A stretch of 64,000 nucleotides of DNA from Mizuhopecten yessoensis (Eukaryota). A program made the translations under genes and the position numbers. Each line of letters opens with the position of its first letter. Within the stretch, counting starts at the first letter, position 1. The notes beneath the pieces were generated by a model. The model was given only the letters and a program-made list of their open reading frames with translations, was not told the origin of the DNA and ran no database searches. The stretch spans positions 983,570-1,047,569 of the forward strand of contig NW_018403789.1 of assembly GCF_002113885.1 (NCBI RefSeq), in the 5' to 3' direction. Shown one piece after another: positions 1 to 64,000 of this stretch.

Positions 1-222
1 ATTGTACAGATATAGGCGTGTTGTTCTCCCATCCACTGGTGATACCGGGCTACATGTCATTTTGTAAACTAAAACATTGTTCAGATATAGGCGTGTTGTT
101 CTCCCATCCACCGGTGATACCGGGCTACATGTCAGTTTGTAAACTAAGGCATTGCACAGATATAGGCGTGCTGTTCCCCCATTCACTGGTGATACCAGGC
201 TGCGTGCCAGTGTCGGCTAAAT
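1..222. repeat. 75-bp tandem repeat, ~3 copies, cut by the window edge
   Basis: Unit ATTGTACAGATATAGGCGTGTTGTTCTCCCATCCAC... restarts at 1, 76 and 151. Confidence 0.9.
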
Positions 223-670
223 AAAATGGGTTATGAAATTTAACGAACAATCACCAAAGAAAACATCCGAGGTTGCGTGTTGATACTCACTTTGCACTGT
301 TTTGATATCTTTAAGTCTAGTTTATTGATTACAATGCGATAATTATTCTTGTAATAATGATGCATCGGTAGCTTTTCCCTCAAATAAAAATCAAATGCGC
401 ATGCGTGTCCGCCGCACCGTTTTCGCAGGCAATTTAATATCTACCCAATATGTGTAAGTTTGTTCTGTATGTCCTTGTTACATAACATTTGCTTTTGTAG
501 TCGTAATGATAATTTGGCCAAAAGTTATACAAGGACAAATTGGTTGGATGTAGCATTTTGTATTTAAATCTGAGCAAACCTCGGTTTTCACACAAAACTT
601 TGTACGTTTTTATACTAGTTCTTTCATTATTGATGATAAATATACATCTGTTTGTTTGTGTTAGTTGTAG

Positions 671-690
671 GTCACCTGGCCTTGACACAG
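671..690 (+). CDS. Candidate 20-nt microexon encoding the end of a signal peptide (xHLALTQ) of the integrin-beta-like gene
   Basis: TTGTAG acceptor at 665-670 and a consensus CAG|GTAAGT donor at 691. It ends in phase 0, matching the exon at 3383. The upstream start exon was not identified. Confidence 0.45.
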
Positions 691-869
691 GTAAGTGATT
701 ACTTTGTTTACATAAAAGACTCCAAATTAACACTAGTATAAATATATCATGGTGTAGGTTGTCTATATTAACAGGATAACGATGGCGTTATGACGTGACT
801 GTTAAGTAGCTTTATAAAATCAAATTGGTTTGATACAATGCCGCTCAGGTTTACAAGCCATTTTGTTGG

Positions 870-3085
870 TTCTGATACAATCCTACTTTGGTTGATATGT
901 CATTTAAGTTGTTCTAATTCTATCCTATTCTGGTTAACATGACATCGTAAGTGTTCTGATTCTATACCACTCTGGTTAACAGGACATTGTCGTAAGTGTT
1001 CTGATTCCATCCCCCTCTGGTTAACATGACATTGCAAGTGTTCTGATTCTATCCCATTCTGGTTAACATGACATCGTAAGTGTTCTGATTCTATCCCCCT
1101 TTGGTTAAATTGACATCGTCGTAAGTGTTCTGATTCTAACCCACTCTGGTTTACATGACATCGTAAGTGTTCTAATTATATCCTACTCTGGTTAACATGA
1201 CATTGCAAGTGTTCTGATTCTATCCCATTTTGGTTAACATGACATCGTAAGTGTTCTAATTATATCCTACTCTGGTTAACATGACATCGTAAGTGTTCTG
1301 ATTCTATCCCATTCTGGTTTACATGACATCGTAAATGTTCTGATTCTATCCCCCTTTGGTTAAATGGACATCGTCGTAAGTGTTCTGATTCTATCCCACT
1401 CTGGTTTACATGACATACAGTGTAGTAAGTGTTCTGATTATGTCCTACTCTGGTTAACATGACATCGTAAGTGTTCTGATTCTATCCTACTCTGGTTAAC
1501 ATGACATTGTAAGTGTTCTGATTCTATCCCANTATTTTTATAGTTCTGTTACAACCCCGCTCTAGTAAACATGACATTTTTATAGTTCTGATACAACCCC
1601 GCTCTGGTAAACATAACATTTTTGTTGTTCTGATACAGCCCCGCTCTGGTAAACATAACATTTTTGTAGTTCTGATACAACCCCGCTTTAGTAAACATGA
1701 CATTTTTATAGTTCTGATACAACCCCGCTCTAGTAAACATGACATTTTTGTTGTTCTGATACAACCCCGCTCTGGTAAACATGACATTTTTTATAGTTCT
1801 GATACAATCCCGCTCTAGTAAACATAACATTTTTGTAGTTCTGATACAACCCCGCTCTGGTAAACATGACATTTTTATAGTTCTGATACAACCCCGCTCT
1901 AGTAAACATGACATTTTTNNNNNNNNNNNNNNNNNNNNNNNNNNNNNNNNNNNNNNNNNNNNNNNNNNNNNNNNNNNNNNNNNNNNNNNNNNNNNNNNNN
2001 NNNNNNNNNNNNNNNNNNNNNNNNNNNNNNNNNNNNNNNNNNNNNNNNNNNNNNNNNNNNNNNNNNNNNNNNNNNNNNNNNNNNNNNNNNNNNNNNNNNN
2101 NNNNNNNNNNNNNNNNNNNNNNNNNNNNNNNNNNNNNNNNNNNNNNNNNNNNNNNNNNNNNNNNNNNNNNNNNNNNNNNNNNNNNNNNNNNNNNNNNNNN
2201 NNNNNNNNNNNNNNNNNNNNNNNNNNNNNNNNNNNNNNNNNNNNNNNNNNNNNNNNNNNNNNNNNNNNNNNNNNNNNNNNNNNNNNNNNNNNNNNNNNNN
2301 NNNNNNNNNNNNNNNNNNNNNNNNNNNNNNNNNNNNNNNNNNNNNNNNNNNNNNNNNNNNNNNNNNNNNNNNNNNNNNNNNNNNNNNNNNNNNNNNNNNN
2401 NNNNNNNNNNNNNNNNNNNNNNNNNNNNNNNNNNNNNNNNNNNNNNNNNNNNNNNNNNNNNNNNNNNNNNNNNNNNNNNNNNNNNNNNNNNNNNNNNNNN
2501 NNNNNNNNNNNNNNNNNNNNNNNNNNNNNNNNNNNNNNNNNNNNNNNNNNNNNNNNNNNNNNNNNNNNNNNNNNNNNNNNNNNNNNNNNNNNNNNNNNNN
2601 NNNNNNNNNNNNNNNNNNNNNNNNNNNNNNNNNNNNNNNNNNNNNNNNNNNNNNNNNNNNNNNNNNNNNNNNNNNNNNNNNNNNNNNNAAACCCCGCTCT
2701 AGTAAACATTACATTTTTGTAGTTCTAATACAATCCCGCTCTAGTAAACATGACATTGTTGTAGTTCTGATACAACCCCGCTCTAGTAAACATGACATTT
2801 GTGTTGTTCTAATACAACCACGCTCTAGTAAACATAACGTTTTTGTGGTTCTGATACAATCCCGGTGTAGTAAATATAATATTTGTGTAGTTCTGATAGA
2901 ACCCCGCTCCAGTTAACATAACATTTTTGCAGTTCTGATACAACCCCGCTCTGGTAAACATAACATTTTTGTAGGTCTGATACAACCCCGCTCTAGCAAA
3001 CATGACATTTTTGTAGTTCTAATACAACCCCGCTCTAGTAAACATGACATTTTTGTAGTTCTGATACAATCCTGCTCTAGAATCT
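870..3085. repeat. 42-bp satellite with two diverged sub-arrays, interrupted by an assembly gap
   Basis: Unit GTTCTGATTCTATCCCACTCTGGTTAACATGACATCGTAAGT at ~910-1530, then GTTCTGATACAACCCCGCTCTAGTAAACATGACATTTTTATA at 1535-3080. Confidence 0.95.
1919..2688. other. Assembly gap (770 N)
   Basis: Run of N with the same satellite on both sides. Confidence 1.
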
Positions 3086-3382
3086 GTCATCATGACCTTA
3101 CATTGATTCTTCTTTTTAAGTCCACCACAGTTGAGCATGAAATTTACAACGGATATATATGATTTTGTCAAATGTATCTCAACTTTCTCAACTATCTGGT
3201 CTATATTGAAATTATTTGAATCGTAAAAACGGTTCCCATCTTATCCAAAAAATCCCTGGTTAATAAGGTGAGAAGACTGATGTACCATGACGATTTCGTA
3301 ATATGTTTCATAGCAATTTTGTTTAAAAAATAGCACGTTTATTGATTTTGAAGATATAAATGTTTTTTTTCTTTTTGTTTAG

Positions 3383-3492
3383 ACTCCTCCTTGTCATGGG
3401 CACGGTACACTAAACATGGGTATGTGTGTCTGCGATCAAGGGTATATAGGTGTCAACTGCTCGTTAAGAGAGATAGACCAATGTAAAGCTTC
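3383..3492 (+). CDS. Integrin-beta-like gene exon A (I-EGF1 and start of I-EGF2): TPPCHGHGTLNMGMCVCDQGYIGVNCSLREIDQCKAS
   Basis: T-rich tract with TTTAG acceptor and GTAAGT donor; phases 0/2. Resembles the integrin beta I-EGF1 pattern C..GxGT..CG.C.C..G..G..C. Confidence 0.9.
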
Positions 3493-3584
3493 GTAAGTAT
3501 TATTAACAATATTACATATTATGGTATGTTTTTTTAATTCTGATTGACTAATCCTTGGTCTAAGGTTCGCCAATATATAGTATA

Positions 3585-4006
3585 TCCACCGTCACGATCA
3601 CTGCGGTCGGAGACGGAATTATTGTGTCCCAAAATCTCGTACAGTGACCTATGAAAACCGGTGCTTTGGGAGGGTTTCGGCCACGTTGTTGAGTAGTGGC
3701 TTACCATCTGCTACCCGGAAGTCTAAACCCTGGCCAAATGTAAGAAGGTATAAAGACCCACCTCTTCACTGCTGCATTTTAGGCTCTTTGCACAGACGTC
3801 ATGTACACATCACCCTTATATATTTATGTATATACATATTGAGATTAATATCTCCATACGTAATGTTAAAAGGTGATTTGTTTGCCTTTTATGTTATCTA
3901 TTTTCACTAAGACTATTATCCATGTGTTGTAAAGTGCTTTAGAATAATTTTATAAATAATATAGGGCGCTATATAAATATTGTTTATTATAATATCATTA
4001 TTATTA
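3585..4006 (+). mobile_element. 3' fragment of an L2-clade LINE
   Basis: Clearly similar to 36350-36580 (TGTCCCAAAATC..GTGACCTATGAAAACCGGTGCTTTG). Ends in an L2-type tail GTAAAGTGCTTTAGA...GGCGCTATATAAAT...(ATT)n. Confidence 0.75.
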
Positions 4007-4158
4007 AATAGACCCTATATTTCTATTTTTGTCTTACACGTAACCATAGCGACATCATGTTTCTAAATTATGATCCGGATATTTCCTACCATAAACCACC
4101 CATTGATTCTTACTATTTACATATGTAATATATCATGACATAATATGTAATATAACAA

Positions 4159-4419
4159 TTAAGGACTTTTGTCGAGTCTGGTACTTCGTTATATCAAACA
4201 GATAGAGTGATATCGACCGAGGACCTACAAGCATGCTTCCCCTGTGTCTCATGCTACGGGGACATTGGCTATTTGATAAATGTTGCGCTCATCGCACCTC
4301 TTCGGATTTTTTTATTTTTTTGTCTCAATTGCTCATTTTTATATCATTCTGTCAGTTTCATATAAAAACGTAACTACAGTTTCATATAACAGCGTAACTA
4401 CATCGACAAAAGTCCTTAA
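4159..4419. mobile_element. MITE with TTAA termini (Kolobok- or piggyBac-type target)
   Basis: TTAAGGACTTTTGTCGA at 4159 is the reverse complement of TCGACAAAAGTCCTTAA ending at 4419, with further imperfect subterminal pairing. Confidence 0.7.
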
Positions 4420-5597
4420 TGGATTAGGATACAGATAGAAAGCCAGATCCTATTGCACGTCATAAACGTCTTCTAAAAACAGAAACAAGAAATTAATACT
4501 TTTTCATGTTTTTTGCCTTTTTGTTGTTTTTTGTTATCTCGTTTTCCTTCTCTTAAATTGATTCAGCTCAGCAATTAAAAATGTCCTTTTATTTATTTCA
4601 AGATTTCATATTCGATGATATTATGTTGTAACGCATATTTCAAAAAAAGGATGTGAAACAGCCACCACAGTACTCAATTTTTATTTCAAAATATGCTAAA
4701 ACAGCCAAAATAATCCCATTTCTGTTTTTGGATGCATGTGTAAATTAAACAGGCATATATATAAGGATGAAAAATGACAGAAATTCGATCGCCACTTAAA
4801 GATTATCAAAATAAAACGGAGGATTAAGTCAGTGGATTGTTTAAGCTCATTTAGAAAACAGCAAATTATTTTGGTGATTTACCGTATCCCTTTTGGTTCC
4901 CCAAAAATCTACTTTCGGTCAAACGTTTGCCTTAGTTTTTGCGCATTTGATACAATAAGATATCGTTAAACAAATTAAGGAGGTGAAAATCCGGATATAC
5001 CGGGGCAAAAATGTATCTACTATCTACTGCTTACCTTTGTAAAAACCCTAAGTTACAGCACGATTTTCAGTATAAGATAGCACGAAAATTGTACAGTCAC
5101 CTAAAATTTAGAGAACAGCGTATACATGTGGCTCTATAGCTTTCCATTCGATTGTTATCGCTGTTTTTCTCTTTCATTTTCCTGCTTTAATCTACTGCTG
5201 TATATTTAAAAAAAACTCTTATTACTACATGTTATGTAAAACAAGAAAATGACAAAGATATCTTATATATTGACAATTGCGTTAAAGATCTATGGGTTCC
5301 CATTCGATTGTTATCGATACTTTTCCCTTTCATTTGCCAGCTTCATATCTACTGCTTTTCTACAACTGCTCCATACATGAAAGCAAAGTCACAGAGGTGT
5401 CAAACAAAAAAATACATGTTACACCATCCCTTCATAAAAAAACCGATAGAATATTATTTTGTATCATTATGTTATCAATAACCCTGTCTGTTCTCACGTT
5501 TTATGTAAGAATCAATAACGTTATCTATTTCTATGTAAAACGGCATTTGTTCTTGTGATTGATCTTTTTTGTAATTGCTATTTCTATCATTTGACAG

Positions 5598-5670
5598 GGG
5601 AGCCAACTCTGTCTGCTCGGGACACGGGGATTGTATAGATGGAATGTGTCTGTGTCAGTCTAGAGGCGAT
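5598..5670 (+). CDS. Integrin-beta-like exon B (I-EGF2): GANSVCSGHGDCIDGMCLCQSRGD
   Basis: TTGACAG acceptor and GTGAGT donor; phases 2/0; CSG.G.C..G.C.C motif. Confidence 0.92.
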
Positions 5671-6489
5671 GTGAGTAAAACCTACGTTAGACAGAACACT
5701 CCAGTCTCTCAAACGTCCATTTAAACTAATGTATAGCCAGATCTGATTATCTTTATTTTTACAGTTTAATTATGTTTCGTTTCAAAGAGCCCCTCCCCCC
5801 GTTTTAGAGAACGGAAATGTTCGGTCTAAAATTCAAGAATGCGTACATGTCTGTCCATATGTCTGTTACATGAATAATTTAATTTAGTTAAACATTCCAT
5901 TCAAAATCTAATGTAAAGAGTATATCGCATACATTGACTTAAACAGATAGTTACAGGATATGATTAGTCTTAAACGTTGTGTTTGAGGATTATTATTCCT
6001 TTTACACATTTTAGGGGTTTAGATCAACACTTGGTAAAAACAATCCCGAATGCAGGTCTTTGATATGTCCTCGTTTGTTGACATTCCCGTGTGTTTCTAG
6101 TTGTTTACGTCCTGTTAAAAGGATTTAAAAAACATATTAGTAGCGAGTCTGAACTGGGTCGATCATCGGTACCGACCTTGTGAGAACGCCTGTCTAATAC
6201 TGTGGAGGTCTCGTGTTCCGTTTCGATTCTGGCTGCATTTTCCTACTATTGTGATACGTGAACGTGGCGTTGACGGGTTTCCTATGCAAACTGAGAATAT
6301 ACATTTATGTACCCACAGTAGTGAAATTTTGAAAGAAATGTGACATTTTTTTGTGATTCGTTATGAATTACAGGATACAATTCATTCTGCATACGATTAT
6401 AAGATGGAGGTAACACACACACACCCACACACACAGGTGATATCACCTAAATAATTTGGTTAAAGATACAGTATGCCGAAAAATAAATG

Positions 6490-6538
6490 TTACTGCATGA
6501 TACATCCTATTCGTCCCTTAAGGACTCATCAGTGAAGC
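6490..6538 (-). ncRNA. Degenerate hammerhead-ribozyme-like core
   Basis: Minus strand reads CTGATGA-GTCC-TTAAG-GGAC-GAAT, i.e. core plus stem II with GAAA changed to GAAT. Stems I and III are poor. Confidence 0.35.
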
Positions 6539-8394
6539 TAAGAGCCAAACAAATAGAAATTCAACTTGTCTAAACTACTGTTGAAACAAAGTGGCGGGAA
6601 CGTTTAAGCCTTATATGAATTATTAAAATTAGATGAGTAGATAACAAATCTATAAACTTAAAATGATATTCAGTGTGGGACTTTCACTAACTTTGAGGTA
6701 AATAAATCACCAGGATTACATGAAAGTGAGAACATTCGTTATGTATATATATATATAACGGAAACATTAATATTGTCGACACGAACATTTCTACACCGCG
6801 AAAGAAAAGTTGAAATTACGAAAATGCGCGAGGAATACACTGGAGTATAACATGGATTTATATAACGTGCGGAGACATTGCTTCTATTTTGTACCTTTTG
6901 AAGTATAAGCTAACGATACCCCACTGTACTATATAAATGTAACGTCGTTCAAATGGGTTCTTAATAGTATTCTAGTCAGCCTCAGGTTTTGTTATAATTT
7001 CCTCAATATTCCTGTAGTTGCACTGCAGGATCATTGTCAAGTGCTAAATTTAACTACAGCAAATTAGATTTGTCTTGAAAAGCAAGTTTGGCAAAGGCAA
7101 GAGAACTGTATGGGTTTAAATGCTCTGACATAAAAAGCTGTACGCCTAGGATAGTTATGTACATTTAATGGGAAACGTTTAACGACTTCACACTTAATAC
7201 AAAATGTATTTGAAAAGAACAATGTTGCTGGAAGTTCGGTTGCCCGTTTCCTATAATTTGAATATAATGCTGCATTGACGAGTTATCCCCCTTGTGTGTC
7301 CTTGATCGACGTTATAATATATCATATCAAGGAACATACCTGTGTTATTTACTCGTTAATTCAAAATGTTCATAATAATGCAAATTAGCTATGAAATCGA
7401 TATTTCCTGATGTATATCTGGCGCGTTATTCTGATAGCGCTGGAAGTTATCGCGACATCATATCTAATATATACATATAAATCATATCACATAACTGTAA
7501 CATATTCCTTATCATTTAGCCGGAGAACCAAATATAAGGACGAAGGCTGTTACGGCTCGAGGGCTGATTCAAAGATGGGAATTTAACTCATGTCATATTC
7601 TACGTCCTGTATATTTCTGTTTTTTACACAAACAAGAAATGTATGACACAAGTACAGAAGTTTTCATTTTTCTTTCAATTACATTTAGTTCAAAACCCTT
7701 TTGTAATGTGATTATACGCTGAAAAAGAACAAGTCAGTGCTGTACTAAATTGTCAGTCTGATCAACAACCCTGTGCCTTTTACGAAGTCGATAATCACTT
7801 CCGCGTGCATTGGAACGACTAATGTTGACAATAATGTTTCCACTGTAGTGTGCGGTCTTGCTCATTTCTAAAAAACATCGATATATTTAAGAAATTAGGA
7901 TAAATAGTCATTCAGATGTAAAACTTTAAAGCATTGGAGTGACTTGTTCTACATTCCTAACAGTTTTTCAGAATCCGTATAATGTTGTATTGTTAACCAA
8001 CTATCACTTGTCATATCATGGGTATCCTTTAGACATGTGCATCATAGCCTCAAATCCAGCAATAGGTTTTGATAGTTATAATTACTTTTCTATTTTTATT
8101 TATGTGTAAGTTGTTATATGTGTTTATGAAATTGTATTTCTTTATTTTGCCTGATTTATTTGTTACATTGATTCTGTTCATTTTAAAATTACTCTACCAG
8201 GATGCATGTCATGAAATCTGTATAATTTATAATTTATTCAAATGCGGATCGATTTCTCAATTTACACGTTTACTTTTATAGGTAACACCCCTCCCCTTCA
8301 TCACCCCCACCCCCTCCCACCTCACATTTCCTTCCCCAACCTATCTTTTTCCCTTTCCCAAAAACCATATACACTATTTTTACAATATGTATTG

Positions 8395-8476
8395 AGGAGA
8401 GGACTCTATTAAGTTGTAATAACTTGTTGTCCGATCCATTTGTATATTTGTACAATAAAATATGTTTAAACTAAAA
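8395..8476 (+). mobile_element. Probable CR1-type LINE 3' terminus
   Basis: Stem-loop GGAC..AAGTTGTAATAACTTG..GTCC followed by AATAAAATATGTTTAAACTAAAA. Family assignment is from recall only. Confidence 0.4.
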
Positions 8477-9207
8477 CATGGATATCCCTACTTATTACTC
8501 TCTACGATACTCATGGATGAGTCCTCCCAATATCAATTGAATGACCCAACCTACGATTAGTGGCAATACTAAACATTCCCTTTTGTGGGCAAAAGATGTA
8601 AGCAGAACCATAATTGTAGACAGACTGAACATTTTTTTGTCCAGATAAGCACTGGTATACAAACATTGCTTTATAATTAAGTAATTGAACAGCTGTAGTT
8701 TCCCTAAAACTGTCGTTGACCTTTCTCCCATTGATTACCACCTTCTCAGACACGTGTCTTTTTACCGATCTCGTCGTCGAGTCTAATCCAGAGTTGTGGA
8801 CGCCAGATAATCCATTGTTTCTCCCCTGTTGCATGTCGTCTGCCTGGATCAACTTCTATCTACGTTGATTTATCGGTTGCTACACTTTATCATACAAGGC
8901 TAGAGATAAAACATATATAACGCTGTCAGGGCAAATACGGATATCTACCAAAGATGTGATGTCAAATTGGGCGAGGGTGATTAAATTATTTTATAATCGA
9001 AAATACAAAAATCACGTGCTTTATATGAAGTTCATGATAAAAGACGTCATCCAAACATCCATCAAACATTATCCTATTGTCTATTGTAAATACTAATATA
9101 AGTAAGAAATGAAATGTATTCGAAAAGTAGTCTTTTACGATTTTTTTTTGTTATCTTAAGGCTATTGATCTGATATCCGACTTTCAGATGCTGTCCTTAG
9201 AGGTAAG

Positions 9208-9540
9208 TATATGACGGTTTGATATCAGGACCTTTATCAGCCCGAGACCATGATATTTGCCCGAGTGCTGCAGGCCTGAGGTCTGATATCAGGTCAAGGG
9301 CTGATAAAGGGTGTGCTATCAAATAGTCACATCATAACCCTTTTATCATACTTTCGAAAAATCAGACAAAAATAAATAAATTTAACAAATGTTGTTGTTG
9401 TTGCTGCTGCTATCGTCTGTGCCGGAAACCGGAGCGTCTAAACGTAAAATTGTAATCCGGAGTGAAGTACCCGGATAGTGATATCTAGCCCGGGTTGGTG
9501 TAAACAACTGTTTATCAGCCCGGGCACTGCTATGACAGCG
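9208..9540. mobile_element. Non-autonomous DNA element with a long terminal hairpin
   Basis: ~125-nt imperfect palindrome (TTTGATATC..CCTTTATCAGCCC ... GGGCTGATAAAGG..TATCAAA) and a third TTTATCAGCCC at ~9511. Confidence 0.55.
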
Positions 9541-11274
9541 CAAACAACACCTGTATTACATGGGCGAAATGTATATTATTAGAGACAAAAATGTGAAAAT
9601 GATATCCATCAGATGCTATGCTAATATTTAGGTATCTATGAGACACCATCTTGATATAAACAGTCAAACTGCGATGTTTTGAACCTGCGGGACTTTCGGC
9701 AACAATTCGAAACATCGGGACTTCGACTCACAAATATTGAACATCGATCAATCCTGTAAATGAGACTGAGAATGATTCTTATGTTACGAAACTCAAGCGA
9801 AGAAATTAAGTTTTCAATGTATAAATATTCATTTACAGAAATAATAATAGCCTGTTTATTAACATACTGTAGTTTGCGCTGTGATATTATCAAATTCAAA
9901 TAGTTTGTTTGTCAATTAAATTTCCGAAGCCTGAACTCCGTGTTGATGTGGTCTATCACGTGCGCCATGTTGCTGAGAGTGATTCCCGTGGGCCGTTTAA
10001 TTTCGAAAATGTTATGTATTGCAATCAATTTTATTTTTAAAAAGTCACACAATTAAGCTTATAGCATCATAAACCAATAAACATACATTCAATTCGTACA
10101 TACCATTTTCTTTGACATTGGCCTATGTTTACGATTGAAGAGTACTGATCAACGCTTATCGATTATCACTTTGTGTCATATATACTTCACACCGCTGTAT
10201 TTAAGTGTAACAATAGTGACTAAATCATTCATACCAAGTTGTGTCAGCATGGTCGCCAGTACTTTTCACTTGATGTCCGTGAAGGTGTAGAAATTACCAT
10301 GGGACATTAAATTGTTCTCGTACGGGTACATTGTTGACTTCGACTTATAAGTTCTAATTTCGAGTGTTTACTTCGAAAAAGAGAGAAATCCGATTCATTA
10401 AACGTGTAATATAAGGGAATCATTAGGACTTTGCCGTAGTCTTAGAAATTCGATATATGGAAATTTGACTGAATCAGATGTTGTACACACTTCTTTAGCA
10501 CGCTGTCCGGGTATCCACAAGACCTCAGTGATGTATTCTGTGTATATTGAACCTCTCGTCGCAAGGAATTCTACCTAACATTGGTCCTTTGGTTATAATT
10601 TATAAGGTTTCTATCGATAACATTATGGTACGAACTATTTGTTCACTTGTTGTGCTGTGCCAGTTTTATCATACAAATGGTAACTGATTACAGAAAATGC
10701 CTCCCGTTTTATACTGAATATTGTCAAATACATACTACTCGTACACAGTGTTGCTAACATAGCCAGCATGGTTACTATTCTAGCATCGGCAGACGGATAG
10801 ATTTTCCGGAGACAGTAGAGAATGCAATAGTAATTAAGTTGTCTGTTGTTTTCTATGTACAATGTGTGCAATCATTGTGGTTCTTAACGCAATGCCAGTC
10901 TGGCTCGAACTTAATTCACAACAATTGCTACAAATCCAAACATAGATTATTCTCTAAAATATCCAACAACCCCCCAGACCAAATAAAGACATGTTAGAAA
11001 GATACTTAACTCATAGCTTTCTTAAGTTAAATATTATATTTCAAACTCACCAATTTCCCCCTCCCCCCCCAAAAAAAAATACCCCAACAAGCCCACATAT
11101 ATACATACGTACAAACAAAATAAATCCAAATGTTAGAAAGATAATTCAGTTGTTTTTATCACATCATTTGTTTCTTTTTTTAACTGTAACAGACATCATA
11201 TGTATGGCATAGTTAAGTAAAACATGTATCCGGAATGGTGCCAAAGTAATCTAAACCGGCAACCCATCTTTATG

Positions 11275-11952
11275 ATTGGTCGGTTAGTTATCAAGGTTTT
11301 ACGTCCTATCAACAGCTAAACTCATTAAAGGATGTGCCTCAATGTGTGTTAGTGTGCTAGAGGCAGGGTATGTTGGTGTATTTGTCTCCTTGTGATAGCG
11401 CTGATCTGATGCCGACTTTATAGTGCTATATCACTAAGGATAAAGACTAATAATTTCTATAGTTGCATGGTCGGTGCCATGCAGAAAGCACACCGAGCCA
11501 TGCAGAAGGCACACCGAAAAATGAAGAAGGCACCGAGCACAGCATTACTCTCGGCCACATCATACTGACAACAGGTGAACAAGTTGTTGCCATTACCCTA
11601 AATGCTGAACGTTCAGCATGGAATAACAACTACCATTTTTTTTTGTCTCGGCTTTGGGACAGAACCTATTACCTACCTCACTAGGGCGCACGTTCAAAAT
11701 TATAACCAAAGTAAGGTATTGATAAGTAAGTCACTAGGAAATAACACGTCGTTAGAAGTAGAAAGAAATATCAAGATCCCTAAAATTGCAATGTGTGCAG
11801 CAGATTTATTTTGGTCGCTTTCGTGTCCTATAGTAGGGGGCACGAAAGCAAATCCCCATTTCCGTTGGAGAGTTCACTCATTAGTCTCCTCTTACGATAC
11901 GTTTAGGTAACGGCAAGGTGTATTCCTTTCTTGATCACCGACCTGTATGGAG
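11275..11952 (-). mobile_element. Composite tRNA-derived SINE (family A) with a 5' structured extension
   Basis: Homologous over its whole length to 13768-14350, and in the SINE part to the plus-strand copy at 59415-59760 (central GTTGTCAGTA(T)AATGTGACC.. and GCACTATAAAG; tail ..TTGATAGGACGT(T/A)AA). Confidence 0.75.
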
Positions 11953-13767
11953 TTTTGCATACGTTTACTTTGAAGTGGAAAGTGACGGTTATGTATCGCC
12001 GTTGTAATTCCTTTTATTATTGGTTTTTTTTACTGGAAGGCTCCGAAGGTTTAGGCAGTTAACATGGATTACGACTTCCTATTTGACTATATTTCTTAAA
12101 GAAACGAGACGCAGAGTCATTTATTGTCGATCGACGCACTGTAATATTAGGTCAACTATATTTTGAAATACAGACAGAAAGTCAAATATGTTCAGGGAAT
12201 ATCATGTTCAAAAGATTTTACATTTATTTGAACATTGTAAACCGGGGACTTAACAGAACACTTCGTAATGAATAAACAAATAAATAGTAAACAAACTACT
12301 TAATAATAGACATGGAGAGGTCAGCAATATTTTTGCCTGATATTGAGAAAATTTAGCATCAGCTTGTCAGGTAGGGAAATACAGAACATTAAGTGAGATA
12401 CTTGCCTCAAATATGTTTCCAAAGAAAAACTTTTGCCATTTATTTTCATGGACACCGTTGATGCAGTATTTGCAAATTTGTTCAGATTTAGTTTTTGCTA
12501 TGAGAGGAAAGCTTCAATGATACATTGGAAGAAAGGGGATAAACACGTATTGTTAACATTTATGCAGGAACTAAGACAATTGCACGTACACGTTTTTTGT
12601 TTTTTACAAGCAAAGAAATAAATATTCCAAAAACGCCAAGCAGCAACTCCAGAACATCGCTATTTGAACAAATAATGCATCGGGATCTTAAACTTTCTCT
12701 CCAGAGATCAACATTATTTAAGAAAAGCTTAGATGTGACTAGTGATTCCATATTGGTTACTATTTTTGACGCGAAATCACATCTATGTGAAACACTTTGA
12801 TTTATAAAGTGACGTATCTCTTTGGTTCAACGCTCAATTTCGAACAGAGTTTGTTAGAAAATCTGACATTGTGACATTGATAATCAACAGTATTGATAAA
12901 GGTCAGATGTAAAAGTGAACCAAAACACATCTTATCCACAGTTTATCAACACCGATCTGACGCATGAATACAATCTTCCAAGATTAATTTGTGTAATTTT
13001 TTTTTGTAATTTGAAATTAAACATTTTATAGCGAACAACGCCTGTAACATCCGGGGCTGATCAAATATTACAGCTATCATGAGCAATAAAAAAAATCATT
13101 AAGACCATGTTTAAACTCATAAAACAGATCCTTATGAAATATTTTTAAGGTAGAACCTTGGCAGTGTTTTATGGATACCTTTTGAATGGTTGTGTTTGTT
13201 TTGGCATCCGAAAACGAATTCCCATCGTGTATGACATTAAATAATAAAAATTGTTTGTCAATGATGCAATAACCTGTGACGATCAGTTTAATAGATTTCA
13301 TGAGAACGTTTACACCAAAATTTAAGAGAGTCTTCTAGAAAGTCCTCAATCTTGAAAATAGAAAAGGAAACTTAAAAAAAGAAAAAAATGGAGATGATTG
13401 CAATACTTTTGTCAAATGTATCTCTTTAGAACAACATTTGCTACTTACTTTTCTCGGAAATCGATAATTGATTCTCCTGTCAAACTACTTGTCCTCTTAA
13501 TTGCGTTGATAAATGTTTGACAAACCATATTCTGGCAATATATGACATCCTGTTTGCGTGAAAAACATCTTCAGTCAATTACTAGATACAGAACAAGGAC
13601 ACACGTTGCTCATTGTCAAGTAAACGTCCGGTCCCGGTGGGTACCTAGATATCTTAAGGATCAATTAGAATGCACTTTTGTGATAGACCCATGAAGCTAG
13701 CTGTTGACAGAACGTTAACACGTAGAAGGAAAAAAAAGGAATTTACGGTTGGGCTCGAAATCTTAAT

Positions 13768-14350
13768 GATTTGGTTTGGTTTAAGTTTGTTTAAAAGTTA
13801 AGGTAATTTAAGGACGTGCCTCCATGTGTGTAGTGTATGCGTGCTTGCGTGTATGTATGCAGGAGACTGGGTATGTTGGTTTATTTGCCTCCTTGTGATA
13901 GTGCGGATCTGGTGCCGACTTTATAGTGCTATCTCAATAAAATGCCATGCCGAAGGCACCAAACACAGTATTACGCCCGGTTACATTATACTGACAACGG
14001 GTGAACAAGTTGTTGCCATTCCTCTTAATGCTGAACGTTAAGCAGGGAATAACAATTATCGTTTTAAGGATATTTGTATGTACCGGCCTGGTGACATAAC
14101 CCATTGCCTTCCTCACGTGGGCGAACGCTTAACGTTCAAGCCAAAAGTGTGGTGTTGCCAAGAAAGACAAATATCCAAAGTATTGCAATGGGAAAAAGCA
14201 GGTTTATTTTGGTCGCCTTTGTGTCCCAAAATAGAGGACACCAAAGCAAATTCCCAAATCTGCAGGGGGTTCCAACATTAGTCGCCTCCTACGACACATG
14301 CAGGTGGTAACAGCAGGTGTATTCTTTTCCCCGATGGGGACCTGCAGGAA
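13768..14350 (-). mobile_element. Composite SINE family A, second copy
   Basis: Diverged full-length homologue of 11275-11952. Confidence 0.75.
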
Positions 14351-15499
14351 TGATATATATTTATGTCAGAATAGAACACGAAATAGATGAAACGCTGTTT
14401 GCGTCCAACTTACAACATTCATTGGGAGGAACAACAGTTTCTCACATAGCTATATTTTTTTGGACAAGCAACTAATCCGGAACGTCCCTGTAAAATAGGC
14501 TTCTCAGGGATCCTAATGTTTCTCCCGAGAGATATCAAATTGATAAGAAAAACAAGTTTTGAAATACAAACTTTATTTATTTTATAACAATAAATCACTC
14601 TTCTTAGCCCGGATTGAAGCGCAAAGATGGCCTAAATGTGGGTAGAAATTGGAGCGCTCGAGGTAAATCAATGTGATAAGGCAGGTGATCCCATTCCTGT
14701 TCAAGTCTGTTCGGGGAATGTTAACGTTATGATCAACTTAGTATTCTTTGGGCAGAACCTTGACAACGTTGTATCGTAATCTAGTGATTAGTCGTATTTT
14801 GAGGCAGTTACATTTAAATCCACACCTTTAGTTGTACATTGCATAACACGCGCATCCAAACTTTTTGCCACCATTGATGTCATTAAGCTATTTTGTTCTT
14901 TGGAACTAAATGAAAATTTTAAGAGAGGGATTTCGAAAATAAACGTGTGCATGTTTATGTGTTTCTGTAATCCGTCTCCTGTCTTAATCTACAAATACAA
15001 CTTTCAGATAGATGAGGAAATAATCCCTATTTATGTTAACATGCAGTATGGCTTTCGAGACTGCTTGTCCTTCTTAACGTCTGGCCACAAATTTCATTAA
15101 TGCGTGTGATGTTAATTTTGATCTAAATTATACTGCTTCTCAAAGGATTTGTTAAAGTTGGACATTTCAGAAAGTTGTTTCGGTGGCTTTGCAATTGCAA
15201 CGGAATTTCATGTTGTGTTTTTGGTAAGAGGTTATTATCACATATTCAACATACGTGCTTTATTCGTTCGCCGTCTCGCAGTTATAAGTTGTCATCTTTC
15301 TCAAAAGCTGATTCGGAAACAAACAGCTTACTACTATTAAATACCGACTTATTAATCCCTGAAACTTACAAATACGTTGTTTATACAATTTAAAATGGAA
15401 ACCAACGCCATTAATTCAGCATTTAGATTAAGCTTTTAGAAAACACGAGAATTTGTACGAGTTACCACTAGCTAAGCAGCAGAACATAACTACATTTCT

Positions 15500-16280
15500 G
15501 TAGGAAAACATTTACTACGAATGTGTTGTAAAAATCAGCAACACCGTACTCTTATAGGGAGGCAAATTATACGAATATGTTGTGCAAGTTATGTACGTGT
15601 ATAGACAGATAAATACTTCGAATGTGTTATGCAAATTAAGTATACAGTTCTCATATAGTAAGACAAATGCTACGAATGTGTTGTGCAAGTTCGAGAAGGC
15701 ACAGATGTCCAGTGGTAGGACGCCGTGCTCGTGACCGAAGGATTGCGGGTTCGAGTCACGGCACGGCACTGTGTTGTATCTTTGAGCAAGATACTTACTC
15801 CGCTTGTTCCAGTCTACTCAACTGTAAATGAGTATGTGGTTGGGCAGTGCTCGAATTGTTGAATGGTACATTGTAGCTGTGGGCGTCGAAGGGGCGACAC
15901 TGGCTGTATCCACCCCAGGCAGTTGAGAAAGATGTTGGCTGGATGCGAATGACCTATATCCACGGAAAATAATTTGTGAACCGCTTTGATACGACTTACA
16001 AACTAGACTGTGATAACATGGTAGATAAGAACTTCTTATTATTATAAATAATATTATTATTATAAGTTAAGAACGTGTATAGACAGATAAATACTACGAA
16101 TGTATGGTATAGGCAGATCAGTACTACGAATGTGTTGTACAAATTAACTACATGTATAGGCAGACAAATAGTACGAATGTGTTGTACAAATTAACTACAT
16201 ATATAGGCAGATAAATAGTACGAATGTGTTGTACAAATTAACTTCATGTGTAGGCAGACAATTAGTACGAATGTGTTGGA
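15500..16280. repeat. 47-bp minisatellite interrupted by a SINE
   Basis: Unit TAGGCAGACAAATAGTACGAATGTGTTGTACAAATTAACTACATGTA recurs at 16110, 16157, 16204 and 16251, with degenerate copies at 15500-15695. Confidence 0.8.
15698..16063 (+). mobile_element. tRNA-derived SINE (family B)
   Basis: A-box-like CCAGTGG and B-box GGTTCGAGTC, CORE-like body (GTGTTGTATCTTTGAGCAAGATACTT..CAGTCTACTCAACTGTAAATGAG) and (TAT)n tail. An inverted copy lies at 30136-30445. Confidence 0.85.
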
Positions 16281-18496
16281 TAGTGCTTCACGTTTGAGCT
16301 AATAAACAAGTGCCATGTACTTCACTTTAGCAATTACTACTGCTCTGTTGGGAACGTAGCTTCAAAGTCTGCTTAGCGGAAAGACGCTGGTGGTACATAT
16401 AATCGAACTTGACCATCATGTGTGACGCCGACGGACTTTATGACAACCATGGACATATATATATTGCTAAACAGTACATTTATTATTGTTACCCCTGCAC
16501 AGAAAGCAATAGTTGAGAGAAATGTTTTATGAAGTGAATTAACCTTTTGAGATAAACTATTTCATAAACTGAAGCTCTTTATGACGGCATGATAATTGAA
16601 AGATGCATTTTTATATCCATTTTTGTCACGTTTTCAAATATCATAGGTTAACAGCATTACACGCTACCAAAATTACACCGCCGCTTTGAAGATATTAAAC
16701 TGTTATAAAAGTGCCAGAACTCGGTAATATATAAGCCTCGTCACCCGCCCAGCAGTAATGTTGCGCTCGCTCTGCATGGTAATTAGTCGCCATGGTAATG
16801 CCATTAGCATTCATGATATTTAAATGGTACATGTTTACTTTTGGTTGAATTCTTTATTTATTTTGAAACATTTAGAATGTAAAAGTAAGGTTATAATTCA
16901 AAGCAACGCGAAAACATGAATTCCAATGCATTCATAGTTTTTCTTATTTTTTGATAATGTTGCTAAAAAAACTAATTTTGATTGCAGTATTACCAAGAGC
17001 AGAACAGGCCATTATGACTTCAGTATACATTTACCAATGTCAAATAATAACATGAAATAAACTTTTCCAACGTATTTTAATGATATTACATTGTTATTGT
17101 TACAAAATATATAATCTGTTTAAGTTTAAGTCAAAATTTAATGACAAATCTGGTGGCATTTGGATTATAAACATTCGTATATAATGGATGAAAACACCTG
17201 CAGTGTCCTAACGGATTTTTATTTTATTTCAAGTGCCACAAAAGAACTGCAATAGAAGGGTATGGATTAGTTCCTTAGCCTTTGTAATCTATTTAAATGC
17301 CTTCACGCATGACTGAAATACTGTGCGGGTTAGTAATGATTACAACTACCGTTATACCAATCAAATGCGGCACTTTTCAAAGTCAGGAAATTAGTGTCTT
17401 TGTATACCGTTAAACTCGACCATATCGTATAATTTCCTTTAATATAAAATGAATGGAGTTTTTACTTCCACAGAATAAACAAGTGAACACCTCATCGTAA
17501 AATAAACTTAGAAATATAACGACACAAAATCGAACAAAATCGATACATGACTGTACAACTCAGGAGACAAATATACAAAGACAGCATTCAAAAGAGGGGA
17601 AATAAAAAAAAAACGAAGAATGTGAAACAACGTTACTTAGGAGGAAGGCCAATACTTTCTGTCTCTGTATACGATGATTTTATGGCGAGTATTAACGATC
17701 CATGGCTCTAAATATCAATTATCACATGGTGCATGAATATTTGACAGAGAAATATATTTTTAAGAGATGTTTTCAATATTTTGGGGACGGTAAAACTTTC
17801 CGAAACCATATCTGGTATCCACTTTATGGTATCTTAGTTCATTCCTGTGACACACTAAAGTAACCCGTTAGTCCTGGCAGGTACTGGTATTTATATCTTT
17901 AAATGGTTTTTAAAAATACCCCTCATATGCATAAAATGTTTCGTTTATGTCGGTGTTAATAAATGTGAACAAGCAGTTTATTTTCAACAACCTGGTACGA
18001 TTACTAAGAAAGCAAACAACATAATTCTGTTACGATTGTTTTTCGTCAGGTCGTTTATACAGTAGTATTATTCCGCCAGATTACATTTTAAGTACCATTT
18101 CGTTACTCGCACACATAAGATAATTTTCCAACATTGGCCTATATAATGTTTGTCTTTTAAAATCGTATAAAAAGGATCCTTATTCTGCCATATCGTGTAT
18201 AAAGAATCGTATATAAAGATGTTGTTTTTGTATGTAAAGTACCATCGTTCAACCTGGTCGTATAGAAAGTATCAGTATTCCGCCAAATCTTCGTACACTG
18301 TAGAGTATAATTGTTTAATCTTGTTGTATTTGTTACTTTTAATTTTTGTGTTGTGGAATGCTCCTTGCTAAACGAGTTAAATAATTTTAACCAACCTATT
18401 GTTGAAGATTTTTAAATGTTAAAAGTTATCATTATTATCCAATTAAAATTACTTAAAATTACTTCAAATATCTTTGTAGCAAATTAAAGACGTCTG

Positions 18497-18501
18497 AGAG
18501 A

Positions 18502-18557
<56 letters not shown>
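18497..18557. repeat. (AG)n microsatellite
   Basis: ~30 AG units, directly visible. Confidence 0.98.
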
Positions 18558-19357
18558 NTAAGAAAACTGATTAAGCTAAGAAAACCGATTAAATAGAGGG
18601 CATGACAGCTTCGAGTGTTGTTTCGGCACTAATCCCTCAGCTGTATTTGTATATATAGCAGCAGGTATTACATTTGTATATCATTACAAAATCTGTAATC
18701 AAAACATAAAAAGTATATTAAGTAAAATGTTAAAATGTATGATAAACTTTATCTTACTGTATATTACATAATTTCAATTTCTATCACATACCGGATATTA
18801 TTTGAATAAAATGTATTGTTATATGGAGATAACTTATAATATCGGCTTTAAGCCTAATGCTCAATCCAATTGATCATCCTTACCAATAAAACGTTGAAAT
18901 CGAAATATTAACTTTCAGTCGGTGTCCCTTCAGCGTTTTATTCTGTTGCGTTGGAAAGTATTGGAAGAGTAAGTTGGAATGTAGAATACGTTCGAAAGTT
19001 GTATTGAATTAAGAGTTGGAGTGTGTACATGCATATCGAGATAAAAGACGCCAGCGTTGTAGATGTAAGTAATACGACGTATACATATTTCTTACTATAT
19101 TTCGAGCAACGAGTGCGATCAGAGTCTCCGTTGGAGGCGCGTCTTCTTTGGGCTTGTAGGTTGTCCCTTTGATGTTAGTGTCTTTCTGTTAAGCGTTTCC
19201 ATCTGATAAGACTTGTATGATGTGGATAAAGAGGCAGCAATGCCTGCGTCCACTAATATCCTATTAAAGAAGTTGAAAAAATTAATTGCTAATGGTTTCA
19301 GCGGGTATGGTTATTGTGTTGCTTCTGGCGACTACACTCCTGAATCCTTCCAAAAGC

Positions 19358-19510
19358 ATAGCCCGTTAGCATGTAAGAATGGTGGTAGAGTTGTTCCTTA
19401 TCTATATTTTATTTAATTTACTATCACCTCCATGTATAGCCCGTTAGCATGTAAGAATGGCTAGTAGAGTTGTTCCTTATCTATATTTTATTTAATTTAC
19501 TATCACTTCC
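19358..19510. repeat. ~78-bp tandem duplication
   Basis: ATAGCCCGTTAGCATGTAAGAATGG...TTTACTATCAC occurs twice. Confidence 0.9.
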
Positions 19511-21426
19511 TTGTAAGGAGTTCATTCACTTTACTACTGTTTGATGCATTTGCTATTTCCATTGGTTTTTATTTTCACTTGGTTCATATTTGCTATTGTC
19601 AGTACTACAAAAGGAATATATTTACTTTTTCTGTTCTTAACAAACATCAACAAATATCAGAAAGTTGTTTAAGCTCAGTGTTCAGACATTTGCAAATTTT
19701 CAGAATCTGACGAGTTGTTCTAATAACCGTGTACACGGTATAGTAAAGGCGCGTGTAATCTTATCATAATCAATATCTTTATTCCGCCAGGTCGTGTATC
19801 CCTCCCTGTAAAATAAATAGATTCATTGTGTATGGTTTCAAATTGTGCATTCATTAAGTCCCAAGTGGCTTGATCGTCCTGAAATAACAATTCCGAAATG
19901 TTAGAGTTAGTATTATAAATGTCACGTATTAGTGAAAGGGTTTACTTTACAATTACTGCCCCCATCACCGATCAGGTCGCTGGCGCTAATGTCCTTTGAT
20001 TAATTTAATGCCATTACAATTAGTTTCAGAAGGCTCCCTCATTTGCACTTACTACACAAGCATATGGGTTATCTACCTGAAACCTTTTGCACATCTTTCT
20101 TATAATTTTTATTTGTGTAAATTATGAGACAATTTGGCGTCATTAACTCAAGCTTTTTTCAACAGAAGAAAGGTCAGTGCTGCTTCAAATTGGGCAGCAA
20201 TTAATTTACTTTATATTCGTTAAGATTAATGTTATATAATGTTGTTAAAAAAATAAGTTAATTGTTTGCGGTTTTATCATAGGAAATCACATAAAACAGA
20301 AAATAGAATAAAACCATAGTATTTCTATATACGAAGAAGATTTGTAAAGCATAAACGCTTTCATTATCAATCCTTAGACGCTTTACACATAATTACACCT
20401 AAACACAAGCTATGGCAATATTTATAATAGGGACAGCGACGTCATGACTTGAAGCTAGCCTTAGTTTTGTGTAAAGCGTTTAAAGAGTGGTAGTAAAAGT
20501 GATGCATATATATTTGTTCATGAGCATATATTCAATAAGCTTACAAAATAATCATTTTAAGGTTAAAAGATATCAATATCAGCTATTATAAACGGAAAAA
20601 CAGCATTAAATATAGATGATAAATTACACTACGGACTGAATATGGGCTAACATTGAAGATATGACTTAGCAACGCGAAACTTCTACCTCTTATCCATAAA
20701 GAATAGAACCGGGTCTTACAGTGTAGCAAAGCTGGTTGTTTAAATTGTCTTAAATGAAAGAAAGAAATTTCACTATAACGTCATTTTATGTCTGTTTTAT
20801 ATTTAGTATATTGAAGTTTTGATAATATTACACAATTTGAAGCAAATTCAAATCATGACATTACTTCCTTAGTATATATGTGCTCACTGTTAACCTGAAT
20901 AATATATCGAATACTAGCATACCTAAAGACTTCAGATGTTATAGTCATACATCAAACTCTACATACAATAACAATGAGGCCAGACCAAAGATTTCCGTAT
21001 GTTCAATTTGCAGATCAGGCACATATGCAATATTCAAGAAAACAAATTACTAATTCACACCTAAACCTGTTAACATCAGAAGCTATTAAACGTCATTATA
21101 AACGATTCGGTCTTCCTGCTGTTGATATAATTGACAGAAAATCCTTTTTTTTTTCTTTGGAAAATGTTAAGGACAAGATAAATGAATGTTCGGTAGTTTG
21201 AGAAATAAAATAAAAATGACAGTATTTTACTTAGTTGAGTGTAGAGAAAATGGTTTTAGTTACCTTCTCATAAGATAATAGACTCTCGCACAACTATGAC
21301 CAAGTATTAAACAAAGCGTTGCTGAATCGGGTAATTTCGGTACATATTTAACAAGTATTGTACGTTCGCTTATATCGTAGCCGAATTGACATCGGTTTTG
21401 TGGACGGCTCGTACACATTTTACATC

Positions 21427-21497
21427 TTTGTGTCTGATGAAGGTGACAGAGTACTTACGGAAACGAAGTTTACTTGTCATTGAAACGTCACATATAA
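21427..21497 (+). ncRNA. Minimal type I hammerhead ribozyme of the Penelope-like-element type
   Basis: TGTGT-CTGATGA-A-GGTGACAG...(GAAA-capped hairpin)...TTGTCATT-GAAA-C-GTC-ACATA: intact core, extended stem II, palindromic ACGT stem III, GUC cleavage triplet and a 5-bp stem I. Confidence 0.6.
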
Positions 21498-23932
21498 AAT
21501 CTTATTGGTTGTGTGAAAAGAACTTTATAAAATCCATACTTACAAAATGTACCATCCTGAGAATTTCCGAATATTGCAATGGTGATCATCAAGATCGAAA
21601 ACGGGTATCTAAATTTTCGATTGAGTTTTAAATATAAAGGCCCCTCTAAAACGAGATCAATGCATGCAATAACTTCCAATCAAGATATTTATTGATTTTG
21701 TGAAATATGCGGAAAGATAAACGTTAGGTTTATATTTTGAATGACGTACATGCTATCAGTGTATCTGAAGAAGCATTCCTAAGTACACACCAAAATAATA
21801 TGTGGAATGACTTAATAATGGTAAGCTAAAATAAAAATCGAGCGTTATTAACTATGTATCATGTTATTCTAGACATGTAAAGCGTTCTATACTTTATCAT
21901 ACAACAATTAGGAATTAATTCAATACTGATATATTTGGGTATTGTTTTGTCCGTAATGTCAATATCTTATCAATTTTGCATTAAGGACAAAAATGAAACT
22001 TTTTTCGTAACAAGAACTTGCATGGTATGGTTAACATTGCAAATATCAATGAAAAGTCTTACGATACCGCGAACAAAATATATGTACTTTTGTGGTCGCA
22101 ACAGTTTCTGAACCGTTCTCTTCGACTTCGGCATACTCTCTGCTTCCCATCACCCCCATCACCACAGGTCAAACAAAAGTGAGACCTATCTCAGACCTTA
22201 ACGTGGTTGTATTATCTAAACAGCCATCGGCGATGTGTCTGAGCCCAATTATGTCGATATAGCTTGATCACCAGTGTTGTCCCGAATGTTAGCATGCTGG
22301 GGTCTTACTGTTGAAGGAAACCGGAGAACGCGTACAAAACCACGTTGTCGGGAGGAGACCCGGTACCTTTTCACGTCCGATCAAGGAATCGAGCCCTGGT
22401 GAAATGTGAGCGCGTTATCCATCAGTTACTAGACCAGCAACGTTTGAATGATTGTGATATGCGAGATGTTCATTGAATAGCTTATATAACACTATGTTGT
22501 TAATAGTATGTAAGTGTGACAATCAATAAATAAAATGTGGACCAACGTGTTAATTTGAAATTTTGCAACCTATCAGTTAAGGACTTCCCATGTTTTTCTT
22601 GTCCTATTTTCGTGTCGTCATTTCCGTATTGCGTATCGGGCATTCCATTACAGTAGTGTAAATTATTGTAACACCGGGTAAACAATAGTACACGTGCGTG
22701 ACGATGATACATGTATGTCAACACCCGATATCGAGACTTAACTTGGAAATGTGTAATCACACGTACTTCATAAATAAAGCTCATGATACAAAGACATTAA
22801 TTAACTCACGGGAAAAACATTAAAAACACTGACATACGATCAGACGACTTCAAGAAGGTCGTATATGAGGCGCATGAAATTTAGACTCATGTGTGTATTG
22901 TTTACCGACCTCACCTGTACGTATCACGTGCTAACAGTAGTTCACAAGCTCTTGGTCGCTAGGACTTTTGTTGTCGAACGAGTTACGCTCTGTCAGATAA
23001 ATCGGTTCACAAATGCAATAACAATAACTCTGTGAAAATAGTGGTTTGTAAAATATCAAGATTGCTATAAAATGCAAGTGCATGTGCGTGCACGTAATAA
23101 CGGCATACCATACGATAGCCTATGGTTACATATGCACCTGACATGTTAATATACCATGCGTAAGCGGGCTATGGAATGATGTCCAAAGTGTACATGATTG
23201 AGAGTAATTTTGTTCCATAAAAGAATAGTAAATTGACAATTAAATATAGTAATTTAATTCATTTCCGTCTTTTTTTGGTATAGTAAAGAAAACAAGTGTC
23301 ATTGTATAAATTCTATCCCTCTGTAAAAAGTTCCGATTTTTTTTCAAGGTAGACAGCTCTCACCAGGAACAAAAATATTATAAAATATAAAATAAATGAA
23401 TTATAAAGACATTGTGTGCATACGCTTCACTGGTCATTTGTCTGATGAAGATGACAGTGTACTTACGGAAACGAAGTTTACTAGTCATTGCAATGTCACA
23501 TAGAAAATCTTATTGGTTGTGTAAAAAGAACTTTATATAATCCATACTTACAAAATGTACCCTCCTGAGAATTTCCGAATATTGCAATGGTGATCATCAA
23601 GATAGAAAACGGGTATCTACATTTTCGATTGAGTTTTAAATATAAAGGTCCCTCTAAAACGAGACCAATGCATGCAATAACTTCCAATATAAGATATTTA
23701 TTGATTTTGTGAAATATGCGGAAAGATAAACGCTAGGTTTATATTTTGAATGACGCACATGCTATCAGTGTATCTGAAGAAGCATTCCTAAGTACACACC
23801 AAAATAATATGTGGAATGACTTAATAATGGTAAGCTAAAATAAAAAGCGAACGTTATTAACTATGTATCATGTTGTTCTAGACATGTAAAGCGTTCTATA
23901 CTTTATCATACAACAATTAGGAATTAATTCAA
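21428..23932 (+). repeat. ~500-bp dispersed direct repeat (21428-21925 and 23437-23932)
   Basis: Near-identical sequence; paralogous spurious ORFs at 21488-21679 and 23496-23687. Confidence 0.92.
22300..22435 (-). mobile_element. Degenerate SINE with a V-domain-like motif
   Basis: GGAAACCGGAGAACGCGTACAAAACCAC resembles the reverse complement of the V-SINE motif GTGGGTTTTCTCCGGGTACTCCGGTTTCC. B-box-like GGCTCGATTCC on the minus strand. Confidence 0.5.
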
Positions 23933-24320
23933 TGCATATTGATCACTAGTGTTGTCCCGAATGTTATAATGCTGGGGTCTTAGTAAAGAAAATAAGTGTC
24001 ATTGTATAAATTCTATCCCTCTGTAAAAAGTTCCGATTTTTTTTCAAGGTAGACAGCTCTCACCAGGATCAAAAATATTGTAAAATATAAAATAAATTAA
24101 TTATAAAGACTTTGTGGTATTTTGTTCAATGTTCACCCTTTTTGTATGAAACTATGTGTCCTGTTTGCTTTTAGCTTGTATTTAGTAACTTTTATCAAAA
24201 ATATTGTAAAATGTAAAATAAATTAATTATAAAGACTTTGTGTGTATTTTGTTCAATTTTTCACTCTTTTTGGATGAAACTATGTGTCCTGTTTGCTTTT
24301 AGCTTGTATTGAGTAACTTT
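23281..24320 (+). repeat. Local duplications (23281-23415 versus 23981-24117; ~125-bp tandem pair at 24068-24320)
   Basis: Direct sequence identity. Confidence 0.85.
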
Positions 24321-27300
24321 GATCCATACAATTTCAATAAAAAACGCTTTTTGTAACATGTTGTAGGGTTGATTAACAATGTTTCTTTTCATTATTTTAT
24401 TGTTGTTATAGTTTTGAACAATGCCACACGCTCAAAAAATGTGAAAGTGCTGAATTTGACAAAAAAAGTTTGTTCGGTATTTTTTACAAAAAAAATCCCC
24501 AGTTTATCGGAATGCTTAGATTTTCATAAAATCATCTCTACATAGTGACATAACCATTATATGAAACTTCCATTGAACTCTGCTCGCTAATTGCGAAAGG
24601 GTGGAGCCTCCTTAAGCATGAACGTATGCTCACAAAAGTGTGGCAGCTTTAGTTACAGTGATGTGTTTTTAAATTCTTCTTAGACTGACTAAGCTCACAA
24701 TTGCATCGTCCAAATAATGTAAAAGGTCAAAAGGTCACGTGGCACATCGACTTGACGATGCTTGTGACAAGGTTACCGCAAGCGGTATATAATACGCCCG
24801 TCACACTTTGAATGGGCAGATAGTTTTATCGCTAAGATATATGAAATATTTGTGAGTAGTTGATATTTAAGATGAAAAAGTTCAACATAGCTGGTAGATG
24901 AATGAGTGTAATAAAACATCTTGGAACGCATTCAGTATTGAATTAATTAATCCAATGAGAATAAGTCAATTAATTTGGTCAGATAATTGTGTGATTACAC
25001 TCACTCTATTGATTTAGGGAGCATACCTTCATCAATTACAGTTGGAAAATGATAGTTACCCAAATTCACCGAGCTCTCATAGTAAATAATCATGTGTCCT
25101 ATGAAGTTTGAAGTTTATCTGTTAAAAATTGCTCGATATATCGAGCGGACACTGTTTCAGCAATTGATCATTGTTTTTTTGCGATTGGTAAACGTACCAA
25201 GATAATTTGGACGTTATCTTAAAATAAACTTGATAAAAGTGAGAAAGAATCATCCCCGGATATTTTGGAAGTAGCTGAACTCTGACAGAATTGTTTTGGA
25301 TATAGACAAAACAAAATATATGACATTTAATGAGTCATATGCAATATAATAATCTTTTTATTTAAGAGTTAGGAGATAGAGATAAAAACAAATGGCACTT
25401 TCTGTGGTGCTTTATTTTGATTCGCTGAAGCAAAGATTAAAGTACAACATCAAAAAGGTCACAGGAGCAACAACAATAGGTTATGAAGACGGATAGGCTA
25501 TTTTGTTGCGAAGTCTAGGGTTTTACAGACCTAAATCTACTGAAACATATCCATTTGACATTTTAGAAAACATCACTTTAGGTAAAAAGAAAAAAAACTC
25601 TCCGCATAGAGTGTATCGCTAGCTTTGTACATACACCCATAAATCTAGCTGACGATTGAAATCCTGACGTATTGATTAATTTAAAGGAAAATAAATAGTA
25701 TAAATACATTTGCCCTCGTGTATTTGACAAGTCTGATTCATATACTACTTCTACCAAGCGTATTATAGATGGCTAAGACACATCACAATTAAAACAAGTC
25801 ATATAACGTATAATGTAATGCTAGTTGGCTGAAACTTGTTGTTAATACACAGATATTTTTTGGAAAGAGGAATCAACTGATCTTAACTACATTGTTAGAG
25901 CTGGCCTATAGTGAAAATATGTGCACATTGTATTAGTTACCAAATTTCAGAGGAATTTCATTACTTGCTTGAATGTCCATCGCTTTCTTCTTACAAAACC
26001 TCATTAATACATTTTTGGCTAAACCGAATTTGACTTACCTGTAGTTTATAAATGTAATTACTCTAAAGATACAAACACATTCATGAAAAGTCCATACTGT
26101 AACTAGAATATTTTACATAATTTTACTTACCTAATCAGAGACGACCATTAAACTATTGTTTCTAAAATAACGTTTAGTTAGTAGAAGAATGGAGTGAGCT
26201 TTGTTGAATGAGCCACGAATGGCGCTCATTCGCAAGAACCATGAAGGATGTTTTGCCGCACTGGAGTAAAAGTCATCAGTAGTTTTTTAGAGTAGTCATA
26301 CCAGATAAGATATCGCAACAGCTTTGATACAAAACCAAAGTAAAAAAATGCTGAACATGTCGAAAGAGGGCGGAGAATAAAAAAATAATGATCCGGTTGT
26401 ATGTGTTAAAACCCAAAGTGCGAAGTGTTTGGTTGCACTATGATGTAATCCAACGCTTGTGACACCAATTTAACCACACGAAGTTGACATATCAAAGTCC
26501 TTTTGTCTGGCAGACCACACATCATCCCTCGGGACAACCGTCATCTAGAATTACACCATAAATGACCCATGTTTCCTTCAGACACGCTCACCGCAAGAAC
26601 GGTGTTTCCTTTTTGCCGCAGAAGTGGCAAAACACAAGTGTGTAATCCAGTCGCTCGATGGTCATATATGGGTTCTGTTTTGACACGTCATCAAGCTATA
26701 TCGCCATAATTGGGCTCAGACACATCGCCGATGGCTGTTTAGATAATACAACCACGTTAAGGTCTGAGATAGGTCTCACTTTTGTTTGACCTGTGGTGAT
26801 TGGGGTGATGGGAAGCAGAGAGTATGCCAAAGTCGAAGAGAACGGTTCAGAAACTGTTGCGACCACAAAAGTACATATATTTTGTTCACGGTATCGTAAG
26901 ACTTTTCATTGATATTTGCAATGTTAACCATACCATGCAAGTTCTTGTTACGAAAAAAGTTTCATTTTGTCCTTAATGCAAAATTGATAAGATATTGATA
27001 TTGTCTTTCCCCCTTTTTTCAGTGTTATGATGTAGGATTTGTCAACAAGATAACCCAATCCCACACACCACTCACATCATCAGGACATTACGGACAAAAC
27101 AATACCCAAAACTTAGACTAGTCTGCACAGTTTCCAGATCAGTTGCGCATAGAACATGTTTGAGATATTCTGGGTAACTTTACACGAACTCGCTCAAAGG
27201 TTGATGCAGAAGTGGAATAATAATCCATCTAGATATGGCGTAATTAGATGCCATAAACGGTCTGTGCGGCGGTTCACCAATGCGATGATACAGTTGTTAT

Positions 27301-29482
27301 GTGCCACCATGTACCCAACCTCCCTTTCAAGAACCGCAAAAAGCACTCAGCAATTACGGATTTATCTAATAAATATCAGCCAAGTAATACTCTACTTTTT
27401 TAAAGAATATACTACTCTCTAACACAATCAAAATAGTTATATTCATTAAAACAACTAGTGTACATTTTTCTCATTACTTGATATAGTATAAATATTCATC
27501 TAGATGTAGGTTGTGCCTAAACTGTGTTCTTTTCACACGTAATTACGAGATTATATATCGCTTGCCTCAAGTGTTGAAGGTAATACACGACAGCGGAGGT
27601 AGGGAAAGTACCGCCCTGAGCGTCGAAATTTAAAGTAATATTTCAGAATGGTTTTTATTATAGTGTTTTATGGTAAGGACAAAGTCTATTGTATTTTCTA
27701 AAAGAGAGGCGTATTCCATTTTACAATTTATAACATAATTTCGTCATTTACCAACCTCTACTGATGCATCAAATAAAGTCTACAAAACTAAGAGTGTTAA
27801 AGGCGATATGTCTTATTTACTTTCATGAAAGTACCGCGGTGAAATAGCGTGGGCTATTATTTGCCATATGTCTGCGTGTTGACAGCAATGTCAGCCTCTT
27901 GCCACGTGGTTTACCACCATCACAACCGTACTAGCAATGCTTTATTACTCAGGAGTCCTAGATTTTATGGGTATTATTAGACCTGATGACAATGTGTATG
28001 CAACATTATATAGCAAAAACAAGACATGTCGAACCTGCTCCCCGATGGATTAGCTGTCAGAACGCGATCAAACTCAGATACTATTTTAGCTCTCCCAAAA
28101 TAGAGGTATGTTTTCAACATAAAATGTTATACTGATTATCTCAAAAAACGCAATGTATTGTTTGCAGACTTCATCAGATCTAGAGAAATATGAACTTTGT
28201 CAAAGTAACTATGAACAGTCAGATGACCTGTGACTATTATTTGCACTTTTGGGCAGGCTTGGATTCTATATTGTTTTGAACTCTCTTTTTCTCTCATCAA
28301 TATGATAGATCTGGCAATTCGTATTTTTCTTACACAACACAAGTTATTATCTTTCCGTTATTACCACCCCCAGGAAGTGAAACGTGTCACAAATATGAAA
28401 TAAGAAGGAATTTTATTTTGTTTCTTACGCGTGTTAAATAATTCAATATTTTACATAAAGCTAAGCATGCGCAGACATGTACGATGCAATGGCAGCTGAA
28501 AGCCGATCAACAGTGTAAATAAGCGAAAGTGAAAATCGATGAAGCCTTACACCAATGAAATGTGCTTAATGATGTAAAATTGTTTGTGTATTATCATTTC
28601 TCATACAAAACTCAAGGAACACATGGCCGTGTTAAAATGTGTTATTTTGGGCCCTTTTTTGCGGAAGAAAAGTCAATAAAATATACTTAAGAAGAATAAG
28701 TGAGAATAATTTCATTCGTTATTGAAATTATCATTGTAACATCAGCTGCTCACATCAATCTGTGCTTACAACGTAGACGTCTCCCTCATCAGCTATATGA
28801 TATACATTACAATTTTACTTTCTTGATAGTTACATTATACTTTTCCCGTTTTAATATTTAGCGTAGAGTCTATTCTATCAACACGAACAGGCTTAAAGAG
28901 ACGAATTTGTGTCACGTCCTCAATACATTTATTAAGTATGCCAGGTCACAAATGCCACCAAGGTAAATTTTAACGAGAATCTTCTTGTAATGTAATGCCG
29001 ATGTCCATTTGCTCTTCCTTTGAGGAGTGCAAACACGCAACATTAGTATGACTGCATTCTGACTTGACAAATTACCTTGATAGTTCACGCCACATCCATA
29101 TGGCGCAGTAGTGCCAAGAAATCTTACGTAATGTTTCTCATTATCTACGGCACGGGGTACTAAATGAAGGGGTTTTGTTTGGATGATAAATGTTATCTAA
29201 AGTATGGACATTCATAGAAAGAATAGATTGGTCAGGATGTTGAAATGTTTACATGAACATCAATTTTCTCAATGCTGACCATTCGTTCGGTGTTGCAACT
29301 GTCACCTTGTTGCACAAACGTTTATCAAACCATAGTTAGCACACCTAATACCATTTTGCATTTCATTGGCTCAAAGCTCCTTATACAAAAATAATTCAGT
29401 GAGGGAACTGCTCTATGCCTAAACAGTAATGTAGGTCTTACAGTTATCATTTCAGCAGGTCCTACAGTTTATAATTACACAG

Positions 29483-29509
29483 TTAGGGTTAGGGTTAGGG
29501 TTAGGGTTA
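29483..29509 (+). repeat. Interstitial telomeric sequence (TTAGGG)4 with a flanking 16-bp direct repeat
   Basis: TTATAATTACACAGTT at 29469-29484 and again at 29507-29522. Confidence 0.85.
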
Positions 29510-29941
29510 TAATTACACAGTTTGAATTACACAACTGGTGGTCTTCCACATTATTACGTAGACGACAGCAAGGAAGAACCTATACCAACAGAACACCTTT
29601 GTTTAATATGGTTTAATATGAGGAAATGCTTAACAAAATAGATATTCATTGCATTTCTCTTATTTTTAATGGTTTCCGTTAAAAGCTTTAACAATTTCTT
29701 TAATAACAGTGTTAATCACGTTTCGCTATTCTCTTGTTTTGACTTTTAAGTTCAATGGCACAATTTTCCGGCCAATGACTGACAAACCTATTTGAACGAA
29801 CTTTGTTCACCTCTAAGCCAACCTTTAAACTTCTCTGTACTTCCTACTACCTATGTGTCATAGCGTCTGCTTGGCAAAACCTTATTTCTGGCTTTAACGT
29901 TGAACTTTTGCCAAGGTGAAGAAGACAATGGGTTCACTTTT

Positions 29942-30133
29942 GGCCTTTAGTTGAGAGTTCGCCCCTGTGAGGAAAGCTTTGGGTTATGTCCCCTGGCTGA
30001 GACATACAAGAGCCTGTAAAATGGTAATTTCTACTCTTGCTTAACGCTTAGGAGTTTAGGAGTGGGACGACTGGTTCGTCAGTTGTCAGTATAATGTGAC
30101 CGGGTGGGGTGTCCTGCTGGGTGTCTTCGGCAC
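29942..30133 (+). mobile_element. SINE family A, 5' half
   Basis: Matches 59415-59580 and stops at the tail of an inverted family B SINE. Confidence 0.8.
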
Positions 30134-30135
30134 CA

Positions 30136-30445
30136 TTTATTTATTTGTTCGTAGGTCGTCTCAAAGCGGTTTACAAATTATCCGTGGTTATAGAGCCTTT
30201 GCAACCAGCCAATATCTTTCTAAATTCCATGGGGAGCATACAGCCGGTGCTGCCATTTCGGCGCTCACAGCTAGCAATCTTCAATTCTAGCACTGCCCAC
30301 CCACGTTCTCATTTACAGCTGAGTAGACTGGAACACGCGAAGTAAAGTATATTGCGGGAAGATACAACACAGTGCTGTGTCGTGACTCGAATCCGCAACC
30401 CTTTGGTCACGAGCCCGGCGTCCTACCACTAGACTACCGTGTCTC
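30136..30445 (-). mobile_element. tRNA-derived SINE family B (inverted copy)
   Basis: Reverse complement of 15698-16040. Confidence 0.85.
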
Positions 30446-33366
30446 AAGAACATTATCAGTTTAGATAAGGTTCCAGTTTGGACAGAGTCCGGTTAACGTA
30501 AAGTTTCAATGTTAAAGTGATAAAAAAAGATTTTGTCAGAGGAATATCAAAAACAAGTAAAGTACATTTCCGTAATATTTAGTTCAGAAAAACATTTCTA
30601 GTAAATATTTGTCGTTTAATCACAAAGACGAACATCTTTCTTCCATCTTGAAGTTAGATATTTTCTTTTTAGAAAATTGTAAAATTATATTTTTATATTA
30701 TACTTTTAAAAAAACTATAAACCAAATAATATAATCTAAAATGTGTATGCAAGGCATGCATTCTTTAGGAATCTGATTGTAATCGTTGTTTCTTAAGCAT
30801 CCGACAATTTCTCACACGATCTATAAACATTTTCATGTAGATATCGTATGATAGTAATCAGGGTCGTATTTTTACGTTCTTTAAGGTGATAAATACGTAT
30901 TATTCGTTTTTGGGGGAAAATGGCGCCTTGAAGAACTCCGTGTGGAACACTATATTATATATAATGTAATTAGTAAATGTTGCTTTTTTATGAAAGATGT
31001 GAATTTACATTGACAAGGACAAATGTCAGGGATAAATGGAGTTTGCACTCAACAGTTTTTAAATAGATAAAAAGGTCAATGACATGAATACTTTCGACTG
31101 AGCGTGTTAAATCATTGCAAACACAATTGTGATGCGGGTGTGAGCTGGTACAATTAAATAAGCATCGTTTTAACTTTATAAAAAGAAAGATATAAAATAT
31201 ACATCTCCAACAATGTCCATTCTAATGGAAAGATTATAATCAGATAAAAAATAGATATTCCCCAAAGTGACCGCAGAAAAAGTCAATGCAATTTGTCATC
31301 GTTAGGAACCCACATTGGATAGTACAGAAATAGATGCTGGTCCAGAAGTTCCTTATTATATTATCACAGTTACATAAGTCACCATGTAGTGTTGTTGGTA
31401 ACTTCAGCCTAAAAGGGGGCCAACAACTCTCTAAAATGACAAATTTCATATACTTCAGTACAAAAAAATTACCAACCATTTACAGTCAAACATTGTATGA
31501 TTGAATACGTGACAGATTCAATAATGAAAATGTTATTTGGTACAATGTCTGTGCAATTGATAAATGACTTACGATAATGATAAATCCATCTTTGCTTCGT
31601 GTACAATTACAATAATATAATAAAATGTCGAAAGGTTAATCTTCACACTGAGTTTGGTTATCTACGATTGAAGAGAATTGTCAAAAGCTGAGTGTGAAAA
31701 AAGGGTGTCTATAAACCACAGGATGGCGGAAATGGGGCGCTCCCACACTCCTTCAGTATGAAATATAAAGGTCCCAATGGCATACAATGTGTTTTGGATA
31801 GCGAGACAACAACTAGGCGAGTGAAGGTAAATTCATGTTCTTGACTGTGTACAGTTACTTGAACGCTATTTTCCAATAAAATGTACATGTATATTATCTT
31901 CTGTTTATTCACGCAAAGACAATTATAGGTTGTCTTCCTTTTAACAAAGTTAGAACATTTTGAAATTATTATCAATAATACACTTTCGGAAAGCATTAGC
32001 ATAACAGATGACATCGCCGATAGCGCAGTGGATAACTCCCTGTGCTAGGACCAGAAGATCCTGGGCTTATTGAAAAAGGAAATAATAATTTAATGAATTT
32101 CTTGCATTTGATTTTTTTCTTAACTAAAGGGACAATGAACACTAAGAAAGAAAATTACCAAACAAACTGAAATTAGTAAGTGACACAACACAGAACGCTT
32201 TATTTTTCTGCCTAAAATTAAAAAACAATAACGCATTTGTTGTGTCTGGTGACCGTTGATGTTTACAGTTCATATTAATTGTAACCAAACGTGTGGGTTG
32301 CATGTCTCTATGTGCAGGAACACTTAAAACATTATCAACGTTGACTAATTTGAATGCCGTTATTGTTATATGATATCAAACTAATGAGTTTGTTTTCATG
32401 TTCTACCATGACTAAAGATTTTTACACTGGCCTGCCCCGTGATTCTCTATGAGATACATAATGATAATGTACCATGTCAAGTATCACAAATAGTGCTCTT
32501 AGTGCTTTAAACTACAGGATGCTTATACAGCCATCGTACTGACCCTTCAATAAGTCCTTTTCAGGGATCAACCCCGTCATCCAAGTGATGCGCAGATAAG
32601 GACCCCTATTCCAATGCATGCAAAATAAAAAAGAGAATTCCATTGTGGAATTTCGTACTAACGATAACTTTCCCCTTCTGTTTGGGATATAATGGTGGTC
32701 GGACTTTGCCAGAGAACTAGCTATCACTGACCAGGTCACTATGTAGGTTTGACCGACCGAACTGTAATCGGAGGTCCACGGTTCGAATATCGCTCTGGCT
32801 ATGCTGCATTCTTCACAGCATTGATTTTTCATTTCTTCTTCAATGTTTTTTCCATGAAAGTCCCGTAAGGTATTTGTTTCCCATCAGGAATGATTAATAT
32901 AAACTGTCAAGCAAAAAAGATCCAAGTACAGTTGACTCACGTAGAAAACACGACAAGACACATTTAGGTAGCACATATCTGTAATTGTGTGTGTGTGTGT
33001 GTGTATGAGTGAGTTCAGCGGGTTTCGGGTGAACGTTCCAATGCGCATAACTCTTAAAATATTACTATATACAACTTTACTAAGTCTCATGGCACAAAAT
33101 TGCTGTGGTGACCTTCATGTTAGTAGGTTGTTACATTAGTAGAGATGTATAGACTCATTCTCCCAATAACTCCCAACAATAAACTCTTCGATAAGAATTC
33201 ATGAGCATGTGATGTGATAAAGTGACTTTGAATTGACAGTTTAAGTATCATAAAGTATCCCTCTACAATATTAGGAACTGGACGCCCAGACAGGTCGTGT
33301 AAATTAGTTTAGTTTGTGATAAACTACCGACCAAGGAATACATATGTTTAACCTCTCATGTTTCAG

Positions 33367-33445
33367 GACCTGCACAGATTTTCCGGCACATTCTGTGAAT
33401 GTGATGATCACAGCTGTCCATACTTTGAAGATGAAGTTTGTGGGG
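33367..33445 (+). CDS. Integrin-beta-like exon C (I-EGF2/3): DLHRFSGTFCECDDHSCPYFEDEVCGG
   Basis: TTTCAG acceptor and GTAAGC donor; phases 0/1. Diagnostic integrin beta motif G.FCECD..SC.......CGG. Confidence 0.95.
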
Positions 33446-34757
33446 GTAAGCATTTGTCAAAAAATTAAATTCATAATAAAAAAGGATTAAATGGCATTTT
33501 TTTTCAATTTCATGCCGGTTACATACATAGTCCATGAAGCCTGTCCGTTAAACCTTATATTTATATTCCAAATCTTTAGTTATTATTGACATTAACAAAG
33601 ATATTCCCTTATATTTTCGATATTGAAACGTCTGTGTCGTCAGTGCAAACGATATTCCTGGAACAGCCTTACGTCACCAATATGTTTGCTTCTAATGGTA
33701 GTCTCATGTTAATCGAGGCGGAAGGAGAAACGTCAAAATGACGCTGATCAAATTGCGTTCATCGCTCTATGAACGCAATTTCCTCATGTAATGCTTATAG
33801 GGAAACTTGCAGTGGAAATGTAGATATAAATGCATGACGGTATAAAAACCGATGTCAATTGCTAACAAAAAATCTCCGTGATCATCTTTAGGAATAAATG
33901 TGTGCGCCACCTGGTTTCACACCACTACAAGTGTAAAGAGGTTGTATTTCAATTTTTATATTTATATAAGCAATACGAGGGACTATAATGTTTTGTTTGT
34001 GATAAATGTCGTTGGTTCATGATTAATTTTCACACGTTGTTTTGAGAAATGGTTGAGCAGTCTTTTTGCAGGATCAAAGTTGTGTTTCTTCATTGTTGTC
34101 ATTCCCATCAGGGGACAAAAGTCAGCAGGAAACCTTTCGTCAAAGTTTGAATATGGCATCACCTCATGATTGGTGTTAATTTCCTGACATAATATCAACA
34201 TTTTCATCTTAAAATATGGCAATTGCTTCTTCCCATAACTTCTTGATAACAAAGACAAAAACGATGTAAAGCTTATTAAGGTTCGTGTCGAGTGTCGGTA
34301 TATGCAGTTTATATCACTGTATTTCGTGAACTTAGCATGTACAATTTATTCACAAATACACGAACTTGGCGATGGAAAGAATGATGTTTCAAAAAAAGAA
34401 TGATGTATGGAAAAAAAATATTCACAAAAGGTTAAATACGCGTATGAGAGTCCTTGTGAATAAACACAAAAAATAAACCTTCACGAAAATAAAGTATGAT
34501 TTCCTTTTGATAAGAAAACACTGCCTTTGAACAAACTGAGTATAAGCATGAATTCTTTTATCGTGCGTCACTAATCAACTTAAGTGTAGCAGTCTAGCAA
34601 AAATAAATAGGTGCCCATTTCTATTTTTTATACTGTAAGTGCAACACACGTTATCGTTATTGTATAACGATTTATTGGAGAAAAAGGGTCCACTCTTACT
34701 GCATCGGTGTTGCCGACATCTTGTGTACAAGAATTAAGGGTTGTGCAAGCGTTCAGA

Positions 34758-35675
34758 ATGAGTTGAATATTCTGTAACAAGTGTAGAGCGGTGCTTGATG
34801 AGTTAAATATTCTTAACAAGTGTAGAGCGGTGCTTTATGAGTTAAATATTCTGTAACAAGTTTAGAGCGGTGCTTGATGAGTTAAATATTCTGTAACAAG
34901 TGTAGAACGATGCTTGATGAGTTAAATATTCTGTATCAAGTGTAGAGCGGTGCTTGATGAGTGAAATATTCTTAACAAGTGTAGATCGGTGCTTTATGAG
35001 TTAAATATTCTGTTTCAAGTTTAGAGCGGTGCTTTATGAATTAAATATTCTGTATCAAGTTTAGAGCGGTGCTTTATGAATTAAATATTCTGTAACAAGC
35101 TTAGAGCGGTGCTTGATGAGTCAAATATTCTGTAACAAGTGTAGAGTGGTGCTTTATGAGTTAAATATTCTGTTTCAAGTTTAGAGCGGTGCTTGATGAG
35201 TTAAATATTCTGTTACAAGTTTAGAGCGGTGCTTGATGAGTTAAATATTCTGTTACAGGTGTAGAGCGGTGCTTGATGAGTTAAATATTCTGTAACAAGT
35301 TTAGAGCGGTGCTTGATGAGTTAAATATTCTGTAACAAGTGTAGAGTGGTGCTTTATGAGTTAAATATTCTGTATCAAGTGTAGAGCGGTGCTTGATGAG
35401 TTAAGTATTCTGTAACAAGTTTAGAGCGGTGCTATATGAATTAAATATTCTGTATCAAGTGTAGCGCGGTGCTTGATGAGTTCGATATTCTGTAACAAGT
35501 GTAGAGCGGTGCTTGATGAGTTAAATATTCTGTTACAAGTTTAGAGCGGTGCTTTATGAATTAAATATTCTGTATCAAGTGTAGAGCGGTGCTTGATGAG
35601 TTAAATATTCTGTAACAAGTGTAGAGCGGTGCTTGATGAGTTCAATATTCTGTAACAAGTGTTGAGCGGTGCTTG
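34758..35675. repeat. 40-bp minisatellite, ~23 copies
   Basis: Unit ATGAGTTAAATATTCTGTAACAAGTGTAGAGCGGTGCTTG. Confidence 0.97.
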
Positions 35676-36580
35676 TCATGCTAGACTTGTCACCTGCTTT
35701 TGACGTCATCGATCATGGCATACTTTACAAACGTCAGGATTTCTCTTATTCGGTGACTGGTGAAGCTCTATGTTGGATACAGTCTTATTAGAGTGAACGA
35801 TGACTGTGTGTTGGCATAGGATCTACCGCCTCACATGACAAAGTACTAGATTTCGGGGATCCTCAAGGGTCGGTGTCAGGACCACGAAAGTAATGAAAAT
35901 ATTTTATACCAATCGGAGAGATTAGTCGCCCCAATAACCTTCAATATCATTGTTAAAAACCTAGGGATATACTTTGATAGTTTATTGAACATGGCGAATC
36001 AAGTGAACGCTTTTGCCAAATCCTTTTACTACCACACCAGAAACATCGGTTGTATTCGGCAGTTTATAACTGCAGATGCATGCAAAGTTTTGGTTCATCT
36101 ACTTTTTACCTATCGGTCGGACTACGGTAATACCCTGCTCTGTGGTATATCTGACAACCTAACTTGTCGTCTGCGGAGGGTCTATAACACTGCAGCACGT
36201 CTGGTTACTAGTACTCCAAAGAGGGAGCACGTCACAACAGTGCTATATATTAATTGTACTGGCTACCTGTACGATACAGGTCGCAGTACAAAATGATGGT
36301 GTGCACACACAAGGCACTGAATGAAACAGCTTCCCAGTACCTGCATCAGCCATCACGATCATTGCGGTCGGACACATAATCTTTGTTATGTGTCCCAAAA
36401 TCGCGTTCTGTGACCTATGAAAACCGGTGCTTTGAGAGGGTTTCGGTCACGTTGAGAAATAGCTTACATGTACCATCTGCTATTAGAAAGTCATACAACC
36501 TGGCAAAAAGATCAAGAAGGATATAAAGACCCACGACTTTTAAGGCGTCATGTACACACCACCCTTGATATATTTATGTA
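35655..36580 (+). mobile_element. Decayed, 5'-truncated L2-clade LINE (reverse transcriptase and C-terminal region)
   Basis: Translated motifs AVLVMLDLSPAFDVIDHGIL, FGDPQGSVSGP, KNLGIYFDS and DYGNTLLCG...YNTAARLV. Stops, frameshifts and loss of the YADD region. Confidence 0.88.
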
Positions 36581-36646
36581 CAGGACACGACAGGGGCTGG
36601 TATGAATGTGGTATGTGTATTGTATAGGTTTAATCATCTTTTACAG

Positions 36647-36756
36647 GACACGACAGGGGCTGGTGTGAATGCGGTACATGTCGATGTAACAGTGGATTTT
36701 TGGGCGAGGATTGCTCCTGTCCTACAGCTATAGACCGGTGTACAGCGGACGACGGG
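36647..36756 (+). CDS. Integrin-beta-like exon D (I-EGF3/4): HDRGWCECGTCRCNSGFLGEDCSCPTAIDRCTADDG
   Basis: TTTTACAG acceptor and GTACGT donor; phases 1/0; canonical I-EGF cysteine spacing. Confidence 0.95.
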
Positions 36757-37354
36757 GTACGTCAACCACGGGGTTTCGGGTACTGGTTGAAAGGGTACGC
36801 TGTTCAAAGTAATGGGAATCAAATAAGGTAGCTAATATAAAATGAGAGTCTAAAGAGTCACGACGATGATATGAAGGTAGGTTTCGACAAGGAGGTTGGG
36901 GTACTGCGACCACAGTATATTTGGACACGAACATCTCGGTTAAACCGTGGTTCCGACGATCACAACAGAATTGAATTACGTTGGTTACAGAAGGTTAGGG
37001 TACATTACGACGATAAAATGAGGATGGGTTTACGAAAGCCACATATTTGCAAAGACAGACTGCGGGATTTGCATGGTAAATAATACTAAAATGGTTCGGT
37101 TCTAACACTTGCCTACAAGGACATCTTGGCTATAGAAAAATACTAACGGTATAGCATAGGGGATACTAACGTGGCAACATGTCTGGTAACTTGACAGGAA
37201 ATACATCTTAAAGCAATATGAGAAACATAACTTATCGATTTAGAAATTTTGGAGCTTATGAGAAAAAGTGAATATGTAATGACGTAACTAATACTTGTAT
37301 TATATAACTTCTATACTAGGTATCCTCTTAGTCATAACAGTCTGTTGATAGATG

Positions 37355-37431
37355 CCAAAGGTAATGACAGCCGATCTACACTGTATAACACTCGACACGA
37401 GTGTTACAGACCGGCTGTCATTAACTTTGGT
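37355..37431. repeat. ~75-nt imperfect palindrome, likely a MITE remnant
   Basis: CCAAAGGTAATGACAGCCG..TAACACTCG-ACA-CGAGTGTTA..CGGCTGTCATTAACTTTGG. Confidence 0.7.
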
Positions 37432-37847
37432 GCCTGTTTTCTTTCCTTGGTTACATGTAAAGCATCATGGCTGTTCGTGAAGTAAAAAGGTTTGTTTGAG
37501 TTTTCCATAATCGCCCGAGTGATATCCAATTAAGAGGATAACTACACACATAGAAATATTTGTATTAGTTGAGCTTCAACCTGTTGATCAGGTAAATTGT
37601 TAAGATTTCTTTCAAGTATCTAGCTTTAATTAACTAAAATGCAGGAAGCAGCGATTTAGTGTGTATTATATACATATATATCATAAATTTGAAGGGTTGT
37701 CGGGTGGCGTGATGGATAATGTAATTTAAAACTTCAGTTAAACCTGTCATTCGGGAACCTTCCCAGACATATATGTTAACGTCGGACACACTGCTAGGAG
37801 CTATTGGTTGTATCTTTTAGTCACATACAGACGTAAAACGTCATTTA

Positions 37848-38975
37848 TTAGCTCACCGGGTCCAAAGGACCAAGGTGAGCTTATGCCATACCGTGGCGTC
37901 CGTCGTCCGTCCGTCCGTCGTCCGTCGTCCGTCCGTCAACAATTTCTTTAAACGACTTCTTCTTCTTAAACACTTATTGGAATTTAACTAAATTTGACTG
38001 GAAGCATCCCTAGGTGGTGTGGATTCAAAATTGTACAAATGGTTGGGCTGACCCCCCAGGGGGCTGAGGGGCGGGGCAATAAGGGGGCAATTTGGCTATA
38101 TGCTTTAAGCGACTTCTTCTCTGGAACTAAGAGATAGATATCAACCATATTTGACTGGAAGCATCCCTAGGTGGTGGGGATTCAAAATTGTACAAATTGT
38201 GGGGCTGACCCCCCAGGGGGCTGAGGGCTGGGCCAAAAGGGGGCAATTTGGCTATATTGCCTTAAATGACTTCTTCCGTAAAACTATACCATGGATATTG
38301 ATCATATTTGGTCAGAAGCATTCATGGGAGGCAGGGATCCAAAATTGTACAAATGGTCGGGCTGACCCCCCGGGCTAAGGGGTGGGGTCTTTTTTTTTTT
38401 TACTTGAAAATAGTTGAGATCCCAACCATATAACCATATATACAATTGTTGAGTATAACGAGAGGAATGCACATTTGCTTCCAGGATGGCCCTAGGGTCT
38501 GGCCCCACCCTTGGAGACTTAACCCCTGGGTCATAACTTTGAAACGGTTAATATCCCCACCCCAAAACTATATATACAATTGTTGGGCATAAAGAGACGA
38601 ATGCAGTCATGATATTAGAATTGACCCAAGGGTCTGCCCCACCCTTGCAGACATAACCCCTGGGTCATAACTTTGAAACGGTTGAGATCCCCACCCCAAA
38701 ACTTAATATACAAATGCTGGGCAAAAAGAGACAAATGCAGTCATGATATTAGAATTGATCCTGGGGTCTGGCCACAACCCTAGGGACCTAGTTTCTGAGT
38801 CACAGCTTGGAAACAGTTGAGATCCCCACCCCATAACCTTACATAAAATTGCTGTGCATAAAAAAATGATTGGCCTTGAGGTCTGGCATATTCCGTTGGA
38901 TCTCATTTGGAGAATATTTTGCCATGATTGCTTAGATATCCAGGTGAGCGATACAGGCCCTCTGGGCCTCTTGTT
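37848..38975 (+). mobile_element. Non-autonomous Helentron-type (HINE / pearl-like) element
   Basis: 5' TT-AGCTCACC-hairpin-GGTGAGCT, (GTCC/GTC)n microsatellite, internal tandem cores of ~165 and ~120 bp, and 3' CAGGTGAGC plus hairpin AGGCCCTCTGGGCCT-CTTGTT. Inserted in a T-rich site of a ~39-bp repeat. Confidence 0.88.
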
Positions 38976-39254
38976 TCCTTTTAGTCACATACAGACGTAA
39001 AACATCAATTATTTCCTTTTAGTCACATACAGACGTAAAACGTCAATTATTTCCTTTTATTTGTTCATCAGCATATTATGATGAATTAGTATATAAGTTT
39101 TGTATTTATTCATTTCTCGGCGTCGGTGTTGCTAAATTTAATGTAAGATTCAACATTTGTGGATAAAAGGGCACGTTGAATTTTAGGAAAGATTTTAAAC
39201 TAGCAGGGGCACTGGGCAGATAGCGGTCGTCGCTGCACCCAGCATGTTGGGCCT

Positions 39255-42200
39255 GGGGACTTCCCTGCCGTTATGGGAGGACTACCCTGTCGTTATGGGG
39301 GGGCTACCCTGTCGTTATGGGGGGATTACCCTGTCGTTATGGGGGGACTACCCTGCCGTTATGGAGGGATTGCCCTGTCGTTATGGGGGGACTNGGGGGG
39401 ACTACCCTGTCGTTATGGGGGGACTACCCTGTCGTTATGGGGGGACTACCCTGTCGTTATGGGGGGACTACCCTGTAGTTATGGGGGGATTATCCTGTCG
39501 TTATGGGGGGACTCCCCTGTACTTATGGGGGAACTACCCTGTCGTTATGGGGGGACTATCCTGTCGTTATGGGGGGACTACCCTGTCGTTATGGAGGGAT
39601 TGCCCTGTCGTTATGGGGGGACTACCCTGTCGTTATAGGGGAACTACCCTGTCGTTATGGGGGCACTACCCTGTCGTTATGGGGGACTACCTTGTCGTTA
39701 TGGGGGGACTATCTTGTCGTTATTGGGGACTACCCTGTCGTTATGGGGGGACTACCCTGTCGTTATGGGGGGACNTTGTCGTTATGGGGTGACTATCCTG
39801 ACGTTATGGGGGGACTACCCTGTCGTTATGGGGGGACTACCCTGTCGTTATAGGGGAACTACCCTGTCGTTATGGGGGCACTACCCTGTCGTTATGGGGG
39901 ACTACCTTGTCGTTATGGGGGGACTATCTTGTCGTTATTGGGGACTACCCTGTCGTTATGGGGGGACTACCCTGTCGTTATGGGGGGACTACCCTGTCGT
40001 TATGGGGGGACTACCCTGTCGTTATGGGGGACTACCCTGTCGTTATGGGGGATTACCCTGTCGTTATGGGGGGGACTACCCTGTCGTTATGGGGGGACTA
40101 CCTTGTCGTAATGGGGGACTATCCTGTCGTTATGGGGGGATTACCCTGTCGTTATGGGGGGACTACCCTGTCGTTATTGGGGACTACCCTGTCGTTATGG
40201 GGACTACCCTGTCGTTATGGGGGGACTACCCTGTCGTTATAGGGGGACTACCCTGTCGTTATTGGGGCACTACCCTGTCGTTATGGGGGGACAACCCTGT
40301 CGTTATGGGGGGACTATCCTGTCGTTATGGGGGACTACCCTGTCGTTATGGGGGACTACCCTGTCGTTATGGGGGTCTACCCTGTCGTTATGGGGGGACT
40401 ACCCTGTCGTTATGGGAGGACTACCATGTCGTTATGGGGAACTACCCTGTCGTTATGAGGGGACTATCCTGTCGTTATGGGGGGACTACCATGTCGTTAT
40501 GGGGGGACTACCATGTCGTTATGGGGGGACTACCATGTCGTTATGGGGGGACTACCATGTCGTTATGGGGAAATACTCTGTCGTTATGGAGGGACTATCC
40601 TGTCGTTATGGGGGGACTACCTTGTCGTTATGGGGGGACTATCCTGTCGTTATGGGGGGACTACCAAGTCGTTATGGGGGGACTACCATGTCGTTATGGG
40701 GAAATACTCTGTCGTTATGGAGGGACTATCCTGTCGTTATGGGGGGACTACCTTGTCGTTATGGGGGGACTATCCTGTCGTTATGGGTGGACTACCCTGT
40801 CGTTATGGGGAAACTACCTTGTCGTTATGGGGGGACTATCCTGTCGTTATGGGGGGACTACCTTGTCGTTATGGGGGGACTATCATGTCGTTATGGGGGG
40901 ACTACCCTGCCGTTATGGGGGGAACTACCCTGTCGTTATGGGGGATATACCCTGTCATTATGGGGGGACTACCCTGTCGTTAACGGGGGACTACCCTGTC
41001 TACTCGTTATGGGGGAACTACCCTGTCGTTATAGGGGGACTACCCTGTCGTTATAGGGGGACTACCCTGTCGTTATAGGGGTACTACCCTGTCGTTATGG
41101 GGGAACTACCCTGTCGTTATGGGGGAAATTCCCTGTCGTTATGGGGAACTTCCTCGTCGTTATGGGGGGACTCCCTTGTCGTTATGGGGGGACTACTCTG
41201 TCGTTATGGGGGACTAACATGTCGTTATGGGGGACTCCCATGTCGTTATGGGGGACCACCCTGTCGTTATGGGGATCTACCCAGTCGTTATGGGGGGACT
41301 ACCCTGTCGGTTTGGGGGGGACTACCCTGTCGTTGTGGGGGACCTACCCTGTCGTTATAGGGGTACTACCCTGTCGTTATGGGGGGGACTATCCTGTCGT
41401 TGTGGGAGGACTACCCTGTCGGTATGGGGGGACTACCCTGTAGTTATGGGGGGATTATCCTGTCGTTATGGGGGACCTCCCCTGTCGTTATGGGGAACGA
41501 CCTCGTCGTTATGGGGGGACTCCCCTGTACTTATGGGGGAACTACCCTGTCGTTGTGGGGGACCTACCCTGTCGTTATGGGAGGACTTCCCTGTCGTTAT
41601 GGGGGGAGTACCCTGTCGTTATGGGGGTACTACCCTGTCGTTAGGGGGGAACTATCCTGTCGTTATGGGGGGCCTACCCTGTCGTGATGGGGGAACTTCC
41701 CGGTCGTTATGGGGGGACTACCATGTCCTTACCGGGCGAATACCATGTCGTTATGGGGGGACTACCATGTCCTTACCGGGCGAATACCATGTCGTTATGG
41801 GGGGCTACCTTGTCGTTATGGGGAACTACCCTGTCGTTATAGGGGGCCTCCCCTGTCGTTAGGGGGGGACTACCTTGTCGTTATGGCGGGACTACCCTGT
41901 CGTTACTGGGGAACTACCCTGTCGACTCGTTATGGGGGACTACCCTGGCGTTATGGGGGAACTACCCTATCGACTCGTTATGGGGGGACGACCCTGTCGT
42001 TGTGGGGGGACTATCCTGTCGGTATAGGGGGACTATCCTGTCATTATTGGGGAACTACCCTGTCGTTCCGGGGGGATTAACCTGTCGTTATGGGGGAACT
42101 TCCCTGTCGTTATGGGGGACTAACATGTCGTTATGGGGGACTCCCATGTCGTTATGGGGGACTACCTCGTCGTTATGGGGGGACTCCCTTGTCGTTATGG

Positions 42201-44098
42201 GGGGACTATCCTGCGGTTATGGGAGGACTACCCTGCCGTTATGGGGGGACTCCCCTGTACTTATGGGGGGACTACCCTGGCGTTATGGGGGGACTACCCT
42301 ATCGACTCGTTATGGGGGGCCTACCTTGTCGTTATGGGGGGACTAACCTGTCGTTATAGGGGTACTGCCCTGTCGTTATGGGGGAAATTCCCTGTCGTTA
42401 TGGGGAACGACCTCGTCGTTATGGGGGGACTCCCCTTTCGTTATGGGGGGACTTTCCTGTCGTTATGGGGGGAGTACCCTGTCGTTATGGGGGACCTACC
42501 CTGTCGTTATAGGGGAACTACCCTGTCGTTCCGGGGGGATTAACCTGTCGTTATGGGGGAACTACCCTGTCGTTATGGGGGGACTACCCTGTCGTTATGG
42601 GGGAAATACCCTGTCGTTATGGGGAACTACCTCGTCGTTATGGGGGGACTACCCTGTCGTTATGGGGGGACTATCCTGTCGTTATGGGAGGACTACCCTG
42701 TCGTTATGGGGGACTACCATGTCGTTATGGGGGACTACCCTGTCGTTATGGGGGGACTACCCTGTCGACTCGTTATGGGGGGACTACCCTGTCGACTCGT
42801 TAGGGGGGAACTACCCTGTCGTTATGGGGGGACTCCCCTGTCGTTAGGGGGGCCTACCCTGTCGTTATGGGGGAACTACCCTGTCGTTTTGGGGGACTAC
42901 ACTGTAGACTCGTTATGGGGGAACTACCCTGTCGTCATGGGGGGACTACCCTGTCGTTATGGGGGGATTACCCTGTCGTTATGGGGGGAACTACCCTGTC
43001 GACTCGTTATGGGGGGACTACCCTGTCGGTATGGGGGGACTACCCTGTCGTTATAGGGGGACTATCCTGTCGATATGGGGGTACTACCCTGTCGTTATGG
43101 GGGGACTGCCCTGTCGTTATGGGGGACTACCCTGTCGGCTCGTTATGGTGGAACTACCCTGTCGTTATGTGGGGACTACCCTGTCGTTATGGGGGAAATA
43201 CCCTGTCGTTACGGGGAACTACCTCGTCGTTATGGGGGGCCTACCCTGTCGTTATGGGGGACTACCCTGTCGTTATGGGGGAAATACCCTGTCGTTATGG
43301 GGGACTACCATGTCGTGATGGGGGACTACCCTGTCGTTATGGGGGACTACCCTGTCGACTTGATATGGGGGTACTACCCTGTCGTTATGGGGGACTATCA
43401 TGTCGTTATGGGGGGACTACCCTGCCGTTATGGGGGGACTACCTTGTCGTTATGGGGGGACTACCCTGTCGGTATGGGGGGACTATCCTGTCGTTATGGG
43501 GGGACTACCCTGGCGTTATGGGGGGACTACTCTGTCGTTATGGGGGGACTACCCTGCCGTTATGGGGGGACTACCTTGTCGTTATGGGGGGACTACCCTG
43601 TCGTTAGGGGGGGACTACCCTGTCGTTATGGGGGGAACTTCCCTGTCGTTATGTTGGGACTACCCTGTCGCTATGGGGGGGACTACCCTGTCGTTATGGG
43701 GGAACTTCCCTGTCGTTATGGGGAACTACCTCGTCGTTATGGGGGGACTACCCTGTCGTTATGGTGGACTACCCTGTCGTTATGGGGGACTACCATGTCG
43801 TGATGGGGGACTACCCTGTCGTTATGGGGGGACTCCCCTGTCGTTATGGGGGAACTACCCTGTCGTTATGTTGGGACTACCCTGTCGTTATGGGGGGGAC
43901 TACCCTGTCGTTATTGGGGGACTACCCTGTCGTTATGGGGGACTACCCTGTCGACTCGTTATGGTGGAACTACCCTGTCGTTATGTTGGGACTACCCTGT
44001 CGTTATGGGGGGAACTACCCTGTCGTTATGTTGGGACTACCCTGTCGTTATGGGGGGACTACCCTGTCGTTATGGGGGGACTACCCTGTCGTTATGGA
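39255..44098. repeat. G-rich 21-22-bp minisatellite, ~220 copies
   Basis: Unit TTATGGGGGGACTACCCTGTCG. It accounts for all the GGLPCRY/WGDYPVVM ORFs. Confidence 0.99.
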
Positions 44099-44186
44099 AA
44101 ATCTAGGTTAATTATTATTCGTCTCCGCTCTACTGTTTTTTTTATATAATATTTGTAACTGCAACTATTACTTTGTCTATCCATAG

Positions 44187-44315
44187 CGTATTTGTAGTGG
44201 AAACGGAAACTGTCGCTGTAACAGGTGTGTCTGTATCAACGGGTACATGGGACCCACGTGTAGTGAGGGTAGGGAGATCGTACCGAAACAATCCTCATCC
44301 AAGTCATTCATGTCG
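44187..44315 (+). CDS. Integrin-beta-like exon E (I-EGF4 plus linker): RICSGNGNCRCNRCVCINGYMGPTCSEGREIVPKQSSSKSFMS
   Basis: CCATAG acceptor and GTAAGT donor; phases 0/0. Confidence 0.92.
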
Positions 44316-44645
44316 GTAAGTTTTACCTTGAACGTAGCACTACGAAACATAAAACTACAGAGTCGTCAATATAATCAACATGGAAGTCCATCGTGAGCGA
44401 TGACGTAGTCAGTACGCCTGAGATGTGATCGTAGACCAAAAGCTTTTGCACAGATGACGCCACACTTTGGACGGGCGGCAACATATATGTATCTTATCAT
44501 TTGATTCCATAAAGAAATATATATTGTTGTTGATCAGCTTTCTGTTATTTCAGTTTAATCAAAAATAGCAAAACACCAAATATTATTTTGAATATATAGT
44601 CCAATCATACTCTGCTGACAAATTATTTCTGTTATAAATTTGCAG

Positions 44646-44778
44646 GATTTTACCGACGTGTGTAATTTATGGATACCGTGTGTTCTGTGTGTGGGTTTTA
44701 ATTCCGGTGAGAAAGATGTTGAAGAATGCGAAGAAGATTGCAGCATAAATAGAATTCACATGGTAGACGCATTGCCAG
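44646..44778 (+). CDS. Integrin-beta-like exon F (beta-tail, N-terminal half): DFTDVCNLWIPCVLCVGFNSGEKDVEECEEDCSINRIHMVDALP
   Basis: TTTGCAG acceptor and GTAAGC donor; phases 0/1. Beta-tail motif C.....CV.C..F..GE......C...C. Confidence 0.93.
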
Positions 44779-45564
44779 GTAAGCCAGTTTATGAACGAGG
44801 AATGTTGTGTTATCTTTTCAACAAGATTATGAACCAAATCTAGTGATGATTTACCCAGATTTAGTCACTGTATGATGCAGCGATAGCCTGGTTACGCGTA
44901 TCACTGAGAGTTTATATTAACACGCGCTAGAACGATACGTAAAGAAAGACAACTCCGTTGCATGCAGGTCAATGGGCGCATTATCTTTCCCTCTTCACTA
45001 ATAATAAAGAAGGTAGGGGGAGAGGGCGTTTGTCCACAGCAATTAAACAGCAAGTATAGGTGTAGTAATTTATAATTAATTTGCATATTCATCTTTAACA
45101 ATATTGTTTTTCACGCTTGAATTCAATTTTAAGATAATTGAACTGAATGTCAAATGCATATGTTCAGTTTAACGCGCAGTAGAGATTACCAGTCCATGGT
45201 AGGTCTTACTGAAAGCATTAATGTGATTTGCCTTCCTAAAATGTGTACAAATAAACTTGTTGATTCTTAAATTGCCTTGAAGGATTGATAGTGAAATATA
45301 AAATCGGCAGAAATGATTCGTCATTGTCTGAAATAGATTTCTGTCGAGGGTTAGAAATTCAAAGAATATTTCCCTCGAGACAGATAATGTTCTGCCATAG
45401 TTAACGTTGAATTACCGGTCAGAACGCCCTTTTCTGCAAGAGGACCTTTTATCTGTCTAGATGTTTACAAAATCATAGTTTACAATTCAAAGTGGTAAAC
45501 ATATGATGGTTGTGTCAGAAGTATTATGACTCCCATTTCATTTTCTTTCTTTTTTATGTTTCAG

Positions 45565-45678
45565 ACACACCAGACAACCGTGTTTGTCGACATAAAGATA
45601 CGGATCAGTGTATGGTCACATTCTCACACACCGACCAGTCATTTTACGCCATGTCCGTGTATGTTCAACAAACCAAAA
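45565..45678 (+). CDS. Integrin-beta-like exon G (beta-tail, C-terminal half): DTPDNRVCRHKDTDQCMVTFSHTDQSFYAMSVYVQQTK
   Basis: Long T tract with TTTCAG acceptor and GTAAGG donor; phases 1/1. Motif C..KD.D.C...F......V.V. Confidence 0.93.
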
Positions 45679-46274
45679 GTAAGGCTTACATTTTGTAAAA
45701 TTTCTTCGCGCATGCGCACTTCTGATCGCTCCAATTTATGTCATTCAACGGTTAGAAAAATCCGCATTATTTCAATTAGACAATATTAGTATTTTGATAA
45801 AAAAAAACAAAAAAAAAACCGTTGAATCCATCCTTCAAGAAACTGCTGATGAATACTGCAAAGTGCACATTAAAGAAATAAAGATAATACAGACATTTTA
45901 GCTTGAGGGTATTTTGTTTTTTCGTGTTTCTCGGAGTTTAAAGACCCAACATCGTACATATTAAGCAACCACAAAAGGCAGATTATTCTCTTAGATGAGA
46001 ATGTGATTTTTTTTTTATTATAATACAGAATTCCCTTCGCGTACCACTAATGAAGGGAGAGAACTCTAACAGAAGATAACTTGAAAACCCAAATGATTTT
46101 AGATTACAGAAAGAAAGCCCTTCGCGTACCACTATTGAAGGGAGACAACTCTGATAGTTGCTAATGTGAAAAAATCCATTAATTTTAAATCACAGAAAGC
46201 CCTCCGCTTACCACTAACGAAGGGAGAGAACTTTAATAGATAAGAATACATAAAAAACACATTTTTCTTTTCAG

Positions 46275-46456
46275 AATGCCCTCCGCCTACTCTTACCCCG
46301 GAGGCTGGAGTGATGAAAGCTAACCAGTTATCCGATGATACAAACAATGACGACGATGACACAAAAGACGGATCCAGTGGATCATCTAAAGTCTATTACA
46401 CTTGCAATCTGCTATACTTATTGTGCCTAATGTTCACGATATCTGTTCTGTCATGA
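46275..46456 (+). CDS. Integrin-beta-like terminal exon H: KCPPPTLTPEAGVMKANQLSDDTNNDDDDTKDGSSGSSKVYYTCNLLYLLCLMFTISVLS* (GPI-signal-like end)
   Basis: TTTTCAG acceptor, phase 1. Supplies the final beta-tail CP, then a polar linker, small residues, a 15-aa hydrophobic end and TGA at 46454-46456. Confidence 0.88.
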
Positions 46457-46710
46457 TACATTTTCATGATTTTATACTCAGAAAAGATTTCATTAAAAGG
46501 AGTGGATTGTGTGTATCTGTTTACACACGATGCATTAGAAATGTTAGTACTGCCAACTATGATATTGTATGGTGAGACGAACTGGAAACTTCTTTCAGAA
46601 TGCTCATCATTATAAATTATTTAAATTTTTGAAATTGGTTTTGCTAGCTAGAACAGATGTAATGTGTGTGTCGTTTTACAATGATATGGTTAAGCTTGCA
46701 CAGTGTTGGT

Positions 46711-46906
46711 AAGTCCGAATTATTCTGACGTTTTGTCGACTTTTTTCATATCGGTCTGTCGTCGATTAATGTCAGAACTCCGGCCCTCTATAATATGCGG
46801 GAAATATGCGACCCGCGCTCGGAGCGCACTTCAAACTGATATTTTAGAAACAAATCGTCACTTTCACACAAAAAAAGTCGATAAAACGTCAAAATAATTC
46901 GGACTA
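46711..46906. mobile_element. MITE with ~35-bp TIRs and a 9-bp TSD (Mutator-like), in the probable 3' UTR
   Basis: AGTCCGAATTATTCTGACGTTTTGTCGACTTTTTT pairs with AAAAAAGTCGATAAAACGTCAAAATAATTCGGACT. TSD AGTGTTGGT at 46702-46710 and 46907-46915. Confidence 0.88.
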
Positions 46907-48558
46907 AGTGTTGGTATGGATAAAACATGATGATATAATAAGTGAAGATATTGGTGTCGTAAAACTTTTTAACTAAATTGGAAATTTTGAATACGAGAGT
47001 ACCAATAAAACAAAGAAATATATATAAACATCAGTATTGCAAACATCTTTTTGTGGGCCAAACAATCTTTCAAGTTGCAGAATTATAAGGGATGTATCAA
47101 AATATCCATACTTTCAATTTTTCCCTTTTATTTCAGTGTTTAACATGTCGCTTATAAATTCATACAATAATGAATATTAATCTTAAATCTTATAATTATT
47201 GGCTATTTATAAAGTAAATCTTTCATGTCAGAAATAGATAACGAAGGTTAGGTTATTTTTGTACAAAAGATAATTGAGGTGATGGATTAGTTTTATCATC
47301 GCCTATTAAAAGATAAATACTACCTAATTTGCTACACTAATTAGGCATGCTTAAGAATGTACATATTGTGTTTGTTGAAGAACAAGTTCTGTCAATAAAT
47401 CAATGCTTTCAGGTAAGGGCGGTAACTCATTTATTGTCTAACCTATTTGTATTTAAATAAGTATGAGGACCCCATTATCGTCACGTTTCAATTGTTTGTT
47501 AAGGATTAATAACAATTTTAAAGCGATACCACAACCGTTTTATAACGTTCTTTGTACGTATAGATTAAATGCTAGAAAGAAGAGTGTGTGTTGATTGGAT
47601 GTGCGGTTTATACCCGTACTACACTCTCTGTATTGGAAATATGTACATGATTTGCTGCTTTTGATAGGAAATATATAAATATATAAAAATATAAATTTAA
47701 TTAGGTTTTATTTCTTGACTGGTAAATCTGTTTGTGTATTACACTGTCTAATCCATACCCCGTTCGAACAGGTTTAACTCGATGTTGAATAGTTGACACT
47801 AATCGATATCGCATCAATTACATTAGGTAAGCGAACCCTGATAGATGGAGACCTTCCGTACCGGTAGTGTAAGTGGTCTGTAGTGGCCACACGGCACAGA
47901 TGTTACAGGTTTGACCACTATCAAAGTTAAAAAACGGTTTAAATAAATACGTTTACAAGAAGGTCAATAGCAAAACACATGTTAATGCTTAACTACAGAA
48001 GCTTTGTGAGAAAGGTTTATAGATAAATGAACGTTACCACATTAAAAAGCATGCATATATATAAAACGTTGATCCAATGATCAGGATCGTTAATCATTCA
48101 TACTTCTTTATTATTTTTTCTCCAATATTAAATAAAGCAATTGTTTTTCTTTGTATGATAAGTAAAGAAGTATAATCGTGAAATTAGAGAATATTATGCT
48201 GGACGAAATCTATGATATATACGGGGCGAGATTGACCTGTTTTCTATTCTTGGTGTACATTTACGTTGTTTTGGGATATATTTATATGTGATCATCATTG
48301 ATATGTGTAGTTATATATAGAGTTTGTATACCTTATAGAAACCGAGTATGTGTTGTAACTGGTACATGTTTTGTTGTTGTGATATATGGATGTTGAACAA
48401 ATAATTTCACAATATTTGACCATAATAACTTTGAACAATGTCATTTTTATGTATTACAATTTTTTCATTTTTTAAACAACTGTTTTATACAAATTCATAC
48501 ATCAACTTCAAAATTATATCATTAACACAGATAAACTTAAAAATGTTCCTAACTGTTT

Positions 48559-48564
48559 TTTATT
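48559..48564 (-). promoter_or_regulatory. Candidate poly(A) signal of the CYP4 gene
   Basis: AATAAA on the minus strand ~120 nt after the stop codon; the AT-rich context makes this weak. Confidence 0.35.
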
Positions 48565-48682
48565 TGTCTTTTTCCGGCTGTAACAGATGTTAACAAAATG
48601 ACCCCCCCCCCCCTTTTTTTTTAAACAACAACAATAAAAAAATTGTACATAGACGAATAATAATTACAATTGCATATTGATG

Positions 48683-48782
48683 TCATCGGTTCTCCAAGTA
48701 AACTTTGATTCCGTGCTCCGCCCTGAGTATCAGTTGGGTGAATGGGGTTGCTTCATGATTTGGATCAAACACAATCTTAAAT
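48683..48782 (-). CDS. CYP4: CYP4-family P450 terminal exon: (R)FKIVFDPNHEATPFTQLILRAEHGIKVYLENR*
   Basis: TTTTATAG acceptor, phase 2. CYP4 C-terminal motif LILR...GI...L. Confidence 0.93.
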
Positions 48783-49283
48783 CTATAAAAAGAAATACAT
48801 CAATATATAACAACAGAATAAGTAGCTTTTACCATAAAATATGAGTCATACTTTTTGTTTAGTTCTTAAGAAAAAGTAATACGTATCCTACATTTTATTC
48901 GATAACACATAATTTGGAAAGATTACATTTGCAAATATAATTTAATGTGGATAAAAAGCCATAAAAAAAACCAAAACTTGCAATTAATCAAATGCCAAAC
49001 TTGCAAAATCTGTGTTACAGGATTACTGACAGCATGGATACCATCAGTAGCAGATGACTTAATAATCTTTTTTATAGGAAGATTTCATTCACTGTACTAT
49101 CTATAATTTACTGAAAGAGAATGTTTTCATCATACCTAATATCTACAGCATAAATACTCAGAAACAACATATAGTATTGTTCGACAAATAATACATTAAA
49201 ACAGTATTGAAAAGAAGCAAAATCAACCAAAAAAGCCACTTGTTAAACATAACAAAAGGGGAGATAACCCGGTTTTATCTCAC

Positions 49284-49349
49284 CTTCGTATAACTCTTGA
49301 AATGACCACCTTCATTTCATTCATTGCAAAATTCTGGCCGATGCAATTT
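49284..49349 (-). CDS. CYP4: CYP4 exon with the heme-ligating Cys: (R)NCIGQNFAMNEMKVVISRVIR
   Basis: CCAG acceptor and GTGAGA donor; completes FSAGPRNCIG. Confidence 0.97.
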
Positions 49350-49689
49350 CTGGAATTTGAACATTATTTACATTATTGATTTGGGTTGATCAGGCTACAG
49401 CAGTGTGATTTACTCAAACAAAAAGAAATAATTAATCAATATTTATTTTTTACTTTTCTTCATTTACACTGCGAGGTTTGTGCACACCATTCTACATAAA
49501 CAAAACTTTTATTTTTATCAACCTGTTTAATATTTAATCAATTGTATTCTGTATTTAATAATGATCAATACATTAGTGCTCTTATAGCTAGGCTTTGTGT
49601 TAATTCTAATCAATATAAATATCACAACATTAACACACAAAGTCACCATCACAAAGATAGAAATGAGCTTCATTACGTAAGGCACATCT

Positions 49690-50110
49690 CATATATATTT
49701 GTTACACCTCAAGTGAATTTCTAGCTATTTGATTGGTTGGGAGAAAATTAAACAATAATCTCTGTCGCCCTCCGAAAATACATTGGTTTTAAGGGGCGCG
49801 GGTGATATTGCCATGAGACAGTGAAAAATATCTCATGCGCAAAAAATGTGCGTGCACCGATTCGTTTTCCCACCGTGATGGTCACAATAACGTTTGACGG
49901 CAACAGCCAATTTCTTGAAGCGCCGGTGCGATAGCGATTGTAAACAGCAGACTATCAACAAACAAGATGTCATTATCGGGGTTTGCTGCCGTTTCTGAGC
50001 TACAAAGACTTTTGGTGTAACAAAATAAATATGACATTCATTAGCAGGTGACAGTGAATATTGTCAACCCTCAAAAACCCATTGTCACCTGCTAATTAAT
50101 GTCATGTTTA
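49690..50110. mobile_element. MITE-like element with a terminal hairpin, in a CYP intron
   Basis: CATATATATTTGTTACACC (49690) pairs with GGTGTAACAAAATAAATATG (50014). Then a palindrome ATGACATTCATTAGCAGGTGACA...TGTCACCTGCTAATTAATGTCAT. Confidence 0.65.
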
Positions 50111-50497
50111 TATAATGTTATATAAAACATACTTTGAAGGCTATGCATCATAGAAACAAAGTAGCCAGACAAACTAACGGACCTATGTCATTGATGTAAA
50201 AGGTAATAGAGTAATGTTCTGGAACAGGACAATCTACATTTACTGCCTATCACCACTTATAGAGTAGAGTCTACTATAGTCTGAGTTCCATACTACAGTT
50301 TCTGTTTTGTATCAGTCAAGTGGTATGGTACCATACAATCGCCGTTTGAAGGACGGACTACGTGATAATTTGCGCTTCAGTAAGGTTGCACCTACACTCT
50401 TAGAAATGCGTTTTATATATGATTGTAGATTCCCGAAGGCTTTCCCCTTCGAGAAATTGAAATAAAGATGAAAAAAGGTGATAATAAACAGACTTAC

Positions 50498-50580
50498 CTT
50501 GGTCCCGCAGAAAAAGGTACATAACTGAAAGGATCTCTTCCTCCTGAGTTATCCTCCAGAAACCTCTCGGGCTTGAAAGT
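50498..50580 (-). CDS. CYP4: CYP4 exon (PERF and start of heme motif): TFKPERFLEDNSGGRDPFSYVPFSAGP(R)
   Basis: TTTAG acceptor and GTAAGT donor; phases 0/2. Confidence 0.97.
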
Positions 50581-51689
50581 CTAAACATCAAATATCTTAA
50601 AAGTCAACATCAAATATCTTAAAACATGAAGTTGATTGGAATAAATATATTTGGTCGGTGTTTGAAATATTGTGCAAAAAACTGCATGTCTTAATATCTT
50701 AGCACTTAGTGTTGGGCTACTTACTATTCATATATCTATAAATATAAAACATACATACAATGTACTTGCGTTTTATACCACGATATAATTTTTACTCAAT
50801 GCTGTATATTTAACTCCGTTTTTGTCCAGATAAACATATGCATATTAAAAGTCATACTTTGTAAATGTCTGGATACACCGTCGCGTAATCTACTTATACA
50901 AATTGTGATGTTTACTTCGCCGTAAGTTTCGTAGTACGATTTATGAAAGTTTGACTGCAATTAGATTGTTTGTCTAGATACACCGCATAATTTTCTACTA
51001 ACAGCTCAATTCGTTACTGTTCATATACACTAAAGTTAACATAACTTTGAACACGTTTGTGACTGTCTACACATATTGAGCGTAGTTTAATTATTATTAT
51101 GGAAGAGTGGGACATCATTCTTCTTTTGCATAAAGACTATCAAATGTAATTTACCTGAGAAATATATTTATTTCATCTGTATGCGTGCAAAAATAGTTAT
51201 ATGTTGAGGAATTTTAATGAATAACAATATTTTTCAATTATCCAAAGAAATGTCACAGGGAGGTTTATCATAACAAACACCATAAACGTTGACGCAGTTT
51301 TTTTCGGACAAGTTATAACCAAAAGTCCAGGGTAGGTGCTCGAAACGGATTTGTTTTCATCATTTTATCTACTTATTCGTTGTGAAAATGAAAATAAAGA
51401 CAAACATATTTCCTTCGTACACTTTATATATATTTAACTCTTTGCTAAAGCAAATGTGCAAGCATCTCATAGTAAGAAATACATGTACAACACAAGTTTG
51501 ACATGACACTCAACGTTTGATTACATAGGTATATGTTTACATACTCCGCCAACTTATCTACTCACGATTGCGTACGTATCTGTCTAGATACACGGCATTG
51601 TTATCTATTAAGTATATTTCCTGATACGCTTCCCTGTTATCTTATTATTACTGCGTTGGTATCTGTCTAGATACACAGCATCACTTCTT

Positions 51690-54600
51690 ACATTGGGTTT
51701 TTTACAGACGTCCGGAATATCTGTCCAGACACACAGCATCTAATCTACTCTTACCTTGTTGTCTTTCCAGACGTCCGGGGCATCTGTTCAGATACACATT
51801 GTGTAATATATACTTATCTTGTTGTCTTCCCTGACGTTCGCAGTATCCGTCCAGATACACAGTATTTAATCAATACTTACCTTGGTGTCTTTCAGACCTC
51901 CGGAGTATCTGTCTAGATACACACTATTTAATCAATACTTACCTTGGTGTCTTTCAGACCTCCGGAGTATCTGTCTAGATAGACAGTATTTAATCAATAC
52001 TTACCTTGTTGTCTTCCCAGACATCCGGAGTATCTGGACAGATACTCCGGATGTCTGGGAAGACACCAAAGTAAGTATTGATTAAATACTCTGTATCTAG
52101 ATAGATACTCCGGACGTCTGGGAAGACATAATCTGGACGTCTGGAAAGACAACAAGGTAAGAATAGATTAGATGCTGTGTATCTGGACAGATACTCCGGA
52201 TGTCTGGGAAGACACCAAAGTAAGTATTGATTAAATACTCTGTATCTAGATAGATACTCCGGACGTCTGGGAAGACAACAAGATAAGTATATATTAGTAT
52301 TGATTAAATACTGTGTATCTAGTCAGATACTCCGGACGTCTGGAAGACAACAAGGTAAGTATTGACTAAATGCTGTGTATCAAGACTTCCGGACGTCAGG
52401 GAAGACACCAAGATAAGTATTGATTAAATACTGTGTATCAAGACAGATACTCCGGACGTCAGGGAAGACAACAAGATAAGAATATATTACACAATGTGTA
52501 TCTGAATAGATGCTCCGGACGTCTGGAAGACACCAAGGTAAGAATTGATTAAATACTGTGTATCTGGACAGATATTCCGGAGGTCTGGAAGACACCTGAA
52601 TAGATGCTCCAGACGTCTGGAAGACACCAAGGTAAGAATTGATTAAATACTGTGTATCTAGACAAATGCTCCGGATGTCTGGGAAGACACCAAAGTAAGT
52701 ATTGATTAAATACTCTGTATCTAGATAGATACTCCGGACGTCTGGGAAGACAACAAGATAAGTATATATAACACAATGTGTATCTGAATAGATGCTCCGG
52801 ACGTCTGGAAGACACCAAGATAAGTATTGATTAAATACTGTGTACCTGGACAGATCCTCCGGAGGTCTGGAAGACACCAAGGTAAGCATTGATTAAATAC
52901 TGTGTATCTAGACAAATGCTCCGGATGTCTGGGAAGACACCAAGGAAAGTATTGATTAAATACTGTGTATCAAGACAGATACTCCGGACGTCTGGGAAAA
53001 CACCAAGGTAAGTATTGATTAAATGCTGTGTATCTAGACAGATACTCCGGAAGGCTGGAAGACACCAAGGTAAGTATTGATTCAATACTGTGTATCTGTC
53101 CAGATACACAGTATTTAATCAATACTAATATATACTTATCTTGTTGTCTTCCCTGACGTTCGCAGTATCCGTCCAGATACACAGTATTAAATCAATACTT
53201 ACCTTGGTGTCTTCGCTGACGTCCGGTGTATCTGGACAGATACTCCGGACGTCTGGGAAAACACCAAGGTAAGTATTGATTAAATACTGTCTATCTAGAC
53301 AGATACTCCGGAGGTCTGAAAGACACCAATGAAAGTATTGATTTAATACTGTGTATCTAGACAGATACTCGGGACGTCTGGGAAGACACCAAGGTAAGCA
53401 TTGATTAAATACTGTGTATCTGGACAGATACACAGTATTTAATCAATACTTATCTTGGTGTCTTCCCTGACGTCCGGAAGTCTTGATACACAGTATTTAG
53501 TCAATACTTACCTTGTTGTCTTCCCTGACGTCCGGAGTATCTGTCCAGATACACAGTATTGAATCAATACTTACCTTGGTGTCTTCCCTGACGTCCGGAG
53601 TATCTGTCCAGATACACAGCATCTAATCTATTCTTACCTTGTTGTCTTTCCAGACGTCCAGATTATCTGTTCAGATACACATTGTGTAATATATACTTAT
53701 CTTGTTGTCTTCCCTGACGTCCGCAGTATCCGTCCAGATACACAATATTTAATCAATACTTACCTTGGTGTCTTCCAGACGTCCGGAGTATTTGTCTAGA
53801 TACACAGCATTTAATCAATACTTACCTTGGTGTCTTCCCAGACGTCCGGAGTATCTATCTAGATACAGAGTATTTAATCAATACTTACTTTGGTGTCTTC
53901 CCAGACATCCGGAGTATTTGTCTAGATACACAGTATTTAATCAATACTTACCTTGGTGTCTTCCCAGATGTCCGGAGTCTCTGTCTAGATACACAGTATT
54001 GAATCACTACTTGCCTTGGTGTCTTCCAGACGTCTGGGAAAACACCAAGGTAATATCTAGACAAATACTCCGGACGTCTGGAAGACACCAATGTAAATAT
54101 TGATTAAATACTGTGTATCAATACAGATACTCCGGACGTCTGGAAGGCACCAAGGTAAGTATTGATTAAATGCTGTGTATCTAGACAAATACTCCGGATG
54201 TCTGGGAAGACACCAAGGTAAGTATTGATTTAATACTGTGTATCTGGACAGATATTCCGGAGGTCTGAAAGACACCTGAATAGATGCTCCGGACGTCTGG
54301 AAGACACCAAGGGAAGTATTGATTAAATACTGTGTATTTACACAGATACCCCGGACGTCTTTAAGACACCAATGTAAGTATTGATTAAATACTGTGGATC
54401 TAGACAGATACTCCGGACGTCAGAGAAGACACTAAGGTAAGTATTGATTAAATACTCTGTATCTGGACAGATACTCCGGATGTCTGGGAAGACACCAAGG
54501 TAAGTATTGGTTAAATACTGTGTATCTAGACAGTATCTGAACAGATGCTCCGGACGTCTGGAAGACACACTACGGACGTCTGGGAAGACACCAAGGTAAG

Positions 54601-57600
54601 TATTGGTTAAATACTGTGTATCTGGACAGATACTCCGGATGTCTGGGAAGACACCAAAGTAAGTATTGATTTAATACTGTGTATCTGGACAGATACTCTG
54701 GACGTCAGGGAAGAAAACAAGGTAAGTATATATTACACAATGTGTATCTGAATAGATGCTTCGGACGTCTGGAAGACACAAATGTTAGTATTGATTAAAT
54801 ACTTTGAATCTAGCCAGATACTCTGGAGGTCTGGAAGTCAACAAGGTAAATATTGATTAAATACTGCGTATCAAGACAGATACTCCGGACGTCAGGGAAG
54901 TCAAAAAGGTAAGTATTGATTCAATTTAAATACTGTGTATCTGGACAGATATTCCGGACGTCTGGGAAGACACCAAGGTAAGTATTTATTAAATACTGTG
55001 TATCTAGACAGTATCTGAACAGATGCTCCGGACGTCTGGAAGACACCAAAGTAAGTATTGATTAAATACTCTGTATCTGGACAGATACTCCGGACGTCAG
55101 GGAAGACAACAAGGTCAGTAATGATTAAATACTGTGTATCTAGACAAATACTCCGGACGTCTGGAAGACACCAAAGTAAGTATTGATTTAATACTGTGTA
55201 TCTAGACAGATCATCCGGACTTCAGGGAAGACAACAAGGAAAGTATTGATTAAATACTGTGTATCAAGACAGATAGTCCGGACGTCTGGAAGACACCAAT
55301 GTTAGTATTGATTAAATACTTTGAATCTAGCCAGATACTCTGGAGGTCTGGAAGTCAACAAGATAAATATTGATTAAATACTGTGTATCAATACAGATAC
55401 TCCGGACGTCTGGAAGACAACAAGGTAAGTATTGATTAAATACCGTGTATCTAGACAAATACTCCGGACGTCAGGGAAGACAACAAGGTAATTATATATT
55501 ACACAATGTGTATCTGAATATATGCTCCGGACGTCTGGAAGACCCCAAGGTAAGTATTGATTAAATATTGTGTATCTGGACGGATACTGCGGACGCAAGG
55601 GAAGACAACAAGATAAGTATATATTACACAATGTGTATCTGGCGGACGTCTGTAAGACACCAAGGTAAGTAGTGATTCAATACTGTGTATCTAGACAGAG
55701 ACTCCGGACGTCAGGGAAGACACCAAAGTAAGTATTGATTAAATACTCTGTATCTGGACAGATACTCCGGAAGTTAGGGAAGACAACAAGGAAAGTATTG
55801 ATTAAATACTGTGTACCTGGACAGATACTCCGGAGGTCTAGAAGACACTAAGGTAAGGATACCCCGGACGTCTTTAAGACACCAATGTAAGTATTGATTT
55901 AATACTGTGTATCTGGACAGATATTCCGGAGGTCTGCAAGACACCTGAATAGATGCTCCAGACGTCTGGAAGACACCAAGGAAGTATTGATTAAATACTT
56001 TGTATCTTCTAGACAGATACTCTGGAGGTCTGGAAGTCAACAAGATAAATATTGATTAAATACTGTGTATCTGGCCAGATACTCCGGAGGTCTGGAAGTC
56101 AACAAGTTAAGTATTGATTAAATACTGTGTATTTAGACAGATACTCCGGACGTCTTTAAGACACCAAGGTAAGTATTGATTCAATACTGTGTATCTGGAC
56201 AGATATTCCGGACGTCTGGGAAGACACCAAGGTAAGTATTTATTAAATACTGTGTATCTAGACAAATGCTCCGGATGTCTGGGAAGACACCAAGGTAAGT
56301 ATTGATTCAATACTGTGTATCTGGACAGATATTCCGGACGTCTGGGAAGACACCAAGGTAAGTATTGATTAAATGCTGTGTATCTAGACAAATACTCCGG
56401 ATGTCTGGGAAGACAACAACATAAGTATATATTACACAATCTGTAATATATACTTATCTTGTTGTCTTCCCTTACGTCCGCAGTATCCGTCCAGATACAC
56501 AATATTTAATCAATACTTACCTTGGTATCTTCCAGACGTCCGGAGTGTCTGTCTAGATACACAGTATTTAACCAATACTTACCTTGGTGTCTTCCCAGAC
56601 GTCCGTAGTGTGTCTTCCAGACGTCCGGAGCATATATCCAGATACACATTGTGTAATATATAATTACCTTGTTGTCTTCCCTGACGTCCAGAGTATCTGT
56701 CCAGATTCACAGTATTTAATCAATACTTACTTTGGTGTCTTCCCTGACGTCCGGAGAATCTGTCTAGATACACAGTATTTAATCAATACTTACCTTGGTG
56801 TCTTAAAGACGTCCGGGGTATCTGTCTAAATACACAGTATTTAATCAATACTTACCTTGGTGTCTTCCAGACGTCCGGAGTATCTGTCTTGATACACAGT
56901 ATTTAATCAATATTTACCTTGTTGACTTCCAGACCTCCAGAGTATCTGTCTAGATACAAAGTATTTAATCAATACTAACATTGGTGTCTTCCAGACGTCC
57001 GAAGCATCTATTCAGATACACATTGTGTAATATATACTTACCTTGTTGTCTTCCCAGACATCCGGAGTATCTGTCTAGATACACAGTATTTTATCAATAC
57101 TTACCTTGGTGTCTTCCAGACCTCCGGAGTAGCTGTCCAGGTACACAGTATTTAATCAATACTTATCTTGGTGTCTTCCCTGACGTCCGGAGTATCTGTC
57201 CAGATACACAGTATTTAATCAATACTTACCTTGGTGTCTTCAAGACGTCCGGAGTATCTGTCTAGATACACAGTTTTTAATCAATACTTACCTTGGTGTC
57301 TTACAGGGGTCCGGAGTATCTGTCTAGATACACAGTATTTAATCATTACTTACCTTGTTGTCTTCCCTGACGTCCGGAGTATCTGTCTAGATACACATTA
57401 TTTAATCAATACTTACATTGGTGTCTTCCCTGACGTCCGGAGTATCTGTCCAGGTACACAGTATTTAATCAATACTTACCTTGTTGTCTTCCCTGACGTC
57501 CGGAGTATCTGTCCAGGTACACAGTATTTAATCAATACTTATCTTGGTGTCTTCCCTGACGCCCGGAGTATCTGTCTTGATACACAGTATTTAATCAATA

Positions 57601-58314
57601 CTTACCTTGATGTCTTCCCTGACGTCCGGAGTATTTGTCTAGATACACAGTATTTAATCAATACTTACCTTGGTGTCTTTCAGACCTCCGGAGTATCTGT
57701 CTAGATACACAGTATTTAATCATTACTTACCTTGTTGTCTTCCCTGACGTCCGGAGTATCTGTCTAGAGACACAGTATTTAATCAATACTTACCTTGGTG
57801 TCTTCAAGACGTCCGGAGTATCTGTCTAGATACACAGTATTTAATCAATACTTACCTTGGTGTCTTACAGACGTCCGGAGTATCTGTCTAGATACACAGT
57901 ATTTTATCAATACTTACCTTGGTGTCTTCCAGACGTCCGGAGTATCTGTCTTGATACACAGAATTTAATCAATACTTACCTTGGTGTCTTATAGACGTCC
58001 GGAGTATCTGTCTAGATACACAGTATTTAATCAATACTTACCTTGGTATCTTCCAGACGTCCGGAGTGTCTGTCTAGATACACAGTATTTAATCAATACT
58101 TACCTTGGTGTCTTTCAGACCTCCGGAGTATCTGTCTAGATACAAAGTATTTAATCAATACTTACCTTGGTGTCTTCCTGACGTCCGGAGTATCTGTCCA
58201 GATACACAATATTTAATAAATACTTACCTTGGTGTCTTCCCAGACGTCCGTAGTATCTGTCCGGATTCACAGTATGTAATATACACTTACCTTCGTGTCT
58301 TCCCAGACGTCCGG
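51690..58314. repeat. 62-63-bp satellite (~105 copies, mixed orientation) made of the CYP4 exon/intron junction
   Basis: Unit CCGGACGTCTGGGAAGACACCAAG|GTAAGTATTGATTAAATACTGTGTATCTAGACAGATACT. The terminal copy is the real exon end. Confidence 0.97.
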
Positions 58315-58486
58315 ATGGTAGTGCGTACTCCTCAAACTGACACTCATCTCAGTGCCTGCCGGGTATACATTTCCGTCTATTTCAGCAGGAATTGTCAGCA
58401 CACGATTCACACCTGGCACCGGTGTATACATCCTAAGAACTTCCTTCAGAAACAGTGCTAGCTTCGGGGTGTTCGCAAGGTCACTC
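58291..58486 (-). CDS. CYP4: CYP4 exon (K helix): (W)SDLANTPKLALFLKEVLRMYTPVPGVNRVLTIPAEIDGNVYPAGTEMSVSLRSTHYHPDVWEDTK
   Basis: CTCAG acceptor and GTAAGT donor; phases 2/0; ExxR motif KEVLR. Confidence 0.96.
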
Positions 58487-59294
58487 CTGAGGTATATACA
58501 GTGATTTATATGAGATACACTTTTGATAAGTCTTCAGTTTATCATCATTAAAATAGATTTCAAGTTTTCCGCAGTTTCAAATAATTGACGTTGATATCAC
58601 TAGACATCATAGTTGTAACATTACACTACCAAATTGAGCCTGCTGCCTAACTTAGAATCATCATAAAACAAGTCGATTCACTATAAATGTAATCACATGT
58701 ATATGAAGCACAAAATGTCCTCACCACCGTATCAGCAAACTCAAACATATTTGTGTTTTACAAATTAGGAGACATTCTCGAGGAATGTCGTTCGTAAGAT
58801 ATGTACAAATCGATAGATTTAATCAATGGCAAAACGTTCGTGCGACTGTGTTTTCTTGTATGAATATATTTATATATGTAGGTTACATTTTTCTACTGCA
58901 CTTTAATCCAGAAGAAGGTGAATGTGATCTGGTGTTAATGGTTCATCCTTTGCAGGAATGACGATTTTCCTGACCACTTGTAATAAAACATATTTTATTT
59001 ATAAAACATAAGACCTGGGCATCAATAGTCACAAAGATCGTTGTCGCCGAAACGAATGAGCATTAACTGAACTACATGCTGGAAAAAGAACAAGTATCAC
59101 ACTTATACACTTAACCTGTACACATCTCTCCACATTGGCCTGCATTGTACATATAATTGAGTACTGAAACGTCATGTTTCAAATAAGTATAAAAAAAAAT
59201 ATAAATAGTTCATGCCCGGCTTGTAAATATCCATTTTCATGTTATCTATACGACGAATAAACACACATAAACTTATGTTGAAACAACGCTCTCG

Positions 59295-59762
59295 TTTGTA
59301 GGGCGTACGAATTGTACCTACTGCCCAAATTACATGATCGAAAGAGGCGACCAAATTTGGGATCTTATTTTTTCTCTTCTTTCTAAACAACTTTCTTCTT
59401 CCTTATGTCTCCCTTGACAGTTGAGCGTCCGCCCCTGTAAGGAAGGCTTTGGGTTCTGTCCCCTGGCCGAGACATAACAAAATCTGTAAAACGTTCAGCA
59501 ATTTAGGAGTGGGACGACTGGTTTGCCTGTTTTCAGTACAATGTGACCGGGTTGGGTGTCATGCTAGGTGTCTTCGGCAGTATGTTTCAGTGAGGTAGCA
59601 CTATAAAGACGGCATCAGTTCCGCGCTATCACAAGGAGATAAACACGAACATATCGCAGCCTCCCAAAACACACACGCATACACTACACGCATGTATCTT
59701 CCACACATGGAAGGCCGTCCTTAAATGACCATAGCTGTTGATAGGACGTTAAATAATACTAC
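59295..59762 (+). mobile_element. SINE family A (59415-59762) preceded by the same structured motif as the 11.9 and 14.3 kb copies
   Basis: tRNA-like head, conserved centre GGGACGACTGGTT..CAGTACAATGTGACC..GTTTCAGTGAGGTAGCACTATAAAG, tail GCTGTTGATAGGACGTTAAA. Upstream ATCGAAAGAGGCGACCAA. Confidence 0.8.
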
Positions 59763-59838
59763 ACCATACACACCTAAATACGTTGATACAATACTAATTG
59801 CAATAACTTGACATCACATCCATAATATAAAGTCTTAC

Positions 59839-59962
59839 CATTCAACATCAGTCCTATCCCCCATGACTTCTTGTAGTTCATTAAACACTATCTGTTGGTA
59901 GTTCGGGTAGCGAGCCAAGCAGTAGATGGCCCAACTAAGACCTGATGACGTCGTATCGTGAC
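59839..59962 (-). CDS. CYP4: CYP4 exon (I and J helices): (G)HDTTSSGLSWAIYCLARYPNYQQIVFNELQEVMGDRTDVE
   Basis: TGCAG acceptor and GTAAGA donor; phases 1/2; completes FEGHDTT. Confidence 0.97.
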
Positions 59963-60693
59963 CTGCAGCAAGTTAAAAGTTCCTTTATATAGTGTATTCC
60001 TAGCACTAGTATCGTTAGGGGGTTTATTCATTTGAGCTCTATGTGAAAGCATTTGAAATTAAGATTTGTGTTACTTCCAGAGCCAAACCCAGACATGGAT
60101 TCTGTATGCAAACGTACTTTCTTGATTTACGTTTAAATCCCGTGACACGATCAAAAAGGCAAGTGTAAACATTTAAAACTATATATTACGTAAACAGTTT
60201 TAAAATCATCCCAAATCGATAATATCTGATTTTTTTCATAGATTATCACTGAAACAAGGATTGTGGCTTAAGCACAGAATTTTGGTTCGAGCATGAGAAA
60301 GGTTTCGTAAATATGTCCCCGTGATATGCTCCGTACGTACGATATGCGTATCTGTATTTGCATGGCGGCCGTTATGAGTGTTTCACTTTCTGACACAAGG
60401 AAAAATTAATGTGATAATGACTGTCTATACGAAAAACATATTAAAAGGGCGGCATGTGTATTGATGATATATCATAAAAAGACAGATTTTCCGAAAACTG
60501 CAATGAACACAGCTTCACGAAATATCAATCGGGTCTTGAGAAAATAAGTTATTTGCAGGGGACATGAAATGAATTGAGTGCAGCAAAAAACTGTATTTGG
60601 CCCAAAACCTATATTAGTCACAGGTAAATACAGACTGTGATATCGCAATGAAAATGTCATGTGACAAGTTATAACTTTCGTTTTCAGAAATGT

Positions 60694-61177
60694 GGGCGGA
60701 TTGGTCGAGCGGTTAACACTCTGGCCTTCCAAGCAGGCGGCCCCGAAGTCACCGTATGCATGGAATATTAGAGAAAGTGTTTTTCTCCTGCCCACACAAC
60801 TCCAACAACCCAGGTGAAGCATAAAATGGTCTGGGGTGGGTGTTGCGGTATCTGTGCTGAAGCATTCAAGTGAAGTGGCAATGTAAATGATACCGTTGGA
60901 AGCACGGTTCCACTACAAACGGAACACAATACATCTCCGGTATACACACAGGCACACACACATAGGGAGATATTAGCCAGGTGGCATAGGACTAGTAGTT
61001 AGCGCCTGATCAGGCAGCTCCTGCGAATTCTTCAATAATGTATTGATTAATATATATGCTAATTGTATTGACTGTATAAAATTGTATATCTATGTACTGT
61101 AAAGCGCTTTAGAGTGGTTTATGCTAGCTAGATAGGGCGCTATATCAAATGTTGTATATTTATTTATTTATTATTTA
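60694..61177 (+). mobile_element. tRNA-derived SINE with an L2-type tail (family C)
   Basis: A-box TGGTCGAGCGG. Tail GTAAAGCGCTTTAGAG...GGGCGCTATATCAAAT..(TTTA)n matches the L2 tail at 3929-4005. Confidence 0.7.
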
Positions 61178-61860
61178 AATGAATAATCAAAGCTTCTGAG
61201 ATGAAAATTCTGAAGTTCTGAGATTTCTAATGCATTGTTACATTTTTGACAACAGTATAGCAAACTTGACTGTGGTGGCATGTTTCTTGTAATTTTAATT
61301 TCTTACGTGTCAACAGGTTGACGCCTACATTACCATCTTATCTGTTCTACAAGATTAAGACTAGGTCCTCACTGGCTTTGTGATCTATAAAAGACCAGCG
61401 TCGTCATTTAATAAATATATCCCGTAATTGCCTATGACATTACTATTGCCTATGAACAATGCTTAACGTTTAATTGATAGATCAATTTCAAGAGACATGA
61501 CTATCATTTATCGCCTATTCTCTTATTCTCAAATTATTTCTTCATATGACGAGCTGAGCACAGCTTGTCAAATTCTGGTAAGCTTAACCTCAACCTTATG
61601 CAACATTTTAAACGATAACATTCCCTAACAGGTTAAAATTAAAACCAATGTTGTACGTTTAAACGATAACATTCCCGAACAGGTTGAAATTAAAACCAAT
61701 GTTGTACGTTTAAGTATTCAAAATGACAATAAACAAATTTATAAAATATCCGTAATTGTTTAGAAAATTTAAATTCAAAGATTTGCGTAAGAATAACCGT
61801 GCCTTTGTAGTTGATTTATTGATTTCAATTCAACAGACCCAAGGGTCCAATTACAGAATT

Positions 61861-62313
61861 GATAACAATGATAACAAAAGTATCATAAAATGTCACAGAT
61901 AACAATGATAACAAAAGTATCATAAAATGTCACAGATAACAATGATAACAAAAGTATCATAAAATGTCACAGATAACAATGATAACAAAAGGATCATAAA
62001 ATGTCACAGATAACAATGATAACAAAAGGATCATAAAATGTCACAGATAACAATGCTAACAAAAGGATCATAAAATGGCACAGATAACAATGATAACAAA
62101 AGGATCATAAAATGTCACAGATAACAATGATAACAAAAGGATCATAAAATGTCACAGATAACAATGATAACAAAAGTATCATAAAATGTCACAGATAACA
62201 ATGATAACAAAAGGATCATAAAATGTCACAGATAACAATGATAACAAAAGGATCATAAAATGTCACAGATAGCAATGATAACAAAAGGATCATAACATGT
62301 CACAGATAACAAT
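61861..62313. repeat. 37-bp minisatellite, ~12 copies
   Basis: Unit GATAACAATGATAACAAAAGGATCATAAAATGTCACA. Confidence 0.97.
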
Positions 62314-62510
62314 AAAATAGCGTGTCGATGATACAGATGTGGGCGATTGGATTAATATGTCGGGACTGATGTCAATATCACGTGGGCCGGAAACGGATTG
62401 AAAAGCAATACTTTCGCCGGTGGGTTACGTTCCATGAAGACAAAATCACAAAACACTTAGGGCATATTTTATTACGATATCTGCATATAAACGTCAAATT
62501 CTAACCTTAC

Positions 62511-62643
62511 CTTCAAACAGGAAAGTATCACATTCATGACGTATATCAAGGTCAGATAACCCAGTTCCGTGCTCGTCTTTAGCTGTCACTAGAATGTCTA
62601 GGAAGTCCAAATACCTCTTCTCTAAAAGTGCTGGGTCTGTTTC
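62511..62643 (-). CDS. CYP4: CYP4 exon (H and I helices): [44 protein letters not shown](G)
   Basis: AAG acceptor and GTAAGG donor; phases 0/1. CYP4 motifs LDFLDIL and DTF.FEG. Confidence 0.97.
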
Positions 62644-63164
62644 CTTTACAGAATCAATGAAATACGAACTAGTATAACACTTACAAACGTTGTTTATTGT
62701 TATGCACTTGGATGGGGCGATGTCCGTATTTGAATACGGTCATCAGTGCCGATTATTTATGTTATATTTTGGTACAGGGCTGGCAGGTCAGGCAGTTATG
62801 TAATAGGACATGGCTCTCACGCCTGATGGAAAATTCCCAGGCCCTATACTGACCATCGTTGGTCAGAGGTCTAAATTATAAACAAGCGGTCATTGGCTGT
62901 CCAATCATAAGCCTTATCTCCAGCCTCTGGGCCAATCACAAAGGTTGTTGACCATCCTTTGTCCCCAGAGGCGTCATTACCCAGAACACTTTTGAAACAT
63001 GTTCTGCACCTTTTAATTTCGGTCCCTAATTTTTCCCACCCACATATATTGAACTGGATCTTTCAATCTCACATGGTATTCCTGTACATTCATTACACCT
63101 ATGGTTGTAAAAGATTGTTTTTGAGTACTCCATGCTTGTTACACATGTTTATATTGTGAGATGG

Positions 63165-63392
63165 ACGATTTTTTACTCCATCTTTGCTGTTATAGCCATA
63201 TGTTACGATCAACATTTATAGTATGGAGTACATCTTTAAGTATTGTGATATTTGAACAAGATTGACCTTGATTGATACGATTTTTTACCCCATCTTTGCT
63301 GTTATAGTCATATGTTAATATCAACATATTTAGTATGGAGTACATCTTTAAGTACTGTGATATTTGATCAAGATTGACCTTGATTGATACGT
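63165..63392. repeat. ~113-bp tandem duplication
   Basis: ACGATTTTTTAC.CCATCTTTGCTGTTATAG...GATTGACCTTGATTGAT occurs twice. Confidence 0.9.
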
Positions 63393-63563
63393 CATTAATT
63401 TCAGAGATGACATGTATATTATTATTATTATTATTTTACATTTTATTTCCATACGTACACACATCTGTTCATACATGTACAAGTTGGATTGCATGAACTC
63501 TACACGAAAGATACATTTACCGTGCATATTAGAATTTTATTTTGTAAGTTAAAAAAAACTTAC

Positions 63564-63687
63564 CAAATCCTTTCTTCTTTTGGCAATAAGGCTTTCAGCA
63601 AATTCGTGAACGAAACATGCAAGTCGAACAAATTCCTTTCCCGCATGCGTCAGACGGAAAACCCAGTACCACTGAAGCCAAGGTTTT
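63564..63687 (-). CDS. CYP4: CYP4 exon (F-G region): KPWLQWYWVFRLTHAGKEFVRLACFVHEFAESLIAKRRKDL; the gene continues beyond the window
   Basis: CGTAG acceptor and GTAAGT donor; phases 2/0. Resembles the CYP4 pattern F.LT..G..F......VH.F...I..RR. Confidence 0.93.
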
Positions 63688-64000
63688 CTACGAATATGGC
63701 GCAATACATATTTACAAGTCTGACAAGGTATATTATGTACTAGATAACATAAAAGGGCAGAACAAAATACACGGTATTTGCTGATTGGCACGGGAATTAG
63801 GCAAAACCCAATATATTACGTTTCAGAAGAGGGTGGGCATACAAGCTTTCTTTAATGACAGTGCCCTAATATTTGTAGAACATAGGCATATTTACAAAAG
63901 TATTTTACTTTAAGGAGACGAAACTATTGGAGGACCTATGTATTGGCAGTTTGATGTTGTTATTTGTACATCTCTTGTGAAAGCAGAAATTGATGAAGTA

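What the first reader, a model, noticed from the sequence alone, without database searches (positions are those of the whole stretch)
395..3400. The protein appears headless: a signal-peptide end splices directly onto I-EGF1
Seen: 671-690 has an acceptor and a consensus CAG|GTAAGT donor and reads xHLALTQ in frame with TPPCHGHG. Extending that frame upstream gives IYICLFVLVVGHLALTQ (640-690), a signal-peptide-like run, bounded by TAA at 637, with an out-of-frame ATG at 633. An NRF1-like TGCGCATGCGT lies at 396-406. In exon A the I-EGF1 C5 (GTFECG in integrins) is replaced (GTLNMG), so its upstream partner C1 is not needed. Inference: the mature protein begins near QTPPC, without the PSI, hybrid or betaI ligand-binding domains. 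Either the start exon lies upstream of the window or this assembly has a small indel at ~636-645. Caveats: T/G-rich acceptor tracts translate as hydrophobic by chance, and the 770-N gap could hide exons.
Basis: partly seen in the sequence, partly recalled or inferred. Interest (0 to 1): 0.75.

Follow-up and report, generated by a model that had tools for sequence, protein, structure and literature searches.

The report
Headless integrin-beta stalk gene of scallops
This Yesso scallop gene really does make an integrin-beta "leg" with no ligand-binding head: a signal peptide is joined straight to the EGF stalk and tail domain, probably on a lipid anchor. It is a scallop counterpart of the vertebrate stand-alone stalk protein ITGBL1, and RefSeq already holds this model under a misleading name.

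Summary
The headless reading holds. The 5' details need correcting.

**The gene.** The window is Mizuhopecten yessoensis scaffold C462. The gene is RefSeq XP_021360936.1, "integrin beta-3-like", 332 aa.

**What RNA shows.** A spliced 1,353-nt RNA contig contains the joints 690->3383 and 3492->5598. Its sequence runs from exon 2 back into a start exon about 3.8 kb upstream of the window (MGLCRLTCWIVAFG).

- The exon is 665-690, not 671-690.
- "IYICLFVL" is the intron's pyrimidine tract.
- No indel is needed, and an independent DNA run shows none.
- The N gap lies inside intron 2, within one 42-bp satellite.

**No head.**
- Only 431 nt of the contig precede exon 2.
- No betaI, PSI or cytoplasmic-tail match was found on the 1.2-Mb scaffold.
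- Four other scallops, one represented only by an mRNA contig, share the same N-terminus.

**Architecture.** Signal peptide, partial I-EGF1, I-EGF2-4, beta-tail domain, acidic linker, and a C-terminus that looks like a GPI signal.
- An RGD is invariant in all five sequences.
- A paralogue on scaffold C4734 shares the derived features.
- Intron positions match a canonical beta gene, so the origin is a 5'-truncated DNA duplication.

**Function.** I infer integrin modulation by analogy with ITGBL1. This is untested.

**Verdict.** A new variant of a known kind, of moderate interest.

The parts
396..406 (+). NRF1-like palindrome TGCGCATGCGT. It lies inside intron 1, about 4.4 kb downstream of the real first exon, so it is not the promoter of the observed transcript.
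   Evidence: Sequence read. Rarer than chance. Exon 1 is at L020:6185-6227.
640..664 (+). 3' end of intron 1: pyrimidine/T-G-rich tract plus the acceptor ttag.
   Evidence: X1 depth in bin 560-733 equals 26 nt only, and the loose end lies before 663.
665..690 (+). Exon 2, a 26-nt micro-exon. It encodes the second and third bases of the codon for V15 (its first base, G, is the last letter of exon 1), then V16-Q23 (VGHLALTQ), the end of the signal peptide. The donor is CAG|GTAAGT.
   Evidence: Exact match to P0001. RNA joint 690->3383 with 26 letters on the short side. Aligns to the related mRNA L022:290-317.
691..3382 (+). Intron 2. It holds two 42-bp satellite arrays (869-1531; 1534-1918 and 2690-3080) and the assembly gap 1919-2688 inside the second array.
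   Evidence: The RNA contig skips it with GT..AG ends.
3383..3492 (+). Exon 3: T24 to the first two bases of S60. It encodes the partial I-EGF1 (C3, C6, C7 and C8 kept; C5 replaced by Met) and the start of I-EGF2 (C1 replaced by Leu).
   Evidence: RNA pieces and joints.
5598..5670 (+). Exon 4: middle of I-EGF2 (C5 replaced by Asp). It ends with the invariant RGD, codons 5662-5670.
   Evidence: RGD invariant in all five pectinid sequences.
33367..33445 (+). Exon 5: end of I-EGF2 and start of I-EGF3 (DLHRFSGTFCECDDHSC...). It is reached across a 27.7-kb intron that the canonical beta gene lacks.
   Evidence: The X1 loose end behind 5671 reads the start of this exon. The canonical gene has exons 4 and 5 fused.
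36647..36756 (+). Exon 6: I-EGF3 and the start of I-EGF4.
44187..44315 (+). Exon 7: I-EGF4 plus a disordered linker (residues 176-190).
44646..44778 (+). Exon 8: first half of the beta-tail domain.
   Evidence: This exon, searched by reference, retrieved P0001.
45565..45678 (+). Exon 9: second half of the beta-tail domain.
   Evidence: PF07965 covers residues 195-277.
46275..46456 (+). Exon 10: acidic and Ser-rich linker, a small-residue stretch (GSSGSS), an uncharged hydrophobic C-terminus that looks like a GPI signal, and the TGA stop.

Best explanation
**What it is.** An intact, expressed, 10-exon scallop gene: XP_021360936.1 / OWF55818.1, annotated 'integrin beta-3-like', 332 aa.

**What it encodes.** Only the lower leg of an integrin beta subunit:
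- signal peptide (exon 1 upstream of the window, plus micro-exon 665-690);
- the C-terminal two thirds of I-EGF1;
- I-EGF2, I-EGF3 and I-EGF4;
- a complete beta-tail domain;
- an acidic disordered linker;
- a C-terminal signal of GPI-attachment type.

It has no PSI, hybrid or betaI (ligand-binding) domain, no transmembrane helix followed by a tail, and no NPxY cytoplasmic domain.

**How it arose (inferred).** A DNA-level partial duplication of a canonical beta gene, cut at the intron inside I-EGF1. New 5' exons then supplied a signal peptide. The disulphide whose partner was lost (I-EGF1 C1-C5) and the I-EGF2 C1-C5 pair were later lost in a consistent way. The gene then duplicated again, giving the paralogue on scaffold C4734.

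**How it most likely works (inferred, not shown).** It is displayed on the outer membrane leaflet as a stand-alone integrin stalk. There it would modulate integrin activation or adhesion, as the vertebrate stand-alone stalk ITGBL1/TIED does when secreted. The invariant, flexible RGD loop in I-EGF2 is a candidate contact site.
For: **Gene model**
- The exon map reproduces P0001 residue for residue.

**Transcript**
- X1 contig, 1,353 nt, depth 60.7: joints 690->3383 and 3492->5598. Its loose ends read the end of exon 1 and the start of exon 5.
- Introns are not covered, and no such joints occur in DNA run X15.

**No head**
- Only 431 nt of the contig precede exon 2.
- PF00362, PF17205 and PF08725 match only other scaffolds.
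- Pfam on the protein finds only EGF-type families and Integrin_B_tail, at 52.8 bits against a cut-off of 33.6.

**Collinear with the integrin leg**
- Residues 26-275 align to beta2 residues 436-674, E 4.6e-25.
- The AF2 model (pLDDT 76) gives integrin beta chains as its top Foldseek hits, E about 1e-22.

**Conservation**
- Orthologues are 60-79% identical, with the same signal peptide-to-I-EGF1 junction.
- An intronless mRNA contig from another species, L022, has stops upstream of the ATG in all frames.
- pN is 0.22-0.25 against a saturated pS of 0.78-0.85.

**Origin**
- Intron positions and phases are shared with the canonical gene on C4918.
- The paralogue shares the extra exon 4|5 intron, the lost cysteines and a GPI-like end.

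**GPI-type C-terminus**
- Small residues, a spacer, then 15-20 uncharged hydrophobic residues running to the last residue, in three orthologues (Ylistrum, Pecten and the Logan-contig species; the Argopecten model stops short of this region) and in the paralogue.
- 34 Cys, an even number, remain outside the two signal sequences.

**ITGBL1 precedent**
Against: - Only one RNA run of this species gave a spliced contig, and that library is labelled metatranscriptomic. The raw-read RNA run X21 showed essentially no expression, and X2 laid nothing.
- Of the 431 nt before exon 2, I saw only the last 30 letters. An upstream non-coding exon, or a short extra coding piece of up to about 129 aa, is not formally excluded.
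- Signal-peptide cleavage and GPI attachment are judged by inspection and hydropathy alone. No SignalP or PredGPI was available.
- Pfam searches of a spliced genome work exon by exon and can miss short exons.
- Function is entirely by analogy. The protein is not an ITGBL1 orthologue, and the RGD is absent from the paralogue.
Confidence: 0.87

Rival explanations
1. The 332-aa model is a truncated annotation of an ordinary full-length integrin beta gene. Its head exons would lie further upstream or in assembly gaps.
For: - Intron 1 holds a 2.66-kb N gap and intron 2 a 770-N gap.
- Between the in-frame stop at L020:6008 and the ATG there is an acceptor-like ttcttacag.
- Exon-wise Pfam searches have limited sensitivity.
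Against: - The RNA contig runs exon 1 -> 665-690 -> 3383 with nothing between them, and has only about 388 nt ahead of the ATG. A head needs about 1,300 nt.
- Exon 1 begins with ATG plus a hydrophobic signal sequence.
- The related mRNA contig has stops in all frames ahead of the ATG.
- Four independent gene models start the same way.
- There is no betaI or PSI match on the 1.2-Mb scaffold.
Confidence: 0.03
2. The protein starts inside the window at the ATG at 633. An assembly indel near 636-645 would restore the frame MI..IYICLFVLVVGHLALTQ.
For: - ATG at 633, an AAA run at 637-639, and a hydrophobic reading of 640-690.
Against: - An independent DNA contig (X15) covers 560-826 with no indel.
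- RNA covers only 665-690 and continues into exon 1, upstream of the window.
- Orthologues read ...FGVVGHLALTQ, matching exon 1 plus exon 2.
Confidence: 0.01
3. The locus is a decaying relic of a partial duplication. It is transcribed but has no function.
For: - Partial duplicates often decay.
- Several cysteines of I-EGF1 and I-EGF2 are lost.
- Expression was absent in one tissue run.
Against: - All 10 exons are open, with canonical GT..AG borders.
- The cysteines were lost as matched pairs, leaving an even count.
- There are 60-79% identical orthologues in at least four other pectinids. Every remaining ectodomain Cys is conserved among them, and both terminal signals are kept in the three whose models reach the C-terminus.
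- pN is well below the saturated pS.
- Contig depth is 60.7.
Confidence: 0.04
4. The protein is the same headless one, but it is not GPI-anchored. The C-terminal hydrophobic run would be a tail-less transmembrane anchor, or the protein would be secreted, for example as an acidic EGF-type shell or matrix component.
For: - No predictor or experiment was available.
- The model draws residues 313-331 as a helix.
- The Asp-rich linker (DDTNNDDDD) recalls acidic matrix proteins.
Against: - The hydrophobic run reaches the very last residue in three orthologues and the paralogue (the Argopecten model is truncated). There are no charged residues in the last 18 in the three RefSeq sequences and one, the final residue, in the Logan-contig sequence.
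- It is preceded by G/S/N-rich small residues. This is the textbook GPI-signal layout.
Confidence: 0.2

Closest known systems
ITGBL1 / TIED (vertebrate integrin beta-like 1)
   Same: - A signal peptide is followed only by integrin-type EGF stalk repeats.
- There is no PSI, hybrid or betaI head and no cytoplasmic tail.
- It was described as a stand-alone integrin stalk and shown to be a secreted inhibitor of integrin activation (PMC8921176).
   Different: - ITGBL1 has ten I-EGF repeats, no beta-tail domain and no membrane anchor (domain count from the title of Berg et al. 1999 as cited; the rest from my own knowledge).
- The scallop protein has 3.5 repeats collinear with I-EGF1-4 of canonical beta subunits, keeps the whole beta-tail domain, and ends in a GPI-type signal.
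- Its nearest sequences are canonical beta legs. An ITGBL1-like hit (P0011) reaches only 40% identity over 40% of the query.
- It is therefore an independent origin, not an orthologue.
Canonical integrin beta subunits (scallop genes on scaffold C4918; human beta2/beta3 structures 7usl_B, 3fcs_B)
   Same: - The leg is collinear from mid I-EGF1 to the end of the beta-tail domain, at 31-35% identity.
- Intron positions and phases are shared with the scallop canonical gene.
   Different: - It lacks PSI, hybrid and betaI (MIDAS) domains, the transmembrane helix and the NPxY tail.
- It has lost the I-EGF1 C5 and the I-EGF2 C1-C5 pair.
- It has gained an intron inside I-EGF2.
Paralogue in the same genome (C4734:~240.4-261.7 kb; loci L009, L021, L010)
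   Same: - It has the same architecture, the same exon borders including the extra exon 4|5 intron, the same lost cysteines and a GPI-like C-terminus.
- A satellite with an N gap also sits in its first intron.
   Different: - Its signal peptide is unrelated and encoded by a single exon (MDKTWLQFRFGLLLLLFF...).
- It has no RGD.
- I did not show that it is expressed or annotated.
Decapod 'integrin beta-4-like / pat-3-like' short proteins (P0022 Homarus, P0027, P0028 Palaemon)
   Same: - They carry I-EGF repeats plus a beta-tail domain without a betaI domain or cytoplasmic tail.
   Different: - They have a long basic, disordered N-terminal region instead of a direct signal peptide-to-EGF junction.
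- They end just after the beta-tail domain with no hydrophobic C-terminus.
- They are only about 30-35% identical, and the relationship was not analysed.

Membership tests
Integrin beta subunit (canonical) | betaI (vWFA-like) ligand-binding domain with MIDAS, Pfam PF00362 | tested here: not met
   PF00362 was not found in P0001. In the genome it matches only scaffold C4918, not C462. The transcript has only 431 nt ahead of exon 2.
Integrin beta subunit (canonical) | N-terminal PSI and hybrid domains | tested here: not met
   No PF17205 match on C462 or in P0001. The PDB alignment starts at beta2 residue 436, inside I-EGF1.
Integrin beta subunit (canonical) | Four integrin-type EGF repeats followed by the beta-tail domain | tested here: met
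   EGF_integrin 46.4 bits and Integrin_B_tail 52.8 bits, both above their cut-offs. Collinear alignment to beta2 436-674. Foldseek top hits are integrin beta legs. I-EGF1 is only partial, and I-EGF1 and I-EGF2 lack the C1-C5 bond.
Integrin beta subunit (canonical) | Transmembrane helix plus cytoplasmic tail with NPxY motifs (PF08725) | tested here: not met
   No PF08725 match on C462 or in P0001. The protein ends in the hydrophobic run itself.
ITGBL1 / TIED stand-alone integrin stalk | Signal peptide followed by integrin EGF repeats with no head domains | tested here: met
ITGBL1 / TIED stand-alone integrin stalk | Ten tandem I-EGF repeats, no beta-tail domain, freely secreted | tested here: not met
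   The scallop protein has 3.5 repeats, a full beta-tail domain and a hydrophobic C-terminus. ITGBL1's secreted state is from PMC8921176.
ITGBL1 / TIED stand-alone integrin stalk | Orthology (closest relatives are ITGBL1 sequences) | tested here: not met
   Beyond the pectinid orthologues, the profile search gives canonical beta fragments. One ITGBL1-like fragment (P0011) reaches 40% identity over 40% coverage. Shared introns point to a scallop canonical beta gene as the source. No tree was built.
GPI-anchored surface proteins | N-terminal signal peptide | tested here: inconclusive
   Hydrophobic core in residues 6-20, drawn as a helix in the model, conserved, with small residues before Q23. 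No SignalP run was possible.
GPI-anchored surface proteins | C-terminal signal: small omega-site residues, a short spacer, then an uncharged hydrophobic stretch ending the protein | tested here: inconclusive
   The pattern is present in P0001, P0002, P0003 and P0005 and in the paralogue. This is by inspection only, with no predictor.
GPI-anchored surface proteins | Release by PI-PLC / presence of a lipid anchor | not testable with these tools
   Needs an experiment.

The most novel reading that the evidence does not exclude
Scallops would have turned a beheaded integrin beta subunit into a lipid-anchored integrin regulator, or even an integrin ligand. A GPI-tethered stalk-plus-tail module would use its invariant, flexible RGD loop in I-EGF2 to engage RGD-binding integrins in cis or trans. 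Alternatively, it would compete for alpha-subunit leg contacts. Either way it would tune adhesion in a lineage-specific manner, independently of vertebrate ITGBL1.
Probability: 0.15. Interest if true: 0.65.

Novelty: new variant of a known kind. Interest (0 to 1): 0.4.

Why it matters
- **Annotation.** Several RefSeq entries named "integrin beta-3-like" in scallops cannot be integrin subunits. They have no ligand-binding head and no cytoplasmic tail. Expression and immunity studies that count them as integrins would misread them.
- **Biology.** Stand-alone integrin stalks appear to have arisen more than once: ITGBL1 in vertebrates, this one in pectinids, and perhaps another in decapods. The origin here is traceable: truncation at an intron, a new signal-peptide exon, and matched loss of orphaned cysteines.
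- **A possible test system.** If the GPI anchor and the RGD are functional, the protein offers a simple natural system for asking what the lower beta leg does on its own.
- **Limits.** The gene model itself is already public, and the function is unproven.

Tried and rejected
**Searches that found nothing**
- The look-up of encoding contigs for P0001: nothing on record.
- The protein's accessions and several ITGBL1/invertebrate term sets: no paper. The two scallop papers that mention integrin beta concern other proteins.
- Pfam on exon 5 alone: no match.

**Runs that gave nothing**
- X2 laid no contig. Raw-read RNA run X21 gave one read, so neither a transcription start nor read-level junction counts could be obtained.

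**Limits reached**
Upstream of the window I read four separate 10-kb pieces, at about 0-10, 20-30, 40-50 and 60-70 kb. For the rest of the scaffold I relied on genome-wide family searches.
- dN/dS could not be computed as a ratio because synonymous sites are saturated.

**Idea considered and dropped**
- A start at ATG 450-452 with donor ATGT|GTAAGT spliced to 671 would give MCHLALTQ. It has no signal peptide and is contradicted by the RNA contig.

Exon 8 was searched by reference, and later searches used the database protein that it returned.
- Exons were joined only in memory, inside scripts, to check identity with that protein and to map codons.
- The N gaps were neither filled nor looked up.
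Full report
**Where we are**

The window is G000:C462:983570-1047569, plus strand, in a 988-Mb assembly of 82,659 contigs. The protein recovered below is recorded as Mizuhopecten yessoensis, the Yesso scallop.

**Checking the observation**

- TGCGCATGCGT at 396-406;
- ATG at 633-635 and TAA at 637-639;
- the frame that ends ...VVGHLALTQ at 690;
- a CAG|GTAAGT donor at 690/691;
- a strong acceptor (ttttttttctttttgtttag) before ACT CCT CCT TGT at 3383.

The frame of the 3383 exon is fixed independently. It ends with two spare bases (TC|gtaagt at 3492). The next Cys-rich exon begins with one base after its acceptor (cag|G at 5598), which gives ...QCKAS-GANSVC.

Pfam places the exons as integrin or teneurin-type EGF repeats and, at 44646-44778, as the integrin beta-tail domain.

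**Finding the gene model**

I searched exon 8 alone, by reference, against the representative protein library. It returned one protein, P0001, 332 aa and 100% identical. This is OWF55818.1 / XP_021360936.1, "integrin beta-3-like".

- Its N-terminus reads MGLCRLTCWIVAFGVVGHLALTQ|TPPCHGHG.
- The first 14 residues map to L020:6185-6226, which is C462:979754-979795, about 3.8 kb upstream of the window. One more base and a GGAG|gtaatt donor follow.
- The remaining nine exons are 665-690, 3383-3492, 5598-5670, 33367-33445, 36647-36756, 44187-44315, 44646-44778, 45565-45678 and 46275-46456. Together with exon 1 they reproduce P0001 exactly, and all have GT..AG borders.
- 'IYICLFVL' is the pyrimidine tract of intron 1.

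**RNA and the gap**

The scan's program asked that the gap be tested first. I laid two runs on record as RNA (one kept as Logan contigs, one as raw reads), a third only guessed to be RNA, and one DNA run on 560-5750.

Run X1 holds a 1,353-nt contig at depth 60.7.
- Its pieces lie on 3381-3492 and 5598-5671.
- It shows the joints 690->3383 (GT..AG, 26 letters on the short side) and 3492->5598.
- Its loose end before 663 reads TCGTCTGACATGTTGGATCGTTGCGTTTGG, which is the end of exon 1.
- Its loose end behind 5671 reads the start of exon 5.
- Bin depths equal exon length times 60.7, so the introns are not covered.

The DNA run X15 shows none of these joints. It covers 560-826 with a single substitution, at 701, and no indel. 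The "assembly indel at 636-645" alternative is therefore rejected.

The gap at 1919-2688 has the same 42-bp satellite, in the same orientation, on both sides, and the spliced RNA skips it. It lies within intron 2, in one satellite array. It hides no exon of this transcript and has no bearing on the reading frame.

**Is the protein really headless?**

- Exon 3 starts at position 460 of the contig. Only 431 nt precede exon 2, of which 43 are coding and about 388 are leader. A PSI-hybrid-betaI head needs roughly 1,300 nt.
- Genome-wide exon-wise searches find betaI (PF00362), PSI (PF17205) and the cytoplasmic domain (PF08725) on scaffold C4918, where two canonical beta genes sit. None is found on the 1.2-Mb scaffold C462.
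- Orthologous models in Ylistrum balloti, Pecten maximus and Argopecten irradians begin the same way.
- So does a 1,586-nt intronless Logan contig from run SRR26445938 (L022). Its leader has stops in all three frames ahead of the ATG. L022 aligns piecewise and in order to exons 1, 2, 3, 4, 5, 8 and 9.

**What the protein is**

- Residues 26-275 align without rearrangement to integrin beta2 residues 436-674, from mid I-EGF1 to the end of the beta-tail domain, at E 4.6e-25. Beta3 and beta1 align likewise.
- Pfam gives Integrin_B_tail at 52.8 bits and EGF_integrin at 46.4 bits.
- An AlphaFold2 model from a 22-sequence alignment has mean pLDDT 76. The EGF and tail domains score 80-93. The linkers 179-191 and 281-311 are disordered.
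- Its best Foldseek matches are integrin beta chains, at E about 1e-22.

- The I-EGF1 Cys of 'FLECG' is Met here.
- In I-EGF2 both partners of the integrin-specific C1-C5 bond are replaced, C1 by Leu51 and C5 by Asp74.
- All four orthologues and the paralogue show the same losses.
- 34 Cys, an even number, remain outside the two signal sequences.

The C-terminus has an acidic, Asn-rich linker, then small residues (GSSGSS, NGS or GAS), a short spacer, and an uncharged hydrophobic run that reaches the last residue. The paralogue and the three orthologues whose models reach the C-terminus share this layout; the Argopecten model stops short of it. It is the layout of a GPI-attachment signal. I infer a GPI anchor from it, but I had no predictor and no experiment.

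SRGDDLHRFSG, with RGD at residues 82-84 (window 5662-5670), is invariant in all five pectinid sequences. It lies in a lower-confidence loop (block pLDDT 69). The paralogue has no RGD.

**Origin**

A canonical beta gene on C4918 has introns at equivalent places around the exons that correspond to our exons 3, 6, 7 and 8, and at the end of exon 5. In particular it has an intron inside I-EGF1, just upstream of the C3 cysteine. That is where our gene's homology to integrin begins. Our exons 4 and 5 are a single exon in that gene.

A second headless gene lies on C4734.
- It has its own signal-peptide exon, MDKTWLQFRFGLLLLLFFYKTLLHSSFAM|gtattg.
- This is followed by RRSPQC..., the same extra exon 4|5 intron in the same phase, the same lost cysteines and a GPI-like end.

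The simplest history is a DNA-level duplication truncated at the I-EGF1 intron. The copy then acquired a signal-peptide exon, lost the orphaned disulphides, gained an intron, and duplicated again. This history is an inference from shared characters. I built no tree.

Selection: against L022, pN is 0.22-0.25 in the EGF and tail regions, while pS is saturated at 0.78-0.85. The gene is under constraint and is not a relic.

**How it probably works**

- Shown: the architecture, the splicing, the expression in at least one run, and the conservation.
- Inferred: the protein is displayed on the outer leaflet as a stand-alone beta leg and affects integrin activation or adhesion.

The only functional precedent is ITGBL1/TIED. 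[quoted passage not shown] The scallop protein is not its orthologue. It has 3.5 repeats collinear with canonical I-EGF1-4, it keeps the tail domain, its nearest sequences are canonical legs, and an ITGBL1-like hit covers only 40% of it.

I put about 0.87 on the structural statement. I put about 0.3-0.4 on integrin modulation as the function, and about 0.15 on the specific idea that the RGD loop is an integrin contact.

**Novelty**

The gene model is public, and stand-alone integrin stalks are a known kind. New here, as far as the searchable literature shows, are:
- the recognition that these "integrin beta-3-like" scallop entries are headless and tailless;
- the retained tail domain with a probable GPI anchor;
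- the invariant RGD;
- the paralogue;
- the traceable origin.

I rate it a new variant of a known kind, with moderate interest.

The absence of non-pectinid orthologues is weak evidence for restriction to scallops. That search depends on shared words and a length band, and it did not even return the paralogue.

Noticed in passing
G000:C4734:~240,400-261,700 (L009:4413-4499 signal-peptide exon; L009:~5993-6122; further exons in L021 and L010): A second headless integrin-beta-like gene with the same exon plan, the same lost cysteines and a GPI-like C-terminus. Its signal peptide is unrelated and it has no RGD. Its first intron also holds a satellite with an N gap. It did not appear among the protein-database hits.
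   Followed up: partly
window 5662-5670: RGD (R82-G83-D84) sits inside an 11-residue block, SRGDDLHRFSG, that is invariant in all five pectinid sequences. It lies in a lower-confidence (pLDDT about 69) loop of I-EGF2.
   Followed up: partly
L020:6185-6227 and window 665-690 compared with L022:236-317: The signal-peptide exons are unusually conserved at the nucleotide level (about 90% identity, pS 0.30 over 22 codons). Synonymous sites elsewhere in the gene are saturated (pS about 0.8). This may reflect a constraint on the 5' end of the mRNA, or chance in a small sample.
   Followed up: no
window 869-1531: The first 42-bp satellite array of intron 2 carries a donor-like TCGTAAGT in nearly every unit, about 15 copies, just downstream of the real donor at 691. 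The RNA contig shows no use of these sites. It recalls the splice-site satellite reported in the P450 gene at 51.7-58.3 kb of this window.
   Followed up: no
window 38000-44000: Intron 6 holds a G+C-rich region (48-57% against about 35% elsewhere) with a strong GC-skew. It reads as repeated ...GGLPCRYGG... in one frame (41079-41357).
   Followed up: no
window 396-406; also 28463-28473 and 45708-45718 (minus strand, 1 mismatch each): NRF1-like GCGCATGCGC-type palindromes occur more often than shuffles predict (3 against 0.26 expected). The first lies in intron 1 and the third in intron 9 of this gene. Their function is unknown.
   Followed up: partly
proteins P0022, P0027, P0028 (Homarus, Palaemon, a Logan contig): Decapod proteins of about 320-430 aa. 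P0027, the longest, has a signal peptide and a long basic disordered region ahead of three I-EGF repeats and a beta-tail domain; P0022 and P0028 start without a signal peptide and may be 5'-incomplete models. All three stop right after the tail domain. This may be another independent headless integrin-beta derivative.
   Followed up: no
proteins P0009, P0010, P0018 (fish 'integrin beta-1-like' and Logan contigs): Fish sequences with a signal peptide, PSI and hybrid-like region, I-EGFs and a tail domain, but no betaI match. They may be isoforms or genes lacking betaI.
   Followed up: no
window 3518-3865 and 4736-5083: DNA-run depth rises to hundreds or thousands here (5069 in bin 3518-3691). 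About 120 bases of the first stretch recur at 86-91% identity on many scaffolds. These are dispersed repeats inside intron 3.
   Followed up: no

Follow-up and report, generated by a model that had tools for sequence, protein, structure and literature searches.

The locus described here, on the forward strand of contig NW_018403789.1 of Mizuhopecten yessoensis, raises the question of what a protein can be that carries the stalk region of an integrin beta chain and stops directly after a short hydrophobic run. The integrin beta stalk is usually viewed only as a lever that passes conformational change between head and tail. A first-pass annotation of the window (the whole stretch of 64 000 nucleotides that was analysed, contig positions 983 570 to 1 047 569) had proposed a lipid-anchored integrin-beta derivative. 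The reading preferred here, at a probability of roughly 60%, is a scallop-family integrin-beta derivative that has lost its head and cytoplasmic tail, has kept the stalk and has had its transmembrane exon turned into a GPI-type signal, so that the product is predicted to be GPI-anchored.

The complete gene comprises ten coding exons on the + strand. Its product of 332 residues is the database protein XP_021360936.1 (P0001) from M. yessoensis, which was mapped exactly onto the genome with GT-AG junctions. Automatic pipelines had been expected to mislabel the gene as an integrin beta, and it is indeed named 'integrin beta-3-like' in RefSeq. For the eight GT-AG exons of the first-pass annotation (3383-46456, + strand), the AG and GT borders, the compatible phases and the 309 codons were all borne out; the 309-residue frame was not complete, as two further upstream coding exons add a putative 23-residue signal peptide. 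The C-terminal sequence obtained on splicing the exons agreed exactly with that quoted earlier. Exons were searched singly; the joined product entered the analysis solely as the database entry P0001 and in local scripts. The features are listed below in window coordinates, except for the first exon.

G000:C462:979754-979796, + strand, outside the window (3.8 kb upstream): coding exon 1, MGLCRLTCWIVAFG, putative signal peptide, placed by mapping of P0001.
665-690, + strand: coding exon 2, end of the putative signal peptide (VVGHLALTQ), from the exact P0001 mapping with GT-AG junctions.
3383-3492, + strand: coding exon 3 (the first of the earlier eight), C-terminal two thirds of I-EGF1 and start of I-EGF2.
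5598-5670, + strand: coding exon 4, I-EGF2 with terminal RGD codons (5662-5670), from Pfam EGF_integrin.
33367-33445, + strand: coding exon 5, end of I-EGF2 and start of I-EGF3, from the P0001 mapping and colinear with integrin beta-2.
36647-36756, + strand: coding exon 6, I-EGF3 and start of I-EGF4, from splice borders, Pfam by exon and the P0001 mapping.
44187-44315, + strand: coding exon 7, I-EGF4 and a variable Ser/Lys-rich link, from the RNA joint of 44315 to 44646 and the beta-2 alignment.
44646-44778, + strand: coding exon 8, first half of the beta-tail domain (Integrin_B_tail positions 1-39), RNA joints on both sides.
45565-45678, + strand: coding exon 9, second half of the beta-tail domain (Integrin_B_tail positions 47-82), RNA joints on both sides.
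46275-46456, + strand: last coding exon (10), K-CP, acidic linker, small-residue cluster, spacer, hydrophobic end and stop.
Up to 46366, + strand: acidic linker within the last exon.
46367-46387, + strand: small-residue cluster DGSSGSS, candidate omega site.
46388-46408, + strand: spacer KVYYTCN, seven residues.
46409-46453, + strand: hydrophobic end LLYLLCLMFTISVLS, 15 residues.
46454-46456, + strand: stop codon TGA.
46457-48658, + strand: probable 3' UTR, unspliced, with AATAAA at 48633, from RNA contigs; length uncertain.

A gap of Ns at 1919-2688 falls in the intron separating exon 2 from the first EGF exon.

The protein runs in the order putative signal peptide, partial I-EGF1 to I-EGF4, beta-tail, acidic linker, small-residue cluster, seven-residue spacer and 15-residue hydrophobic C-terminus. 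The 23 N-terminal residues, a putative signal peptide, include a basic residue and a hydrophobic core, with A-x-T preceding Q23; they are conserved in the relatives and are joined directly to I-EGF1, which is without its first part. Colinearity with I-EGF1-4 and the beta-tail of integrin beta, proposed earlier from the letters alone, was recovered as a match to integrin beta-2 residues 436-674 (E = 5e-25), and the exon-wise Pfam check that had been suggested returned I-EGF_1, EGF_integrin and both halves of Integrin_B_tail. Exon 3 alone matched I-EGF_1 with 29.2 bits (profile positions 10-29 of 29; its alignment starts at integrin beta-2 residue 436), compared with 23.7 bits for the full protein, below the cut-off of 26.1. 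The other two domains exceeded their cut-offs in the full protein (Integrin_B_tail, 52.8 bits against a cut-off of 33.6; EGF_integrin, 46.4 bits). The mature part has an even number of cysteines, 34, in the three species counted. An AF2 model from a 28-sequence alignment (pLDDT 78) matched integrin beta chains in Foldseek (E = 2e-22), a fold match that is partly built in because the alignment consists of integrin betas. In this model the acidic linker (284-312) is disordered with low pLDDT and is followed by a terminal helix (313-331). An earlier AF2 model on a five-sequence alignment was unusable (pLDDT 41).

Canonical integrin beta subunits (such as human beta-2 and beta-3 or the two scallop genes described below) share the colinear I-EGF1-4 and beta-tail; identity to solved beta chains is 30-35% and rises to 45-50% with scallop paralogues in single EGF exons. 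Unlike them, the scallop protein lacks PSI, hybrid and betaI domains. The betaI profile (PF00362) had no match on the 1.2 Mb contig that carries the gene, all nine matches lying on another contig (C4918), and none in the full protein; the PSI profile (PF17205) likewise had no match on the gene's contig or in P0001. The scallop protein is truly headless. A normal alpha/beta ligand-binding head cannot form without the betaI domain, and with it the MIDAS ligand site and the main alpha-subunit interface are absent. The 23-residue transmembrane helix, the WK/HDRRE membrane-proximal segment and the NPxY motifs of canonical subunits are also missing, a Ser/Lys-rich link (exon 7; residues 181-190 have low pLDDT) replaces the CxxCxxC junction between I-EGF4 and the beta-tail, and the I-EGF2 loop carries an RGD. 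The absence of an exon for a transmembrane segment or NPxY tail, as first reported, was upheld: the cytoplasmic profile Integrin_b_cyt (PF08725) had no match on the gene's contig even at E <= 10, and a motif scan gave chance matches only. One such match, 'NPIY' at 63748-63852 (+ strand), was rejected as a tail exon; it lies beyond the convergent P450 gene, and chance alone would produce about 2-3 motifs of this kind in that span.

Two canonical beta genes with head and tail domains are present on C4918. The last exon of the stalk gene begins at the same phase-1 intron and with the same first bases (AATGCCCT after the AG) as the transmembrane exon of a canonical beta gene there; the phase-1 intron is shared with both canonical genes, and the intron before the 'CP' motif agrees with canonical beta in position and phase. 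The last exon is the positional homologue of the transmembrane exon and probably that exon in remodelled form. The stop codon directly follows the 15-residue hydrophobic run, and nothing lies behind it.

GPI transamidase recognizes a polar linker, small omega residues, a spacer and a terminal hydrophobic run without a tail. The C-terminus was assessed with a rule-of-thumb script on sequence features. In four full-length sequences the terminal hydrophobic runs measure 15, 16, 17 and 20-23 residues, with Kyte-Doolittle means of 1.5-2.3 and 0-1 charged residue. All four have omega-candidate clusters (GSS/SGS, NGS, GAG/SHS) 24-34 residues from the end, and 7-8 residues separate the small-residue cluster from the hydrophobic run. 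The scallop protein resembles GPI-anchored proteins in general in its putative N-terminal signal peptide, polar stretch, omega and omega+2 residues, spacer of 7-8 residues and terminal hydrophobic run of 15-20 residues. GPI anchoring is consistent with all of the sequence rules checked, and the lipid anchor is a well-founded prediction.

The same architecture would serve if the C-terminal stretch stayed uncleaved as a tail-less single-pass anchor, a remnant of the integrin transmembrane segment left by a premature stop. We regard this as unlikely, even though the positional homology of the last exon and the AF2 helix at 313-331 speak for it, as does the uncharged stretch formed by spacer and hydrophobic end together (21 residues in Mizuhopecten, 23 in P0005); stretches of 21-23 residues, as reached in two relatives, could span a membrane, which counts against the GPI reading. 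The strictly hydrophobic run, by contrast, is only 15-17 residues long in three species compared with 23 in the canonical paralogue, and Ser, Thr, Tyr and Cys occur in it; behind it there are neither basic stop-transfer residues nor cytoplasmic ones, and the conserved small-residue cluster is placed at the distance expected of an omega site.

Full-length relatives were found in Ylistrum, in Pecten and in one transcriptome (L012), with the same ten-exon plan where genomic DNA was at hand. As the first-pass annotation would require, they retain the GPI-type end, not an integrin tail, and are under purifying selection; in all three the omega candidates precede an uncharged hydrophobic end of 15-23 residues with no tail behind it. 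Among the scallop relatives dN/dS is 0.11-0.16 for the whole protein, 0.18-0.37 for the last exon and 0.15-0.32 for the hydrophobic end segment, with dS near 1 or more, and the end position and stop codon are kept in four species. The RGD in the I-EGF2 loop is invariant (5/5 scallop sequences). The Argopecten model is uninformative on the C-terminal end, the last exon being absent from it; tblastn with four tails and a scan for the 'CP' exon did not find this exon within 10 kb downstream, a point against the GPI reading, although the intron may be longer there, the exon lost or the assembly at fault.

When the protein database was searched with the full entry, scores fell from 529 to 121 bits after the scallop group and no similar protein was found outside scallops; judged by these matches, the gene seems to occur in a single bivalve family only. 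One beta-tail exon searched against 1.84 billion representatives returned only the gene's own product, the scallop relatives having come through the full database entry. The last exon alone gave no match in a collection of 5.8 billion proteins, a blank that means little because this search sees only proteins of similar length.

It is also conceivable, and rather improbable, that the product is soluble, the hydrophobic end being poorly recognized and leading to secretion, shedding or ER retention and degradation, with a secreted stalk fragment as the functional form. Headless integrin-beta-like proteins that lack an anchor do exist. Vertebrate ITGBL1 (integrin beta-like 1, TIED) is headless, with ten integrin-type EGF repeats after a signal peptide, and is secreted; it has no beta-tail domain, hydrophobic C-terminus or cytoplasmic tail. 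The scallop protein differs from it in having about four EGF domains, the native order of I-EGF1-4 and beta-tail, and a hydrophobic GPI-type end. No ITGBL1-like entry was among the near matches of the full-entry search, and this, together with the drop in score after the scallop group, makes independent origins of the two genes likely. Short crustacean entries named 'integrin beta pat-3-like' or 'beta-4-like' (P0027, P0028 and P0022; about 31-35% identical) combine EGF repeats with a beta-tail-like end and give no betaI match in Pfam, and P0027 shares a signal-peptide-like start with the scallop protein. As recorded, these entries end at or a few residues after 'CP' (P0027 and P0028 at 'CPA' or a few residues later), without linker or hydrophobic end, and their models may be incomplete. 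An end without use would be expected to decay; conservation of the scallop end, its position and its stop in four species despite saturated synonymous sites (dS about 1 or more), with the low dN/dS of the end segment, counts against a soluble product.

The gene is transcribed. RNA contigs from two runs contain the joints of 44315 to 44646, 44778 to 45565 and 45678 to 46275; the joints on the two sides of exon 9 include three raw reads in X24. Judged by length, the RNA contigs continue unspliced past the stop, to about 46516 in one case, while another spans 46422-46746; no transcript splices the last exon to a transmembrane or NPxY exon, an outcome that would have undone the first-pass annotation, and no joint leads from exon 9 or 10 to another target. 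In one RNA contig of 1353 nt the ATG is preceded by only about 389 nt, which leaves no space for an integrin head. The mRNA contig of the L012 relative has in-frame stops before its start codon and a stop after the hydrophobic end. That the GPI-type end belongs to one isoform only, with a transmembrane segment and NPxY tail on another transcript or a head in unassembled DNA, is highly improbable: the N gap in the intron before the first EGF exon offers room, the RNA comes from few runs and contigs lose rare variants, but the 1.2 Mb contig is devoid of Integrin_b_cyt, Integrin_beta and PSI matches, the models of three other species likewise lack head and tail, the L012 contig is independent and the RNA joints lead nowhere else.

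For the GPI-anchored derivative, the following course is proposed. The putative signal peptide, most of I-EGF1, I-EGF2-4, the beta-tail and the remodelled transmembrane exon are retained, the last now encoding a disordered acidic linker, a small-residue cluster, a spacer of 7-8 residues and a hydrophobic C-terminus of 15-20 residues. In the ER the hydrophobic end would be cleaved off at a small residue some 24-28 residues from the end and a GPI lipid attached instead, leaving the stalk on the outer leaflet with no link to talin, kindlin or the cytoskeleton. Its likeliest roles, which are speculative, would be those of a surface-tethered modulator or partner acting through the stalk, or of a presenter of the invariant RGD loop to true integrins. 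More specifically, the anchored stalk might act on true integrins as an RGD ligand in cis or trans, or as a stalk mimic competing for alpha-subunit leg contacts; we consider this doubtful. If true, an integrin would itself have given rise to a regulator of integrin activation that is tethered to lipid rafts, a type of regulator so far undescribed.

Across scallop genera, selection has preserved the stalk in its own right, with synonymous sites near saturation and the head and signalling tail gone, which provides a natural test of the capabilities of I-EGF and beta-tail domains by themselves. The gene is also an example of a transmembrane exon remodelled into a GPI-type signal, with a likely, predicted lipid anchor, and it illustrates that non-receptor proteins can be hidden in mollusc genomes under the name 'integrin beta-3-like'. 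Its reach is limited to what is seemingly one bivalve family, with anchoring predicted and function speculative. Literature searches on the accessions, or on GPI together with integrin-beta-like proteins, returned nothing relevant, and no GPI protein built from an integrin beta stalk is known in the literature searched, the scallop anchor being itself a prediction. The scallop build is a new variant of integrin-beta-like proteins, with no earlier paper found in that literature.

Downstream of the stop, RNA contigs cover 46422-46746, 46877-48344 and 47182-48658 at a depth like that of the coding exons, with a drop after about 48.3-48.7 kb. The length of the 3' UTR is uncertain because these contigs are unstranded and 46920-48320 is without raw-read cover. 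Reading through the stop would add 52 codons with a 'WKLL', unlike the canonical WK...DRRE segment and attributed to chance. A dispersed repeat at about 46712-46906 breaks the RNA assemblies within the probable 3' UTR.

The gene under study lies on the + strand, and the peptide fragments quoted in the first-pass annotation were all located on that strand at 46283–46453. By reading of the sequence, seven Cys-rich open segments bordered by AG and GT were identified, with an eighth at 45565–45678. The eight exons proposed in that annotation (3383–46456) are phase-compatible and give 309 codons followed by TGA at 46454–46456, as claimed. Pfam was queried with single exons; the joined protein entered the analysis as P0001, its database entry, and was also used in local scripts. 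Exon 3, the first of the eight, matched I-EGF_1 (29.2 bits; cut-off 26.1), and the second matched EGF_integrin. The exons at 44646 and 45565 matched positions 1–39 and 47–82, respectively, of Integrin_B_tail, and the last exon alone gave no Pfam match. A search of 1.84 billion representative proteins with the 44-residue beta-tail exon returned a single match, P0001 (332 residues, 100% identity), entered for Mizuhopecten yessoensis, the Yesso scallop, as XP_021360936.1, OWF55818.1 and A0A210R4I6. Its database names, 'integrin beta-3-like' and 'Integrin beta-3', are mislabels of the kind predicted. P0001 consists of the 309 residues preceded by a 23-residue N-terminus resembling a signal peptide. 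Mapped back onto the genome, it has ten coding exons, eight of them those already proposed and two further upstream.

Upstream coding exons from the mapping of P0001
C462:979754–979796, + strand, coding exon 1, 3.8 kb upstream of the window
665–690, + strand, coding exon 2

Over the full protein, Integrin_B_tail (52.8 bits) and EGF_integrin (46.4 bits) exceeded the Pfam cut-offs, and P0001 was colinear with residues 436–674 of integrin beta-2 (E = 5e-25). Cysteines were counted in the mature part for three species, and each has an even total of 34. A six-frame search across the whole genome (988 Mb, 82,659 contigs) was made for PF00362, the betaI domain, and PF08725, the cytoplasmic tail. Matches were confined to contig C4918, which carries two canonical beta genes in tandem. 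In both, a 23-residue transmembrane (TM) helix is accompanied by a membrane-proximal WK/WR segment and by motifs of the NPxY type. PF08725 had no match on C462, the contig on which the window spans 983570–1047569, in agreement with the earlier failure to find a TM or NPxY exon; neither PF00362 nor a PSI domain was found on C462. The architecture is that of a headless, tail-less integrin-beta stalk protein, and a normal alpha/beta head is impossible for it because there is no betaI domain. An AlphaFold2 model was usable (mean pLDDT 78; 84–94 in the EGF and beta-tail parts), with disorder at a Ser/Lys link (181–190) and an acidic linker (284–312) and with a terminal helix at residues 313–331. 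Its top structural matches were integrin beta chains (E = 2e-22), which is supporting rather than independent evidence because the 28-sequence input alignment was made up of integrin betas. I-EGF exons are also present at a third integrin-beta-like locus (L005; G000:C4734:250000–258000), which gave the best Integrin_B_tail match of the genome (31.4 bits); its contig has no betaI or cytoplasmic-tail match, and the locus may be another headless derivative or an assembly-split gene.

In the canonical C4918 gene a phase-1 intron follows the beta-tail exon, and the next exon begins AG|AATGCCCT, encoding E-C-P and then the TM helix with the first part of the tail. The last exon of the window gene (46275–46456) has the same start phase and the same eight bases. 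Past C-P it encodes about 28 polar and acidic residues, followed by DGSSGSS, KVYYTCN, 15 hydrophobic residues and a stop codon. As the start is shared and the content after C-P differs, the last exon has been remodelled, not replaced; it is the old transmembrane exon.

Relatives were sought with P0001 and next with an alignment of the first matches. The search covered proteins of 183–581 residues sharing short words with the query, so that distant or differently sized relatives could escape it; among its matches, the relatives were scallops only. Scores dropped from 529 to 121 bits after the scallop group, the next matches being fragments of ordinary integrins.

Relatives of P0001
Ylistrum balloti, 333 residues, 74% identical
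Pecten maximus, 329 residues, 71% identical
Argopecten irradians, 283 residues, model without the last exon
P0005/L012, scallop relative, one transcript contig

The Ylistrum and Pecten genes share the ten-exon plan with almost equal exon lengths, and a convergent P450 gene adjoins the Ylistrum gene, as in the window. In the L012 transcript, several in-frame stops lie 5' of the start and a stop lies 3' of the hydrophobic end; the headless and tail-less build is therefore seen on one mRNA molecule. The GPI-type end is kept in all three full-length relatives, none of which has an integrin tail. Each has an acidic linker, a small-residue cluster 24–34 residues from the end and a short spacer, and each terminates in 16–23 hydrophobic, uncharged residues with nothing after them; the residue identities differ. 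Nei–Gojobori dN/dS was below 1, at 0.11–0.16 for the whole gene, 0.18–0.37 for the last exon and 0.15–0.32 from omega to the end, with dS either saturated or close to 1. Selection thus constrains the tail, although less tightly than the domains, as expected for a signal set by physical properties and not by exact sequence.

All of the textbook features of a GPI attachment signal that could be checked by script were present in four species, and from these features we infer that the scallop protein is probably GPI-anchored. The main rival is that the hydrophobic end serves as a tail-less membrane anchor. This is less likely because the run is short, is broken by Ser, Thr and Tyr and has no basic flanking residues; the canonical paralogue, by contrast, has 23 residues and a basic anchor. 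Secretion of the protein is unlikely because the tail is under selection.

Words sampled from 46200–46900 were present to 70% or more in 19 public runs, which come from 12 studies of the organism; one run is recorded as RNA, and most others were presumed, from size, to be RNA. RNA was compared over 44120–50100 using contig sets and raw-read RNA runs, two of each. The predicted junctions 44315|44646, 44778|45565 and 45678|46275, each GT..AG, were seen in contigs from two runs, and one of these three joints also in three raw reads. In the raw-read data the first mates map to the minus strand, the orientation that a standard stranded library gives for an RNA of the + strand. One contig, judged by its length, reaches about 46516, some 242 nt inside the last exon, and another covers 46422–46746 gap-free; the stop codon therefore lies within the mRNA with unspliced sequence after it. 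No joints or listed loose ends led from exon 9 or the last exon to another target in the RNA over 44120–50100; a TM/NPxY isoform that escaped detection is very unlikely. Of a 1353-nt contig, 830 nt lie 5' of the exon at 44187; subtraction of 441 coding bases leaves about 389 nt, which fits a 5' UTR and is far too short for an integrin head. RNA contigs at 46877–48344 and 47182–48658, of similar depth, and an AATAAA at 48633 point to a 3' UTR that may reach 2.2 kb, on contig evidence in a stretch without raw-read cover. A short dispersed repeat at 46712–46906, in the probable 3' UTR, reaches very high RNA depths, in the thousands, and is flanked on either side by numerous loose ends in each of the four runs, and transcript assemblies break there; a second element of this type lies at about 49700–50100.

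Vertebrate ITGBL1, a secreted protein built of I-EGF repeats that reportedly modulates integrin activity, is the nearest concept to the scallop protein. The two differ in domain content and in their ends, and the scallop protein is evidently not an orthologue of ITGBL1. The sequence is public and automatically named, and headless integrin-beta-like proteins are a known kind; a literature search found no paper on this gene or on integrin beta derivatives with a GPI-type end. The gene is a clean, conserved, expressed oddity of a single bivalve family. Three short crustacean 'integrin beta-like' entries (P0022, P0027 and P0028) have EGF repeats and a beta-tail-like end, stopping at the 'CP' motif or a few residues past it, and P0027 has a signal-peptide-like N-terminus; these entries could represent headless, secreted stalks from a different phylum, or else incomplete gene models. 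An RGD at 5662–5670 (P0001 residues 82–84) lies within the long I-EGF2 loop. The whole stretch SRGDDLHRFSG is unchanged in all five scallop sequences, and the corresponding loop of the canonical scallop paralogue has unrelated sequence. The RGD could be an integrin-binding site, but its conservation is no greater than that of much of the protein.

The convergent cytochrome P450 gene occupies the region 49500–63900 on the minus strand.

CYP4-like exons of the P450 gene
62739–62497, minus strand
59972–59838, minus strand
58533–58270, minus strand

Its intron at 51.7–56.7 kb is filled with satellite, the translation of which is a repeated P450-like peptide. Within the integrin-beta-like gene, a 42-bp array spans an N gap between exons 2 and 3 (869–3080; GTAAGT in the unit of part of it), a 40-bp array lies at 34758–35675, and a GC-rich 22-bp satellite (39255–44097; about 219 copies, raising GC to 56%) stops 90 bp 5' of exon 7. 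One additional copy of the exon 6 acceptor and exon start is present at 36583–36600. In other scallops, introns of this gene hold tandem arrays whose unit includes an exon edge. The Pecten locus L009 (61398–63305) has about 30 copies of 45-bp period with the opening six codons of exon 7, directly 5' of the real exon. The Argopecten locus L011 has about 78 copies of 99-bp period with the opening seven codons of exon 3 (14879–22522) and about 80 copies of 42-bp period with the last codons of exon 7, 3' of the real exon (65907–70055). These exon-edge arrays and the P450 exon-end satellite of the window look like instances of one phenomenon.

Follow-up and report, generated by a model that had tools for sequence, protein, structure and literature searches.

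An intron of a CYP4-clan cytochrome P450 gene in the scallop Mizuhopecten yessoensis carries an array that is built from the gene's own exon/intron boundary and changes orientation six times; most likely it is a near-neutral consequence of how heavily scallop genomes are loaded with tandem repeats, rather than a regulatory device. The host gene was recognised in a window of 64,000 nt, within which seven intact exons match the NCBI protein "cytochrome P450 4A25-like" (P0151) at 100% (tblastn). All lie on the minus strand: three upstream exons (63564–63686, 62511–62643 and 59839–59962, the last with the GHDTT I-helix), the K-helix exon (58291–58486; P0151 residues 352/353–417; Pfam PF00067, E 3.3e-12), the next exon (50498–50580; TFKPERF...FSAGPR; Pfam p450, E 2.8e-7), the haem-binding exon (49284–49349; RNCIGQ...) and the last exon with the stop codon (48683–48782). 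The P450 fold signatures GHDTT, EVLR (K-helix ExxR), KPERF and FSAGPRNCIG (haem-binding FxxGxRxCxG) are present, Pfam PF00067 is found on three exons, and the best named solved relative is CYP4B1 (E 5e-8). Judged by a dN/dS of 0.13 against the Ylistrum balloti orthologue, the gene evolves under purifying selection. Exons were examined one by one, with the database proteins P0151 and P0001 (the Ylistrum orthologue) serving for whole-protein steps.

The array-bearing intron spans 50581–58290 (7,710 nt). It opens with the authentic 5' splice site GTAAGT (58285–58290, minus strand), which in the form AAG/GTAAGT matches the consensus at 9/9 positions, and it closes with an acceptor AG at 50581–50582, immediately before TFKPERF. 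Translation beyond the donor gives VSVYYIL followed by an in-frame TGA as the eighth codon (58267–58269, minus strand; the frame ends ...WEDTKVSVYYILstop). The original prediction had placed a TGA eight codons past the true donor and the acceptor at 50580, and both positions hold; its NMD-type layout also stands, as an mRNA spliced from any decoy donor would retain the TGA with three further exon junctions lying downstream of it, a classical NMD configuration. The annotated P0151 reads ...PDVWEDTK/TFKPERF..., corresponding to first-donor use in the model. As a counterpoint to the neutral reading, this annotated junction may derive from homology alone.

In the repeat unit of 62–63 bp, the final 24 coding nt from the K-helix exon (PDVWEDTK, 58291–58314) are followed by GTAAGT and then by ~33 intronic nt (CCGGACGTCTGGGAAGACAC(C/G)AAG, GTAAGT and 33 nt). 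Arrays of this period were called by TRF across 51701–58315, while an nhmmer search of the 64 kb window with a 63-nt consensus returned 106 unit matches, all inside 51576–58314 and none in the rest of the window. The first, authentic unit (58252–58314, minus strand), to which further units adjoin, agrees with the array consensus at 23/24 exonic, 6/6 donor and ~25/33 intronic nt, and is 0.83–0.87 identical to typical units. Towards the other end, exact relics of the unit's 18-nt core occur at 51576 and 51659, and two isolated relics of the GTGTATCTAGACAGATAC core, with 3 mismatches each, lie within 50861–50983 (minus strand, at 50966 and 50861); chance would give 0.06 matches to the 18-nt core over the full window. 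These observations agree with the unit anatomy given in the original prediction, with its count of ~105 copies, with its identification of the real exon end as the terminal unit and with its degenerate tail reaching ~50870. Units differ from one another by 13–17%, and higher-order periods of 125–314 nt run coherently through the array (TRF). Since one G is missing in 45% of units, a frame-breaking 1-nt deletion, the exon-derived part is out of frame. Adjoining donors of the array there are 37 sense copies of the motif ATTAAA, and one might speculate that they have to do with the way U1 suppresses polyadenylation inside introns.

It had been proposed to look for the unit elsewhere in the genome, where wide occurrence would reverse the direction of origin. 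Two queries, one a probe of 381 nt from the array and the other a 39-nt pattern of intronic sequence with no more than 3 mismatches allowed, matched the 988 Mb genome at this locus only (C462:1035238-1041884), the pattern giving 70 matches and its reversed control 0. In the same genome, at least 17 paralogous P450 exons have a phase-0 intron at exactly the same position, after PD(V/I)(W/Y/F)xDPx. Because paralogues have this exon tail and this intron position in common, the satellite arose from the junction and not the junction from the satellite, as the original prediction had it. The opposite course, in which the gene was invaded by a satellite that already existed and took over its end unit as exon end and donor, is scarcely credible: no evidence for it was found, the peptide motif and phase-0 intron are common to these paralogues and to the Ylistrum balloti orthologue, and nowhere else in the genome does the unit occur. 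As far as sequence searches allow, it is refuted. The orthologue itself (P0001, L043) is syntenic, as an EGF/integrin-beta-tail gene lies next to the P450 gene in each of the two species, but its intron measures 635 nt and contains no array; the expansion is therefore lineage-specific. The two introns gave no alignment apart from exon edges and TGTATAT just after the donor.

Similar arrays were found in two paralogous CYP4 genes. In P0173 (L045:4667-6890), 44 sense copies of a 50-bp unit reiterate that gene's own junction and leave the gene intact, and at L024:1806-2121 there are 8 sense copies of a 39-bp unit, likewise from its own junction. Both share with the host array the genome, the intron position and the build (~20 nt of exon tail, donor and intronic nt), but differ from it in unit length, in copy number and in being entirely sense, with no flips. 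Their unit sequences are independent, and so are the arrays. Own-junction arrays were present at 2/55 paralogue donors, plus the host gene, compared with 48/843 random non-exonic 20-mers lying inside arrays. With tandem repeats covering 10–14% of the surveyed loci, the frequency of junction capture is close to the base rate, as judged from a small sample within a single gene family. Another scallop genome contains 21.7% tandem repeats (PMC10225492).

Unit orientation in the host intron is mixed, with 49 units in gene sense and 57 antisense, forming seven blocks separated by six flips (nhmmer). From the authentic donor onwards these are S4 (30 gene-sense units, 56433–58314, minus strand; TRF and nhmmer), A3 (~38 antisense units, 54027–56445, plus strand), S3 (10 gene-sense units, 53416–54036, minus), A2 (3–4 antisense units, 53217–53431, plus), S2 (2 gene-sense units, 53092–53226, minus), A1 (16 antisense units, 52047–53107, plus) and S1 (7 gene-sense units, 51576–52028, minus), the last of which becomes more degenerate as the intron's 3' end nears. 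The single run of decoy donors described in the original prediction must be amended accordingly: dozens of decoys exist, but 57/106 units are inverted and supply no donors. S4 is the most homogeneous block (mean pairwise identity 0.87), and the majority of perfect decoy donors lie there. Of the six flips, four are centred in a GTATCTnnnnAGATAC motif, a fifth falls in GACGTC and the remaining one in a near-palindrome rich in AT. A mirror-register test could not demonstrate unit-by-unit mirror symmetry at the flips, because the arms are 84–91% complementary in any register; and since unit identities within and between blocks are alike (0.80–0.87), a block phylogeny did not yield the order of inversions.

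Such a structure could have been created by mis-assembly of a shorter repeat, in its copy number or its flips. The assembly is fragmented (82,659 contigs) and short-read based, the flips coincide with palindromes, at which an assembly graph may turn back on itself, and public protein collections yielded no independent array-like contigs or ORFs. A word search of these collections with a 132-aa array ORF over the A3/S4 flip gave no match at E <= 0.001, and one with the 88-aa open frame of the K-helix exon, which sees only proteins of similar length, gave no short protein-fragment candidates. We nevertheless regard an artefact as distinctly unlikely, given that the array contains no N runs, that the 13–17% difference between units means that most carry unique words, that the higher-order periods are coherent, and that the same kind of array exists at two other loci.

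The consequence of this mixed orientation is that the pre-mRNA combines ~30 perfect decoy donors with ~39 strong acceptor-like sites and near-continuous predicted hairpins of several hundred bp. Among sense decoys, 30 have the perfect AAG/GTAAGT 9-mer and 8 more match 8/9 positions. Inverted units contribute complementarity to donors as well as acceptor-like sites; in the pre-mRNA, A3 reads ...ATACTTACCTTGGTGTCTTCCCAG/A, at once the complement of the donor and a strong acceptor-like site. To judge from their sequence, TGTCTTCCCAG/A, the 39 sites would be stronger acceptors than the true one, TTGATGTTTAG/A, and together with donors they delimit three acceptor-to-donor pseudo-exons of 50–82 nt (54033–53952, 53252–53203 and 52054–52005), making mis-splicing within the array plausible.

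These decoys raise the possibility of a cis-acting rheostat, whereby low-rate decoy use would yield mRNA with a premature stop for NMD and array length would set CYP4 output. The abundance of perfect and near-perfect sense decoys and the TGA with its three downstream exon junctions fit this idea, as does the use of the first one or two pseudo-sites in human IFI6 and CBS (PMC1557585). However, the pseudo-sites of human F7, LMNB2 and PDGF are silent, and near-silence in these human genes follows from selection of the most upstream site, which is itself evidence against a copy-number rheostat; with only the first two pseudo-sites used in IFI6 and CBS, copies beyond a few should not matter (PMC1557585). 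Over half of the scallop units are inverted, own-junction arrays occur at the tandem-repeat base rate, and the donor shows no excess conservation (0.93, compared with 0.90 for the exonic and 0.90 for the intronic part of the unit). With conservation flat across the unit, nothing indicates selection on donors. Perfect donor 9-mers are commoner in sense (31/47) than in antisense units (19/53; Fisher p = 0.005); this excess was rejected as a sign of selection, as it tracks block age, S4 being the youngest block. Overall, we consider the rheostat unlikely.

Folding across the A3/S4 flip predicts a near-continuous stem of -660.6 kcal/mol versus -248.5 for shuffled sequence (z = -43). There are 416 inverted pairs of at least 120 nt, with complementarity up to 95%, some of which (I12, I22) take in the true junction, and arms reach 462 nt at 90% complementarity. 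The intron might accordingly act as a hairpin-RNA precursor, its duplex being edited or diced into exon-tail small RNAs that feed back on the mRNA, or the duplex might be needed to mask decoys. The strength of the stem, the inverted pairs that include the junction and the near-identity of the consensus exon part to the real exon would suit either role. Against this, palindromic motifs explain the flips simply, and the flipless P0173 array leaves its gene intact, so that a duplex is not needed for tolerance; we therefore think this reading very unlikely. Slightly less probable still is the proposition that the inversions are not incidental, and that a built-in hairpin both hides ~70 decoy splice signals and is the source of RNA, edited or diced, that bears the 24-nt exon tail. 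Were this reading true, CYP4 transcription would be coupled to small-RNA or dsRNA-sensing feedback, and expression would vary heritably with the structure of the array as well as with its length.

Taken together, these analyses make it probable that the array is a lineage-specific, near-neutral intronic minisatellite born from a duplicated exon/intron boundary, in which the first donor is chosen and the RNA duplex masks the decoys. A 63-bp segment over the CYP4 boundary would have been duplicated in tandem and then amplified to ~100 units by slippage or unequal exchange, with six inversions probably arising through template switching at the hairpin-prone unit motifs GTATCTnnnnAGATAC and GACGTC. 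The array would have persisted because the host gene tolerates it. We infer that the authentic donor is picked because it is transcribed first and has true exon context, leaving the other copies inside the intron, and that long duplexes probably form between blocks of opposite orientation, hiding most decoy donors and acceptor-like sites. With 10–20% tandem repeats in the genome, chance alone predicts such arrays, and caution is warranted, as an adaptive story is unneeded.

The scallop array is a large natural test of how the spliceosome chooses one site among many: a single pre-mRNA presents 30 perfect donor copies, ~39 acceptor-like sites and kilobase-scale self-complementarity, yet the exons are intact. 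Since similar arrays occur at other junctions of the same genome, scallops could offer many replicated cases, serving tests of first-come (5'-to-3') donor selection outside mammals and allowing the cost of junction-seeded repeats to be gauged.

With respect to known systems, dsRNA-forming inverted-repeat introns and hairpin-RNA (hpRNA) loci are sources of endo-siRNAs in Drosophila. The scallop array resembles hpRNA loci in having long inverted repeats that include a coding-exon fragment and a predicted extended duplex, but it sits inside its parent gene's own intron and its exon-derived stretch is only 24 nt. The array belongs to an already known kind, the boundary-spanning minisatellite, represented in human F7, IFI6, CBS, LMNB2 and PDGF. 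In F7 intron 7, the first monomer of a 37-bp VNTR consists of exon 7's last 4 bp plus the first 33 bp of IVS7, the 5–9 copies share one orientation, and it is the most upstream site that serves for the mature product (PMC1557585). As in F7, the scallop array abuts the exon, its first unit spans the boundary and holds the exon 3' end with the authentic donor, and reiterated near-identical donors (30 perfect, 8 at 8/9) follow in the intron. It differs in having 24 exonic nt per unit, not 4, and ~100 units, and in its six inversions, acceptor-like sites and long predicted duplex. IFI6 (6-16) intron 2, with 25 pseudo-sites, CBS intron 13 (15–20 repeats), LMNB2 (10–15 x 100 bp) and PDGF intron 4 (16–18 x 81 bp) are built in the same way and reiterate their donors tens of times, but lack inverted blocks and are all much shorter (PMC1557585). 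Pseudo-sites in these human genes are silent or nearly so, and F7 IVS7, LMNB2 and PDGF provide a precedent for silent reiterated donors and for 5'-to-3' selection (PMC1557585).

The array lies in a minus-strand CYP4 P450 gene, in which Pfam p450 matches fall in three exons and whose protein has CYP4B1 as its best named solved relative. A profile-free search with a 67-aa exon query returned P0001 (409 aa, 'cytochrome P450 4B1-like', Ylistrum balloti), and a word search with P0001 returned the host-gene protein, P0151 (499 aa, 'cytochrome P450 4A25-like [Mizuhopecten yessoensis]'). When exons were compared one by one, each as a separate sequence, residues 226-499 of P0151 showed 100% identity to seven window exons, with frame breaks absent. 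Since this annotated model contains ...HYHPDVWEDTK directly followed by TFKPERF..., it joins the first donor to the exon at 50580 and so uses the authentic donor. A separate, young array of 37 bp x 12 (97% matches, 61861-62313) occupies another intron of this gene, the one that separates its FLFEG and GHDTT exons.

On the gene strand the K-helix exon (58291-58486) ends in ...CAT CCG GAC GTC TGG GAA GAC ACG AAG; GTAAGT and 33 intronic nt come next, and directly behind these the 63-nt pattern repeats. Both the anatomy of the unit and the real exon end as its terminal copy are therefore as the original prediction had described them. Tandem Repeats Finder placed overlapping 62-63 bp arrays at 51701-58315, while nhmmer with the 63-nt consensus counted 106 unit copies at 51576-58314 (~105 had been claimed) and none in the remainder of the 64-kb window. 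The unit's 18-nt core also survives as isolated relics at 50966 and 50861 (0.06 matches per window expected by chance), in agreement with the trail of degenerate units anticipated towards ~50870. Translation continued past the true donor yields VSVYYIL before it reaches the expected TGA, eight codons on, at 58267-58269. The next exon, TFKPERF...FSAGPR, begins at 50580 and is preceded by ...tgatgtttag, which makes the intron 7,710 nt long, ~6.7 kb of it array. About 8 nt past GTAAGT the unit also has ATTAAA then TGTGT, present 37 times in gene sense (51576-58290); each ATTAAA copy, with a U1 site beside it, is a potential poly(A) signal within the intron.

The array is not a single ladder. Its units, 49 in gene sense and 57 inverted, form seven blocks, sense (S) or antisense (A), separated by six flips: S1 51576-52028, A1 52047-53107, S2 53092-53226, A2 53217-53431, S3 53416-54036, A3 54027-56445 and S4 56433-58314. 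Of the six flip centres, four fall within the inverted motif GTATCTnnnnAGATAC of the unit itself, one within the GACGTC palindrome of its exon-derived part and one within an AT-rich near-palindrome. With this arrangement, the transcript carries decoy donors (copies of the donor inside the array), acceptor-like sites and pseudo-exons. The perfect AAG/GTAAGT 9-mer is present in 30 intronic decoys, a further 8 match at 8/9 positions, and antisense units contain 39 acceptor-like sites (e.g. CCTTGGTGTCTTCCCAG/A) with better pyrimidine tracts than that of the true acceptor. Over the length of the transcript, these signals come as 26 donors, 23 acceptors, 7 donors, 3 acceptors, 1 donor, 15 acceptors, 4 donors, an acceptor and a donor, an order that creates three short acceptor-to-donor pseudo-exons (82, 50 and 50 nt). 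Stretches of hundreds of nt in sense blocks have 84-95% complementary counterparts in antisense blocks. The predicted fold of a 981-nt stretch over the flip between A3 and S4 is an almost continuous hairpin (-660.6 kcal/mol vs -248.5 +/- 9.6 for shuffles; z = -43), and some complementary arms (the inverted pairs I12 and I22) include the authentic junction itself. Such duplexes are what a functional hairpin or small-RNA role of the array would draw on, a reading that we hold to be very improbable.

With regard to the direction of origin, at least 17 paralogous P450 exons in the same genome have a phase-0 intron and a GT donor at the exactly homologous position, preceded by the peptide PD(V/I)(W/Y/F)xDPx, and the Y. 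balloti orthologue shares this peptide and intron position. A 381-nt array piece matched this locus only in the 988-Mb assembly, and a genome search with a 39-nt intronic pattern (<=3 mismatches) gave 70 matches, all at C462:1035411-1041796, against 0 for the reversed control. Two word searches of public protein collections, one for short proteins like the 88-aa K-helix open frame (covering proteins of similar length) and one with a 132-aa array ORF across the flip between A3 and S4 (E <= 0.001), found no independent copies of the array. Because the intron position is common to paralogues and orthologue and the unit, whose wide occurrence elsewhere would have reversed the predicted direction, is unique to this locus, these data show that the exon end is ancestral and the satellite derived from it. 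As the M. yessoensis assembly is presumably short-read based, copy number and flips are provisional; that the array is an assembly artefact seems quite improbable.

The Y. balloti gene is syntenic, with an EGF/integrin-beta-tail gene as convergent neighbour in each of the two species. Its homologous intron is 635 nt long and lacks the array, which places the expansion on the Mizuhopecten side. For this pair of genes dS is ~1.15 and dN/dS 0.13 (256 codons), showing long-run purifying selection on the gene. Unit-to-unit divergence is 13-20%, with no clear block structure, which makes the array far younger than the species split, yet not brand new. Conservation along the unit is flat (exon part 0.90, donor 0.93, intronic part 0.90) and 45% of units have a frame-changing loss of one G of GGG; by these measures, no coding or splice-signal constraint on the unit was visible. 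Perfect donors are more frequent in sense than in antisense units (31/47 vs 19/53, p = 0.005, units not independent), an excess that was rejected as a constraint signal since it tracks the young block S4. The Y. balloti locus has a 26-bp x 28 minisatellite (L043:24141-24874) in the intron following the PERF exon; its units carry the donor-like motifs GGGTAAGAG and AGGTATGAT, and it begins 62 nt past the true donor, with no obvious origin from the junction.

When paralogue junctions were scanned for additional copies of each junction's own final 24 nt plus donor, two further own-junction arrays emerged. That of the intact CYP4 paralogue P0173 (L045:4667-6890, equivalent to G000:C5402:78666-80889) is 50 bp x 44, independent of the host-gene array and directly behind the homologous exon, with a unit of ~21 nt exon tail, GTAAGT and 23 nt; all units are sense, no flips were found among the 44 copies, and in 23 units AAAGTAAGT is exact. 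A further array in this intron, 24 bp x 74 (L045:2313-4093), is unrelated. The other own-junction array (L024:1806-2121, G000:C660; 39 bp x 8) is built in the same way, from the exon tail of a third CYP4 paralogue plus GTAGGT, and since the exon match contains TAG, this copy may be a pseudogene. Own-junction arrays occur at 2/55 paralogue donors, in addition to the host gene here, and at 0/54 acceptors, and 48/843 random non-exonic 20-mers from the same loci lie inside arrays; in this small sample from one gene family they are recurrent but not enriched. Counted at period >= 10 and >= 3 copies, array coverage is 13.8% for the rest of the window, 10% for the paralogue loci and 21.6% for the Y. 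balloti locus. Tandem arrays overall occupy 23% of the window, and tandem repeats make up 21.7% of another published scallop genome (PMC10225492). At such a load, arrays starting by chance in an exon tail are expected.

Elsewhere in the window, a young 40-bp x 23 minisatellite (90% matches) lies at 34758-35675, and a 22-bp x 219 array (GGGGACTACCCTGTCGTTATGG, 83% matches; 39255-44097) stops ~90 nt ahead of EGF_2 and Integrin_B_tail exons that belong to an integrin-beta-like gene on the plus strand (44187-44840). This gene and the P450 gene are in convergent orientation, the arrangement also seen in Y. balloti. Arrays of 42 bp (869-3080) lie on both sides of a 770-nt N gap (1919-2688), the units at 869-1531 ending in CGTAAGT, a donor-like motif on the plus strand. 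Near-identical open frames at 21997-22259 (+) and 26699-26961 (-) are inverted relative to each other, with ~4.5 kb between them; together with another duplicated frame nearby (21491-21679 and 23499-23732) they probably represent two mobile-element copies.

We regard the array as probably a near-neutral by-product. It would have begun with the tandem duplication of 63 bp over the junction, which slippage or unequal exchange then amplified, aided by two hairpin-prone motifs per unit; inversions would have arisen by template switching at these motifs. The authentic donor would win because it is transcribed first and has true exon context, later copies would be ignored, and pairing of sense with antisense blocks would bury many signals. 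By analogy, human precedents support the first-donor step: in F7 IVS7, a 37-bp VNTR with a first monomer that straddles the exon/intron boundary, pseudo-sites are functional but silent and the most upstream site is taken in a 5'-to-3' process (PMC1557585). IFI6, CBS, LMNB2 and PDGF provide further boundary-spanning minisatellites; of these, IFI6 and CBS use no pseudo-sites beyond the first two (PMC1557585). The original prediction that decoy donors act as an NMD rheostat is weakened, since on these precedents any growth of the array past a few units should make little difference, and we consider it unlikely. In structure, the scallop array resembles the F7-type class: its first unit spans the boundary and its donors are reiterated. 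Unlike that class, it has ~100 units with 24 exonic nt in each, and inverted blocks that add acceptor-like sites and kilobase-scale self-complementarity. Boundary-spanning minisatellites with reiterated donors are known; what is unusual in the present array is its inverted arrangement.
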